DNA of 64,000 nt from an uncultured archaeon (GCA_964354805.1 CAYHBD010000035.1:22829-86828), one strand, 5' to 3'. Shown: positions 1 to 64,000, counted from the first letter of the stretch. Notes: a model not told the origin generated them from the sequence alone. Made by a program: numbers and translations.

Positions 1-1
1 C

Positions 2-862
2 AGCTGTTGCATAGCTTTGTTCATTTACTACAGAAACATCTACAAGAGGAAAATGCAGCTGAATGTGATGCAAATGGAGTCGGAATTCAAGGACAGCCTG
101 TACATTCTTGCCTCAAGAATGGGCGAAAACAGGCCTGTTGAGGAAGCGTTAAAGCATACAAGTAGGTTCCTGCCTGATTTCAAGATAAGCAAAAGGGTTT
201 TCGGCAGAACAATTGAAAACATTGAATTGCTTGGCATGCCTTTGGAGGCAGCGATTTTTGACCCGAACTACGGCAGCTTAAAGAATCTGCCGAGCAAAAC
301 AATCCAGACAGGCATGCGGATAATGGTTGATTCAGTCGGCCTGGGCGTCAATGTTGCGGCAAGAACCCTGATCTCCCTTTCGCTGCAATTGACGAACAAC
401 GAAAAAGTAAACCAGACACTGAAAACACTGATAAGCGACACCACAAGCATGATGCGGACAATGGCAGTATTCATTGTCCCTGTTGTTTTGGGCGTTACAA
501 CAGCTTTGCAGAAAATCGTGATGCTGACACTTGCAACAATCCAAAGCAGCAGCATGAAACAGACACTGGACGCGCTTAAAAACAGCGACCTGCCAGGGGG
601 CTTAAGCGGCATGACAACAGGCTTTTCCATGGACGCAACGCAATTCGGTTCAATAGTCAAGCCATGGCAGTTTCTGTTGATTGTTGCCATGTACGTAATT
701 GAATTGGTTATAATAATGGTTTTCTTTACAACAAAAATCGAAGAGGACAACAAGCTTTTGTTCAGCATAAACCTGGCAAAAGCCCTGCCTATTGCAGTAG
801 CGATTTTCCTCATAAGCGTACTGGCCTCAGGAACCATTGCAGGCGGCTTCTTCGGGGGATGA
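2..862 (+). CDS. Type II secretion/type IV pilus membrane platform protein (GspF/TadC-like), 5'-truncated by window edge
   Basis: Frame is open from position 2. 'ESEFKDSLYILASRMGENRPVEEAL...LGMPLEAA' resembles the T2SSF domain and is followed by C-terminal hydrophobic helices; a pilin-like gene is adjacent. Confidence 0.75.
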   Translation, partial: SCCIALFIYYRNIYKRKMQLNVMQMESEFKDSLYILASRMGENRPVEEALKHTSRFLPDFKISKRVFGRTIENIELLGMPLEAAIFDPNYGSLKNLPSKTIQTGMRIMVDSVGLGVNVAARTLISLSLQLTNNEKVNQTLKTLISDTTSMMRTMAVFIVPVVLGVTTALQKIVMLTLATIQSSSMKQTLDALKNSDLPGGLSGMTTGFSMDATQFGSIVKPWQFLLIVAMYVIELVIIMVFFTTKIEEDNKLLFSINLAKALPIAVAIFLISVLASGTIAGGFFGG

Positions 863-905
863 ATTGAATTGCGATTCAAGCAGGCTTTTTCAGAGGCGAT
901 TTGAT

Positions 906-1364
906 TTGAACGAGCAAGGTCAGGAGAGCAGCGGTTTTCGCCTGCTGGTGGAAGCAGTGATGGTTGTCTTTATTCTGGTGATAATCTTTGCTGTCATAAG
1001 CAAGCTGGACGAAGTAACGCAGCAGGCAAGCGAGAAAAGGCTGTTTGAAGGATTCAGCAAAGCAGTTGACAGCCCAGATGGCTCTGTAATATTCGAAAAA
1101 GACCTTGTTTTAAGGGAGGGCAGTGTTTACAGCAGAACAGCTTTTGCCGAGTCTGCAACCAACATTGAGCCAGACAGCATTTTAATTCAGGCAAGCAACA
1201 ACAGCGCCTTTTTGCTGCTCAACAACGGTTCAGCCGTTGAAATCAGGTCACTTGTTTCAACAGATGTATACTACCAATGCAAAACAGAGTATGAGGACGG
1301 CGAACGCAAGATTAGCTGCACTATCAGCTTTGGACAGGAATTGAAAGAGGGCGAACCAGAATAA
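906..1364 (+). CDS. Pilin-like protein with class III signal peptide
   Basis: Probable TTG start at 906 after GAGGCGAT gives MNEQG|QESSGFRLLVEAVMVVFILVIIF (G|Q, then a hydrophobic helix); directly downstream of the GspF-like gene. ORF track start is 837. Confidence 0.65.
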   Translation: MNEQGQESSGFRLLVEAVMVVFILVIIFAVISKLDEVTQQASEKRLFEGFSKAVDSPDGSVIFEKDLVLREGSVYSRTAFAESATNIEPDSILIQASNNSAFLLLNNGSAVEIRSLVSTDVYYQCKTEYEDGERKISCTISFGQELKEGEPE

Positions 1365-1419
1365 CAAAAAACAGCTCATCAGCTTTGGGCAGGAATTGAA
1401 AGAGCAGAAAACAGAATAA
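1323..1419 (+). repeat. Tandem duplication of the pilin-like gene 3' end
   Basis: 1323-1364 (ISFGQELKEGEPE*) is repeated at 1378-1419 (ISFGQELKEQKTE*); both are followed by CAAAAAA(AA)CAGC. Confidence 0.9.
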
Positions 1420-1515
1420 CAAAAAAAACAGCCTGTTTTTAAACAAGAACAAATTTCTGCGCAGGCTTTCTTTTCCAAACGTTTTTATACCAGTTTTGCT
1501 TTCTATATTCCATAT

Positions 1516-2064
1516 ATGGTTCTGGAATTAATCGGCGAAACAGCCTTTGCCCTGATTGACCTGCTCAGAATGGCGCTGATAGCGGCAATTCCGGCATTTG
1601 TTCTAACACTCTTGGGGCAAGCGCTGTTCAAAAAAATCAGGGGAAAAAAGAAGAAAACCAGTTGGATTGTTGCAGCATTTGCAGCAAGCTATAGTGTAAT
1701 GCTGATTGTTGTTTTCTTCCTCTACCTTTTCCCGTTATATCTGGGTTTCGTTGAAAGCGATTTGGCAAAGCAAACCCCACTTCCAGAAATGCAGCTGACA
1801 GTGGTTGACTATGGCGTTGCATTCTTTGCAACAATTGTAAAGAATTTGATAAGCGCGGTAGTGCTAACAATCCTATTGCTGCCATTGCTTTTCTTTGCCT
1901 CTTTTGTAAGCGAAAAAATAGAGGAAAGGAAAAAGCTGCCTGCACTGGCAAACACCTTTATTGCGGTTTACTGCACAGCATTGCTTGCCTGGGTGATTAT
2001 TTTGTTTGTTTTCCCCTGGGTGCTTAGCGGAATACTTTATTTGCTTTTCTGGAGCCAAATATAA
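1516..2064 (+). CDS. Hypothetical polytopic membrane protein
   Basis: 182-aa ORF with about 4-5 hydrophobic segments. Confidence 0.8.
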   Translation: MVLELIGETAFALIDLLRMALIAAIPAFVLTLLGQALFKKIRGKKKKTSWIVAAFAASYSVMLIVVFFLYLFPLYLGFVESDLAKQTPLPEMQLTVVDYGVAFFATIVKNLISAVVLTILLLPLLFFASFVSEKIEERKKLPALANTFIAVYCTALLAWVIILFVFPWVLSGILYLLFWSQI

Positions 2065-2080
2065 AAGGAGAAAAACGAAA

Positions 2081-5000
2081 ATGATTGCAAAAGCTTTTTT
2101 TGCAGAGCAAAAAAACCTCATTGCAAAACCCAAGTTTTGCAATGCCTCGCAAAGTAGTGCTTTGCAAGGTGGAAAAAACAGCCTTCGGCAAAGATTTTTT
2201 TGCATTACACTGATTGCGCTGATGCTGAACCTGAGCTTCTACCCTGCTTTTGCCCAAACAGATTTGCCGAAGGGAGATGCTGAAAACGAATTACAAAACA
2301 GCGCCCTGCTGGCAGACAATAGCGGTGAAAATGCAGTGGAAATGAATCCTCTGCCAAGTTGGAACATTGATGAACAAACACTGCAAAACAGCGCGCTGCT
2401 TGCAGACAATGCTGATGAAGAAACATTAACTGGGACAGAGCCGCAGACAGAGTCAAGCACAAAAAGAATTGAATTTACCTGCAACACGCCGGAAAGCAAC
2501 CCGGATGAAAAGGTTCTTTCCCCGCAGGAAGTGGCTGAACTGAAAAGGAAAACACAGTTGGATGCAAACGGCTTCGGCATTGACCAGATTGACAGCGGCA
2601 AAGGCAGCAATCCAAAAAGAGAGGAAAGCGTGAACAACCTTGTTGTGCAGAAAACAGACAACAACGCCGCAATCCTGAACCAGATTCCGGACAAAAAAAT
2701 GGACATTGGGGAATTGGCGCCATGGCTGAACAGGTTTTCCTCAGGGCCTTTCGCTTTCGGAGTTTCGCTGGATGATACCCTGAGAATTGGGCAGTGCAGG
2801 AACCTGCCGAAATTGGAGGCAGAGAAAATAGGCTGCCCTGTCCTGGACAAGCAGTTGTCTTACAGAAACAGCGGGGCAGGCATTACAAGCGATTTCAAAA
2901 ACGTTTACAATGATGTAAAGGATTTCATAAGCGAGGATTTGCTTGGAAAGGAAAAAGGCGCTGGGCAATACACTGCAGAGGAACTGGCGCAGCTGCAGGC
3001 AAACCTCGCAAGCGAAGACGACCTGAATGGCTTGCAGGCAAAGCAGGTGAAAAGGGAAGTTAATCCAATTGAAAACAGCATCAAAACAGATAATTTCACA
3101 GCAGAGATGGCGACAAACTGCAACCAAAACAGCTGCCTGGTGAGCAGCTACAGCTTTTTTGACAAATACTTCAACAGCTGGTTTTCAGCTGAAATGGTTG
3201 TAACCAGCTTTGGCCCAACCTTGTTCGGGCAGGCAAAAAGATACCTTGGCTGGATGAGGAGAAGGGGCTGGCCTTGGAGTATGTCAGACAATCAATTGCT
3301 GAACAAGTTCAGGAGACAATTCATGAACCCTGACAGCCTCATAGGCAAAGCCAGAACACAGAGAATGATTACAAGGGTTGACAAGTATGGCTTTGGCGAA
3401 GTCTGGACTCCGATGGTTGAATGCACTGACTGGGATTCGGGGTATAAATGGATTAAAGGCGGCAGCATGAGAAAAATGATTAACGAAATGAGTGCACCAG
3501 GCGGCTTTTTGGACAAATTGGATGACCCTGTGAGGAAAGGCGAGTTCTTTAAATTAGTAAGGGAAATGAACGGCTATGCTAAAACAAACAAAGCAATGAT
3601 TGGCTATGCCGATGAAGCGTATATGGGTGCTTTAAAGAAATTCGGCCCTGGCAGCCCTGAGGCAAGAAGTGCATTAATTGAATACGCCAGAACAAACGGA
3701 AAAGTTCTTGGGTGGATGGATGATGCCTTCAGCTTGGATGCACCAGAATGGTTTGCCAGAGACGACTATGCAGGATTGTATGATGTTGGAGTGAAGCATT
3801 TGCAGAGCGGAACAGTGCATCCTTTGAGCGGGGACAGCCACCATATCAGAGCAACAATAGACAAATTCGTACAGGACGGCGACTGGAGCAATTTTGACAC
3901 ATGGGGAAATAAGGCATACGAAGCAACAGAAGATGGCTTGCTGCAATTGTACAAAATTGACCCGGCAGGGGAATTCATCAGCGAAGTGGCAGTTGAAGAC
4001 CTGCAGAAGAATTTCTCGCACTTTGTTGACAAGGCAGCGTTAACTGAAAAAGGAGACTTGATTAGAATTGACGGGACAAGCATTGACTACATTGTAAAGG
4101 AAGCCCCGGGCACAGGAAAGGTAAAGGTATTCAAGGCAAGCTGGAAGCCGATTGAAGCTGAAACACCAGAAAGGTTTGCAGGAAGGCTGACCCACAGCAG
4201 GGTAAAAGGCAGGCTTACAGGCAACTTCCCCTCCAACACGCAAAGATTATACGATGCATTGGTTGAAAAGAATTTTGCAGGAAAAAGCAGGCACTACTAC
4301 AGCCTGCTTGACAAGGCTTTTGCCCAAGAAGATGAGATTTTAAAGAGCTATTTCAGTGTCAAAGGCGGCTTGAAATGGACAGCTCTTCCATTGGCTTACT
4401 GGGGCGGAAAGCAGGGCCTTGGCTTTGAGGGAATTAGCGCCTACCAGCTGCCTGACACATGGTATAACGTCGAAATGCACACAGGCGATGCCTCGCTGTT
4501 TGATGATGCATTCATTGACTTTTTTGCAAACGAAGGCAGCGATGAAGGCGACATATTTATCCAGGTGCTGAACAAGCTGCCCTGGAAAATGGTGTACAAT
4601 TACATTTGGGAGAATTATTTGCCTGCAAAGGACACTTACGAAAAACTGACAAATCCAAGCAGCGGCTGGAGAAGGGAGGTTGAAAACGTTGCATTAATCA
4701 GCTCAAGCGCTGAAGAATGCGCCAATTGCAGCATTGGCTTGTTTGTAAACACGCCGACAGAACAGTCAGTATCTGAACTAATGACAACAGGAAAAGGCGA
4801 GGCAAGGATTGAATTCAGCTCAAACCAGAAAATGCAATCATACCTGCTTGAGGATGTTTTGTCAGACAAAGCAAAAGAAGAGGGCACAACCCTGATTGCT
4901 TATGGGCACCATACGGATTTAAGCGGCAAGAGCCCTGCCGGAGAAAAGGGAATTGAGAACGGAAAAATTGATTTGGTTGAAGCGCGGAACAACAAGGAAA

Positions 5001-6958
5001 CATGCGCTGACAAGGTTAAAAAATTGGGTTTGGGCTTTTTGGGAGATGATCCGCAGAGGGCAGCTGCAGTGCTTGCATTCGGCGAAACAGCGCTTTATGC
5101 TGTCTTCTTCTGGAGCGGAATAATCGGCAGCGTGGTGCAGCAGACATTGCTTGTGCCTGAATTGCAGGACTGCGTTGATGACAAGGAGGGCTACTATCTG
5201 CACATGTTTGCCCCTGCATCAAAAGCCGCAAAGAGCGAGCCGCCAAACCAGAAGGCAAGCGAGAAAGCAGGCGACATAATAAAGAATGTGACGGACTTTG
5301 TTACAGGCAGCAAGGGAGATGCTGCAACTACCACTGAGAAAGCGCAGAGCAAGAGCGCCTGGCAGCAGGTATTGGATAAGGTTGCCCTGACTGCAAAGGA
5401 ATTGAGCGATAAAGCGCAGGCTTCAACTATTTTGCAGGCAAGCGTTGAAACATCCGGCAAGACTTATGGGATAGTTTCCTTCAAGCAGCTGTTCTTCTAC
5501 TGGTTCAAGGGAACGGCACAGCCTGCGGTGTATGACAATAAAACAAAAAGCTATTACAGGGATTTGGACAACAACATTGATGTGTTGATTGACAATGAAA
5601 AAGGCATTCTTGCCGTGAGCAAGGATGCTCAGCCGTTTGAAACAGTCATCGAGGGCAAAGACCATACAAGGCTTGCCACTCCAAGCAGTGAAAATACTTC
5701 TTTGGAGATTCCGCAGAGGATTGGCCAGATTGGTTTGCCGACTGAAGGCGCTGCGTTAAATGAAATGCTGTTTGAAATGGACTGGCAGGGCAGCCTTGCT
5801 GTTCATCCAGAGGTATTGGATTGCATTAGGGAAAACGTTGAACAGCAGACAGGCGTGCCTCTTTCAACAGATAAAATAACCGATGCTTTCGGCGCAGTGG
5901 AAGCAATTGTTACAACCTCGCATCCGAGAATTTCAGCGGATAAGGTAGAGAAGGCAATAATTGCAAATGGTTCCCCAAGAGAAATCGTTTACGGCGATAA
6001 CGCAAAGGCAACTGTTTTTGTGAACAGAAAAACTGTTTTGACCAACAGCACTGATGTTAACGTTGGATTGTTCCAGTCAATCCAGTTCAAGAACGGGGTG
6101 ATATTGTACAAGCCTGAAACGAATGAATTAATTATTTGGCTGAGGCATAACGAGCAGAGCATTTTAAGGCAGGGCGATGTCACTGGATTGAAAGCAACCC
6201 CCTCAAAAGTCATTAACGCTGAAACAGGATGCCCAGAGCCTGCAATCGATTTGGAAGCGCTGCCGAATTTGGAGGCGGGAGACCAAAGCGCAATAACAAA
6301 GAGGGTTGAAAACTTCAATGATTCTATTGAGAAAATGGGGCCATTCCAGACTTTTGACACTGAAAAGCACAGGTTCATTTTTTACAGCGTGAAAACAAGC
6401 CCAAGCTGCGACCCGAATACTGAGGGGTGCTGCCAGAGCAGAGTTAGAATAATCGACAAGGAAACAGGCGAGGTTATTGACGAGCCACTGGTTGGCGACA
6501 TTGAGAAAACCCCTACCGGAATAAAATTCACCACGCTTGGCCCAGATGGAAAGCAGACAGAGCATACTCTTGACTTCAGCGCAGAGAACGGCATTCCGAA
6601 AATCAGCTATGACGGAATGCCGCCTGAAACACTTTTAAGCGCCACAGGCCCAAACGGCAGCTTCTGGTATGACACTGAGAATGGGCAATGGTATCCGGAG
6701 AACGCGCAGCTGCTGCCATTGGATGATACATTCAAGCAGGGCTTTGACACAAGGCACAGGGAGGACTGCAGCGCCAGCACTCAAGGGGGAGGCAACACAA
6801 TGAATGTCCAGCTCGGCACAGGAGACACAGGCATGCCCTTCAATCTGCCCTCGCTGCCGGAACAGCCGCTTGCATTGCTGTTGTTTATTGTTTCATTGCT
6901 TGCAGTAATAGGGGTTGCAAGAATCGAGATTGAAAGAAAATTTAAATCGCTGCAGTGA
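2081..6958 (+). CDS. Large secreted protein with C-terminal membrane anchor, unknown function (~1625 aa)
   Basis: ATG 2081 after AGGAG; signal-like segment FFCITLIALMLNLSFYPAFA; many Cys pairs; C-terminal TM PLALLLFIVSLLAVIGVA then RIEIERK; N-terminal duplication LQNSALLADN x2. Confidence 0.85.
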   Translation: MIAKAFFAEQKNLIAKPKFCNASQSSALQGGKNSLRQRFFCITLIALMLNLSFYPAFAQTDLPKGDAENELQNSALLADNSGENAVEMNPLPSWNIDEQTLQNSALLADNADEETLTGTEPQTESSTKRIEFTCNTPESNPDEKVLSPQEVAELKRKTQLDANGFGIDQIDSGKGSNPKREESVNNLVVQKTDNNAAILNQIPDKKMDIGELAPWLNRFSSGPFAFGVSLDDTLRIGQCRNLPKLEAEKIGCPVLDKQLSYRNSGAGITSDFKNVYNDVKDFISEDLLGKEKGAGQYTAEELAQLQANLASEDDLNGLQAKQVKREVNPIENSIKTDNFTAEMATNCNQNSCLVSSYSFFDKYFNSWFSAEMVVTSFGPTLFGQAKRYLGWMRRRGWPWSMSDNQLLNKFRRQFMNPDSLIGKARTQRMITRVDKYGFGEVWTPMVECTDWDSGYKWIKGGSMRKMINEMSAPGGFLDKLDDPVRKGEFFKLVREMNGYAKTNKAMIGYADEAYMGALKKFGPGSPEARSALIEYARTNGKVLGWMDDAFSLDAPEWFARDDYAGLYDVGVKHLQSGTVHPLSGDSHHIRATIDKFVQDGDWSNFDTWGNKAYEATEDGLLQLYKIDPAGEFISEVAVEDLQKNFSHFVDKAALTEKGDLIRIDGTSIDYIVKEAPGTGKVKVFKASWKPIEAETPERFAGRLTHSRVKGRLTGNFPSNTQRLYDALVEKNFAGKSRHYYSLLDKAFAQEDEILKSYFSVKGGLKWTALPLAYWGGKQGLGFEGISAYQLPDTWYNVEMHTGDASLFDDAFIDFFANEGSDEGDIFIQVLNKLPWKMVYNYIWENYLPAKDTYEKLTNPSSGWRREVENVALISSSAEECANCSIGLFVNTPTEQSVSELMTTGKGEARIEFSSNQKMQSYLLEDVLSDKAKEEGTTLIAYGHHTDLSGKSPAGEKGIENGKIDLVEARNNKETCADKVKKLGLGFLGDDPQRAAAVLAFGETALYAVFFWSGIIGSVVQQTLLVPELQDCVDDKEGYYLHMFAPASKAAKSEPPNQKASEKAGDIIKNVTDFVTGSKGDAATTTEKAQSKSAWQQVLDKVALTAKELSDKAQASTILQASVETSGKTYGIVSFKQLFFYWFKGTAQPAVYDNKTKSYYRDLDNNIDVLIDNEKGILAVSKDAQPFETVIEGKDHTRLATPSSENTSLEIPQRIGQIGLPTEGAALNEMLFEMDWQGSLAVHPEVLDCIRENVEQQTGVPLSTDKITDAFGAVEAIVTTSHPRISADKVEKAIIANGSPREIVYGDNAKATVFVNRKTVLTNSTDVNVGLFQSIQFKNGVILYKPETNELIIWLRHNEQSILRQGDVTGLKATPSKVINAETGCPEPAIDLEALPNLEAGDQSAITKRVENFNDSIEKMGPFQTFDTEKHRFIFYSVKTSPSCDPNTEGCCQSRVRIIDKETGEVIDEPLVGDIEKTPTGIKFTTLGPDGKQTEHTLDFSAENGIPKISYDGMPPETLLSATGPNGSFWYDTENGQWYPENAQLLPLDDTFKQGFDTRHREDCSASTQGGGNTMNVQLGTGDTGMPFNLPSLPEQPLALLLFIVSLLAVIGVARIEIERKFKSLQ
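2091..2178. repeat. Three-hairpin palindromic element, in-frame in the CDS N-terminus
   Basis: AAGC-TTTTTTTGC/AGA/GCAAAAAAA-CCT-CATTGCAAAAC/CCAA/GTTTTGCAATG-CCTCGCAAAGT/AGT/GCTTTGCAAGG-TGGAAAAAA; same architecture as 20716-20807. Confidence 0.8.
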
Positions 6959-7059
6959 AATTTGTTACTATAATCGCGATTGCAAAAATTTTTGTTGGGA
7001 GAAAATTCGATTGGCAAATAAATTTTGTTTTATTTATTTCTTCTTAGGGGGGCTACTCA

Positions 7060-7710
7060 TTGCAGGAAGAGAATTTCCAAATACTCCTGTTTCTAGCTGA
7101 GAAGGGAGGGCTGCATTCCGCCATCAGAATCAGCACAGCCAAAATTGCCCAGCATTTCGGCATTTCGCAGCAGAGCGCCAGCAGAAAGCTGCGCTTGCTT
7201 GCAGCAGACAATTTGATTTCGCTGAGCGCAACTCCTGCAGGCAGCAGGGTGCAGCTGACAGAGCAGGGCATTGCCTTATTGAAAAATCGCTTTGTTGAAT
7301 TGCAGCAGTTGTTTGAAAAAAAGAAGGCAAGCGCTTTGGCTGGAACAGTTAAAATCGGCTTGGGCGAGGGAAAGTATTATGTTTCGAAAAAGCCTTATTT
7401 GGCACAGTTCAAGAAATTGCTTGGCTTTGTCCCCTTCTTTGGAACGCTGAATCTGATTGTTGGCAGGGAAGAACTAAATTCTTTCCTCGCTGGCATGCAG
7501 CCGATTTTAATAGAGGGTTTTGAAACAAGGGAAAGAAGCTTTGGCCCAATCAAGGCATTCAAGGCAATGGTTGAAGGCAAGCAGCAGGCTGCAATAATTT
7601 TCCCTGAGAGAAGCACGCACCCTGAAAACGAGATTGAAGTGATTGCGCCAATAAATCTGCGGAAAAAATTCGGATTAAGGGAAGGCAGCAAGGTGACAAT
7701 TTTGCAATAG
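7060..7710 (+). CDS. ribK: CTP-dependent riboflavin kinase with N-terminal winged HTH (RbkR-like)
   Basis: HTH 'STAKIAQHFGISQQSASRKL'; kinase motifs 'GLGEGKYYV', 'LGFVPFFGTLN', 'FPERSTHP', 'IEVIAPINLRKKFGLREG'. Confidence 0.92.
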   Translation: MQEENFQILLFLAEKGGLHSAIRISTAKIAQHFGISQQSASRKLRLLAADNLISLSATPAGSRVQLTEQGIALLKNRFVELQQLFEKKKASALAGTVKIGLGEGKYYVSKKPYLAQFKKLLGFVPFFGTLNLIVGREELNSFLAGMQPILIEGFETRERSFGPIKAFKAMVEGKQQAAIIFPERSTHPENEIEVIAPINLRKKFGLREGSKVTILQ

Positions 7711-7848
7711 CCTGAGCCTAAAAAAAATCAAAACTAAAAGAAACAAGCAATCACAAATTAGCCAAAGCTGAGAAGAATATTCAAATTAAAGGAAGGCGGC
7801 AAGTTACAATTACACAATAAAGTGTTTCCCAAAGAAAGCCGGCAATAA

Positions 7849-8703
7849 CTACGGCGCCTCTACTTTTGCCCATTTAGGTCTTCTTTTGATTATGCCCCTG
7901 TCAATAGCCCCTTTCACAACCTGGTCATCTTCCTTGTATCCTTCCCTGAACTGCTTCAGAATGCCTGTGATTTCGCCTTGGAACCGCAGCCATGCCTTGC
8001 TAACTGCATCATTGTAGATTGCAATATGCTCGCCCCTGTTATCCGGCCTTACAGCGCCTGTTTCAACCTTTTGCCTTAATTCGCCTGCAGCAGCCCGCAT
8101 GCTGTTTTCAAGGCGTTGGTGAGCTTCCTGCATTCGCCTTTCAACACCGCTTTCATTGCGCCAAGCAGCTGCCGCTGCCATTCTTCTTCCCTCTTTTCTG
8201 GAAGCAAAAATTCCAGGCTGCTTTAAAACCCTTTCACCTTGCCCAGTTGGTACTTCCCCTTTTTGCTTTCTAAAAATTTTGCCCAATAATTTTAAAGGAT
8301 GCAGAATAAGCCAGCCTTCATAGCCCCCGAAAACCAATTTTGATTTATTTGGGTGCCTAACCAAAGGCCACAGCTTTGAAGTTCTTTCCACCTTGGGAAG
8401 CTGAGGAAACCCACCCATGAATTTCCGGGCTTCCAGCAGCTTTGCATCAATTTCTCTGCCCAAAAGATTGAAATCAATCAATGGACCTGTTGGGCCAGGC
8501 GCTGGCGGTGGCACGGCAGGAACATGAATGTGGTGCTCGCTGCCCTCAACCGTTACGTGCTCTGCTCCACCACCTTCGTGGATTGTGAACCTGTCAGGCT
8601 CCCTGAAAATACCATATCTGCTGCCCTGTACGCCAATCCTGCCTCTTTGCCCTGGCACTGTTGCAATTAAGGGCATTCTATTGCGCCTTTGTGCTCTAGC
8701 CAT
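7849..8703 (-). CDS. Basic hypothetical protein
   Basis: 284-aa ORF; N-terminal motif shared with the neighbouring small ORF. Confidence 0.7.
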   Translation of the reverse strand: MARAQRRNRMPLIATVPGQRGRIGVQGSRYGIFREPDRFTIHEGGGAEHVTVEGSEHHIHVPAVPPPAPGPTGPLIDFNLLGREIDAKLLEARKFMGGFPQLPKVERTSKLWPLVRHPNKSKLVFGGYEGWLILHPLKLLGKIFRKQKGEVPTGQGERVLKQPGIFASRKEGRRMAAAAAWRNESGVERRMQEAHQRLENSMRAAAGELRQKVETGAVRPDNRGEHIAIYNDAVSKAWLRFQGEITGILKQFREGYKEDDQVVKGAIDRGIIKRRPKWAKVEAP

Positions 8704-8739
8704 TTTTCGAACACCTCAAAAAAAATCAATGAAAAAAAT

Positions 8740-8946
8740 TCATCTATAGATTACTTTTGGTTTTTTGGGCGGCCTTTTTATTGTGAATGTATCGGCTTCT
8801 CTTGTAATTCCCCATTTGCTTCCCTTAACATGACCCCAGCCTCTTTGGCCTGGCACGCTAAAAGCTGGCACTGGCTTTTTTTTCTTTGCCAATCTTCCTA
8901 TTGGTCTTCTTCCTGGCATTCCTTTTACACCTCCGGATTGTTGCAC
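8740..8946 (-). CDS. Small basic protein, paralog of the N-terminus of 7849..8703
   Basis: VPGQRGWGHVKGSKWGITREADTFTI vs VPGQRGRIGVQGSRYGIFREPDRFTI. True start may be the internal Met (MPGRRP). Confidence 0.7.
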   Translation of the reverse strand: MQQSGGVKGMPGRRPIGRLAKKKKPVPAFSVPGQRGWGHVKGSKWGITREADTFTIKRPPKKPKVIYR

Positions 8947-9072
8947 TAATTGCTTATTGAATAATTGTATTTTCCGTTGTTTTTAATCCTTTCGAATTAA
9001 AAGAATCAGTGAAAAAATAGTGTTCACATCTACATCGACGGGTCTGGGGGTGCTGTTTTCAATAGAATTTAT

Positions 9073-9888
9073 TCAAGTGTACATCGGCGCTTCGGGCTGT
9101 GTTTCCAGGGGATGCGGTTCGCTGCTGACTTCCTTCAGCTTCTGCAAATGCTCAACCAGCGCTTTTTCCGTTTCCTTTGCTTCCTGCTGCAGTGGCTTTA
9201 CGTCAATGCTCAAGCCAAGCATTTCATTCAGTTTCTCTATAACAGCGGCAGCTGCCTGGTAGTCTGCGGCAATGTGCACGTTTCCAAGCAGGCTGAATGC
9301 CTCGATTGCCCTGTCCTTGAATTCAAGCATCATCAAAGCAGTTACCCCGCTGGTAATGCCCTCCTTAATTATTTCAATGTTATAATCTTTCAGAATCTTT
9401 TTGCTGTCGTTGTCAGAGGCAATCCCGTAAATTTTTTCAGTTCCATCCTTTTCAGGCATTGCCCTTATGCCGCTCAGGCTAATAACACGCTTTATTTTCT
9501 TTCTCTGAATCCAGTCAGCAATTGCCTTGCCAAGCCTGTCGGTAAATACCTGGGGAACAATCTGCTCTGAAACAAGCAAAACCAACTTGTTCTTTTTGTC
9601 AATATAGATTCTCGTTGGATGCACAGGCAAGCCCTCGTGCACTCTCACGATTGGAACAAAAATGCTTGAATCAATAAAGCCGACCTCCTGCAGCTGCAGC
9701 TTTTCGCTCAAAAACTTTGTCGCAATGGTTCCAACCAGGCCCATTCCCGGAAACCCTTCCACAAGAGTAAAGCCATTCAAATCAACTGGCCTCTTCTCAA
9801 CAAAATCTATTTCAACATCGCTGGCAAAAGGCCTTGCATTCCTTTGGGCAACCGTCGCATTCTTTGCATTTTTAGGCATATCAACCAT
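9073..9888 (-). CDS. PAC2 family proteasome assembly chaperone (PbaA/PbaB-like)
   Basis: 'LVEGFPGMGLVGTIATKFL', 'EGITSGVTALMM', 'DYQAAAAVIEKLNEMLGLSIDVKPL'; C-terminal HbYX-type motif MYT. Confidence 0.9.
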   Translation of the reverse strand: MVDMPKNAKNATVAQRNARPFASDVEIDFVEKRPVDLNGFTLVEGFPGMGLVGTIATKFLSEKLQLQEVGFIDSSIFVPIVRVHEGLPVHPTRIYIDKKNKLVLLVSEQIVPQVFTDRLGKAIADWIQRKKIKRVISLSGIRAMPEKDGTEKIYGIASDNDSKKILKDYNIEIIKEGITSGVTALMMLEFKDRAIEAFSLLGNVHIAADYQAAAAVIEKLNEMLGLSIDVKPLQQEAKETEKALVEHLQKLKEVSSEPHPLETQPEAPMYT

Positions 9889-10168
9889 TCACTGCTAAAT
9901 TAAAAGACTAAAGTGGTTTAAAATGGTTTCTATTCGGGCAACAGCAGGTTGGGTAATGTTTAAATAGCACTTTACCCTTTGTTTAAACTGAAGCCCTCTT
10001 TCCATTCGCAAGGGCTTTAAATTTTCATTTATATAAACATTAATATATTAGTTGAAACAGAAATATTAATTAGGCATAGTAATAAAGTTAATGGAAAATT
10101 TGGCTGCAAAAATTTAAAGAAAATTAATTGGAACCAAAAAAAAGAATATTGGAAAAAGTGAACAGAGC

Positions 10169-13100
10169 ATGTTTTCTGAAAAGCTGAGCAGGATTTACAC
10201 TGGCTTGGAAGAGCGCTATTACGCTTTGCTGGATTTTTTGGACGCAAGGGGAGTGCCTGTTTACAAATACAACGATTTTTTGGAATCAAAGGGAATGCCT
10301 GCTTTCCCGATAACTATTGCCCTGATTGTTTTAATCATTGCCGCGATTTACGGGATTTTTTTCATCGGGAACATGATAAACCCGAGCGTTACCATCAGCT
10401 TCCAAGACCAGTTCAACGAGACGGTTGCAGGAGTGCAGGTAAGCGTTAAGGATGCAGCCGGAAAAGCTGTTGCATCAACGAAAACAATTGCCTCTGGTGA
10501 AAGCATTCAATTGCAGGGCATTGCAATAGGCTCAAAGCTTGTGGTGAGCGCAAGCAAAGAGGGCTATGATACAGCCGAAGAGGAAGTAACGGTTGTCAAG
10601 GAAAAAATACCTTTGTCAATGCAGTTGACGAAACAAATCAAGGAAATTGCCGTTGATTTGCAGGCTGTTGACGAGGAAACAGGAGATGCAGTAAAGGGCG
10701 CAGCTATTCAGCTTGAATGGCAGGGCGTTACAAGAACAGGCACAACTGATGCCGCAGGAAAAGCGCATTTCACCGGCATTCCGGAAGATATGCCTGTGAC
10801 AGTAAAGGTCCAGGCAGACGGCTATGAACAGGTGAATACAACAAAAAGCTTTGTGGAGAATGAGCTTGCAACAATTGAATTGAGCGCTGACAGCGCTGCA
10901 CTTGCAGGAATAACAAAATTGATTGTTTCAGTTGAAGATGAGCAAGGCACGCCGATTGAGGGAGCGAAAATAACGATAATGGATAAAAGCAATGACACGG
11001 TGATTGCGGAAAGAACTATTGCCGAAAGCGAAACCCTGTTTGATGTAACAAATGGAACGAGCGTCAGGCTCATTGTCCAGAAAGACGGCTTTCTGCGCTA
11101 TGACAGCCTGCAGAGCGGCGAGAGCAGGACACTGCGGTTGCTGGAAGAGGAGTGGCCTGTTATTCTGCTTAAAGGCGGCAATAAATTAAGCGTAATTGTG
11201 GTTGCAGGGCAATTCCCTTTAAGCGATGCAACAGTCCAGCTTTTTGATTTGAACAGCAACCTTATTGAAAGCGCAATAACTGATTTTGCTGCTGAAGCCG
11301 AATTCACAAATTTGCAGCCTGAACAATATTTTGTAACAGCTTACAAGATCGGATTTTTGCCGGCAAGGGACCAGGTGAATATTGCTGAAACAGAAACAGC
11401 AACAATCAGCTTGCGAACAGCTGATTTGAACAACAGCGCTTACCTCGGCATCTCGGTTTTTGATTCATACAGCGCTGCCGCAAACAACGCTGACTTGTTC
11501 TTTTTTGAAAAAGTTGCAGGCAATGAACTGCCTTTGGGCATACCGCCAATGAAAACAGACATTACAGGCTATGCCGCAATAAAGCCTGCAATCAGCTCAA
11601 CTGTTGTAGTGCACGCTAAAAAGGATTTGCAGGAAGGCAGCGGGGAAAAATTAATTGAAGCAAACAAGGAAAACCAGATGGTTATTGAATTGAGCAAGCC
11701 TTTGACTGTTGTTGAACTGCAGATTGTTGACAAGGACGGCCTGCCTGTCAGCGGAACTGCCTTGATTGAAACAGTCAGCGGAGAACTGCTGTTTGACGGG
11801 AACATAACTGATGGAAGGGTTTACTTTGATGCAATGGGAAACAAGGAAATAAATCTTACAGTTACAACAGATGATGGCCAGACATTCAGCCAGCAGGTCG
11901 ACATTGAGGGAAAGGAAACAGTGAAGGTAACTCTTGGAGAGCAGAACGATGAGCTTGCGCCTACAGTGAATTTTTTGGGAATATTCAATGAGAATGATGA
12001 GCTTGTTGAAGGCATTACGCCAGCAAATTTTTATTGGGCGAAATTTGAAATCAATTGGCCAAGCGGCTTGTCAAAAGGCGGCTTTCACGCAAGGATTGGC
12101 AGCGATGACAGCGCTTTTGTTGATTCGCAGCCTGTTGGCATTGTTGGGTTTGATGCAACAACAGGCAGCTATTTCTTCGGGAAAAGCTTCCAGCCATTGC
12201 CTTTGCCTGGAAACGAGGCAGCTGACAAGCAGAACACTGGCTCGGCAGGGCAATTCAATAAATTTGTTGAACTGTATTTCACCCAGCCACAGAATACGAC
12301 TGTTGTAAGGGTGAAAATAAAGGCAAGGGAATCAATTACAGCAGACAGCGTTGAATTGCATTTCAGGGCATGGAGCGAAGCAGGCGAAAAATTCTACAGG
12401 CAGCCTGCTGATGCTGAATTGGGCAATGAGCTGTTCTCATCCAACAAAACAGCTTTGTATGCTGAAACAACGGATGAAACAATAAATGTTTTCAGCAGCG
12501 ATGCCGTCTGCGAGAAAGAATTGTGCGCTTCCTACTTCTTTGTCCTGCCAAACGGATTGTTTGTTGAAAGGCAGCAATTCACGCCTATGACGGAAGAATT
12601 GTATGCCCTGGAGATTGACCTGAAAGCAAGCAAGGCATTGGATGCAACAATAAAACTGGACACTGACAAGGCAAATCCATTGCTTTACTTCACTGGATAT
12701 GAGGTTGACAACTTTTTGGACCAGCCTACAACAGTGGAAGCGCTTTCATCGCAGACTGATTTGAGCGGGCAGGGCTATATTGATTGGGCTGCGGGAGATG
12801 CCACAGCGCAAACAAGCAGCAATCCTCTCGGCTTTAAAGCAGGAGAGGGCAGCACTGAAACAAGCATTACGTTCACTGTCAGCATTGCAGAAGGCCAGGG
12901 CAGAAAAATAAGGGTTTACTTCAGGCCGTTTGCAGCAGGCAAGGCAAGCATCAAAAGCCAGGCTGTTGCAGAGGCTGTTGTCCTGAACGAGGAATTCAAT
13001 TTCAACATTGAGCAGCAAAAATTCCTGCTGCTAAGCGTTTCACCTGAAGAGGTAAGCGTTGGCCAGGATTTCACTATAACAGCAATAGACAAAGATAATG

Positions 13101-16100
13101 GAGAGGACGTGCAGAATGCGGTAATTCGCCTGCAGGACAGCAAGGGAAAGGACGCTGCTGTAATTGTTGGCAGCGGTGCAACGAGAAAAGGATTGCAGGG
13201 AGAGTACTTTTTCAAAAACAGCTTTAATCCGGGAATATATAAAGCAGTTGCAAGCGCAGCAGGATATGCAACAGCTGAACTGGAAATTGTGATTGCAAGG
13301 GACGGCCTGCTTTCAATCAAAAGCCCGATCACGATTAATATTGCAAAGGGGGAAAGCAGCAAAAGCGTTACAGCTGCATTGAGGAACACAGCGAAAGAGG
13401 AAATTAACGCAATCTCTTACGAACTGGAAAAAGAATCTGATTTCCCGGAGGAATTCGCTGTTTCAGCTCAAATTCCACCAACAATCAGCGCAGGCAAGGA
13501 CGATGTTGCAAGCATCAGCGTGAATCTTGAATTGGGCGAAGAAAGCAGTGAAAGCCTTTACGGAGAGGCTGATTTGATTATAAAAGGAATGGCGGCAGGC
13601 AACTATCCAACCAAAACAAAAGCAAAGCTGATAATTAACTACAACAAGCAGCTTGATGCAGACTGCCTGAAATTCAATACACAGGAGGTTTTAATCAGAT
13701 TAATCGGAACAGCAGGCAGCAGCGCTTCCGAGGAAGTGGAAATAGAAAACACCTGTGAAACAGGGCTTTCATTTAGCGTGAAAGTAAAGGAACAGGAAGC
13801 TGACCCGAACTTAAGCGTGACAGTGCAGAACCTGCAGATTGAAAAAGACGCAACAGAAAAAATGCTAATAACAGCAAGCAACAGGATTGACAGGCTGTAT
13901 TCAATGCAGGAAAGAAGGCACTTCACTATTGCACTTGAATCGCCGCAGCTTGCAAAAAGCATCCAGCTTACTGTTGAACTGTGGAACCCGAGCTTCAATT
14001 TAAGCTATCCGCCAACGCTTGCACTATGGCTTGCGAGGCAGGCTGCAGAAGAAAGCTCTTATTCGCAGATGCCATTGCAGCCGGCAGGTGGAATGGCTTA
14101 CGCCCAAGCTCCATTGCAGATAATGAACAATGGCTTTGCGCCAATAACAGCTTTCAGGGCGGCTGTTGAGGATACATCATACAGGCGCTTTGGCATAACA
14201 GCAGACATAAGGCCATATGCAATTCAAGGCATTAATCTGCAGGCAAACCAGGCACTCTCGCCAATGCGCTATGTTTACGCCGAAACAAGCAAAGCAGAAG
14301 CATTGAAAGAGCCTGCGCAGGGATACATTTACTTCACCGGAGTTGTAATGGGGCACCAATACCCTGACTTGGGCAGAACAATGGTTTCAGTAAATTACAC
14401 AGGCACGCAGTGCCTGAAAGCAACAGCCGGGCAAAGCCTGCTTTTCTCCAGCAAAAAAGCTGAAACAATTCTGGAAAAAGAAATAAAGCTGAAAAATGAA
14501 TGCGGCGAACAAATCAGGATTATTGGAACAGTAAAGCCAGGCAAAATCGGCGGCAATGCATTCATGCTTTTCCCAGCGAATGTAACGCTTGCGCCAGGGC
14601 AGGAAAGCAATTTTGCCTTGCGCTTGATAGGCAGCCAGGAAATGGACAGGGCAGTCAAGCTCAGGGCAATTGGACTGCTTGTAGCGCAAGGCAAGACAAT
14701 TGAATCAAACGACCTGGATGCAACACTGAAATTAGGCGAACTGATTGCAACAACAGAGGGCAAGGCAACGCAGAAAATAAGCATTAAAGCATGTGAAACA
14801 GATACAACAAAACAGCTGAGCTTCCCTGTGCTGAGCAGCGATTGCGCGCAGGGATACTGCGATGCAAAGCAGCTGGCAGCTTACATTATTAATAAAGCTG
14901 ATGATTTGGTCAAGGTTGCAAAAGACAAAATAGCCAGGGCAAAGAGCCAGACAGCAGGCAGCAGCTGCGCTGCGCCTGAAAGAACACACTGCACTTTTGA
15001 CGAAATCGGCGTATCAGAAGAAATGTTCCCTGTTTTCGTGCAATTGGATTTGCTGGATTATGGAACTCTGCTGCAGCAATTGCGTGAAAAAAGCAAAACA
15101 GAATTGAAAGGATATGATGTAATGCAGCAGGCACTGAACCTGGAAGACATTGGCAATGTCGGCTTCAGGTTTGGAAACATTTACCTTGCAAAAGAATTCA
15201 GGGGATGCGGGAAATACTATGTTGAAATAAAAGGCGCCGTGCCTGCATCGCAGGGCGAAATAATTACGGACGAAAGCGGAAGAAACTTTGCCATAGCAAT
15301 AAACATGAAACAAGACAGGGCTGACACAGACCAGTGCCTGCACAGGGTTGAGAATGTTGCAAACTTTTTGCCACTGGACGAAGGATACACTCTCACAACA
15401 GACACAACAGCCTGGCCAGGCTTTGTCCAAGGGAGCAGCGAACAATTTGGAGAATTGCCGAAAATGTTTGCAACCCAATTGTTCAAAAGCCCGGAAGGAA
15501 GATATGCTGCAAGCATAACAAAAAGCAACAGATTGGTTTTAGTAAAAGGGAACACAGGCCAGGGGCTGCTGAAGATAAGGATTGAAAAGTCAGGCAGCGC
15601 TGATGCGCCAAAAACAGTTTATGCGCACGTGCCTGACAACTTCAATGCAGCGGACAAAGAAATGGCAACCAGCATTGCAAACGCTTTGGGCACATTCAAG
15701 GCATATGCTTTCAGCGAAAGCGACTGCTGGGGCGAGGATGAAACAGGGCAGTACATTGTAATGAAAAGCAGCAAGGACATGGAAAAGCTGTACGGCAAGC
15801 TTGCATTGGACGGGGAAAAGGCAATCAAAATAAATTCGCAGGAGCAGTGCATTGACTTTAATGTGACAACAGGCGCAAGGGAAGACATCCAATTCGAAAC
15901 AGACTTTGGCGAAAAAACAAAAGCAGGGATTGAGTATGTTGCAATTTATTTAAAGGGAAAAAGTGAAAAGGAAAAGAGCGCCGTTTTGCTGAAAGAGTCA
16001 GCCAACGGGAAAACCGAGAAAAGCATTTTGAAAAAAGACCAATTGAAAGAAACAACAGCGGAAAAAGAAGGCAAAAAAGAAACAAAATTCAAAGCAGAAG

Positions 16101-18796
16101 CGCAATTCTGCGTAAAAGGCGACAACACCTTCAGCCTGGCTGTTGAAAACATCAAAGAAATCAAAATAACAGCCAGCGGAAATGCAACCCCAGGCAGAAA
16201 AAGCGAGCAATTTGCAGTAAGCATTGAGGCATGCGGAATTCACCCATACGACCTGGTAAAGGAAATGGGAAAGGTTACCATGGAAGAGATTGAGAAAGCA
16301 CCTGACAAAAAAATTGTTGCATTCGCAACAGTCGGATGGAAAGGAGCGCCATCAGAAATAGACATAATTGCAGTGCAGAGGGCAATCTCTGCAGAGGCGG
16401 CAAGAGTGGAAGCTGAAAAAAGATACGGCACAGGAGCAGGCACTCCAACAGCACAACAGCCTGCTTACATGGAAGAGATTGCATGGAGAAAGCTTGGGGC
16501 AACATGGCTTGGATACTTTGTGCCATGCTCAGCAATGGCTTTGCTTTTGAACTGGTGGACCTTTGAAGTGAAAGGAGGCTGGGACATTGCATTAACATGC
16601 GCTGCCCCGGCTGCCTGGAGCACAAAAGACATCATCAAGGACATGGGCAGCGGGGCAAAAGCAGCAATGGAATTTGTTGAAGGCGTTGTAAAAGCAGTGC
16701 TGGAGTATATCCCACTGGTTGGAAAACCGTTTGGCAACTGGCTTTTCCCCGAAGGCGAAAAAATCGCAAGCGTTCCAACAGAGCAGCAGGCAATGGAACA
16801 GGCACAGGACTTCCAGGAAAACATGCTTTACCCAGGGCTTACCGGAGCCTCATTCAGGGACATCACAAGGTCAGTGAGCAATTCATTTGACCTGATAACT
16901 GAAAGCAGCGCGCAAACCGCAGCAACACAAGCAGCCGACGCAATTCTCAAGGATGTGAAGAAAACAGGCTTTTTGAAGGGAATGGCAGACAACCAATTGG
17001 ACCTTGTTTTGGGAGGGCATTACGATTCAGGAGGCAAATTTGTTGCATCCATCACGCCACGCACTTATGCCACAACTTTAATGCCAGTGCCAGGCTCAGG
17101 GAAGCCTTTGCCTGCTTTGAGGGAAAAATTGGCCCAAAAAATTAAGTCCAACCTGCTTGTTGACAAGGGCAAGGCAAAGATTGCCAATAAAATTGCCGAA
17201 GCTTCCCAAAAAGGCTTTGGGGAGGCAGGCCAAGACATGGTTGAAACCTTTGCAAGGGCCGGGATTGAACCAGCAGCTAATGGAGGCTTAACCGGAAACC
17301 TGAAAAACCAGTGGCTTGCAAAACAGAGCCAGTACGTGGATAACCTTGTTGGCGGGCAATCGGTTAGCGGGTTTAATCCGGCGGCACCATCCACTACATC
17401 CACAGTTAAAAACCAAGTCAATACATTTACTAAAAATATAAAGGACTCTTGGAAAGCACAGATTGAAGACCATATTAAAAACAATCTCGGAAAAACAGCG
17501 GAGGGCCAAGCTCTTCTGGCTGACCCCCAATTTATGGCGGATATGAGTACAAAGATCAATAACAGGGCTAAATTAATAAAATTTGCACCAAGCGCAGAAC
17601 TTATAAAAGGCGAAAAAATATATGACCGCGCCGGACGGCTCATAAGAGAAACTCCTGATAGTTTTAAGTACACTGCCACGCTTACGGACAATCTTGACGA
17701 CATCGCCAGAAGGACTATTGTTGATGTGCAGGGCGACATGAGAAAAGCAATGGTAAAAGGCGCAATCGGCACACAGGCTGCTGATGCTTTCGCAACAGAA
17801 ATGTTTAAGGGAGCAGATGCATTGGTTGACCCAACCAAAATAAAGAGCCTGCAGACAAGGTCAGGGAAGTTGAAGGCTGCTGTTAAGGATTTCTTCAGCA
17901 AAAAGTTCTTGAATTTGAAGAATTTGAAAGCCCTCAGCTGGAATCTTATTAAGGGGGCTGGAGTTGGAATTGCCGAGGTTTGGGCAGGAAGCGTTGGCTT
18001 TGACCAGTACTGGGAGAAATTCGGCACACCGCCGGTGCCTGGAGCTGAAACAATTTCCGGCGATGCTCCAAAAATTGACAGGGACGGCGATGGCAGATTT
18101 AATGAAGACCCGATTGACGGCAAAGACAATGACGGCGATGGATTGATTGATGAGGATTATCCTTTGTTTGCTTCGCAGAAATTGCGAAACGGCGGCACGT
18201 ACATGATTGTTGTTTCAAAGGACAGCTATGGCGGAAAGCGATTCAACTTTGTTGAATTGCAGTCAGACCAGCAGTTTGAGGATATGAGAAAGCAATTGCA
18301 GGAAAAGAATGCAGTGCTGTGGGAGGAAGCAGATTGCAAGAACTTTAGGGAGAAGGGAGTTGAAAAGTATTTGGGAAACCTTGCGCCTGTTCCAACAAAG
18401 CAGGCAGCAGCAGAGCACGTTATTGCATATTATGACTATAATCCTTTGATTGCCAGCGCTGCATTGGGAGAGGTAAGCGAAGACCCAAGAAGCCTGGGCG
18501 ATGACCTGCCAGAGGAAGACCTGATGGCAATTTTGATAATCCAGCCGGAGAAAATCACTGGCTGCAATATAGCAAAGCAGTGGTATCTGCCATTGCAGAA
18601 CGAGCAGAAAGAGGCAACAAAGGAAAGGGTAAGGGGCGTTGTTGAATGCGCTGCAAAAGTATTGCGCAGCGCAACAGCCGGCGGCGCCGGTTTCAATGAA
18701 GCGGTTAAAAAATTCAGCGCTGAAACAAAGTATGTTGGATTGGCTGTTCAAACAAGGGACATTTGGGCGAGGTTCAAAATAGTGCAGCCTAAATGA
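10169..18796 (+). CDS. Giant membrane-anchored surface protein, paralog 1 (2875 aa)
   Basis: N-terminal 'YTGLEERYYALLDFL..GVPVY' plus a TM; tandem carboxypeptidase-regulatory-like beta-sandwich repeats; conserved 'HFRAW...PADAELG...ALYA' and 'GYCDAKQ' blocks; DxDGDG motifs at 18077-18157. Confidence 0.9.
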   Translation: MFSEKLSRIYTGLEERYYALLDFLDARGVPVYKYNDFLESKGMPAFPITIALIVLIIAAIYGIFFIGNMINPSVTISFQDQFNETVAGVQVSVKDAAGKAVASTKTIASGESIQLQGIAIGSKLVVSASKEGYDTAEEEVTVVKEKIPLSMQLTKQIKEIAVDLQAVDEETGDAVKGAAIQLEWQGVTRTGTTDAAGKAHFTGIPEDMPVTVKVQADGYEQVNTTKSFVENELATIELSADSAALAGITKLIVSVEDEQGTPIEGAKITIMDKSNDTVIAERTIAESETLFDVTNGTSVRLIVQKDGFLRYDSLQSGESRTLRLLEEEWPVILLKGGNKLSVIVVAGQFPLSDATVQLFDLNSNLIESAITDFAAEAEFTNLQPEQYFVTAYKIGFLPARDQVNIAETETATISLRTADLNNSAYLGISVFDSYSAAANNADLFFFEKVAGNELPLGIPPMKTDITGYAAIKPAISSTVVVHAKKDLQEGSGEKLIEANKENQMVIELSKPLTVVELQIVDKDGLPVSGTALIETVSGELLFDGNITDGRVYFDAMGNKEINLTVTTDDGQTFSQQVDIEGKETVKVTLGEQNDELAPTVNFLGIFNENDELVEGITPANFYWAKFEINWPSGLSKGGFHARIGSDDSAFVDSQPVGIVGFDATTGSYFFGKSFQPLPLPGNEAADKQNTGSAGQFNKFVELYFTQPQNTTVVRVKIKARESITADSVELHFRAWSEAGEKFYRQPADAELGNELFSSNKTALYAETTDETINVFSSDAVCEKELCASYFFVLPNGLFVERQQFTPMTEELYALEIDLKASKALDATIKLDTDKANPLLYFTGYEVDNFLDQPTTVEALSSQTDLSGQGYIDWAAGDATAQTSSNPLGFKAGEGSTETSITFTVSIAEGQGRKIRVYFRPFAAGKASIKSQAVAEAVVLNEEFNFNIEQQKFLLLSVSPEEVSVGQDFTITAIDKDNGEDVQNAVIRLQDSKGKDAAVIVGSGATRKGLQGEYFFKNSFNPGIYKAVASAAGYATAELEIVIARDGLLSIKSPITINIAKGESSKSVTAALRNTAKEEINAISYELEKESDFPEEFAVSAQIPPTISAGKDDVASISVNLELGEESSESLYGEADLIIKGMAAGNYPTKTKAKLIINYNKQLDADCLKFNTQEVLIRLIGTAGSSASEEVEIENTCETGLSFSVKVKEQEADPNLSVTVQNLQIEKDATEKMLITASNRIDRLYSMQERRHFTIALESPQLAKSIQLTVELWNPSFNLSYPPTLALWLARQAAEESSYSQMPLQPAGGMAYAQAPLQIMNNGFAPITAFRAAVEDTSYRRFGITADIRPYAIQGINLQANQALSPMRYVYAETSKAEALKEPAQGYIYFTGVVMGHQYPDLGRTMVSVNYTGTQCLKATAGQSLLFSSKKAETILEKEIKLKNECGEQIRIIGTVKPGKIGGNAFMLFPANVTLAPGQESNFALRLIGSQEMDRAVKLRAIGLLVAQGKTIESNDLDATLKLGELIATTEGKATQKISIKACETDTTKQLSFPVLSSDCAQGYCDAKQLAAYIINKADDLVKVAKDKIARAKSQTAGSSCAAPERTHCTFDEIGVSEEMFPVFVQLDLLDYGTLLQQLREKSKTELKGYDVMQQALNLEDIGNVGFRFGNIYLAKEFRGCGKYYVEIKGAVPASQGEIITDESGRNFAIAINMKQDRADTDQCLHRVENVANFLPLDEGYTLTTDTTAWPGFVQGSSEQFGELPKMFATQLFKSPEGRYAASITKSNRLVLVKGNTGQGLLKIRIEKSGSADAPKTVYAHVPDNFNAADKEMATSIANALGTFKAYAFSESDCWGEDETGQYIVMKSSKDMEKLYGKLALDGEKAIKINSQEQCIDFNVTTGAREDIQFETDFGEKTKAGIEYVAIYLKGKSEKEKSAVLLKESANGKTEKSILKKDQLKETTAEKEGKKETKFKAEAQFCVKGDNTFSLAVENIKEIKITASGNATPGRKSEQFAVSIEACGIHPYDLVKEMGKVTMEEIEKAPDKKIVAFATVGWKGAPSEIDIIAVQRAISAEAARVEAEKRYGTGAGTPTAQQPAYMEEIAWRKLGATWLGYFVPCSAMALLLNWWTFEVKGGWDIALTCAAPAAWSTKDIIKDMGSGAKAAMEFVEGVVKAVLEYIPLVGKPFGNWLFPEGEKIASVPTEQQAMEQAQDFQENMLYPGLTGASFRDITRSVSNSFDLITESSAQTAATQAADAILKDVKKTGFLKGMADNQLDLVLGGHYDSGGKFVASITPRTYATTLMPVPGSGKPLPALREKLAQKIKSNLLVDKGKAKIANKIAEASQKGFGEAGQDMVETFARAGIEPAANGGLTGNLKNQWLAKQSQYVDNLVGGQSVSGFNPAAPSTTSTVKNQVNTFTKNIKDSWKAQIEDHIKNNLGKTAEGQALLADPQFMADMSTKINNRAKLIKFAPSAELIKGEKIYDRAGRLIRETPDSFKYTATLTDNLDDIARRTIVDVQGDMRKAMVKGAIGTQAADAFATEMFKGADALVDPTKIKSLQTRSGKLKAAVKDFFSKKFLNLKNLKALSWNLIKGAGVGIAEVWAGSVGFDQYWEKFGTPPVPGAETISGDAPKIDRDGDGRFNEDPIDGKDNDGDGLIDEDYPLFASQKLRNGGTYMIVVSKDSYGGKRFNFVELQSDQQFEDMRKQLQEKNAVLWEEADCKNFREKGVEKYLGNLAPVPTKQAAAEHVIAYYDYNPLIASAALGEVSEDPRSLGDDLPEEDLMAILIIQPEKITGCNIAKQWYLPLQNEQKEATKERVRGVVECAAKVLRSATAGGAGFNEAVKKFSAETKYVGLAVQTRDIWARFKIVQPK

Positions 18797-18997
18797 AATT
18801 TCCCTTTTAACCTCTTTTTCAGCGGCAACAGCCTTTTCAAAAATGGGTTTAATTTAATGCCCCAGGGGCAAAAGGCAATTTTAACTTTGGGAAAATAAGT
18901 TAAATTCAAAAGAAAAAAAAATCAAAAAAACCCGAATAAGCTGCCAGCACTCCAGCAAAGGAAATTATTTAAATAAGGTAAAACCTATTCTGTTCCT

Positions 18998-20674
18998 ATG
19001 AATGAACGGGCATTCAATTTGTTTACTGCCCTTGTGGCAGCCCTGTTGCTGATGCTGACTGTTTTGCTGGTTAATTCAATGACCCAGTCAGAGAGAAAAA
19101 CAGCTGACACTATTGCAGGAATTCAGTCAAGAAGCGATCTGGAGGCAGTGGCAGAGATGGCAAGGACTGATGCAATGCAGTTATTTAATTTTGGCTTGAG
19201 GGAAAAGATTGAAGACTGGCTAACTAGGGAGGATTTTGGCGGCGTAACCCTGAACTTGCAAGATAAGAGCTGGGAGGATATACAGCGTGACTTTGCTGAA
19301 AGCAAGTTTGGAGGCACAAACAGCGAAGCGCTTGCAGAGTTTATAAAAAACCATTTAATTTTATTATTCCACGGCAACGTATATTTTGAAAACTATGTAA
19401 TTTCTTTGGAGAGCACTGACAGATTGAAGGCGGGATTGGATGCAGCCATTAAAAAAAGCGTTGAAACCGGCGACTTTTTTACCGTAATCGATTGCCCGAA
19501 CGGCGACCCAAAAACATGCGAAAAGGGAACTTTTTATGTTAACCTGCATTTGGAAAAATTAACCCAAGAGGAATACGAAAGCCTGCCGAAACTGCATGTT
19601 TTTGACAAGATAAGCGGAAAGGACCTACAGGTAATTATTCTGCCAAGAACAACCTTCAGGATCTATGTGCCGCTGCGCTTTTTCAAGGCAATTGCCGAAA
19701 CACGGGGATTAATGCACTATCCGCTTGTTGACCAAACAGACACTGCCGATGACCAGGGCCTGTTCTCGCCAAGGGTGCATAACCTGATTGAAGGAATTGC
19801 ACTTGGAATGTGCGATTACGGCTACTGCGCACCGAGAAGCAACCCCTTTACCCCGCCGGAAAATACTGCAATGTTAAGCGGATTCTGCCCAGGAGACAAC
19901 ATGGCAGAAAATTACACAAAGGGTGTAACTATTGAGATTGAGTGCCCACCAAATACAGGAGACTGGTGCCATTCTGGCGAGAAATACAATGCAAATGACT
20001 ACCAAGGCTCAACAGATATGAAAAAGGCTGTACAGAAAATCGCGAAAGAAAAGGCATGCGATGTGATTAAAAAAGCAGAAGAGGCCGGGTACTTGGATTT
20101 CAATAAAGAAGACAAATTCAGCATGGTTGGCAGCGAATGCGGCAATGCCAAAGCCGTTGAAATAAATGTTGAAGCCCTTAAATCAAAAAAAATTTTAAAC
20201 GAGGATACAGTGGATAAGGCAAGCGGCAGCAGCGGCTACACAGGGGTTTTTGATGCAAGCAATTGCCCTTATGACAGCGGCTCAAGCACTGGCAGGACAG
20301 GCCTGTACAAAACCGGCGGGAATGTTTCAAGCCCGAACATCAGTTTTACTGACCTCGGCTGCAGCGGGGATTTCGGCGACACCAGCGCAACATGCGCGCA
20401 GGTGTCAAGCATAAAAGTAACCCTTGCATTTAAGGAGGAAGACCCTGTTTACATGGTAAACAAGCAAGGTGAAAAAATTTACAGAATCACTGTTTACGAC
20501 AACACTTTTGTGCCGTTCACTGCAGCATGGGACAGCGGCGAGATGGGCAGCGACTGCCTTTACAGCAGAGTGCCGCAGAAAAGCAGCTGCTCTGTTGAAC
20601 GGGGAAAAGGCTGGTATTGCCTTTCCTTCATTGACAGGAGCAAAAATGAAGAAAACGGCTGCATGCCTGCCTAA
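18998..20674 (+). CDS. Large Cys-rich pilin-like or secreted protein
   Basis: N-terminus MNERA|FNLFTALVAALLLMLTVLLV resembles a class III signal; Cys-rich C-terminal half. Confidence 0.75.
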   Translation: MNERAFNLFTALVAALLLMLTVLLVNSMTQSERKTADTIAGIQSRSDLEAVAEMARTDAMQLFNFGLREKIEDWLTREDFGGVTLNLQDKSWEDIQRDFAESKFGGTNSEALAEFIKNHLILLFHGNVYFENYVISLESTDRLKAGLDAAIKKSVETGDFFTVIDCPNGDPKTCEKGTFYVNLHLEKLTQEEYESLPKLHVFDKISGKDLQVIILPRTTFRIYVPLRFFKAIAETRGLMHYPLVDQTDTADDQGLFSPRVHNLIEGIALGMCDYGYCAPRSNPFTPPENTAMLSGFCPGDNMAENYTKGVTIEIECPPNTGDWCHSGEKYNANDYQGSTDMKKAVQKIAKEKACDVIKKAEEAGYLDFNKEDKFSMVGSECGNAKAVEINVEALKSKKILNEDTVDKASGSSGYTGVFDASNCPYDSGSSTGRTGLYKTGGNVSSPNISFTDLGCSGDFGDTSATCAQVSSIKVTLAFKEEDPVYMVNKQGEKIYRITVYDNTFVPFTAAWDSGEMGSDCLYSRVPQKSSCSVERGKGWYCLSFIDRSKNEENGCMPA

Positions 20675-20684
20675 AAACCTGCTG

Positions 20685-20853
20685 CAAGAAACTTTTGGAA
20701 AATCGATTCATCAACAAGCCTTTTTTCTTAAGGAAAAAAGCCTCCTTGCAAAACCAAAGGTTTTGCGAGGTCCCGCAAAAGCGAAGCTTTTGCAGGATGG
20801 GAAAAAATGCTTCGCAAAAGTGGCAATACATAAACTTTATATGCCACAAAAAA
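20685..20853. repeat. Composite palindromic repeat: copy of the 45683-45750 element with a three-hairpin element inside
   Basis: Flanks CAAGAAACTTTTGGAAAA..TTCATCAA and AAAAGTGGCAATAYATAAACTTTATATGCCACAAAAAA match 45683-45750. Internal 20716-20807 has three hairpins bounded by AAGCC and TGGGAAAAAA. Confidence 0.85.
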
Positions 20854-21018
20854 GCCGAATAAAAAAGGGCGAACGAAACCGCCAAAAACTGCTACAAAAG
20901 CTATTTAAATGGGAAAAGAGTAATGGATACTGGATTCATTTATTCGGAAACCGGAAGGCGTTTAAGTTAAATTAATAAATAAGAGGCAATAATAATATTA
21001 TATAGTTAAGAAGTGAAT

Positions 21019-21055
21019 AAGCCTTTCTTTAAAAAAAGAAAGCCTTGGGAAAAAG
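21019..21055. repeat. One-hairpin palindromic element, near-identical to the 5' part of the tRNA introns
   Basis: AAGCCTTTCTTTAAAAAAAGAAAGCCTTGGGAAAAAG. Confidence 0.9.
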
Positions 21056-21063
21056 TGGATAGC

Positions 21064-24000
21064 ATGGGCGCGATGGATGGATTGCGGAATGCTTACTTTG
21101 CGTTGGAAGACAAATACTATGGCTTAATTGACTGGCTTGGCAGCAAAGGAATCCCGTTGAACAGGGTTGTTGACGCAATTGAAAAGCACAACATCCCATC
21201 CTTCCCGATAATGCTTATTTTGCTGATTCTGATCATTGCAGGCCTGTTCTTCCTGCTAAGCGGCGCAATTGCGCCCCAGGCAACTTTCTCCATTATTGTA
21301 AAAGAGGCTGACACAGGGCTTGGTGTTGAAAGCGCTGACATAACGCTAATCGATGCAGCAGGCGCAAAGCACAATAAGGCAACAGGGGCAGACGGAAAGG
21401 CAACAATAAGCGCTGCTGCCGGTGAAGCAAGCGTTTCTGTTGAAAAAACAGGCTTCACAAAATTTGACGGAAAAATAACAGTGGCGGAGGCAAAAGAAGA
21501 AACAGTCGAACTGGAAAAAGAAACAACAACATTGACAAAAACAATCCAGCTGATGAAAGCAGGCACAAACGAGCTGATTGACAAAACTGTATCGATAAGG
21601 TTCAGCTGCAGCAGCCCGGCAGCAAGCGATTTCAGTGCAACAGAAGAGAGCGTTAACGGGGAAATTGAATTGCAGATTCCAAGCAACTGCGGAAATCTTT
21701 TGGCAACACCTGTAGCAGGCTATACAGCAGTGAACGGCACAATTGATGCAAGCGCCACCGCACCGCAGCTTTTTTTGCAGGCAATTGCGTTAAACAGCGG
21801 CACAATAAGGGTTAATGTAAAGGATGCAAGCAATGCAGCCCTGAGCGGGCTTACTGTAATGGCTTACACAGAGGATGCAGTGCTTTCAGGCACAACATAC
21901 AGCAGCGCAGCCGGAACGGCATTGTTTGAAAACATTGAAACAGGCACTTATTACATTCTGGTGCACGACAGCCAGGGCAGGTACGCTGACTTTGACAGCA
22001 GCCAGCTTGGCACAGCAGGATTGAAGGAATTGCAGAAAGATGGAACAATAACATTTGATGCGGTGCTGCAGCTGGCAAGCGTTGGGAAAATAAAGATGGT
22101 TGTAAAGGATGCAGGCAGCAAAGAGGGGGTTGAAAATGCGGCAATTTATTTGAAGAAAAACAATGCAACAATTGACACTGTTTACACTGATGCAGGCGGT
22201 GCAGCTGAATTCAATGTAACGGAAAACGTTGCTTATTCGCTGGAAGTGGATGCAGCAGGCTATTTGATTGCAACAGTAAGCAATGTAACATCAGCCGCAA
22301 CAGCGAAAGAGATTTTCCTGCAGGCAGCGACAGCTGACAACACGCAGACACTTATTGTGGAAGTGGTTGATTCAAGGCAAAAGCCGATTGACAATGTAAG
22401 GCTGTTGCTGAAAAAGCCGGATGGGACAATTTATGCAAACGACAAGGTAACAGGAGCAGACGGAAAAGCAGAATTCACCAATCTGCCGCTCGGCACTTAT
22501 TATATTTATGCAGCAAAAAAGGGCTTTGAGGGAAAAACAAGCGACCCATTCACAATAAAGGCAAGGCAGGAAAACAAGCTGACGGTGGAATTGCCAATAG
22601 GCTGGGGCAGCGTGGAAATAAGCGTTTTAAGCGATGAAGCAACAGCAGTCCAGGGGGCAATAGTTGAAGCAATTAATGCGGTAACAGGCGAAAAAGAGGG
22701 CGAGGGAATAACAGGCCTGGATGGAAAATACACATTCAGTTTAAGGGCGGACAAAAAAGTTTACTTTAAAATTGACGCAGCGGACTTTTTGCCTTATTAC
22801 AGCATTGCCGTAATGTCTGATCCCAACAGCACTTTGGCGGTTGATGTTGCTTTGGCAAAAGACCCTGGGCAGCTGCAGGTGAAAGTAATCGGATTTTTTA
22901 AGGACGGCGAAAAGGCGCCGGAAAACCTTGAGCTTGGCCCAGGGCAGAAATACACAGCAAAGCTTCTCCTGCTGGTTGCAAAAAAAGAAAAATTTGATGA
23001 GGCAGGAATCCATTTCAGGACAGGCGAAGCGCTTGAGGAAAAAACAAACATAATGGAAGAGGACGCGGTTTTCATAAAAGAAGTGAGTGCATCAACGGCA
23101 AATGTTTTAAGGGGAACAAGCTTTACACCGCCAACAGGCTATGCGATTGATGCAGGATATTTGACAACAGGCGACAGCAAATGGCTGAACATTGTCTGGA
23201 AAAACGCCGGGCCGGGAGCATATGCAGCAGAAGTTGAGGTGCAGGTAAAGGAAAGTGCCGCACTCGGCCAAATGCTGCCAATGTGGTACAGGGCATGGGG
23301 AAAAGCGGCAACATTCTCGCGCTTTCCGGCTGACAGCGCTTTAGCAGGCAGCGAAAGCACTGCAGAAAAGCAGGCATTGTATGCAAAAGCGAACAGCATT
23401 AAAGCATCTGTAGGACCGACCAATTTGTGCAATGACGCTTTCTGCAAGACATTCAGCATTGAGGATATGGCAAAAAACATCAGATTGAGCGTAGTGCAGC
23501 AGTACAATGCAACAATCGGCGGCGGCTATAAATTATTCTATACAATCAGCAGCATAAGCGAGCAGGCTTTCACTAATTGCACAATAGAATTCGGCAGCCA
23601 GGCAGATGGCGTGCGCTTCGGCAACTACAGCATAACTGATGCTGCAGGAGTGAAAAGCAGCGGCAATGCAAACGGATATGGCATTTCAAACCCGATCGGA
23701 AACATGCAGAAGGACAGCGTAATTTTCGGCTCTGTTGAATTCAAGGCTGAAAAGGAAGGCAGCAATATTCTGACAATTGTAATCAAATCAAACAACCAGC
23801 CTGTTTTAAGCGAAAGCATTGATGTAAAAGTTGCGGCGGCAGCCGAACTGCAGCTTGACCTGATTCCAAAAGAAATAATTCCTTTGATCGACAACCAGCT
23901 GCTTGTGAAAGCAAGCGACAGCAACGGGCAGGGCGTAAGCAACGCGATTGTAAGCATTTATCTGAATGACACATTGCTCACAGCAACGGAAAGCAATGGC

Positions 24001-27000
24001 CAGGGCATTGTGGAATACAAATTGGAAGCGCCTGCAACAGGCAGTACATTGTTGATAAAGGCGGAGAAAACAGGCTACAGGAAAGCACTACTTTCTACAA
24101 CAATAGATTCAAGCATTTTAATTGTCACACCGCCAAGCATAAGCGAAAAACTTGATGCATTGCTGAACAGCGTTGAAAAAGAATTATTGTTAAGCAACCA
24201 GACTATTGCAGAACTGACAATAACAAAACTAAAATTCAATTTCGGTGAACAGCAACTGGTTAAATTCACTTGGGACGACGAGTATATTGGCCAAAAAATA
24301 AAATCAAACAATGATTTGAACGCATACCTTTCAATTGCATTAACAGAAAAAGGAATGGCTGTGGAAAAGCCGGTGAAGCTTGAGGGCAGCCTTGCAATCC
24401 ACCTGAAAAGCGGTTCAACTGCAGCCAGCTTTGTGCAAAACTTGCCAATAACAATAAGAATAGGCTTAGGCGGCGAAGTGGACGACTTGAAATGCCTGCA
24501 GATTGATCCAGTCAAATGGGAAATAATTGCCGATTCTGAAACAAAGCAAAGCATGGAATTCACTTTAACAAACAAATGCGTGGTGCAGGGAGAAGCAATT
24601 GCACTGCACGCACTGCAGGCAAAAATCACGGAAACAAAAGAATCAGGGCTTGGAACTTTCACCATAAGCAGCGAAGCACTGCCTGATGCAAAAACACCCA
24701 CGCTGGGCAGCAGCGGCTTCAGCGACTTTGCAGACATACTTCCAAAAGAATTCGAGGGAACAATAAAAATAGAATTTTCCCCAAACAGGTCGGTTGACTC
24801 AGGCACGGCAAAGCTCAGCATTGAATTCAAGGCAATTAACTCAGCGGAAAAAGGCGAGGAGGCAATCCAGTTAAAGCTTCCGACAGAAGTCCATGTAAGC
24901 AGCTTAAGCAAATGCGTTGTTGTTGAAGCAGAAACACCAATCCTGGTTGAAACAGTCCCATTCAACCAAGGCTACGGCTTGTACAGCGGAGGCACATCAG
25001 GCTACAATCCGCTGATGAACCAAGGCATGGGCGGATACTTGGGAAGCAGCTACGGCGGAATGGGCGGATATGGTGGCACTGGATACGGCGGCGTGGGCGG
25101 ATACGGAAGCACAGGATATGGAAGCACTGGCTACGGCAGCTACGGAACAAGTGCAGGCTATGGTGCAGGCGGCTACTTGGGAGGCAGCACTTTCCCAAAT
25201 GCAGGGTTTGATACATCATACTACAGCAGATACTATGACCAGGCGCAGGACAACAGCTGGCGCTATGGCCTTGGAGAAAGCAGCTTCCTGGTGAAAAACA
25301 CCTGCAGCAATGCGGTTGAAATTGACCTGGATGTTCCGGCAATGCTGAGGGCTGACAAAGACGCATTCAGCCTTGAGCCCAACACTGACAAGACAGTGAA
25401 ATTGGAGGCAGGCTACAGGATGGGAAAATACACTATTGATGTGTCGGCAAAACTGCAGGGCAGCGAGGACAAGGCGCAGAAAATTGACTCTGTTGATGTT
25501 CTTGTAAGAAGGTCAGGCGAAATAGACGATGAATGCATACAATTAAGCACTGACCAAATTAGCTTAAGCAGCTTCATTGCAAAGCCAATTCCTGCAAAAA
25601 TATTCAATTATTGTTATGACGTGGGCATAAGATTGCCAAAAGCAGGCAAAGTAATTGACTTTACCTGCCAGGTTCCGGGCCAGCCGGTAAACGTATTCAA
25701 TTTCGCGCCAGCAAGTGAAGAGCAAGGCAAAGTGATTCAGCTACAGCAATTCCCTGACATAATGACACAGCCATCAGGCTTCATCAACCAGGCGCCGATT
25801 GGAACAGCAATCAGCCCAACAACAGGCCAGCCTTATTCGCCGAACGAGCAAATGCTTCCAAACGGAACATACGGGACATCTTATTACCAGCAAGGCTTGG
25901 CAGGCCAAGGCTACTCCTATCCATACAGCCAATACCCTTACGGCAGCAGCGGATGGGCTTATCCACAAACATACGGTTATGGCGGAAGCTGTCCATTGAT
26001 CCAAGATGTTTACTTTGTCAGCGAGCACACATCTGCTTTGGATGAGGAAACAGGCAGGACATTGCAGACAGTTGAATTTGAAGTAAGCCCAAACATTGAA
26101 TACAGGAAACAGATATGCCAGTATGCTGCACAAATGCCGTTTGAAACAAGTTATGGCTTGAGGGCAACAGCAAGCAGTGCTTATAACAGGGCAAATGTAA
26201 GGGCATCTGCCTCTGTCCACTACTACAATCAATTCGGAGGCTCTGACATAAAATACTTCAGGGTTGTCCTGAATGACCAGTGGGGCTATGGCGAAACAAT
26301 TGATGAATGCCTGAGGCAGGCTGGAAAGGTTGGGATTCCAGGAGAATTGCTTGCAAAATGCAAGGAGAGGGGCAGTGCCACTTTGAAAGACCCGAAAGAC
26401 TGCGTTAATTCAAGCGCACTTGATTTGGTTTCCTATTTCAGCGGCAATAACGGCTTTGTTGAACAAAGCCTATTCGGCGGAGGCAGTGTTGCTCAATTCA
26501 CTCCGTCAAGAGACGTGCTTGTCATTCCGCCATGCGGAGGCCAGGACAGCGTTGAAATCGTTAATGCTTCTTACACTGATCCCAAAAGCAATGTTACCCT
26601 TTACTTCAAGGCAATTCCCAATGATTGCCCGCCTGGAACGCCATTGGAGAAAAGCAATTGGAGCATTGCAGTAACAATTGACAAAACCAACATGTACAAT
26701 GTGCAGTGCGCAAAGATTGACACAGCGATTAGGGTAAACCTGAAGAGGCCAACGCAGTGGGCAAAGCCGGTAGAGGTAATGCTGCCGGTAAAAGCTATGG
26801 TGCTGCACCCAGGAGAGAAAGCAAGTGAAGTCAATCTAGCAACCTGCACTACTGCAGTGCCTGTTGTAACGCCAACAGTTATAACAGCATGCACAGGAGG
26901 CAGCGAAACAGGCAGCGGTGTATTCACAAAATACGGCTTTGACAGGCTGCTGTTCAACTGGGGCTGGAGCGGCATTGAGAAACAGCAATGTGATGAAAAA

Positions 27001-29154
27001 GACAAAGGCGGAAAAGACACCTTCTGCGATGCTGTCCAGTTTAGCATTGAGCTGAACAGGAAGGCAATTGACATTAAAGACTTTTTTGCTAACAGAGTTA
27101 AATTTGAGACAGCAAACAAAGAGAACATTAAAGCTGCCTTGTGCGAGGAAGGCGCTGCTGACAGCTGTTTGGATATGTACAGAAACTCAAAGGAATTGTT
27201 CAGGTGGGTGAAGAAGCAGGTTGTGGTAAAAGACAATGTTGACGCGCAAGCCCAAAATTGGGTGAACGAAGATGCTTCCATTGCAAACGTGTTCTTTTTG
27301 AAGGCAGACAATGAAATTTTGGAAAGCGAAAACAAAGAAAGCATTAAAGCAAAACTTAGCGGAGTTAAACCCTCAACAGATGCTGGCGTTACGACCGATA
27401 ATATGGCTATAATTGTGGAGAAAACAAACGATGCCCTTAATTCAATTACTGATGAAATTGACCAAAGAAGAATAGTTGCGCTTATTAAAAAGGAGTTCGC
27501 TGAAAAGCCGGAATACGCCGGAAATATTGAAATGATGAAAATAGAAAAACCAACGCAAGCAACCGGCGCGCTGTTTAACAAGTATGTTATGACATTTAGG
27601 GAGTACAAGGTATTGCACCAGAAGCTGTGGGATGCCCTCAGAGGCGAAAGCCCTACTGATCATTGCTATAAAGATGAAGCGAAAACACAAGTGATTGCAA
27701 AAGGCGACGAACAAGGCAGGAAAGAGGCAAAAATTTGCGTAATCGGAACAAGAGATGTAAACCTCAATTTCGTAAAAGATTTGGTTAGTGGAATTGATAA
27801 GTTTGTTGTAGGTACGATTCACTTAGCAGACGAAAAAAAGAAAGACAGCGTTGACTTCGTGATTAAAAACGCAGCGGACATCGCTGGTTTGCAGTGGCCA
27901 ACAGGTTACAGCAGCTTCGCTGATTTCTACAACAAGGCAATCAGCTTCAAATCATTCCTGATAAAGGACGGCTACAGCCCGGATTTGCGCTCAGACTTTG
28001 TGCAATACTATAAGGACACGCTAAAGGTTGATGAAGCAGGGCGCTTCCTTGACCACACGGCTTTCGGCAATGAAACACAGTGGGCATTCGGCAAAAGCAG
28101 CAAACAAGAGTCATCTTACCTCCTGCCGGAAGCAGGCCTGTACAATGTTTTAATAAATTACGTTTTCGCTGAAAATACGGAAACGCCTTGGAATATTGCG
28201 CTTGATTTGAACAAGAGTCTGAAGCAACTGGATGAATTGTCAAAAGACCCAAACAAGACTGCCCTTGCCAGCAATTTCTTCTTTGAGATGCCGTTTGACG
28301 GGGAAGTCGGCAGCGCTGGCACTGATAACACAAGAACAGGCTATGGAATCGCCTTTTCAAACAGCCCGGACCAGGCACAGATGTATTTGACTTTCAATTC
28401 AGAGCAGGATAAAATGAATTTGTTCAACAGCAAAGGCGGCATTTTGCCACTTACAGTTGATTTCGGCAACACGCTTGACAAAACAAATACTGGTCTGATT
28501 TTGCAGGCAAACAGCAAGGCATTCAATTACAATCCATCTGCTGCAACCCCAATAGAGATTGGGTTAAGCCCGAGAACAGGAACAGGCATTGAAGGAATGC
28601 TGTATAAAATAGTGGAAGACGGCACAGAATTGGGCACCCCTGCTTCAGTGTTTTCATTCAGGGCACAGGGCTTGAATGACTTCGCTGACAACCAGCCTTA
28701 TCCGCTTGCAACAGCAAGAAACCTGTGCTATGAAATTGACAGGGCAGACATGCAGGGATTCCAGCAGCAAATTGCAAACAAAACAACCTTCAAGGGAATT
28801 GCATTTGTTCCGTTCGGAAAAGAGTATGTAATGCGCTTCTATTGCAGCCAGGGAGCAGCGACTGTAAAGTCGGAAAACAATGATGGAGAAACAATAATTG
28901 TTGACGCAGGGTTCAGGAATGGACAGCTGGCTGTCACGCTAAACAGACCAAGTGCAACAAATACAAATAAAGTAACTTTGCCAAGCTTCCTTGACGAAAT
29001 CAATAAAAGCAATGTGTGCGTTAAAACAACCGACGCAGGCATTGAACTGCGCTGGAACAATGACAAAATGCTTGGGGCAGCGCAAACTGCGGCAGCACCA
29101 ACACCGCCAGCTGGTACACCACCAGGCGGGTCGCCAAGCGGGGCAAGAAGGTAA
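21064..29154 (+). CDS. Giant membrane-anchored surface protein, paralog 2 (~2700 aa)
   Basis: Start set by alignment with paralog N-termini (MGAMDGLRNAYFALEDKYY; ORF track start 21013). Same scaffold motifs (YRAWG, IGLGGEVDD..C, FCDAVQFSI, FLIKDGY, PFDG); Gly/Tyr-rich inserts. Confidence 0.9.
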   Translation: MGAMDGLRNAYFALEDKYYGLIDWLGSKGIPLNRVVDAIEKHNIPSFPIMLILLILIIAGLFFLLSGAIAPQATFSIIVKEADTGLGVESADITLIDAAGAKHNKATGADGKATISAAAGEASVSVEKTGFTKFDGKITVAEAKEETVELEKETTTLTKTIQLMKAGTNELIDKTVSIRFSCSSPAASDFSATEESVNGEIELQIPSNCGNLLATPVAGYTAVNGTIDASATAPQLFLQAIALNSGTIRVNVKDASNAALSGLTVMAYTEDAVLSGTTYSSAAGTALFENIETGTYYILVHDSQGRYADFDSSQLGTAGLKELQKDGTITFDAVLQLASVGKIKMVVKDAGSKEGVENAAIYLKKNNATIDTVYTDAGGAAEFNVTENVAYSLEVDAAGYLIATVSNVTSAATAKEIFLQAATADNTQTLIVEVVDSRQKPIDNVRLLLKKPDGTIYANDKVTGADGKAEFTNLPLGTYYIYAAKKGFEGKTSDPFTIKARQENKLTVELPIGWGSVEISVLSDEATAVQGAIVEAINAVTGEKEGEGITGLDGKYTFSLRADKKVYFKIDAADFLPYYSIAVMSDPNSTLAVDVALAKDPGQLQVKVIGFFKDGEKAPENLELGPGQKYTAKLLLLVAKKEKFDEAGIHFRTGEALEEKTNIMEEDAVFIKEVSASTANVLRGTSFTPPTGYAIDAGYLTTGDSKWLNIVWKNAGPGAYAAEVEVQVKESAALGQMLPMWYRAWGKAATFSRFPADSALAGSESTAEKQALYAKANSIKASVGPTNLCNDAFCKTFSIEDMAKNIRLSVVQQYNATIGGGYKLFYTISSISEQAFTNCTIEFGSQADGVRFGNYSITDAAGVKSSGNANGYGISNPIGNMQKDSVIFGSVEFKAEKEGSNILTIVIKSNNQPVLSESIDVKVAAAAELQLDLIPKEIIPLIDNQLLVKASDSNGQGVSNAIVSIYLNDTLLTATESNGQGIVEYKLEAPATGSTLLIKAEKTGYRKALLSTTIDSSILIVTPPSISEKLDALLNSVEKELLLSNQTIAELTITKLKFNFGEQQLVKFTWDDEYIGQKIKSNNDLNAYLSIALTEKGMAVEKPVKLEGSLAIHLKSGSTAASFVQNLPITIRIGLGGEVDDLKCLQIDPVKWEIIADSETKQSMEFTLTNKCVVQGEAIALHALQAKITETKESGLGTFTISSEALPDAKTPTLGSSGFSDFADILPKEFEGTIKIEFSPNRSVDSGTAKLSIEFKAINSAEKGEEAIQLKLPTEVHVSSLSKCVVVEAETPILVETVPFNQGYGLYSGGTSGYNPLMNQGMGGYLGSSYGGMGGYGGTGYGGVGGYGSTGYGSTGYGSYGTSAGYGAGGYLGGSTFPNAGFDTSYYSRYYDQAQDNSWRYGLGESSFLVKNTCSNAVEIDLDVPAMLRADKDAFSLEPNTDKTVKLEAGYRMGKYTIDVSAKLQGSEDKAQKIDSVDVLVRRSGEIDDECIQLSTDQISLSSFIAKPIPAKIFNYCYDVGIRLPKAGKVIDFTCQVPGQPVNVFNFAPASEEQGKVIQLQQFPDIMTQPSGFINQAPIGTAISPTTGQPYSPNEQMLPNGTYGTSYYQQGLAGQGYSYPYSQYPYGSSGWAYPQTYGYGGSCPLIQDVYFVSEHTSALDEETGRTLQTVEFEVSPNIEYRKQICQYAAQMPFETSYGLRATASSAYNRANVRASASVHYYNQFGGSDIKYFRVVLNDQWGYGETIDECLRQAGKVGIPGELLAKCKERGSATLKDPKDCVNSSALDLVSYFSGNNGFVEQSLFGGGSVAQFTPSRDVLVIPPCGGQDSVEIVNASYTDPKSNVTLYFKAIPNDCPPGTPLEKSNWSIAVTIDKTNMYNVQCAKIDTAIRVNLKRPTQWAKPVEVMLPVKAMVLHPGEKASEVNLATCTTAVPVVTPTVITACTGGSETGSGVFTKYGFDRLLFNWGWSGIEKQQCDEKDKGGKDTFCDAVQFSIELNRKAIDIKDFFANRVKFETANKENIKAALCEEGAADSCLDMYRNSKELFRWVKKQVVVKDNVDAQAQNWVNEDASIANVFFLKADNEILESENKESIKAKLSGVKPSTDAGVTTDNMAIIVEKTNDALNSITDEIDQRRIVALIKKEFAEKPEYAGNIEMMKIEKPTQATGALFNKYVMTFREYKVLHQKLWDALRGESPTDHCYKDEAKTQVIAKGDEQGRKEAKICVIGTRDVNLNFVKDLVSGIDKFVVGTIHLADEKKKDSVDFVIKNAADIAGLQWPTGYSSFADFYNKAISFKSFLIKDGYSPDLRSDFVQYYKDTLKVDEAGRFLDHTAFGNETQWAFGKSSKQESSYLLPEAGLYNVLINYVFAENTETPWNIALDLNKSLKQLDELSKDPNKTALASNFFFEMPFDGEVGSAGTDNTRTGYGIAFSNSPDQAQMYLTFNSEQDKMNLFNSKGGILPLTVDFGNTLDKTNTGLILQANSKAFNYNPSAATPIEIGLSPRTGTGIEGMLYKIVEDGTELGTPASVFSFRAQGLNDFADNQPYPLATARNLCYEIDRADMQGFQQQIANKTTFKGIAFVPFGKEYVMRFYCSQGAATVKSENNDGETIIVDAGFRNGQLAVTLNRPSATNTNKVTLPSFLDEINKSNVCVKTTDAGIELRWNNDKMLGAAQTAAAPTPPAGTPPGGSPSGARR

Positions 29155-29218
29155 TCGACTTTTTTATTCCATAATTTTTTGTTTTTCCATTAATTCTAAT
29201 TTTTTCAGGCTTATTGCA

Positions 29219-29330
29219 AAGCCTTTTGCACTACGGTGCAAAAGCCTTGGGAAAAGAGTTTTGCTCCGCAAAACAAAGCCTTTTTTGCTGTTACAAAGCC
29301 TTTTTGCCCAGCAAAAAGGCTGGGGAAAAG
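29219..29330. repeat. Cluster of palindromic elements
   Basis: AAGC-CTTTTGCAC/TACG/GTGCAAAAG-CCTTGGGAAAAG; GTTTTGC/TCC/GCAAAAC; AGCCTTTTTGC/CCA/GCAAAAAGGCT-GGGGAAAAG. Confidence 0.85.
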
Positions 29331-29478
29331 CATTAATATAGCAATAAATATTATTAATAGCAAAAAATGCTGCTTTGCATAATTTATGCCTGGAACAGCA
29401 TAATTTAATAACACCGAAAAATATAATTAATTAATGAGACATAATTAATACGGCAAATTACTGGAAAAGGGAATCGCT

Positions 29479-32400
29479 ATGGCGCTGGAAGGATTGAAAA
29501 ACGCTTATTTCAAGGCAGAAGACAAATGGTATGCTGCAACTGAAAGAATAGGCTTAAGCGGCCTTGTTGACAGGATTGACAAGGTGGTGCCCAGCTTTGC
29601 CCTGTTTTTGTTTATTGTTGTTGTGCTGTTGATTGCCGGATTTTTCATGCTGCCTGGCATTATGCCAAGCGGCGCTGTTTTTTCATTCAAGGCTATTGAC
29701 GAGGATGGTGCTGCAATAAGCAATGTCACAGTCACTGTTTTAGCTGCTGACGGAACGCAGCTTGCAAGCGAAAAAACAGGCCCCAGCGGTGAAACAAAGC
29801 AGATAACGCTGCCAATTGGAAAAGAGATTGAAATAAAAGCAGAGAAAGAAGGATGGCAGCAATTCAAAAAAACCATCACTGTAAGCACGTCAATGCTGCC
29901 ATACGAAATTACGCTGGCATCAGCCGAAGAGGTAACATACACTATTTCCTTAAAAGACAGCCTGGGCCAGCCGGTAAGAGAGGCTGTTACATTAACATTC
30001 CAATGCAGGAACAGCGCAATACAGCCCTGGAGCGAAACAGTGTCAAGCGGCAGCACAACAGTGACAGAGCCAGCAAACTGCAATGGTCTGGTTGCAAGCG
30101 TTACAAGCAGCAACTTTCAGCCTGTTGAATCAGTGAGCATAACACAGCAAAACCAGAGCATTTTCCTGCTGGCTATAACAGGGGACAAGGCAACAATAAA
30201 TGTTGAACTGCTTTTCAACGGCCAGATGGTAAGCGAGGCTGTAAGTGTTCATTTGTTTAAAGACAATGGGACAGATGCAGGCATTGGTCCTGTTGAAACA
30301 GCAGTTAGCGAAAACGGCAGGGCCGTGTTTTTGGCTGATGCTGGAAAATACTTTGTCAAAAGCAGCAGCTATGGCAGCTTTGCCGCAACAAAATCGCAGG
30401 CTTTTACAATTGCAGCTGGAGGGCAGCAGACAGTGCAATTGCCATTGCAAAAAAACATTGTTGGCACAATCAGGCTGAGCATAATTGATGAAAAAACAGG
30501 CAAAGCTGTTGGCGATGCAACGGTCTTCCTCAGGCTTGGCAGCGAGGAAATTGACTCAAAGGAAACAAGCCTGGACAACAATGCATTGGTCGAGTTTCCG
30601 GTTACGCAAGACACAACTTATACGGCTGTAGTTGACCACGGCAAATACTGCCTTAAAGTTTTGAATGATGTGAAAATTGAAGGAATCACAAGGCAGGTGA
30701 AATTGAAGCCGTTTACAGCAGAATGCGGCGGCACCTTAAAGGTAAAGGTCCTTGACCAGGATGGAAGGCTTGTCAAGGGGGCAACAGTTGGATTGTATAC
30801 AGAAGAGGGCTTCAGCGCTGGTTTTACAACAAAAACAACTGATTTGAACGGAATTGCCTCTTTTGAAAGAGTGCCAAGCGGAACTTATAAGGCGTTTGCA
30901 TTCAAGGGAACAGTTGGCAACTGGAGCGAGCCTGCCAATTTCGTCCAAAGAACAGCCGAGAAAACAATCCTTACAGTTGTTTTAAACGTTGCAAACGGAA
31001 CACTTAGCGTAAAGGTTGTTGACGATGAGGGAACGCCGCTGCAATTCGCGCATGTTACTTTTGTTGACGCAATAACAAACGAGCCGACCTGTGATAAATT
31101 AAAAGAGCCGACCTGCACAGGGACAATGATTGTTGAAGACATAAACGGCATAGTTGAACTGGCTACAAGGGCTGACAAAAAAGTTTACATTGTTGCAACC
31201 AAAGACGGCTATGCAAACTTTACCTCAATCGCGAAACCGGTGCTGCCTGAAGGAACGCAGCAATTTACAGCCATTCTGCCCAAAAAAATAATCCAGGGAG
31301 AAGTGCAGATAGAGTTGAAGGGAATTTTTAAGAACGGCAAGAGCATAAGCGTGCTTGCCCCAGGCGAAAAATACGATGCCCTGTTCAATGTAAGGATTCC
31401 GGCAAACAAAGGATATGACAGAATTGGAATGCATGTAAGGACAGGCACCCACAATGCAATGGAACTGGACAAAATCGTTTTAAAAGAAATAAATGTGGGC
31501 GGCAAAACCGCAATTATTATGGCAACAACATACAGCCAAACAGAAGGCTATGCCATTGACAGCCAGCATTTGAGCACGGACGAAGGAAAATGGGCAAACA
31601 TTGAATGGCTTGAAAACACCACCGGTATAATTGAGGTTGCCGCAACAGTAAGGGTGAAGGAAACAGCAACAAGCGAAGACGAATTGCTGCTTTTTTACAG
31701 AACATGGGGCATTGCCAACAGCGCATACAAAAGAGACCCGCTTGACAATGATTTGGGCGAAGCCGAAAGCATTGCAGGAAAAGACGCTTTGTATGCAAAC
31801 GCAAAGCAAAACACTTTCCAGGTCGGGGCGGAAAGCCAGTGCGATGAATTGTTCTGCTTCAGCGCAAACATCCTAGATGTTGCGGAAAACTTGACAACAA
31901 GCGCAACAGATTCATTCAATGCAAAGGCATTCAAGGCATACAAGCTTGGCTTTACTGTTTTAAACAACAGCAAGCACGAAACAGACACATACATTGATGC
32001 TGAGTTAAAGATAGCAAACGAGGATGAAATGCTGCTCATGCAGGACTACAAAATTTACGGCGCCCAAAGCCAGATGGTTGAAGGCATGACAGAAGGCGCT
32101 TCCACTGAATGGGTTGAGGTCGGAAATATTCAGCTTAACAACACGGTTAACGGAACCTTGAACTTCACGCCGCAAAAATCAGGCAGCGCGCTGCTGTCAG
32201 TCCAGATAAGAAGCGGAAACATGATTAGGTTTGACAAAAAAATTGCAATAAACATTGCGGCGGAAAAAGAAATGAACGTTGTCATTGCGCCTGAAACCCT
32301 GCCGAGCGGAATGGAAACAGACTTGACAGTTACGGCAAAAGACAAGAAAACAGGCGCTGAAATAAATGAAGCCCTGGTAAAAGTCAAGGACAGGTTTGGC

Positions 32401-35400
32401 ACAGTTGTTGTGCATAAATTTACGAACAGGATGGGCATTGCAGTGCTGCGGTTGCCCCAGCTGCAGCCTGGTGAAATAGTGCAGCTGATTGTTGGAAAGC
32501 CGAACTATGTTACGTTTGAAAAGGCACTGCAGGTTGACAGCAAGGTCATTGCAGTAAAGCCTGCAACAATCGGTGTTGCCCTGAACCCAAAAACAAAGGT
32601 TGAAGCAGATTCAGCTTTCGACATTGAAAACAAAACAGCGTTTGATTTGCAGATAAAGGGCATTAGATTAAGCGGAAAAACATTAGGCCTGATTGACGTT
32701 GAAAAAGTGAACAACTGGCTGTTTGGGTATGTTAATGAAACAATCAAATCAGATGAAATCAAGGACCTGCACTTGAAAACAATGCTAAGCGAAAAAGGAA
32801 AGAAAACAAGCCAGAGCCAGCAGATTGAAGCAACGCTTGACATAACTGTTGCAGCAGGCGGCAGCGAATGGGAGCAGCAGGTGCCGGTGAAAATAAGCAT
32901 TGGCTTGGGCGGAGAAACAGACGACCCAGGCTGCTTCACTGTTACAAGAAAAGAATGGAAAGGCAGCACTGAAGGAAACCCGATTGAAATAGAATTCGAA
33001 CTGCAGAACAACTGCAGCATTGAGGGCGCTCCTGTTGCATTGAAAAACATTTCCGGAAGAATTGAATGGCACTCAAACCAAGCAGGAACATTCAGCGTTA
33101 GAACTGAAAACAGCGCAATGGAGATAAGAAGCGGCTACAACAAGCAGTTCCTTGCAACAATTGAAAAAGAGCAGAGCATCAGCGTTGTGCTGCAATTCAC
33201 TCCGGATGCAGGCGTGAACGGAAAAGGTATTGCGGACATTGTTTTCCAGGCGGAAAACCCTACTGACACAACAACACAGGAACTTACGGACAAAATTGCC
33301 GCTGAAATCACAGTAGTGAACCTTGTTGACTGCATTGCATTCAGCAAAGACGTAATTGTGATAAAGCCGGAGAAAACAGATTCATTTGACATTGAGACAA
33401 TAAACTGCGGCCCTGTGAACGAAATAAGGCTTGAATCAGACCTTACAGTAAGCACCTCAAACTTTAAGCTTGGCAGCAAGGAAAGCAAAAAAATTGAAGT
33501 GCTGGCAGAAAAAAACATTCCCGGCCAATACCCAATAAAAGTGTTTGCCAAAGGAACAGACCAGGTGCAGTTCAAATTAATCAAAACAATCAGGGCAAGA
33601 ATCCTGAGCGATAAATGCTTTGAGCTTTCACGCTATGAATTCGATGTATTCGACAACCCTGACAACCCATACGACGGCTATGACACAGCAGAATTAATCA
33701 ACAACTGCTACGACAAGCAACTGCAAATAACAGTGAAATACGATGAAAAGGACTTAATGGAAGCAGCCAAAACAGGTGCTCTTGTCGGCTTGGGAATGGG
33801 ACTGCTCGGCGGGCTTTTAGGCGGCCAGACAGATGCAGCAACCGCCCAAACAGCAGCGACAGGGGCAGCAACAGCTGCTGCGCCAGTTAGCCCTAGCACT
33901 GGAGGTGCAGCAACAGGGGGAACAAGGGTAATAGGCAGCGGAGGAACAACAGCAATGCCAGCGGGGGCACCAGCAACAGGAGCAACAGGCGGAGCAGCGG
34001 TGGCAGGAACAACAGCCGCTAGCGGAACTAGGGTAATATCACCTAGTCAGGTAACATATGATCTAAGCGGTGGCGGAACGGCAACAGGAACATATATTAC
34101 TGTCAATGGGCAATCCCAGTTAATTGATGGATATGGAAATAAAGTTGCAGTTTACACAGAACAGCCAAAAGGCGTCCTCGATTACCTACAGGTCTGGAAC
34201 TGGGGCCAGCCAAAAATGGGCTGGGAAGCTGTGCCAAGTTATAGTGTAAACAATTCTACAACAGGCATAGATAGAGCAAACCCGGCACCCAGCGCTGCAA
34301 TCACATCTTCGCCAACTGGCTTTGCTTCAATGTTTGGAGGAGATAGCGGCGGCTTAGGCGGCGGTCTGTTAGGCAATCTTGTTATGGGGGCAGGCTCGGC
34401 AATTCTTGGAAAGCCCTCTTTTGCCGGCTGGGGAATTCAGGGATTCATGATTGGAACTTTGATGGCTTACAACAACCAGGAAAGCGGCACTTTCACTTTC
34501 CCAACAATCCAAAAGGATGTTATCTTTAAGGGCATTCAGCTGCTGATGCCAGGTGCAACATTGGAAGAGAACAAACTGGTTGAAACGCCTTCAACCGATA
34601 TTATTGCAAGGGATTTGGAAGAAACAAGCACTGAGCCAAAGCCTGAAGACAAGCGCTTGAGCACTGAGATCAGGAAAATCGGTTTCCTGAATACTACCGG
34701 TGTGGTGCAGCCTGATCCAGCAACGCCCTTGTTCAGGGTTCTCAAGGTTGATGCAGAGAGAGTGGAGTACCAAACAGAATATGATACAAAAGAAAACAAG
34801 ACCCCAAAAATCAAAGTGAAGGAAAGGAAAGAGAACAAGGAAAGATTCAGGCTGCAGTTCAATTCTTTCAATCCATTGCTTGTTGAGCCTGAAATGAGGC
34901 CGATTCCGAACTGCAAGCTTGGCACTGTTGTTGGAGTAACTGGACCGAGCGCTGTTCCAAAGGTTTCATTCAACTGGGACTGGGGCAGCATTGCAGAAGA
35001 TGCATGCGTTGAGGGAAATCCGAATTACGTTTACTGCGATGCAACGCAGTTCAGCATTGTTGTTTTGAAGAAGCTGCAGCGCCTGCAGCAGTTCATCGAA
35101 GAGCAAAAGCCCTTTGACTGCCCCACAGCCGCGACGGCAGGCGCGGTTAAAGAGCAGCCCTTGCTTGGAACGGCATACGATGTTGCAATAACAAAAGTGC
35201 AGGCAAACAAAGCCGGCACAGAAGATGCTAACATTGTTGTTTCAATTGAAAGCAATAACGGCGTAAGGATGGATGCCGAATTGAGGATTGATTTGAGCAA
35301 TGCAGCAACAGGCGAGCTGGCGAAAAGCTGCACCAGGGTTTTGAGTGTTTTGAGCAAAACAATTGAAAACTGCGAATTCAAGAACCTGGGCGAAGGGCAG

Positions 35401-36888
35401 TATAAAGTGAGGGCAAGCGTTAGCGCAACATTATGCCCGACATGCGAAAACAGCAGCCCGGAAAACGATTCAATTGAAGCAGTGCTTGCAATAGGCTCTG
35501 CAGGCGTTGCCGAATGCGATCCTTTCAACACCAAAAGGCTGCCGTTGTTCATTGAGGCAACAGAGGCAGCCGGAAACTCGGGCTGGAATGCCCAGCAGAG
35601 GGAGCAAATCCTTAAAACAATCAAATTCAATGCTTTCCTGATGCAGGATGCTTTCACTGACGATTTCAGGAAAGACTTTGACATGTTCTGCAAGCAGCAG
35701 AGCTTTTTTGACTGCCCAGAATACTATCTGGAAGAGACAGGCCTGCATAAGTTCTTTGCAGACCAAGACAGGTTCAAGTTCGATTACAGCATGGCTCCGC
35801 ATGCGCCGGCTGACGCAGGAAAGTACACTGTCACAATAAACATTGAATTCGACAACAAAAACTGGGATTTGTTTTCAGCCAATGAGCCGAGCGCAAAGAT
35901 TTCAATTGAAATGGTCAAGCTGTCAACGCCCGAACCTGACAGCCCGTTTTATTACATACCATTTGACGGATTGATTGGAATTGACAGCATGGACGGCAGG
36001 CAGGGCTATGGCATAAACTTCAGGCAGACAAGCGAGGAAACAATCAAGATAAATAACAGCAGGGAACAGCCCATTGTAAGCAGCACTATTGCAAACAGCA
36101 CTCCAGTGCTGGACGGATGGATTGAAGCAGGCAGGAACGACAGTTTCAGGAGGCTGAACCTGGATTCAAGAGGCATACTGCTTGATGTGAGTGCAGCAGC
36201 CGATTCAACAAAGGTTACGCTTAGCCCGAGCTATGCAACGCCTGTTATAATGCAGGTTGACTATGAAAAAGGAGAGCACGCTTACGGCTTTTACTCAATT
36301 GAGGTGGATACAGCCGAACAAATAATTGGAGAGGAAACAATTGGCGGCAGCCCGCAGGCTGCTTTCAGCAAAATGATTGCATGGAGCGGAATCGGACCTG
36401 TATGCAGGGACTTCGGTGACAGGCCTGTTATGGAGGCATGGCAGGATACATGGGATGAGCATGGAGGCATAACAGGCAACCAGCAGTGCGCTATTGGAAC
36501 AGACATAACCGATTACGGCATTGAATGGTGCAATCCAATCAGGAAGGGCAGCGTTTTCCTGGAAGGAGTGATATTCACTCCGCAGAACAGCACAAGCCTG
36601 ATGAAAAGGGCAACCTACAGCGATAATATGACTTTGATTTCAGCCGGCAACAAGGGCAGCCAGATTGCATTGAACGGCGTGCCAGGGATGGCGTTCAACA
36701 GCTTTGGCGCAAACGGCATTGATTCTCTGGAGGATGTGCTTGAATTGGTCAAAGACAACAAGGTTTGCCTTATAGGGCAGGGAAACAGGATCAGCGCAAA
36801 GTTCTTCTGGAATCCAAAAGCAGTTTTGGAAGTGCTGGCTGCGGAAAGAGACAAGGCAGCAGAGAAATGCATCAAGATAAAACAGTAA
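29479..36888 (+). CDS. Giant membrane-anchored surface protein, paralog 3 (2469 aa)
   Basis: MALEGLKNAYFKAEDKWY...VPSF plus a TM; shared scaffold (YRTWG, IGLGGETDD..C, YCDATQFSI, SPSYATP, FFWNPKAV); Ala/Thr/Gly insert flanked by Gly-zipper helices. Confidence 0.9.
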   Translation: MALEGLKNAYFKAEDKWYAATERIGLSGLVDRIDKVVPSFALFLFIVVVLLIAGFFMLPGIMPSGAVFSFKAIDEDGAAISNVTVTVLAADGTQLASEKTGPSGETKQITLPIGKEIEIKAEKEGWQQFKKTITVSTSMLPYEITLASAEEVTYTISLKDSLGQPVREAVTLTFQCRNSAIQPWSETVSSGSTTVTEPANCNGLVASVTSSNFQPVESVSITQQNQSIFLLAITGDKATINVELLFNGQMVSEAVSVHLFKDNGTDAGIGPVETAVSENGRAVFLADAGKYFVKSSSYGSFAATKSQAFTIAAGGQQTVQLPLQKNIVGTIRLSIIDEKTGKAVGDATVFLRLGSEEIDSKETSLDNNALVEFPVTQDTTYTAVVDHGKYCLKVLNDVKIEGITRQVKLKPFTAECGGTLKVKVLDQDGRLVKGATVGLYTEEGFSAGFTTKTTDLNGIASFERVPSGTYKAFAFKGTVGNWSEPANFVQRTAEKTILTVVLNVANGTLSVKVVDDEGTPLQFAHVTFVDAITNEPTCDKLKEPTCTGTMIVEDINGIVELATRADKKVYIVATKDGYANFTSIAKPVLPEGTQQFTAILPKKIIQGEVQIELKGIFKNGKSISVLAPGEKYDALFNVRIPANKGYDRIGMHVRTGTHNAMELDKIVLKEINVGGKTAIIMATTYSQTEGYAIDSQHLSTDEGKWANIEWLENTTGIIEVAATVRVKETATSEDELLLFYRTWGIANSAYKRDPLDNDLGEAESIAGKDALYANAKQNTFQVGAESQCDELFCFSANILDVAENLTTSATDSFNAKAFKAYKLGFTVLNNSKHETDTYIDAELKIANEDEMLLMQDYKIYGAQSQMVEGMTEGASTEWVEVGNIQLNNTVNGTLNFTPQKSGSALLSVQIRSGNMIRFDKKIAINIAAEKEMNVVIAPETLPSGMETDLTVTAKDKKTGAEINEALVKVKDRFGTVVVHKFTNRMGIAVLRLPQLQPGEIVQLIVGKPNYVTFEKALQVDSKVIAVKPATIGVALNPKTKVEADSAFDIENKTAFDLQIKGIRLSGKTLGLIDVEKVNNWLFGYVNETIKSDEIKDLHLKTMLSEKGKKTSQSQQIEATLDITVAAGGSEWEQQVPVKISIGLGGETDDPGCFTVTRKEWKGSTEGNPIEIEFELQNNCSIEGAPVALKNISGRIEWHSNQAGTFSVRTENSAMEIRSGYNKQFLATIEKEQSISVVLQFTPDAGVNGKGIADIVFQAENPTDTTTQELTDKIAAEITVVNLVDCIAFSKDVIVIKPEKTDSFDIETINCGPVNEIRLESDLTVSTSNFKLGSKESKKIEVLAEKNIPGQYPIKVFAKGTDQVQFKLIKTIRARILSDKCFELSRYEFDVFDNPDNPYDGYDTAELINNCYDKQLQITVKYDEKDLMEAAKTGALVGLGMGLLGGLLGGQTDAATAQTAATGAATAAAPVSPSTGGAATGGTRVIGSGGTTAMPAGAPATGATGGAAVAGTTAASGTRVISPSQVTYDLSGGGTATGTYITVNGQSQLIDGYGNKVAVYTEQPKGVLDYLQVWNWGQPKMGWEAVPSYSVNNSTTGIDRANPAPSAAITSSPTGFASMFGGDSGGLGGGLLGNLVMGAGSAILGKPSFAGWGIQGFMIGTLMAYNNQESGTFTFPTIQKDVIFKGIQLLMPGATLEENKLVETPSTDIIARDLEETSTEPKPEDKRLSTEIRKIGFLNTTGVVQPDPATPLFRVLKVDAERVEYQTEYDTKENKTPKIKVKERKENKERFRLQFNSFNPLLVEPEMRPIPNCKLGTVVGVTGPSAVPKVSFNWDWGSIAEDACVEGNPNYVYCDATQFSIVVLKKLQRLQQFIEEQKPFDCPTAATAGAVKEQPLLGTAYDVAITKVQANKAGTEDANIVVSIESNNGVRMDAELRIDLSNAATGELAKSCTRVLSVLSKTIENCEFKNLGEGQYKVRASVSATLCPTCENSSPENDSIEAVLAIGSAGVAECDPFNTKRLPLFIEATEAAGNSGWNAQQREQILKTIKFNAFLMQDAFTDDFRKDFDMFCKQQSFFDCPEYYLEETGLHKFFADQDRFKFDYSMAPHAPADAGKYTVTINIEFDNKNWDLFSANEPSAKISIEMVKLSTPEPDSPFYYIPFDGLIGIDSMDGRQGYGINFRQTSEETIKINNSREQPIVSSTIANSTPVLDGWIEAGRNDSFRRLNLDSRGILLDVSAAADSTKVTLSPSYATPVIMQVDYEKGEHAYGFYSIEVDTAEQIIGEETIGGSPQAAFSKMIAWSGIGPVCRDFGDRPVMEAWQDTWDEHGGITGNQQCAIGTDITDYGIEWCNPIRKGSVFLEGVIFTPQNSTSLMKRATYSDNMTLISAGNKGSQIALNGVPGMAFNSFGANGIDSLEDVLELVKDNKVCLIGQGNRISAKFFWNPKAVLEVLAAERDKAAEKCIKIKQ

Positions 36889-37056
36889 AAAGGAAGAATT
36901 AAAATAAAGAATGTTAATTTGAAAAAAAATTAATCAATTAATATTTTTGGTAGCAATAAAAAAATTTCAAGCAATGTATTCCCAAAAATTTAAATAAAAT
37001 TATTGGCAATCAAATAAAAAAAATAATTAATCAATCAATTCGGTTGGTTGAGCAAA

Positions 37057-40000
37057 ATGGGTCTGCACGATTTGTACACTGCCATGGAAGACAAATGGTA
37101 TGGCGTATTAGACAAAATCGACAACCATCTGCCAATCTACAAAATAATTGACCCAATTGACAAGGCAGTGCCTTCTTTTGTTTTGTTCATTGCCGTAATT
37201 GCAATTATCGCTGCTTTTCTTATTCTGCCAATGCTGGCGCCTGTTGCAACACAGGTCAGAGTAACAGTGCTTGTTGCTAACGACGAAGACAATCCCCTGG
37301 AAGGGGTAACAGTTGATTACACAATCGAGGGAACAATTAACAGCGCTAAAACAAACGCTGAAGGAAAAGCCCAGTTCAATGCGCCATTTGAATCAAGCGT
37401 TGGCATAAGCATTCCTGACACAACAATAAAAGGCGTTGAATACGCTGGCGCAACAATGGAAATCACATTGGGAAAAGAATCAACAGAAAGCAAAAAAATA
37501 ACCTTGACAAAAAAAGCAGCGGCAATTGAAAGAACAATTATTTTCCAAAACAGCGCTGGCGAAAGAATAACAGGCGAAACAATAAGAATAAGGCTGAGTT
37601 GCCAGAACCCTGTAGCAAAGCTGCTGAAAACCGATGCAATTGATGAGGACAAGGATGGTGAAATAAAAGTAACAGAGCCGGCTGACTGCAGGCTGCTGCA
37701 GGCAACAATAATTGCGCCGGCCAAATTCAAGCAGAAAAGCTACAACATTTCAAACAGCACCCAAACACTGCAGCTGGAAGAACTGGACATTGCAAAGGGC
37801 GCTGTAAGGGTGAAAATAAAAGACGAAAGCGGCAATCTGCTGACTGAAACAAATTTTTCAGTGAGGCTGCTTGAAACAGACGGCAGCCTGGTGAATGAAA
37901 AATACAGCAGGAACTACGGCGAGGCTTTTTTCACGGAGGTAAAAATTGGCACGTACAATGCAAGCGTTTCTGACGATGCAGGCGATTATGCCCTGGCAAC
38001 AGCCGAAGGAATTGAGGTAAAAGTGAATGAAACAACCCAGGCCGATGTAAGAGTGAGCAAAACCATCAAGGCAAAAATAACAGTCCAGGTGATTGACAAG
38101 GCAAGCAAGAAAGCGATTGCAAATGCAACAGTGAAACTGCTGAACGCTGATGACAGGGTATTGGATGAGAAAAGCACTGGCAGCGAAGCAAAAAGCATTG
38201 TATTCTCGCTGAGTGATACACTAACTTATACCCTGCAGGCATCGCACGCTGATTATTTGTATGAAGAAGTAAAAGTGGAAAAGGCAGCAGCAGACACTGC
38301 CATAACAATTGAACTGGAAAAGCTGACAGCCCTGAACAGCGGCAGGGTTGAAGTAAAAGTTGTTGATGAAGAAAACAAGCCAGTCCACAAAGCAAAGGTA
38401 AAGCTGCGCTTCCTTGAAAGCGGAATGCTTGTTCCAATAGAGCCTGTTTTTACCGACACAAACGGCATAGCGCAGTTTAAGGGAGTGAAAGCAGGCAGCT
38501 ATTACGCTTATGCGGAAAAATTCCCTGCATCGGGCGACAACAAGACAGAGGGAAAGGAAATTGACATTAGGGAAACAACGCGCTTCAAGATTGAGATGTT
38601 TATCGGAAAAACAATGGTTACGGTAAAAGCGGTTGATGAGGACAGCAAGCAGGTGCCTGAAGCAGAAGCTGAATTCTTTGCGGAAAGCGGCGAAAGCCTT
38701 GGAAAAATCGCTTTGACTGACGGAACAGGGAAATTCGAATTGAAAGCCGACAAAAGGGTTTTTGTTATTGTAAGCCATTCTGATTATATGCCAGTCCAGA
38801 CAATGCCCCAGCAGTTATTCCCATCGCAAAAAATCGAGTTCGTTGCAAAAATGGAGCCACGCCTTGTTTTAGGCGACCCGAAAGTGCAGTTTGAAGGGGT
38901 CTTTGATTCAGCAGGAAAACAGGTGCAGATGCTAAAAGCAGGAAACAAATACATAGTGAAATTCAAGCTAAGCATTCCATCCAGCGGAAATTTTAGGCAG
39001 GCAGGCTTACATTTCAGGGTTGGCGACGAGCAGTTCTCAGCAAACGACCCGCTTGTAATAAATGACATTATCGCCGGCGGAATTGACGCGCCATTACGTG
39101 GCACCAGCTTCACTCCACCGGCAGGATATGCTGATGATGAGCAGAATTTAACAGAGGGAGATGCAAAATGGGCAAACATTTTCTGGAATGGGCTGCAGCC
39201 GATGAATTACTATTTCGGATTTGAGATAAGGGTGAAAAGCCAGGTAATGCCATACACAAAGCTGTCAATGCATTACAGGGCATGGGCAATTGACGAATCA
39301 GGAGATTACATCAGGGCGCCAGCAGATTCAGCCCTTGGCTCAGCCGAATCAACGGCAGAAAAGCAGGCATTGTACGCGGAAAAATATACTGTGCAATTTT
39401 TGGAGGGTTCGCCGGCCAAATGCGAGGAAGACTTCTGCTATAGCGGTGAAAGCATTCTGGATGAGGACAAAGGGCTGTTTGTAATTGAACCATACCAGCT
39501 GAATGCAGGCGCTCCGCACAAGCTGACATTTGATATTATAAACAACAGCGAAAGGCAATACAGCAGCGCCAAATTATACATAACCACTGTTGGCCTGACA
39601 ATCGACAGCTACAAAATAAAGAACGCTGATGCCAGGGAAATAAGCGCTGCACTACTTGCCACCAAAAAAATCGAGGAAATTGACCTGGGTGAATTCACCA
39701 AAGGAAAGAGCATTAACAGCATTGTCCATTTCAACGCCTCTGCAATCGGAAATGCCTCAATTGAAATAAAAATAATTGCAGATGCAAGAACTGTTTTCCT
39801 GCGCACAATTACGGCAGCAGTTGAAAGCGAAAAACAGATGCACATTTCAATTGACCCTGCTTTAATAGCAGCGTATATACCAAACAGGGTGCAAATAAGC
39901 GCAAGCGAAGATATTGGCGGGCAGACATTCGGCGTTGACAACGCGCTTGTAAGGCTGACAATAACCCATCCAAACAAGGTAACGCAGTTCTTTAAAAACA

Positions 40001-43000
40001 ACACAAACGGACTTGGCAAAGCAGCATTTGATTTGCCTGCACTGCAGCCCAGCACAAAAATCGTCATTGAGGTGGAAAAGCCTGGCTATTATGCAGCTCC
40101 GCTTGAGCTGTTTGTTGACAGCAACATACTGCGCTTTGACCCAAATGAAATACGCTCGCAGCTTGACACAAGAGGCATGAAAGAGCAGACATTTGCTGTT
40201 GCCGTCCAGAACATGACAGGCATGGATGTTGAAATAAAAAACATTGCATTAAGCGGGCAGTTCAAGGGCCTGCTTGACCAGGCAACAATGCTGAATTTCA
40301 CAAAACAATACATCGGCACAAAAATCAAGGCAGGGACCAGCATTACAAGGGAAATGTTCAAAACAAAGCTGAGTGAAAATGCAAAACAGCTGCTGTTGAG
40401 GAATGAAAAACTTAACGGGCAATTTATCATAACAGCAACAAACAATGAAAGAACAATCACATGGGACATGATTGTGCCATTGCAGGCTGCCATTTCAATA
40501 GGAGAACTGCCAGACAATGCACCCTGCATTGTTGTATCAAAACAGGAATGGGACAGTTCAACCGTTGAAAACATTGCAACAATAGAGTTTGAAGTGCAGA
40601 ACAGCTGCATGTCAGGCAGCAACTTTGTTGAGCTGGACAACCTGCAGGCAAAAATGGAATGGCAGGGAGATGCAATAGGAACAGTTGAACTCACAATAAT
40701 TGAAGCAGAAACAGGCGCAAGCAACAGCGCTGTTTTACGCCCGGAAATTTGGACACAGTTGTTCAAAACAATAAGGCCTGATTCAACCTATTACGCAATG
40801 CTGAGCTTTACCCCAAAGCAGGGGCATATTGGAGAAACAGCGAAATTCACTGTTTTGATTGACGGCCAGATTGCAACAGGCGCAGGCTTGACCTTTGTGG
40901 GAGCAAAGCCAGAGGCAATTAATTCAACAATCAAGGTAATCAACCTGCAGCAATGCATCAAATACCAGGACGCGGAAAACATTGTGAAAATGGCCGGAGG
41001 GCAGAATGACACAAAGTTCACAGTTGACACAAGCGATTGCGGCAATATTGCTGTATCAATCGAGTTATGCAGGCAGAACCCGAACTGCGCCGGCGGGGCA
41101 GAGGGCGGAATTATGGTAACACCGCTTTCCTTTACATTAACCAAGGACAATCCTTCAAAAGAAATAAGCGTTGGCAGGCAGAGCATTCCAGGAATGTATG
41201 GAATAAACGTTGAGGCAAAAGTGCCTGGAACTTCCTTCAGGGAAGTGAACAACATTGACATATTAATTGAGCCTGCAGCAAAAACAGATTTTTCTTTGGA
41301 GAAATACGAATTGAACATTAAGGGAATTGGAGCAAAGGATGAGGCAATGCTTTCAAACAGCGCTTTGGCTGAACAAATCCAGGTTGATGCCTCTGCCTGC
41401 GACTGGGGAACAGCAGAAGAGAAAGGAATGTTTGATTTGGCAGGAGCAGGAATGGGGGCAGCAGTTGCAGCACTGATGGGAGCGCAAACCGCAATCCAGG
41501 AAGCAAGCAAGGGTGCAAAAGGAATAAGCAACGCAAAATATACCGATATGACAGGCTCGCTAAGGCAGGCTGATGCTGCAAGGAATGCAGCTGACACAGC
41601 AAACCAAAAAACTGAAGCAGCGAAAAATGCCTGTGGCAAAGCCAATGACGCAATAGAAGATGCAGACGAGGGGACAAATGGTGCAAAGACAAAATCAGAT
41701 GGGATAACCCTTAATTGCGATACTGGGGGTGTCAAGGGCGCTCTGGTGTCCATAACAACCCAAACAGCAGATGCCAAAAACCAATCAAAAGAGACATTTG
41801 TAGACAGAGTTGGGACCTCTTTTAAGGCAAGCAGCTCAATTTTCGGAACATCACAATCCATGTTTTCAAATACATTTACAAGCCATACAACTGCAGCAGC
41901 AAAAGGCTCGGGCAGCGTTTCATCAGATCCAAATGCTTCAATTTCCCAAATTGATATGGCCATCGCTAATGTTGACAAGGCAATTGCAGACATGCAGGAA
42001 AACATTCAATTGTTAACTGATATGAAATCAGAAGCTGTTGACATTAAAGAAATACTTCAAGCTGCAGAACAAAAAACAGGGGAAGCGAAACCAAAGTCGA
42101 CTACAACTCAAGGTAATTGTAATGCCCACTGTAGGCCACCGTATGATGAAACCTGCTGCAGTTCAGTAGGGCCTGCAGGTCAAACTGTAATAGCCATAAA
42201 TGATGCATACCCAAAGATAGATACCTCAATTCAGAAAACAGCTGAAGCTGAAACGGCAATTAATGATGCGCTTGGTGCATCAACAACTGCACTGCAGCAA
42301 CTGCAGGCTGCGAGAACAGAACTCCTTTTAGCAAAAGCCTCAATGCAAAGGCAGGCACTTACAATGAATGCAGCAGAGGGGACTGCAGGCTTTGACAGGG
42401 GAAAGTTTTTGGGAATTCTTGGAACTTACGCTGCATTGGGGGCAGTTGCAGGCGGCCTGATGGGCGGAGCTTTTGGCGACGACCCATGCGACCAGAGGGT
42501 TACCGGCACTTTGATGGATTACGTAATGAATCTGAAGACTGATGCCCTGCCGGTCAAGATGGATAAAACAGGCATTGCAGCGCAATGGCAGACTGATGAT
42601 GCGCAGGTGTTCGGCACTTATGACAAGCAGCAGGTTGGAATTGAATTCACAAATATGGCAATTGAAGAGGGCAGGCCTGTTTACGCTACAACAACAATCA
42701 GCGCAACAAGACATTATCATGCTGTGGAAAAAACTGTTATTAAAGAAGGGGGCAGCTTTGCTCCCTTTAAAGTGCCAGACCAGCGAACTGAAACATATGT
42801 GCAGAAATTCCACCTTAAATTCAACACAAAAGAGGTTGTTGAACAGATTCCGCCATTGCCAATGGAGGAAAGCTGCCTGATGGGAACACTTATTGGGGCA
42901 ACGGGCGAAGAAGCGCTGCCAAAGGTGAAGCTTAACTGGAGCTGGAGCGAAACAAGCGGCATTGGCTTGAATGAATGCGATTACCTGAATGATGATGCTG

Positions 43001-44574
43001 TTTACTGCGATGCAACGCAATTCAGCATAATGGTGAACAAGAGGCTGCATGCGCTGGATGAATTCCTGGGGGCAAACACGCCATTGGAGTGCCCGCCGAA
43101 TCCAGCAATTGACGGCTTGGCGGAGATTGGGGCTGAATTCAATGATGCGCTTTTTGAACTTGGCTTAACGCCTTTTGTTCCGGCTGATACACTAAACTGC
43201 TGGCTGCCGAAATCAACAGCGTTATTCGATGGAAAACCAGCTCTGCTCTACTACATTGAAGCAAATATGGATGAAATCGAATGGACTGATGAAATTCCCG
43301 ATATTGATGCATTAAATAACATTTTGCACTTTAAAGCATACTTAATACGCGATGGCTACACCCCTGACATGCAGAGGGACTTTGCCGAATTCTATTCAAC
43401 CAAGAGCTTTTACGATCCCCCGGAATGGTTTGTCGGTCCTGTAGCAGAGAAATTAGCTGACTTTTTCAAGGATGACAATGCGCTAAGCTTCAGGACAAGA
43501 TATGCTGGAAGCAACCAGCTGCCTTCAGCCGGCTTGTATGATGTTTCGCTTGCAATAAATTTCTTTAACAACGAGTGGAGATTGTTTTCAGCCAACAGGC
43601 CGAGCGCGCAGGTTGTTGTTGACTTGTATCTGGCTGAAAACCCATTCCCTGATTCAATTTTCTATTACCTGCCGTTCAACGGAAACATAGGGAAAGACAG
43701 CAGCAATGGGCGCATTGGCTATGGCCTGAACTTTGAGAACAGGGAACAGAATGTGTTGATTTCCTCAATTCCCGGCGACACGATTGATAGCGGCAAAATA
43801 AGCGGAAGCAATACAGTAAGCACGCTTGAAACAGAGCTGCTCAGCGATATTAAGAAAATCAATGCAAGCCCAAGCACCAGGGGCATTTTGCTGAATGTTG
43901 CAGAGGGCGGAGTGTACGGGAAGAAAATGACGTTCAGCCCGAATTATGCAACGCCTGTTTTAATGCGCTTAAACCATGCAAAGGAGGAAAATCCTTTCAG
44001 CATATTTTACCAGCTGCAGGATGTTCTGACTCCTGTTGAAGCAGGCTCAAACCTTGCCTTTTGGAGCGGCGCCGGCCAGTGCCTGGATTTCAGCGGAGTG
44101 CCGGCATTTGAGTCATTTGATTTCAAGCCAGACAGGGAGGCAACAAACAGGGATGGCTTAACGAACTGGGAGTTTGCTTACGCAATCGACTGGCAGAAAG
44201 CGGATTATGGCGGCGATGTCTATCTGAAAACAGTTTTGTTCACCCCGATAAGCGGCGTCTTCAAAATAAAGGCACTGCAGCCAAGCAATCTGTTGTTCGT
44301 TTCACCGGACAGCCCTGCATCAGGAATGGTTGAACTTGGCGGAATAAGCGGAATGCAGCGCAACAACAGGGCAGCATTGGACAAAGCCAACAGCCTGCAG
44401 GACATTTTCGATTTGGTTGAAAGCAGGCAAGTGTGCGTTTCAAATTCAGGCACGAGGACGGCATTCTGGTGGAATCCGAAAGCGGTGAATGAAACAGCCG
44501 GCAGCAATGGAAGCATAGCGCAGATAGAGCAATCGCTGGTTGCAGGGCAGAATTGCATTGGGTATGGCAGTTAA
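37057..44574 (+). CDS. Giant membrane-anchored surface protein, paralog 4 (~2505 aa)
   Basis: MGLHDLYTAMEDKWY...VPSF plus a TM; shared scaffold (YRAWA, YCDATQFSI, SPNYATP, FWWNPKAV); coiled-coil insert flanked by hydrophobic helices. Confidence 0.9.
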   Translation: MGLHDLYTAMEDKWYGVLDKIDNHLPIYKIIDPIDKAVPSFVLFIAVIAIIAAFLILPMLAPVATQVRVTVLVANDEDNPLEGVTVDYTIEGTINSAKTNAEGKAQFNAPFESSVGISIPDTTIKGVEYAGATMEITLGKESTESKKITLTKKAAAIERTIIFQNSAGERITGETIRIRLSCQNPVAKLLKTDAIDEDKDGEIKVTEPADCRLLQATIIAPAKFKQKSYNISNSTQTLQLEELDIAKGAVRVKIKDESGNLLTETNFSVRLLETDGSLVNEKYSRNYGEAFFTEVKIGTYNASVSDDAGDYALATAEGIEVKVNETTQADVRVSKTIKAKITVQVIDKASKKAIANATVKLLNADDRVLDEKSTGSEAKSIVFSLSDTLTYTLQASHADYLYEEVKVEKAAADTAITIELEKLTALNSGRVEVKVVDEENKPVHKAKVKLRFLESGMLVPIEPVFTDTNGIAQFKGVKAGSYYAYAEKFPASGDNKTEGKEIDIRETTRFKIEMFIGKTMVTVKAVDEDSKQVPEAEAEFFAESGESLGKIALTDGTGKFELKADKRVFVIVSHSDYMPVQTMPQQLFPSQKIEFVAKMEPRLVLGDPKVQFEGVFDSAGKQVQMLKAGNKYIVKFKLSIPSSGNFRQAGLHFRVGDEQFSANDPLVINDIIAGGIDAPLRGTSFTPPAGYADDEQNLTEGDAKWANIFWNGLQPMNYYFGFEIRVKSQVMPYTKLSMHYRAWAIDESGDYIRAPADSALGSAESTAEKQALYAEKYTVQFLEGSPAKCEEDFCYSGESILDEDKGLFVIEPYQLNAGAPHKLTFDIINNSERQYSSAKLYITTVGLTIDSYKIKNADAREISAALLATKKIEEIDLGEFTKGKSINSIVHFNASAIGNASIEIKIIADARTVFLRTITAAVESEKQMHISIDPALIAAYIPNRVQISASEDIGGQTFGVDNALVRLTITHPNKVTQFFKNNTNGLGKAAFDLPALQPSTKIVIEVEKPGYYAAPLELFVDSNILRFDPNEIRSQLDTRGMKEQTFAVAVQNMTGMDVEIKNIALSGQFKGLLDQATMLNFTKQYIGTKIKAGTSITREMFKTKLSENAKQLLLRNEKLNGQFIITATNNERTITWDMIVPLQAAISIGELPDNAPCIVVSKQEWDSSTVENIATIEFEVQNSCMSGSNFVELDNLQAKMEWQGDAIGTVELTIIEAETGASNSAVLRPEIWTQLFKTIRPDSTYYAMLSFTPKQGHIGETAKFTVLIDGQIATGAGLTFVGAKPEAINSTIKVINLQQCIKYQDAENIVKMAGGQNDTKFTVDTSDCGNIAVSIELCRQNPNCAGGAEGGIMVTPLSFTLTKDNPSKEISVGRQSIPGMYGINVEAKVPGTSFREVNNIDILIEPAAKTDFSLEKYELNIKGIGAKDEAMLSNSALAEQIQVDASACDWGTAEEKGMFDLAGAGMGAAVAALMGAQTAIQEASKGAKGISNAKYTDMTGSLRQADAARNAADTANQKTEAAKNACGKANDAIEDADEGTNGAKTKSDGITLNCDTGGVKGALVSITTQTADAKNQSKETFVDRVGTSFKASSSIFGTSQSMFSNTFTSHTTAAAKGSGSVSSDPNASISQIDMAIANVDKAIADMQENIQLLTDMKSEAVDIKEILQAAEQKTGEAKPKSTTTQGNCNAHCRPPYDETCCSSVGPAGQTVIAINDAYPKIDTSIQKTAEAETAINDALGASTTALQQLQAARTELLLAKASMQRQALTMNAAEGTAGFDRGKFLGILGTYAALGAVAGGLMGGAFGDDPCDQRVTGTLMDYVMNLKTDALPVKMDKTGIAAQWQTDDAQVFGTYDKQQVGIEFTNMAIEEGRPVYATTTISATRHYHAVEKTVIKEGGSFAPFKVPDQRTETYVQKFHLKFNTKEVVEQIPPLPMEESCLMGTLIGATGEEALPKVKLNWSWSETSGIGLNECDYLNDDAVYCDATQFSIMVNKRLHALDEFLGANTPLECPPNPAIDGLAEIGAEFNDALFELGLTPFVPADTLNCWLPKSTALFDGKPALLYYIEANMDEIEWTDEIPDIDALNNILHFKAYLIRDGYTPDMQRDFAEFYSTKSFYDPPEWFVGPVAEKLADFFKDDNALSFRTRYAGSNQLPSAGLYDVSLAINFFNNEWRLFSANRPSAQVVVDLYLAENPFPDSIFYYLPFNGNIGKDSSNGRIGYGLNFENREQNVLISSIPGDTIDSGKISGSNTVSTLETELLSDIKKINASPSTRGILLNVAEGGVYGKKMTFSPNYATPVLMRLNHAKEENPFSIFYQLQDVLTPVEAGSNLAFWSGAGQCLDFSGVPAFESFDFKPDREATNRDGLTNWEFAYAIDWQKADYGGDVYLKTVLFTPISGVFKIKALQPSNLLFVSPDSPASGMVELGGISGMQRNNRAALDKANSLQDIFDLVESRQVCVSNSGTRTAFWWNPKAVNETAGSNGSIAQIEQSLVAGQNCIGYGS

Positions 44575-44614
44575 TTGAATAAAATTGATTTATTTGCAAT
44601 TTAGGCGCTTTTTC

Positions 44615-44682
44615 CAATCAAAACTAATTTATAGCAGAATAACTGCACAATGACATTTTTCAGGGCAATCAAAACTAATTTA
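44615..44682 (+). repeat. 17-bp direct repeat upstream of the small membrane protein cluster
   Basis: CAATCAAAACTAATTTA at 44615-44631 and 44666-44682. Confidence 0.8.
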
Positions 44683-44704
44683 AATTAGAAAAACTATTTT
44701 AATT

Positions 44705-45112
44705 ATGGTTTTTATGCTGCCTGACGCATTTCCTTTGCTGTTTGCCTTGTTTTCTTTCAGTGATTTTTTTTCGGACATGATGTTCGTTCTGCGGATTTTT
44801 GTCCTGCTTACAATAATCAGTTTCATTACAATGCATTTGGGCAAGGGTCCTCTTGCGATTGTTTTAATCGTCGGAATAAGCTGGTTTGTTTTGTTCGGCG
44901 CGTTCTGGTTTTTCGGCGGCGTGTATGTTTTGCTGATGCTGCTGATGTTCGGCGTGAGCGGGATTCTGATTGACTTCTTTTTCATCAAGGGGCCAGCAGG
45001 CGGCAACCAGCCAGATCAGCCTATAAGCCATGGAATTGATTTGCTGAAACAAAGGGGCGCCATGATGCATCAGAGGCGTCTGCCTCCGGGTGGCGGGGGC
45101 ATGCCTGGATAA
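44705..45112 (+). CDS. Small membrane protein (family A)
   Basis: Hydrophobic; motif 'SFITMHLGKGPLAIVLIVGISWF'. Confidence 0.75.
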   Translation: MVFMLPDAFPLLFALFSFSDFFSDMMFVLRIFVLLTIISFITMHLGKGPLAIVLIVGISWFVLFGAFWFFGGVYVLLMLLMFGVSGILIDFFFIKGPAGGNQPDQPISHGIDLLKQRGAMMHQRRLPPGGGGMPG

Positions 45113-45178
45113 GGCAAAGCAGGGGGTTAATATGTTTTTTCTCTCAATCAGCGCGGGAACAGCAAAAGGTGAAAAAAA

Positions 45179-45568
45179 ATGGGCACTATAATCAACCAGC
45201 AGGGCAGCGCAGGGAAAGGGCATTTGAAAGAACGCTACTTTCCAATTAACCAGCAGGGCAACATGTTTTTGTTCATTTTGATTGCATTCGTTGTGCTTGC
45301 TTTGATTCCGCCGGTTGTAATGGTGCTGTTTCCGGCAGCTGACATAATTATCAGGATAATCCTGGTTTTCCTTATTTTTTCAACTGTAAGGGGCATGTTG
45401 GGGGGCGGGATTCTCTCCCTGATAATAAGCGGCGTGCTGATTTACTTTTTGGTGATAAAGTGGGCTTATTTCACTGCATCAATGTATGTGTTCTTTTACT
45501 TCATCATGACTTTTGCTGTAACCAGCGTTGTAATCTGGGGAATTGGAATGAACCTGAGGAGGCAATGA
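45179..45568 (+). CDS. Small membrane protein (family A)
   Basis: 'STVRGMLGGGILSLIISGVLIYF'; N-terminal INQQG motif duplicated; exact start uncertain. Confidence 0.75.
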   Translation: MGTIINQQGSAGKGHLKERYFPINQQGNMFLFILIAFVVLALIPPVVMVLFPAADIIIRIILVFLIFSTVRGMLGGGILSLIISGVLIYFLVIKWAYFTASMYVFFYFIMTFAVTSVVIWGIGMNLRRQ

Positions 45569-45682
45569 GCCTTAGGATTAGGTGCAATTAAAACTGAAAC
45601 CGCAGGAATTGGAATGAACATAGGTGGCAATAAATCCCCGAATGGATTTGGTTTGCGATTTTAAAAAATCGCGGAATTTAAC

Positions 45683-45750
45683 CAAGAAACTTTTGGAAAA
45701 AGTTTCATCAAAAAAAGTGGCAATATATAAACTTTATATGCCACAAAAAA
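45683..45750. repeat. Two-hairpin intergenic element ('empty' version of 20685-20853)
   Basis: GAAACTTTT/GGA/AAAAGTTTC and GTGGCA...TGCCAC hairpins. Confidence 0.85.
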
Positions 45751-45813
45751 CTTGATAAATTAACAACAGCCTAAATGAGAAGGTTTAATAACAAAAAAGA
45801 GGAATAAATCTTT

Positions 45814-46089
45814 ATGGCGAGCGGAATGGAATTGCTTTTGCCTTTGCTGCAATTGAACGAGGCAACCTTGTACAATGACATCTGGACAGTTTTATCCCTT
45901 TTTTACCTTATCTGGATTTTTGGCTGGGCGAAAAAGGCTTTGGGCAGTGCAAAGCTGGCAATCCTCTTCGCAGTAATAGTTGTTTACCTGGCTTTCTTCC
46001 TGCACCCCGAGCTTGTGTGGATTCCGGTAATAATTTTCGTTTTCGCCGTATTCGGAAAAGGGGTTTTTGAAAAAATTGCTGTAAAATAA
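45814..46089 (+). CDS. Small membrane protein (family A)
   Basis: 'GWAKKALGSAKLAILFAVIVVYL'. Confidence 0.75.
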   Translation: MASGMELLLPLLQLNEATLYNDIWTVLSLFYLIWIFGWAKKALGSAKLAILFAVIVVYLAFFLHPELVWIPVIIFVFAVFGKGVFEKIAVK

Positions 46090-46221
46090 GCTGGTGACGG
46101 AAAAAAGTTTGGGCATCGAAGCTGTGGATTGCAAAAAAAATTAAGCAAAAGTTGTGAAAAAAAAGTTTGGGCTTGAAAAGGAAAAATTGGACTGAAAATT
46201 TAAACAAAAAGGTGACGCGCT

Positions 46222-46563
46222 TTGGACACTTTCACTTTCGCTATTTCACTTGTTTTAATGATGCTGGCAATCCAGTTTGAGCAAAACTGGCTGATTTTCG
46301 CAATAGTTACATTAATGGTCCTGACAATGCGCTCCGTTGGAACAACAGCGCTGCTGATAATTTCAACCATTGTTTTATTTGTTGCAAGGGATTACTTGAA
46401 GGAATACTGGCCATTTGTTTTATTCGGCTTGATAATCCTCGCTGTGCTGATTGGCGCAATCGGCAAAAAAGGGGAAGCAGAGCAGGCGCCGATGGATATG
46501 TACGGAGGGGGATTCGGCGGCGGCTTTGAAGGCGGCTTAGGCGGATTGCCAGGCGGGCTGTGA
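46222..46563 (+). CDS. Small membrane protein with Gly-rich tail
   Basis: TTG start after AGGTGA; about 4 short TM segments; tail YGGGFGGGFEGGLGGLPGGL. Confidence 0.8.
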   Translation: MDTFTFAISLVLMMLAIQFEQNWLIFAIVTLMVLTMRSVGTTALLIISTIVLFVARDYLKEYWPFVLFGLIILAVLIGAIGKKGEAEQAPMDMYGGGFGGGFEGGLGGLPGGL

Positions 46564-46653
46564 AATTTAATTTAAATAGTCTGGTTTTTGAAGGGGTTTT
46601 TGAAATTGAATTGCATTCTGCGTGCCCATATTAAATTGCAAGGTGGCGTATAA

Positions 46654-47025
46654 TTGAACTGGGAAATTTTCCTTTCGCTGATTGCTGCAACGCTTGCGTT
46701 CATTTTCCTAGACCAGCCGCTGCCGGCTGGCTTGTGCGCAATAGCTGCTTTCATTATTGCGCTTGCAAAAGTTGGAAAGAAAACAGCCAAGGCAGCGAAA
46801 GTAACCGGGCAGGTGTTTTCATCAGGAGTAAGAGAGGATGTAAGCAAGGCTGAAGGAGCTGCTGTAGATGCAGGCGTTTTCGTCCAGGGAGTGCAGAATG
46901 CAGGCGACCTCACAGCACAGCAATTGCACGCGAAAGACAAGCAGCGCTTCAAATACAAGGGCATTGGGGCAGTTGGGGAAGCATGCGGCAGGCTGATTGA
47001 CGGGTTCAAAAGGCTGTTCAAGTGA
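46654..47025 (+). CDS. Small membrane-anchored hypothetical protein
   Basis: Two N-terminal TM segments, then an amphipathic region. Confidence 0.7.
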   Translation: MNWEIFLSLIAATLAFIFLDQPLPAGLCAIAAFIIALAKVGKKTAKAAKVTGQVFSSGVREDVSKAEGAAVDAGVFVQGVQNAGDLTAQQLHAKDKQRFKYKGIGAVGEACGRLIDGFKRLFK

Positions 47026-47029
47026 GATT

Positions 47030-48838
47030 ATGACAAAAAGAAATTTGGCGGCATTTTTTATTTCTATTCTTTTTTTAGGGATAGCCTTAAGCGGATGCGT
47101 TCAAACACCAGTTTGCAATGACGGGTCGTGCCTTATAGGAGTAGAAGACGACCCAAACTCAACAGCATACTGCATAGCAGACTGCGGACCAAAACCAGGA
47201 AGCTTGGAGGTAACAGTAATCAGCAGCTTCATAGGAGGAACACGTCTTTCTGACGCTAAAGTAGTGGTTGAAGGCTACGATTCTAATTTCAGCGCAACAG
47301 AATATGCCAACAGCGATGGCATTGCATTATTTGAATCAGTGCCACCAGGGGCATACAAAATCACTGCATCAAAGGAAGGCTACCTGCTAAAGGATGCAAA
47401 CGCAGAAGTGACAGCAGGCCAAACAACAAGCATTAGAATAAAACTGCAATTTCATCCAGAAATAATAAAAAGTTGTAAAGAGAGTGGGGGCATTATTTGT
47501 GAAGATTATGAAGTTTGCAAGGGGGTTATTTTAAAAGCAAATGACACAAATAGGTGCTGTTTAGGAACTTGTACATTACCAGAATCATTTGATTGGAGAA
47601 ATAGGCATGGAGAGAATTGGATGACTCCTATTAGGGACCAAGGCAATGCAGGCAATTGTTTTATTTTTGGAAAAATAGGTTCATTTGAATCACAAATTAA
47701 TTTATATTTTAATCAGCATTTAAATGCAGACTTATCTGAGCAAATTCAGGCCGATTGTATTGAAGGAATACAACCGGGGTCTTTTTTATTTGCACCAGAA
47801 TGTACAAACTATGATTGTGTTCCGGCAAACAGATATTGTAATTTTATACATGCCGGAATTCCAGATGAGCAGTGCGATTCATATAATTCAAGATGGCCCA
47901 ATCCTAATAATTGTGATGAAAACCACATTTGTTCTAATTGGAAAAATAGAACTTGGAAAAATTCTGATTTTTATGATTATACTTATGGATTTTGGAATAA
48001 TAGTAAAGAATGTCCACAAACAATAGTAAACTTTTCTAACGATGATTTAAAAAAGATAATCATTGAAAAAGGGCCTCCATATGTCCGTGTCGATCCCTGG
48101 AGTCATGGGATGGTATTGACAGGGTATCTAAACAATAAAAGCGACTGGAAAACTATAAATTATTGCAATATTGGAAATGCTGAATTTTGTATTCCTTCTA
48201 AAGGATGTATCTCCAGAGTTTGTAATAATATCGGAGAAGAGATAAAAACATGCGTAAATGATTATCAATATTATTTTAGTGGAGAAGTAAATTCCGGTAT
48301 ATATACTTATAAATGTGAAAATCGATCCGACGAGGAAAATTATTTTGTCTTAAAAAATTCAATTTCTTGTTCAATCAACCAAATATGCATCAATAATGAA
48401 TGCGTCAATTCTGCAGGTTTTCAGCTAAAAGAAGGACAGATAGAATGTACTAAATACCATGCCGATTTTGACCAAGGTTTTTTTAATGGTTTGGTAAGAT
48501 ATTCTCCAAACGATGGTGATACAATTTGGGTTTTTAAAAATAGTTGGGGTGAAAATTATGGAGACGAGGGTTACATAAAGTTTGCATTACCTTCTGTAGC
48601 TATTAAAGAACTAAGCATAGCAATAGGGCCTTTTGTTCCCCCTTTAGACAAACAATTCTGGCCATCAGGATTTAATAACAAGATTAAATGTGTTGACAAA
48701 GATAATGATAATTTTTGTAATTGGGGAATAACCAAAGAAAAGCCTTCAACATGCCCTTCCAACTGCAAAAATGATAAAGACTGGGATGATTCAAATTCAA
48801 GTATTGGAGCACTAGGATTATACGAAGAGACAATATAA
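47030..48838 (+). CDS. Lipoprotein with carboxypeptidase-regulatory-like domain and papain-family (C1) cysteine peptidase
   Basis: Lipobox-like 'GIALSGC'; 'LPESFDWRN', 'PIRDQGNAGNCFIF' (oxyanion Gln, catalytic Cys), 'HGMVLTGY', 'WVFKNSWGENYGDEGY'. Confidence 0.88.
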   Translation: MTKRNLAAFFISILFLGIALSGCVQTPVCNDGSCLIGVEDDPNSTAYCIADCGPKPGSLEVTVISSFIGGTRLSDAKVVVEGYDSNFSATEYANSDGIALFESVPPGAYKITASKEGYLLKDANAEVTAGQTTSIRIKLQFHPEIIKSCKESGGIICEDYEVCKGVILKANDTNRCCLGTCTLPESFDWRNRHGENWMTPIRDQGNAGNCFIFGKIGSFESQINLYFNQHLNADLSEQIQADCIEGIQPGSFLFAPECTNYDCVPANRYCNFIHAGIPDEQCDSYNSRWPNPNNCDENHICSNWKNRTWKNSDFYDYTYGFWNNSKECPQTIVNFSNDDLKKIIIEKGPPYVRVDPWSHGMVLTGYLNNKSDWKTINYCNIGNAEFCIPSKGCISRVCNNIGEEIKTCVNDYQYYFSGEVNSGIYTYKCENRSDEENYFVLKNSISCSINQICINNECVNSAGFQLKEGQIECTKYHADFDQGFFNGLVRYSPNDGDTIWVFKNSWGENYGDEGYIKFALPSVAIKELSIAIGPFVPPLDKQFWPSGFNNKIKCVDKDNDNFCNWGITKEKPSTCPSNCKNDKDWDDSNSSIGALGLYEETI

Positions 48839-48862
48839 AATAACAAAGAACTTCAAAAGCCG

Positions 48863-49396
48863 TCAAATCTTTCCGAGAATTCCCCTGTCGGTTTCCAGTA
48901 TTTTTTCCATCACTGATTGCAGCGCCTTTGTCAATGCCTTTAAGTCGCTCACCTGTTTTTCCAATAAAGCCAGCTTTTGGTTTGTCACGGCAATCAATTC
49001 AACCAAATCCCTGTTGCTCGGCGACTCTGTAAGGCCGTGGATTTTTCCAAGGCTTTCCTCAACGCCGCCAATCTTTTCACCCAGCTCATCCAGCTTTGCA
49101 GCATGGCCCTCCATTGCTGCATGCGTTGTTGTATGCATTGCTTCCTGGGCTGCATGCTGCTGGGCAAGCTGCTCCCTCAAATCAGGCCTTGTTACAGAAT
49201 ACGCTGACCCTGCTTCTTCCTCTGCTTCCTCACTTTCAGCAGCAGGTCTTGCGCCTGATTTCGCGGCAGCCATTGCTTCCCTTATTTCTTTTTCTCCCAA
49301 TCCAATGTCTGCAAGCGTTTGCCTTACAACACTGTCCTCTATGCCGCTTTCATACATTTTGCGGATTGTTTGCAGAACAACTGCCTTGTCAACCAT
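48863..49396 (-). CDS. Hypothetical coiled-coil protein
   Basis: Small helical N-terminal domain plus heptad-rich C-terminus. Confidence 0.75.
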   Translation of the reverse strand: MVDKAVVLQTIRKMYESGIEDSVVRQTLADIGLGEKEIREAMAAAKSGARPAAESEEAEEEAGSAYSVTRPDLREQLAQQHAAQEAMHTTTHAAMEGHAAKLDELGEKIGGVEESLGKIHGLTESPSNRDLVELIAVTNQKLALLEKQVSDLKALTKALQSVMEKILETDRGILGKI

Positions 49397-49500
49397 AAAA
49401 AAACGCCTAAATAGGGCAATTGAAAGTTTTATATTTTACTTATAATATATTTATAGTTATTTAAATAGCTGCCGTATTAAATTTACTGGGATTTTTCCAT

Positions 49501-50994
49501 ATGGAATTAAGATTGCGTTCCGGTCCTTGGACAACTGTTTTCAAGGGCAATTTTTTGGGCCATGAAATGGAACTGCTGCGCAACCCCGAGGGCGTGCTAT
49601 TGGTTGCGATTTTTGAAAAAGAGGCGGGCATTACATCGGGAGTCCTGCTGCAGGCATTCAATGTATTTAATGCAATCGGCGAAGTGCAGGGATTTGTTGA
49701 AAATCTGAGCAATGAGGCAATTGTACTGTCAAGGCATGATGGAAAAAACAGCGTGCACTTTTTGCTTGCGGGCTCAAAGCCTGAATACAGCAGAATGAAC
49801 GAGGAAAAGCTTGCGGCAACAGTTGACGAATTGATGCACCAAGCAAGGCAGAGAAGCAAAATGCTTTCAGACATAAGCAAGGCATACGAATTGCAGCTGG
49901 CGCCGTTGCAGGCGTGCGATGAAAGCATCAGGCAATTGTTCTTCAGCCAGCCTTTCATTATACCGGCTTTTTTCAAGGAAGAGAAAAAAACAGCGGAGGA
50001 AAGGGCGGCATCAGTGCCAAGCGGAGCCTCAATGCTTGTCGGAATGACAAAAGAAGAAAAGCAGATAAAAGAGCCCCTGCATTTTTTCAAAACAACAGTT
50101 GTGGAAGGCAGTACAGAAAAGGAAAGGCTGCACTTCATCCATTTGCTGATTGAAAGCGCTTTGATCGGAAATGTTGCGGCAATTGTTTTTGACAGGCGAT
50201 ACTATTTCAGCGGATTGCAGAAGCCGAACAGGGACAGCGCTTTATTGCAGCGATTCAAAGTGGATATTGAGCCAATCGGTTTCCCGGTCAAAAACTTCAA
50301 GGCAGCACAGGATTTGAAGGCAAACCTTGCAAGCATTGACATGGCTGCGGTACTGCAATCATTCGGATGCAGCGCTGTAACCTGCCAGCTGGTGCAAAAC
50401 GCCGCAAGCGGAAAACAAATTGAAAGCCAAGCGCAATTAATCGAAGCAGTGAATGCAACAAGCGGGGAACAAACCTATTTGTTTGAAATAAACAGGGCAA
50501 ACAGGATAATAAAATTAATTGACTCAATTTACCCAGGCTTGTTCAACGGCAGCAATGACCTGCAGGAAATCGCAAAAGGCTGGACGCACATTGGCAGGGC
50601 AAGCATTGTTCAAACAACAGAACTGGACAAAAGAGCTGAAGCGATTCTGGTTAACGGCCTGTTGAACGAGCTGCTTGCTTTCTTTAAGCAAAAAGGTGAA
50701 ACAAAAGCAATGAGGTGCATTGTTGTTCTGCCTGAAGCTGAAAAGATTTTCCCGAGAAAACAAAACCCGCTGAGCAAAAACTCGCTGAATGCGCTGAAGC
50801 AATTGCCGCAATTCGGTGTCGGCTTTGCAGTAACAGCGGAAAAAACCCTTGACCTTGATAATGAACTGCTTAACTTGGCTGATGCCATGGTGACAATAGT
50901 TAAAGAAAACGATGCAGCAATCCAGCTGAAAGGCCAAAAAGGCTACAGGGCACTGCTCAGGCCTGGATTGAGCGAATGCAGCGAAACAGAGTAA
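49501..50994 (+). CDS. Degenerate HerA/FtsK/VirB4-like P-loop protein
   Basis: 'TTVVEGSTEKERLHFIHLLIES...AAIVFD' at the Walker A position, 'CIVVLPEAEKIF' at the Walker B position, 'LPQFGVGFAVTAEKTLDLD' at the RKFG..TQ position. Confidence 0.65.
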   Translation: MELRLRSGPWTTVFKGNFLGHEMELLRNPEGVLLVAIFEKEAGITSGVLLQAFNVFNAIGEVQGFVENLSNEAIVLSRHDGKNSVHFLLAGSKPEYSRMNEEKLAATVDELMHQARQRSKMLSDISKAYELQLAPLQACDESIRQLFFSQPFIIPAFFKEEKKTAEERAASVPSGASMLVGMTKEEKQIKEPLHFFKTTVVEGSTEKERLHFIHLLIESALIGNVAAIVFDRRYYFSGLQKPNRDSALLQRFKVDIEPIGFPVKNFKAAQDLKANLASIDMAAVLQSFGCSAVTCQLVQNAASGKQIESQAQLIEAVNATSGEQTYLFEINRANRIIKLIDSIYPGLFNGSNDLQEIAKGWTHIGRASIVQTTELDKRAEAILVNGLLNELLAFFKQKGETKAMRCIVVLPEAEKIFPRKQNPLSKNSLNALKQLPQFGVGFAVTAEKTLDLDNELLNLADAMVTIVKENDAAIQLKGQKGYRALLRPGLSECSETE

Positions 50995-60177: not shown

Positions 60178-61250
60178 GCAGCGGAACCCCGCTCTTCCAA
60201 AACCGCTTTAAAAGCAAAAAATCAAAGGTTAGTATGAGCGAAAGAAACATTGACTTGCTAAAGCTTCATGTGCCGGAAGAGGATACAAACATACGGCGCT
60301 GCCTGAGAGCATACACTATTCTGCCAAAGTTTTGCAAAGCGCCTGACAAAAGAAATCAAAATGCTGAAGTTGTCCTCAAAGAAATCTGGAAAATTAGAGA
60401 CAAAATGAAACAAAAGTTCGGAATAAAGTGGGGCTATGTATGGATGCACGCTATCCCTTACAAAATGTGCTACGCTTCTATTAAAGATTGGATGATTGGC
60501 AGAGCATCAGTTCCACTGGTTGCTATTGACTCACTTAGAAAAGTTGGCTTTGAAGAAGAAGCAGATTTAACATTGGAAAAAGCAGAATATGTTTCAAGCA
60601 CAACACAGGAAATTGTTAGAATTCCAAAGAAGTTGGACACTGACATTTTTTACCTCTGCGGATTAATTCTTGGTGACGGCTGCCTTCCCACACCAACCAA
60701 AGACCTGAGCGGCTTTTCTATAGTCAGCGGAAAAGAAGGGTTTTTGGACAGGCATATACGCCCAATCATTGAAGAAAATTTTGAAACTATTTGCTCTCCA
60801 ACCAGATACTACAACCACGGAGGAGATACTTGGAGCATTGAAAAGAGAAGCAAAGCTTTACACAGATTCTTCACAAAAATTTTTGGTTTGCCAAGTGGTA
60901 AAAAAAGCGAAAAAGCGCACATTCCGGAAATTGTAAAGAAAGCTACCGATAAAGAAAAAGCAGCGTTTTTGTCTGGCCTCATTGACAGCGATATTGGAAA
61001 ACATGGAAGCGGGATGGGGTGCACTTTCAGAAGCAAGAAAATTGTTGAAGACTTAATTGAATTGCTTGCTGAATTAGGGATAAGTGCAAAAAGTTATGGG
61101 GTTTACTACAAGAATGGAAAATACGAACAAAACGATTTTACAATCCTAAAATCTCAAATCAAAAGTTTAAAAGCTCTTCTCTCGGAAAATTATTTACCAA
61201 AAAGAGAAGACCGATTAAGAACAATTTATGAACGCGCGGGGATCGGATAG
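60174..61250 (+). CDS. Free-standing two-motif LAGLIDADG homing-endonuclease-like protein
   Basis: 'YLCGLILGDG' and 'AAFLSGLIDSDIG', 'FGLPSGKKS..AHIPE', 'LLAELGI'; last 15 nt overlap tRNA-Leu. Confidence 0.85.
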   Translation: MSSGTPLFQNRFKSKKSKVSMSERNIDLLKLHVPEEDTNIRRCLRAYTILPKFCKAPDKRNQNAEVVLKEIWKIRDKMKQKFGIKWGYVWMHAIPYKMCYASIKDWMIGRASVPLVAIDSLRKVGFEEEADLTLEKAEYVSSTTQEIVRIPKKLDTDIFYLCGLILGDGCLPTPTKDLSGFSIVSGKEGFLDRHIRPIIEENFETICSPTRYYNHGGDTWSIEKRSKALHRFFTKIFGLPSGKKSEKAHIPEIVKKATDKEKAAFLSGLIDSDIGKHGSGMGCTFRSKKIVEDLIELLAELGISAKSYGVYYKNGKYEQNDFTILKSQIKSLKALLSENYLPKREDRLRTIYERAGIG

Positions 61251-61412
61251 TAGCAATTCCGCCAGGTTCAGGAAGCCTTTCTTTCAAAAAGAAAGCCTTG
61301 GGAAAGAAATTTTTCCCTGTTTTCGCCAGCCTTTGTTAAAGGCTGTGGGAAAGAAAGACTGGAAAAGCCTGGTGCCTTAGTGGCTTCGGGGGTGCAAGTC
61401 CTCCTCCCCGCA
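61236..61412 (+). tRNA. tRNA-Leu(CAG) with ~94-nt intron at 37/38 (~61273-61366)
   Basis: Acceptor GCGGGGA/TCCCCGC plus A73; anticodon stem CCAGG/CCTGG; CAG at 61269-61271; long variable arm; T arm GGGGG-TGCAAGT-CCTCC; relaxed BHB, so the exact junction is uncertain by about 1 nt. Confidence 0.88.
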
Positions 61413-61417
61413 ATGAA

Positions 61418-61975
61418 ATGAACGCAGTAATTGTCCACGGTAGTTTTGGGTGCCCTGCTGAGAACTGGTTTCCCTGGCTCAAAGAAGAATTGGAAAAACT
61501 TGGGTGCACTGTTTTTGTTCCGCGCTTTCCGACGCCTGAAAAACAAAACCTTAAAAACTGGCTCACTGTGTTTGCGGAATACGCGCAATATTTGGATAAA
61601 GACACGATTTTAATTGGGCACAGCTTAGGTTGCGCTTTTATTCTAAATGCCCTTGAAGGGATTGGCAAGCAGATAAAGGCGGCCTTTTTTGTTGCTGGAT
61701 TTACCGGCAATCTGAATGAGCCGGAATTTGATGAAATAAACAGCAGTTTTGCGGACAAAGAATTTGACTGGGTTAAAATAAGGAAAAATTGCAGGCAATT
61801 CTTTGTATTTTACTCTGACAACGACCAGTTCGTTCCGCAGCGAAAAGCACTTGATTTGGCGGAGAAATTAAACATCAAACCAATTCTGGTTAAGGGCGCA
61901 GGGCACTTCAACGAAAAAGCAGGCTATGCACAGTTTCCACTCCTTCTTGAAAAAATAAAAAAACTCGCCAAATAG
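61418..61975 (+). CDS. RBBP9/YdeN family alpha/beta hydrolase
   Basis: 'IVHG...NWFPWLKEEL', nucleophile 'GHSLG', 'SDNDQFVP', 'GAGHFN'. Confidence 0.92.
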   Translation: MNAVIVHGSFGCPAENWFPWLKEELEKLGCTVFVPRFPTPEKQNLKNWLTVFAEYAQYLDKDTILIGHSLGCAFILNALEGIGKQIKAAFFVAGFTGNLNEPEFDEINSSFADKEFDWVKIRKNCRQFFVFYSDNDQFVPQRKALDLAEKLNIKPILVKGAGHFNEKAGYAQFPLLLEKIKKLAK

Positions 61976-61985
61976 CCAAGCCCAA

Positions 61986-62936
61986 CTAGCTCGCTTCAAA
62001 CGGCAATTCGAACTGGCTGTCGTAATCTGTTTCAAATTCGTTCAAATAAGGGGAAAAGGTTTTAACAAAGATTTTGTTTTGCGCCGGAGAAAACTCAAGT
62101 ATTCTCAGCCAGCCGTTGCCGCCGTTTTCCCCTGACTGGTAGTCGGCAAGCAATTGGTAAACCAGCTTTCCGGCAGCATTCTTGTCAACGCGCCTTGCTT
62201 CACCGTGCACGTGACCGCACAAAACAAGGAAAACGTTTTCGTTTGGGTAAACCAACTCACCCCAAATGTACTGGGTGTTGTTTGAGCCTGTGCCGCAGTT
62301 GCTTTCCTTGTAAGAGTGAACCTCCCTTTCAGCATCAAGGCCCAAGTATGCGTGGGTTACAATTATTGCCCTTCGCTCTGAATGCGTTCTGAGAACATTG
62401 TTAGCCCATTCAATCGTGTCGGCGCTTGGGCAATACTTGAGGTGCAATGCAATGAAATCAATGCCTGAAGCGGAAAAAAGCTGGAAGCTGTTGTCGTTTT
62501 TTCCGGCAGAAAAGCTGCCGCCATACCATGAAAAGCTGTCAAACCTTGAAACAGGGAAATATTTGTTGTAATTGCTTGAGTCACCCTGCTTTGAAAAGTC
62601 GTGGTTGCCCGGCAAAACAGCGTAAGGCACTTTGCCGTCAAGCAAGCGCATCGCGGCATCAGCATTCTGCCACTGCTGCAAATCATCCCAGTTGTCAACA
62701 ATGTCGCCCTCATGCGTTACAAAAACAATGTTCAATTCATCCGCGTTATCCGCAATCCACTGGGTTTGAGCGCTGAAAACAAGCGGAAAATCTTTCGAGT
62801 AATTCTGCGTGTCAGGCAAAACAATGAGCGAAAATTTGCTGCCATCGGGTGCCGGGGAAAGAAAAAGATAAGAAAAAATTGAAACAACAACAAGCGCTGC
62901 AATTGCAACAGCTTCCTTTGAAACATTTTTCCGCAT
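61986..62936 (-). CDS. Membrane-anchored calcineurin-like metallophosphoesterase
   Basis: N-terminal TM; 'LPDTQ', 'HEGDIVD', 'PGNHD', 'THAYL', 'CGHVH'. Confidence 0.9.
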   Translation of the reverse strand: MRKNVSKEAVAIAALVVVSIFSYLFLSPAPDGSKFSLIVLPDTQNYSKDFPLVFSAQTQWIADNADELNIVFVTHEGDIVDNWDDLQQWQNADAAMRLLDGKVPYAVLPGNHDFSKQGDSSNYNKYFPVSRFDSFSWYGGSFSAGKNDNSFQLFSASGIDFIALHLKYCPSADTIEWANNVLRTHSERRAIIVTHAYLGLDAEREVHSYKESNCGTGSNNTQYIWGELVYPNENVFLVLCGHVHGEARRVDKNAAGKLVYQLLADYQSGENGGNGWLRILEFSPAQNKIFVKTFSPYLNEFETDYDSQFELPFEAS

Positions 62937-63009
62937 TTCAAACAGCTCGTTTCAATTTCAAGCAACTCTCTTTAAATTCTTGCCATGCCTTGCCAACTAT
63001 TTTTTATTT

Positions 63010-63642
63010 TCAAGCAGCCTTTCCCATTGCCCGCTGCCTTGCAGCTCTCCGCCCCACAAAAGCCCTTTGCCCTCGTGCTCCCTGCATTGCAGGTGCTCTT
63101 CTCCCTGCTCCCCTTCGCGCTGCTCCCTGCTGCCTTGCCCCGCGCTGGGCAAATTTGCCTGTGCCATGCGTTAAATCAAGCATATCCTGTGGAGTCATGT
63201 CAGGCCCTTGGATTGGAACAGTTCTGCCTTTGCTGCCGAATGGGCCAACTAATTGCCTTTTTGCAACCCTTGCCTCTTCGCCTCTGAATATTAGATTGCG
63301 CAGCCAGTCAAACAAGCCAAGCAGTGGGCCAATTACTGGAATAGCTGACAATCCGCTTCTTGCCCAAGCTGGCTTCACCTTCATTCCGCCAGTATCAGAT
63401 TTGTCGCGCGTGAAGCCGCCTCTTGCTTCAAGTTCTGGCAGCATTGTGGCAGCGCCTCTTCTGCCTCTTGCAAACCCAGCAGGCGTTGTTGCACCCCTTC
63501 TGCCCCTTTCTCTTGTAAACCCGCCTCTGCCGGCTGCTCTACTTGGTCTTGGCATCGCTTGCCCTAAGCCAGGCCTTCTTTGTGGTATTGCTCCCTGCCT
63601 TGGCCGCATCAACCAAGGCGCCCTTCTTTTAAATTCAGGCAT
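63010..63642 (-). CDS. Arg/Gly-rich basic hypothetical protein
   Basis: 210 aa; internal repeats RGGFTRE/RGGFTRD and RGRRGATT/RGRRGAAT; one short hydrophobic segment. Confidence 0.65.
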   Translation of the reverse strand: MPEFKRRAPWLMRPRQGAIPQRRPGLGQAMPRPSRAAGRGGFTRERGRRGATTPAGFARGRRGAATMLPELEARGGFTRDKSDTGGMKVKPAWARSGLSAIPVIGPLLGLFDWLRNLIFRGEEARVAKRQLVGPFGSKGRTVPIQGPDMTPQDMLDLTHGTGKFAQRGARQQGAARRGAGRRAPAMQGARGQRAFVGRRAARQRAMGKAA

Positions 63643-64000
63643 ATTGTGCTCTCCAGTTAGATTTAGGTATTTTGGTTAATTTAATTCTTTTCCTATTGCC
63701 CAATGGCAAGTTTTTTGTGCTTTTTGAATTTTTTTTAATTTAATTCTTTTGCGTTATGGCTTGCGGCAGTGAAAGCGAAACCCTTTTTAATTTAATAGGT
63801 GGGAAATAAGATTAAGGTGATAAAACAATGGCGCTGATTAATTCGGGGAAAAAACTGTGCTGGTACGCTGCAGGCGAGGCCGCCGCCCCCGGTCGCGGAT
63901 CCCGTCGAAGATGTCGTCGTCGTCCTCGTCGATCGTGCGGCTGAAGTTTTTGAAGGTTTGGGCTGCCGACTTGCCGGGGTTTAACTAATTTTACATTTAA

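What the first reader, a model, noticed from the sequence alone, without database searches (positions are those of the whole stretch)
2..50994. Candidate undescribed envelope machine: pilus platform, pilins, four giant paralogs, small membrane proteins, protease and dead ATPase
Seen: more than 35 kb encodes five 1.6-2.9-kaa proteins, co-oriented with a GspF/TadC-like gene, two class III signal-like proteins, five small membrane proteins and a C1 peptidase lipoprotein. The four giants share a cytoplasmic N-terminal motif (Y..(L/A/M)E(D/E)(K/R)(Y/W)Y...P(S/A)F plus TM), tandem beta-sandwich repeats, a central R(A/T)W...P.D..LG...ALYA domain and a (Y/F)CDA.Q block. Three also share later PF(D/N)G..G...R.GYG, ATP and WN blocks. 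Established: many DPANN are host-attached symbionts with reduced genomes, so this is a large coding investment. Inference: a hetero-oligomeric stalk or attachment organelle assembled or powered by a type IV filament system, for host binding, penetration or nutrient transfer.
Basis: inference. Interest (0 to 1): 0.85.

Follow-up and report, generated by a model that had tools for sequence, protein, structure and literature searches.

The report
Giant surface-protein array of Iainarchaeota
A small DPANN archaeon (Iainarchaeota/Diapherotrites) spends about 3% of its genome on a conserved row of four 2,500-2,900-residue membrane-anchored surface proteins with a pilin-like protein and small membrane proteins. 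These are probably long adhesive fibres tied to type IV pilus machinery; the row was mentioned once in the literature but never dissected.

Summary
The window (G000:C35:22829-86828, an Iainarchaeota MAG) encodes a TadC-like platform, pilin-like proteins, a 1,650-aa protein (G0), four paralogous giants (G1-G4, 2,469-2,875 aa), five small membrane proteins, a C1 peptidase and a HerA-like pseudo-ATPase.

Conserved core in relatives: G1, a 558-aa class-III-signal pilin-like protein, G2, G3, G4, then four small membrane proteins. The giants' C-terminal domain occurs in 188 of 196 genomes of the order. The N-terminal module occurs across the phylum. G1-G4 are ancient orthogroups.

G0 is unrelated to the giants. 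It belongs to a separate type IV pilus module (ATPase, TadC, pilins, 4-TM protein, G0) that usually lies 5-20 kb away, mostly divergently. The C1 peptidase is not conserved. The pseudo-ATPase sits between opposite-strand genes next to PolB, so its membership is doubtful.

New leads: a fifth paralog on another contig is followed directly by a FlaK/PibD-type A24 prepilin peptidase in seven related genomes. The confidently modelled C-terminal domain matches no solved fold.

Prior art: Probst & Banfield 2018 noted five large membrane-anchored proteins in Ca. Forterrea.

Verdict: a real, lineage-wide surface-fibre cluster. The pilus link is plausible but unproven. "Machine", "stalk" and "penetration" remain speculation.

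The parts
2..862 (+). C-terminal 286 aa of TadC_B, a 773-aa FlaJ/TadC (T2SSF) platform protein of pilus module B. The gene starts upstream at C35:21369. The partner 760-aa T2SSE ATPase is at C35:18977-21259.
   Evidence: Pfam T2SSF and T2SSE. NCBIfam FlaI/TadA-like, 1.9e-39. Orthologs in 194 of 215 phylum genomes.
837..1364 (+). p175, a pilin-like protein of module B. The true start is probably internal, giving M-N-E-Q-G-Q before the hydrophobic helix.
   Evidence: N-terminal sequence. Orthologs carry KGQ-type class III signals directly after TadC_B in G010, G019, G020 and G026.
1516..2064 (+). p182, a 4-5-TM membrane protein paired with G0.
   Evidence: Hydropathy. An ortholog lies directly upstream of G0 in G010, G026 and G028.
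2006..6958 (+). G0, ~1,626-1,650 aa, with a signal peptide and a C-terminal TM anchor. It is an S-layer-like accessory protein of pilus module B and is not related to G1-G4.
   Evidence: Sequence. No BLAST similarity to the giants. An ortholog lies 5-12 kb from TadC_B in 5 of 5 relatives. No Pfam or Atlas hit.
10107..10146 (+). AT-rich 40-nt element upstream of G1, repeated upstream of G4 (36983-37022). Possibly a shared promoter (TTTAAA box).
   Evidence: 2 matches found against 0.1 expected.
10169..18796 (+). G1, 2,875 aa. It has the N-terminal module, one TM helix, Ig-like repeats and the central domain. Its C-terminal third is its own: helical and Lys/Ala-rich, followed by a DxDxDG-type acidic repeat.
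   Evidence: The G1 clade has 100% support.
18998..20674 (+). p558, a Cys-rich 558-aa pilin-like protein with a canonical class III signal ([KR][GA] then F-N/T-L-F-T/S-A-L).
   Evidence: Single copy in 77 of 84 good genomes of the order. Always lies between G1 and G2.
21013..29154 (+). G2, 2,713 aa (the start is probably near 21061). It carries Gly/Tyr-rich low-complexity inserts.
29479..36888 (+). G3, 2,469 aa. The C-terminal 430 aa form a conserved domain that matches no solved fold.
   Evidence: AF2 pLDDT 85-87. Fold searches.
37048..44574 (+). G4, 2,508 aa (the start is probably at 37057).
44705..47025 (+). Five small polytopic membrane proteins: tm135 (44705-45112), tm129 (45179-45568), tm91 (45814-46089), tm113 (46222-46563), tm123 (46654-47025).
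   Evidence: Sequences and hydropathy. The first four are conserved after G4 in G010, G019 and G028 (1e-10 to 1e-48). tm123 is conserved only weakly, in G010.
46997..48838 (+). C1 (papain-family) peptidase lipoprotein with a CarboxypepD_reg domain. It is specific to this genome and not a conserved member of the cluster.
   Evidence: Pfam. No ortholog at the locus in relatives.
49501..50994 (+). p497, a HerA/FtsK-like pseudo-ATPase. Its membership in the cluster is doubtful.
   Evidence: Near the array in 4 of 5 relatives, but flanked by minus-strand genes and PolB.

Best explanation
This is a lineage-specific cell-surface fibre cluster of Iainarchaeota (Diapherotrites).

Components. Four anciently diverged paralogs (G1-G4), plus a fifth elsewhere in the genome, are single-pass proteins with the N-terminus inside and the C-terminus outside. 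Each has a conserved 40-60-residue cytoplasmic module ending in P-S/A-F at the membrane face, then one TM helix. A long chain of Ig-like/prealbumin-like domains follows, with a conserved central domain, a variable insert and, in G2-G5, a conserved ~430-residue distal head of unknown fold. They are co-encoded with a 500-600-residue type IV pilin-like protein (p558) and four small polytopic membrane proteins.

Proposed mechanism (inferred). The giants project tens of nanometres from the cell. They act as non-redundant adhesive or contact fibres towards other cells or surfaces. Their installation is coupled to type IV pilus-type processing: p558 needs an A24 prepilin peptidase and a TadC/ATPase platform, and the giants' P-S/A-F junction may itself be cut by a FlaK/PibD-type peptidase.

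Shown versus inferred. Gene content, conservation, predicted topology, domain composition and the class III signal of p558 are shown. Fibre formation, adhesion, leader cleavage and dependence on the pilus module are inferred.

Other genes in the finding. The adjacent ATPase-TadC-pilins-p182-G0 set is an ordinary archaeal type IV pilus locus with an S-layer-like accessory protein. The C1 peptidase is incidental. The pseudo-ATPase is probably not part of the cluster.
For: - Paralogy and shared blocks.
- N-terminal module: always at the N-terminus, in 1,133 sequence clusters and in 28 aligned members. Named records are almost all Ca. Iainarchaeum/Diapherotrites/AR10.
- Distribution: the C-terminal domain is in 188 of 215 phylum genomes, which is 188 of 196 in the order. 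N-module giants are also in 5 of 5 genomes of other orders.
- Age of the paralogs: four clades each span six genomes (SH-aLRT support 92-100), so the set predates family divergence.
- Gene order: G1-p558-G2-G3-G4-tm135-tm129-tm91-tm113 is fixed.
- p558: class III signal in 6 of 6 orthologs. It lies 13-18 kb upstream of the G3 C-terminus on the same strand in more than 45 genomes.
- Pilus module: ATPase and TadC lie next to the window and near G1 in most genomes.
- Fifth paralog: followed within 10-24 bp by an A24 + Arc_PepC peptidase in G000, G010 and G011. Adjacent by coordinates in G003, G007 and G012, and divergent in G009. The expected Asp residues are present.
- Topology: one strong TM helix only.
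- Folds: Ig-like/CARDB domains. The head domain is modelled at pLDDT 85, pTM 0.82, with best VIA-align Z of 3.8, to adhesin beta-sandwiches.
- Literature: Probst & Banfield 2018 independently read the Forterrea array as cell-cell interaction proteins.
Against: - There are no expression, localisation or structural data.
- The residue before the hydrophobic helix is G only in G1 orthologs. It is N, V, A or I in the others, so it is not a canonical class III site.
- The dedicated A24 peptidase was found only in the window's own family: 13 of 22 family genomes searched carry a clear ortholog. Other families have two A24 genes, neither near the giants.
- Pilus module B is broader than the G2-G4-type C-terminal domain, which was not detected outside the window's order. 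It is mostly divergently transcribed and lies 80-100 kb away in G020 and G131.
- Synteny in this order also extends to PolB and methionine aminopeptidase, so neighbourhood conservation may reflect slow rearrangement.
- Iainarchaeota may be free-living, which would leave the adhesion target undefined.
Confidence: 0.6

Rival explanations
1. The giants are the structural cell envelope of these archaea, an S-layer or sheath substitute built from several very large subunits. They would have no specific role in contacting other cells.
For: Near-universal in the order (188 of 196). Orthogroups are ancient and kept in fixed order. The coding investment is about 3% of the genome. No other recognisable S-layer family was seen in the window.
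Against: By background knowledge, archaeal S-layers usually use one or two subunits of 40-200 kDa. Four or five different ~270-kDa chains with variable low-complexity inserts are atypical. G0, with a signal peptide and C-terminal TM anchor, is a better S-layer-like candidate (Makarova 2016). Chains of Ig-like domains ending in a distal head resemble fibrillar adhesins more than lattice formers. There is no match to any S-layer Pfam family or PDB sequence.
Confidence: 0.15
2. The giants are ordinary Sec/YidC-inserted signal-anchored adhesins that work independently of any type IV pilus system. Proximity to TadC/ATPase and to the A24 peptidase reflects conserved gene order, and p558 is simply a neighbouring minor pilin.
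For: Synteny extends into housekeeping genes. Module B is present where the G2-G4-type C-terminal domain was not detected, and it is unlinked in G020 and G131. The junction is non-canonical. The dedicated A24 peptidase is restricted to one family.
Against: p558 is single-copy and stays inside the array even where module B is 80-100 kb away. The A24 gene is kept directly beside the fifth paralog in seven genomes, including one with a divergent arrangement. The strongly conserved cytoplasmic module ending exactly at the membrane face needs an explanation.
Confidence: 0.2
3. The giants are membrane-attacking or translocating devices. Gly/Ala-rich hydrophobic segments in the variable insert would enter a partner cell's membrane to open a channel for nutrient uptake.
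For: Paired Gly/Ala-rich segments flank the variable insert in G1, G3 and G4 (earlier notes). The alignment keeps G-rich columns there. In Nanohaloarchaeota, SPEARE giants are proposed to form pores.
Against: These segments are only weakly hydrophobic (Kyte-Doolittle at most 1.7, against 3.1 for the anchor) and are absent in G2. No toxin, pore or fusogen domain was found by Pfam, PDB sequence search or fold search. The class II fusion protein rows in Foldseek have TM-scores of 0.05-0.09 and are noise.
Confidence: 0.05

Closest known systems
[quoted passage not shown] Forterrea multitransposorum (Probst & Banfield 2018, PMC5905446)
   Same: Very probably the same gene family and array. A complete 0.84-Mb genome of the same order (G020) carries G1-p558-G2-G3-G4 in one block. 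The proposed role, cell-cell interaction, is the same.
   Different: The paper gives one sentence and a cartoon. It has no family definition, paralog structure, N-terminal module, pilin-like partner, peptidase link or distribution. That G020 is Forterrea itself is my inference from its size and single contig.
Archaeal type IV pilus loci with accessory S-layer-like and adhesin or large minor-pilin proteins (Makarova, Koonin & Albers 2016, PMC4858521)
   Same: ATPase + TadC + several class III pilins + a large protein with a C-terminal TM anchor (G0) + a large pilin-like protein (p558) fits their general model.
   Different: Their survey does not mention DPANN or Diapherotrites in the main text (0 occurrences). 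It describes nothing like a tandem set of ~2,500-aa N-anchored paralogs with a conserved cytoplasmic leader.
Sulfolobus bindosome (surface proteins with class III signals, installed by the BasE/BasF ATPase-TadC pair)
   Same: The idea that non-filament surface proteins use prepilin-type signals and a pilus-like platform to be placed in the envelope. ATPase_B gives a weak hit to the BasE model (8e-20, far below its cutoff).
   Different: Bindosome substrates are ~50-kDa sugar-binding proteins with canonical signals. Here cleavage is unproven and the proteins are five times larger. This resemblance comes from background knowledge and is a lead, not a test.
SPEARE giant proteins of Nanohaloarchaeota (Hamm et al. 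2019, PMC6642349)
   Same: Very long, mostly extracytoplasmic, single-TM DPANN proteins with adhesion domains. They take several per cent of a small genome and were found beside type IV pilus-like genes.
   Different: SPEARE proteins carry protease, toxin-like and restriction-endonuclease domains and are mostly C-terminally anchored. None of these domains is present here, and there is no sequence relation.
Fibrillar adhesins of bacteria (MSCRAMM/SdrD, Cna, pilus shaft pilins)
   Same: A stalk of tandem Ig-like/prealbumin-like domains ending in a distal binding region. The best, weak fold matches of the head are to such adhesins (Z 3.3-3.8). Pfam SpaA, SdrD_B and Big_1 give hits.
   Different: Anchoring is by an N-terminal TM helix, not a C-terminal sortase signal. 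The head and central domains have no detectable relative. These are archaeal, lineage-restricted proteins.

Membership tests
Type IV filament system (archaeal T4P type) | VirB11/FlaI-family secretion ATPase (T2SSE) | tested here: met
   C35:18977-21259, 760 aa, Pfam T2SSE 8e-17 and NCBIfam FlaI 1.9e-39. It lies just upstream of the window. The genome has six T2SSE genes.
Type IV filament system (archaeal T4P type) | Polytopic FlaJ/TadC (T2SSF) platform protein | tested here: met
   773-aa ORF ending at window 862. Pfam T2SSF 2.4e-4 (21.5 bits, under the 25.2 cutoff). About 10 hydrophobic helices, adjacent to the ATPase, and orthologs in 194 of 215 genomes.
Type IV filament system (archaeal T4P type) | Substrates with class III signal peptides (short basic leader, G/A, then a hydrophobic helix) | tested here: met
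   p558 and its six orthologs read [KR][GA]-F-N/T-L-F-T/S-A-L. p175 and the module-B small proteins carry KGQ-type signals. This rests on sequence pattern only; cleavage was not tested.
Type IV filament system (archaeal T4P type) | A24 prepilin peptidase | tested here: met
   Three Peptidase_A24 genes in the genome, none in the window. One has A24 + Arc_PepC domains and retains D24 and D81.
Type IV pilins (are the giants G1-G5 themselves pilin-like substrates?) | Canonical cleavage site ([KR]-[G/A/S] directly before the hydrophobic helix) and a short leader | tested here: inconclusive
   G1 orthologs have [KR]G before (I/V/M)P(S/A)F. G2 has N and G3-G5 have V, A or I at that position. The leader is 40-60 aa and conserved. 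Genomic association of G5 with an A24 peptidase argues for it.
Known S-layer protein families | Sequence match to a described S-layer family over most of the length | tested here: not met
   Pfam gives only Ig-like/CarboxypepD_reg repeats. A family profile against PDB sequences gives only Ig-like hits with E at or above 0.017. Fold-level similarity of the untested central region remains open.
HerA/FtsK P-loop ATPases (p497) | Overall family resemblance | tested here: inconclusive
   Atlas feature score 0.96 to DUF87/HerA_C/TrwB clusters, with ten of ten top hits in the same clan. NCBIfam HerA E = 0.047. No Pfam hit.
HerA/FtsK P-loop ATPases (p497) | Walker A (GxxxxGK[ST]) and Walker B (hhhhDE) | tested here: not met
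   At the expected positions p497 reads G-S-T-E-K-E-R-L and V-V-L-P-E-A-E. Both are also degenerate in all four orthologs. It is therefore a pseudo-ATPase.
Papain-family cysteine peptidase C1 | Pfam Peptidase_C1 above the gathering score | tested here: met
   65.5 bits against a cutoff of 20.7. Catalytic residues were not checked. It is not conserved at the locus.

The most novel reading that the evidence does not exclude
The giants are 'mega-pilins'. A FlaK/PibD-type A24 peptidase removes their conserved 40-60-residue leader at the P-S/A-F junction; in the window's family this would be the dedicated paralog. The freed N-terminal helices are then assembled with p558 by a TadC/ATPase platform into a short composite base. 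That base carries four or five different ~270-kDa fibres. This would be a new kind of type IV filament-derived attachment organelle, specific to Iainarchaeota, with a distal head of a previously unseen fold.
Probability: 0.2. Interest if true: 0.8.

Novelty: new variant of a known kind. Interest (0 to 1): 0.55.

Why it matters
No DPANN attachment structure has a known molecular composition. The cryo-ET paper on the Nanobdellota YN1 attachment organelle does not mention type IV pili, pilins or candidate genes for the structure (0 occurrences of these terms).

This cluster is a concrete, phylum-wide candidate set for the cell surface of Iainarchaeota. It comprises defined orthogroups, a diagnostic N-terminal module and an always-associated pilin-like protein. 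It also includes a possible dedicated peptidase and a confidently modelled domain without a structural relative.

It gives targets for metaproteomics, antibody or cryo-ET labelling in enrichments, and structural work. It also raises a testable question: can prepilin-type peptidases handle very large substrates with long leaders?

If the proteins turn out to be plain adhesins, the result is still a useful annotation of roughly 800-1,100 'hypothetical' protein clusters.

Tried and rejected
- Pfam, NCBIfam and a PDB sequence profile gave only Ig-like repeats for the giants. They gave nothing for G0, p558 or the small membrane proteins, apart from a sub-threshold DUF7598 hit for tm113.
- Foldseek and VIA-align on the 689-residue model matched only the embedded CARDB/Ig-like domain (Z 11.6).
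- On the 430-residue head alone, Foldseek found nothing at E <= 1e-3 and VIA-align nothing at Z >= 5. The flavivirus E and class II fusion rows have TM-scores of 0.05-0.09 and rmsd of ~30 A, and I rejected them as noise. Only the 211-374 sub-domain was really tested.
- The ESM Atlas gave no usable hit for G0.
A narrower alignment worked.
- I considered the internal Gly/Ala segments as extra TM helices and rejected this on hydropathy.
- I considered the C1 peptidase as a maturation protease of the system and rejected it, because it has no ortholog at the locus.
- I first read G010 as 'pilus module unlinked'. I withdrew that because both contigs end close to the genes.
- ORFs sA203 and sA195 upstream are probably spurious. 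A conserved gene lies on the other strand there.
- The careful tree search did not finish, so the quick IQ-TREE tree is reported.

Full report
**Where the window lies.** The window is G000:C35:22829-86828, the end of an 86.8-kb contig. The MAG is 1.38 Mb in 49 contigs and 88.5% complete. Homologs of its large proteins carry names such as Candidatus Diapherotrites, Candidatus Iainarchaeum and archaeon GW2011_AR10. The organism is therefore a DPANN archaeon of the phylum Iainarchaeota. Archaeal housekeeping genes fit this: CTP-dependent riboflavin kinase, PAC2 and family B DNA polymerase.

**Checking the observation.**
- The plus strand carries ORFs of 1,650 (G0), 2,875 (G1), 2,713 (G2), 2,469 (G3) and 2,508 aa (G4), 36.6 kb in all.
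- BLASTP shows that G2, G3 and G4 are strong paralogs. E-values are 1e-101 to 1e-115 over the first 1,200-1,450 residues, with further matches in the last ~400.
- G1 shares only the first ~1,000 residues (1e-19 to 1e-24). G0 matches none of them.
- The N-terminal motif, the central RAW...ALYA block and the (Y/F)CDA.Q block are all visible in the translations. So are the three later blocks shared by G2-G4. They appear as invariant columns in a 34-member alignment.
- Pfam finds only CarboxypepD_reg, SpaA, SdrD_B and Big_1-type beta-sandwich repeats.
- Each giant has one strongly hydrophobic helix right after the motif (Kyte-Doolittle ~3.1). The internal Gly/Ala-rich segments flagged by other first-stage notes reach at most 1.7 and are absent in G2.
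- The first ORF of the window is the C-terminal 286 residues of a 773-aa T2SSF protein.
- p558 begins M-N-E-R-A-F-N-L-F-T-A-L-V, a class III signal. p175 contains Q-G-Q-E-S-S-G-F followed by a hydrophobic helix.
- The five small ORFs at 44.7-47.0 kb are polytopic membrane proteins.
- The 613-aa protein has a lipobox-like signal and a Peptidase_C1 domain.
- The 497-aa protein resembles HerA/FtsK ATPases by protein-language features (0.96). It lacks Walker A and B in all five orthologs aligned.
One correction: G0 is not one of the paralogs.

**Upstream of the window.** The 22.8 kb before the window hold two pilus-type sets.
- Set A has a 484-aa T2SSE ATPase with two T2SSF proteins.
- Set B has a 760-aa T2SSE ATPase directly followed by the 773-aa TadC that runs into the window.
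- The genome as a whole has six T2SSE genes and three A24 prepilin peptidases, none of them in the window.

**What is conserved.** I mapped the region in five relatives with long contigs from five families of the order: G010, G019, G020, G026 and G028. Two modules emerge.
- Module 1 is G1, p558, G2, G3, G4, tm135, tm129, tm91, tm113. It is followed by a minus-strand coiled-coil gene, p497, another minus-strand gene, PolB and methionine aminopeptidase.
- Module 2 is ATPase_B, TadC_B, five to seven small proteins with KGQ-type class III signals, the 4-TM protein p182 and G0.
- In G000 most of the module-2 pilin genes have moved to contig C30.
- The C1 peptidase has no ortholog at the locus in the five relatives or in 22 genomes of the same family.
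- p497 follows the array in four of five relatives but lies elsewhere in G020. Because it sits between opposite-strand genes and next to PolB, its presence may only reflect conserved gene order.

**Distribution.**
- The C-terminal 689 residues of G3 find matches in 188 of 215 genomes of the phylum. That is 188 of 196 in the window's order and none of 19 in other orders.
- A query with the first 1,300 residues of G2 does find 1,500-2,800-aa ORFs carrying the N-terminal module in five of five genomes of those other orders. The N-module giant superfamily is therefore phylum-wide, while the G2-G4 head domain is order-wide.
- A profile of the 80-residue N-terminal module found 1,133 clusters at E <= 1e-3, and 800 at E <= 1e-10, in an exhaustive search of 1.84 billion representatives. 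Among the 150 listed, the match begins within the first 50 residues in nearly all. The lengths are about 1,000-3,300 aa, or short, probably contig-truncated.
- A quick maximum-likelihood tree of 24 N-terminal halves recovers clades for G1 (100), G2 (92), G3 (93) and G4 (99). The G1-G3 clades contain all six genomes. The G4 clade contains four: G026 has no G4 at the locus and G020's copy falls outside it. The four-paralog set therefore predates the divergence of these families. G020's branches are long, so their exact placement is uncertain.

**The pilus link.** Three lines of evidence bear on it.
1. p558 is a core member of the array.
   - It is single-copy in 77 of 84 genomes at least 88% complete, across all 21 families sampled.
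   - Its orthologs keep a canonical class III signal.
   - Combining, it lies on the same strand 13-18 kb upstream of the G3 C-terminus in more than 45 genomes. That position is between G1 and G2.
   - This includes G020 and G131, where TadC_B is 80-100 kb away.
2. TadC_B lies 26-40 kb from the G3 C-terminus in most genomes where both are on one contig. That puts it roughly 5-20 kb from the start of G1.
   - It is usually divergent. It is co-oriented only in the window's family (G000, G003, G007).
   - TadC_B is present in 194 of 215 genomes, including orders where the G2-G4-type C-terminal domain was not detected.
   - Synteny here also includes housekeeping genes. This second line is therefore weak.
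3. An HMM of the N-terminal module found a fifth paralog, G5, at C9:160520-167185 (2,221 aa).
   - Sixteen bases downstream on the same strand is a 356-aa protein with Peptidase_A24 and Arc_PepC domains, both over the Pfam cutoffs. It retains Asp24 and Asp81.
   - The same G5-peptidase pair, with gaps of 10-24 bp, occurs in G010 and G011.
   - By coordinates the pair also occurs in G003, G007 and G012, and divergently in G009.
   - Clear orthologs of this third A24 paralog (E <= 1e-69) were found in 13 of 22 other genomes of the window's family. It was not found in other families, which have two A24 genes elsewhere.
   - By background knowledge, specialised prepilin peptidases are typically encoded beside their substrates. 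The giants' invariant Pro and near-invariant Phe of P-S/A-F sit exactly at the cytoplasmic face, where such enzymes cut.
   - Against this, only G1 orthologs have the usual [KR]G before the hydrophobic stretch.

**Structure.**
- AlphaFold2 with a 34-sequence family alignment modelled G3 residues 1781-2469 at pLDDT 87.2 and pTM 0.79. The last 430 residues alone came out at 85.4 and 0.82.
- In the longer model only an embedded CARDB/Ig-like domain (residues ~115-226) finds relatives: Z 11.6 by VIA-align, and Foldseek TMt 0.65 to PF1109 CARDB.
- The head domain finds nothing by Foldseek at E <= 1e-3. By VIA-align the best Z is 3.8, with rmsd of 3.5-4.0 A over 94-98 residues. The matches are beta-sandwiches of Gram-positive adhesins and shaft pilins, and they cover only residues 211-374.
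- I therefore describe the head as having no detectable solved relative. I do not claim it is proven to be a new fold.
- Its invariant residues (three Asp, Arg-Gly-Tyr-Gly, Trp-Asn) suggest a conserved binding or metal site. This is inference.

**Literature.**
- Probst & Banfield (2018) wrote of Ca. [quoted passage not shown] This is very probably the same array, so its bare existence is not new.
- Makarova et al. (2016) describe archaeal type IV pilus loci with S-layer-like proteins bearing a C-terminal TM anchor, and with large adhesin or minor-pilin proteins. This covers module 2 and G0, but they did not treat DPANN.
- Nothing found in searches of DPANN papers describes the N-terminal module, the paralog set, p558 or the peptidase pairing.
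- SPEARE proteins of Nanohaloarchaeota are a conceptual parallel with different domains.
- The Forterrea paper also recalls that Diapherotrites had been considered free-living. 'Host attachment' is therefore an assumption for this lineage.

**Mechanism and verdict.**
- I commit at about 0.6 to surface fibres. Each is anchored by an N-terminal helix, built from roughly 15-20 beta-sandwich domains and displays a conserved head. The four or five paralogs have non-redundant roles in contacting other cells or surfaces. They are installed together with a pilin-like protein and four small membrane proteins.
- Coupling to prepilin-type processing and a TadC/ATPase platform is plausible at about 0.4. 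The specific mega-pilin version is about 0.2.
- The words 'machine', 'hetero-oligomeric stalk', 'powered', 'penetration' and 'nutrient transfer' have no direct support.
- The C1 peptidase should be dropped from the system, and the pseudo-ATPase probably should be too.
- I class the finding as a new variant of a known kind: giant DPANN surface adhesin-like proteins associated with type IV pilus genes. Its interest is moderate.

Noticed in passing
G000:C9:155786-158661 (L020:5786-8661, minus strand): Two radical SAM/SPASM proteins (481 and 359 aa) lie just downstream of the G5-A24 peptidase pair. The ortholog of the 481-aa one follows the peptidase in G010 and G011 too. Possibly a maturase linked to this operon.
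   Followed up: partly
window 10107-10146 and 36983-37022: A 40-nt AT-rich element (CAAAAATTTAAA[G/T]AAAATTA...) occurs only twice in the window, 40-60 nt upstream of the G1 and G4 start codons (0.1 expected by chance). It looks like a shared BRE/TATA promoter.
   Followed up: partly
window 1323-1371 and 1378-1426: A tandem 49-nt duplication (88% identical) spans the 3' end of p175 and the spacer after it, repeating the last codons and the stop.
   Followed up: no
G000:C30:18804-23348: The five or six pilin genes that follow TadC_B in relatives sit on another contig in this genome, so pilus module B has been split by a rearrangement or an assembly break.
   Followed up: partly
G028:C1:161109-169298 (L010): A further 2,729-aa ORF directly upstream of G1 in this relative has no BLAST similarity to G0-G4 and lacks the N-terminal module. 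It is another, unrelated giant in the same neighbourhood.
   Followed up: no
L021:1589-10588 and L022:1107-9678: In G010 and G011 an extra paralog upstream of G5 is split in three. A 1,491-aa piece carries the N-terminal module. A ~580-aa secreted protein follows, then a 790-950-aa protein with its own signal peptide and the C-terminal head domain. This may be a natural 'two-chain' version of a giant.
   Followed up: no
window 60174-61250: A 358-aa ORF with a LAGLIDADG_3 homing-endonuclease-like domain stands free, not inside an obvious host gene.
   Followed up: no
window 54258-56531: A 757-aa protein with a PKD domain lies just after PolB. It is another probable surface protein outside the conserved array.
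   Followed up: no
C35:9639-13478 (L001/L002): A 1,279-aa ORF upstream of pilus set A; its first 787 aa (the part scanned) have no Pfam match. A 163-aa fragment similar to it lies next to G1 in G010.
   Followed up: no
genome contigs C12, C19 (GC 0.61) and C14, C24 (GC 0.29-0.31): Several 1.6-3.8-kb contigs differ strongly in GC content from the rest of the MAG (0.43-0.45) and may be mis-binned.
   Followed up: no
L040, L047, L065, L081, L084, L089: Contigs carrying the Iainarchaeota N-terminal module are filed in public bins labelled Chloroflexota, Thaumarchaeota, Falkowbacteria or Micrarchaeota. This is probably mis-binning, and the module could serve as a marker to detect it.
   Followed up: no
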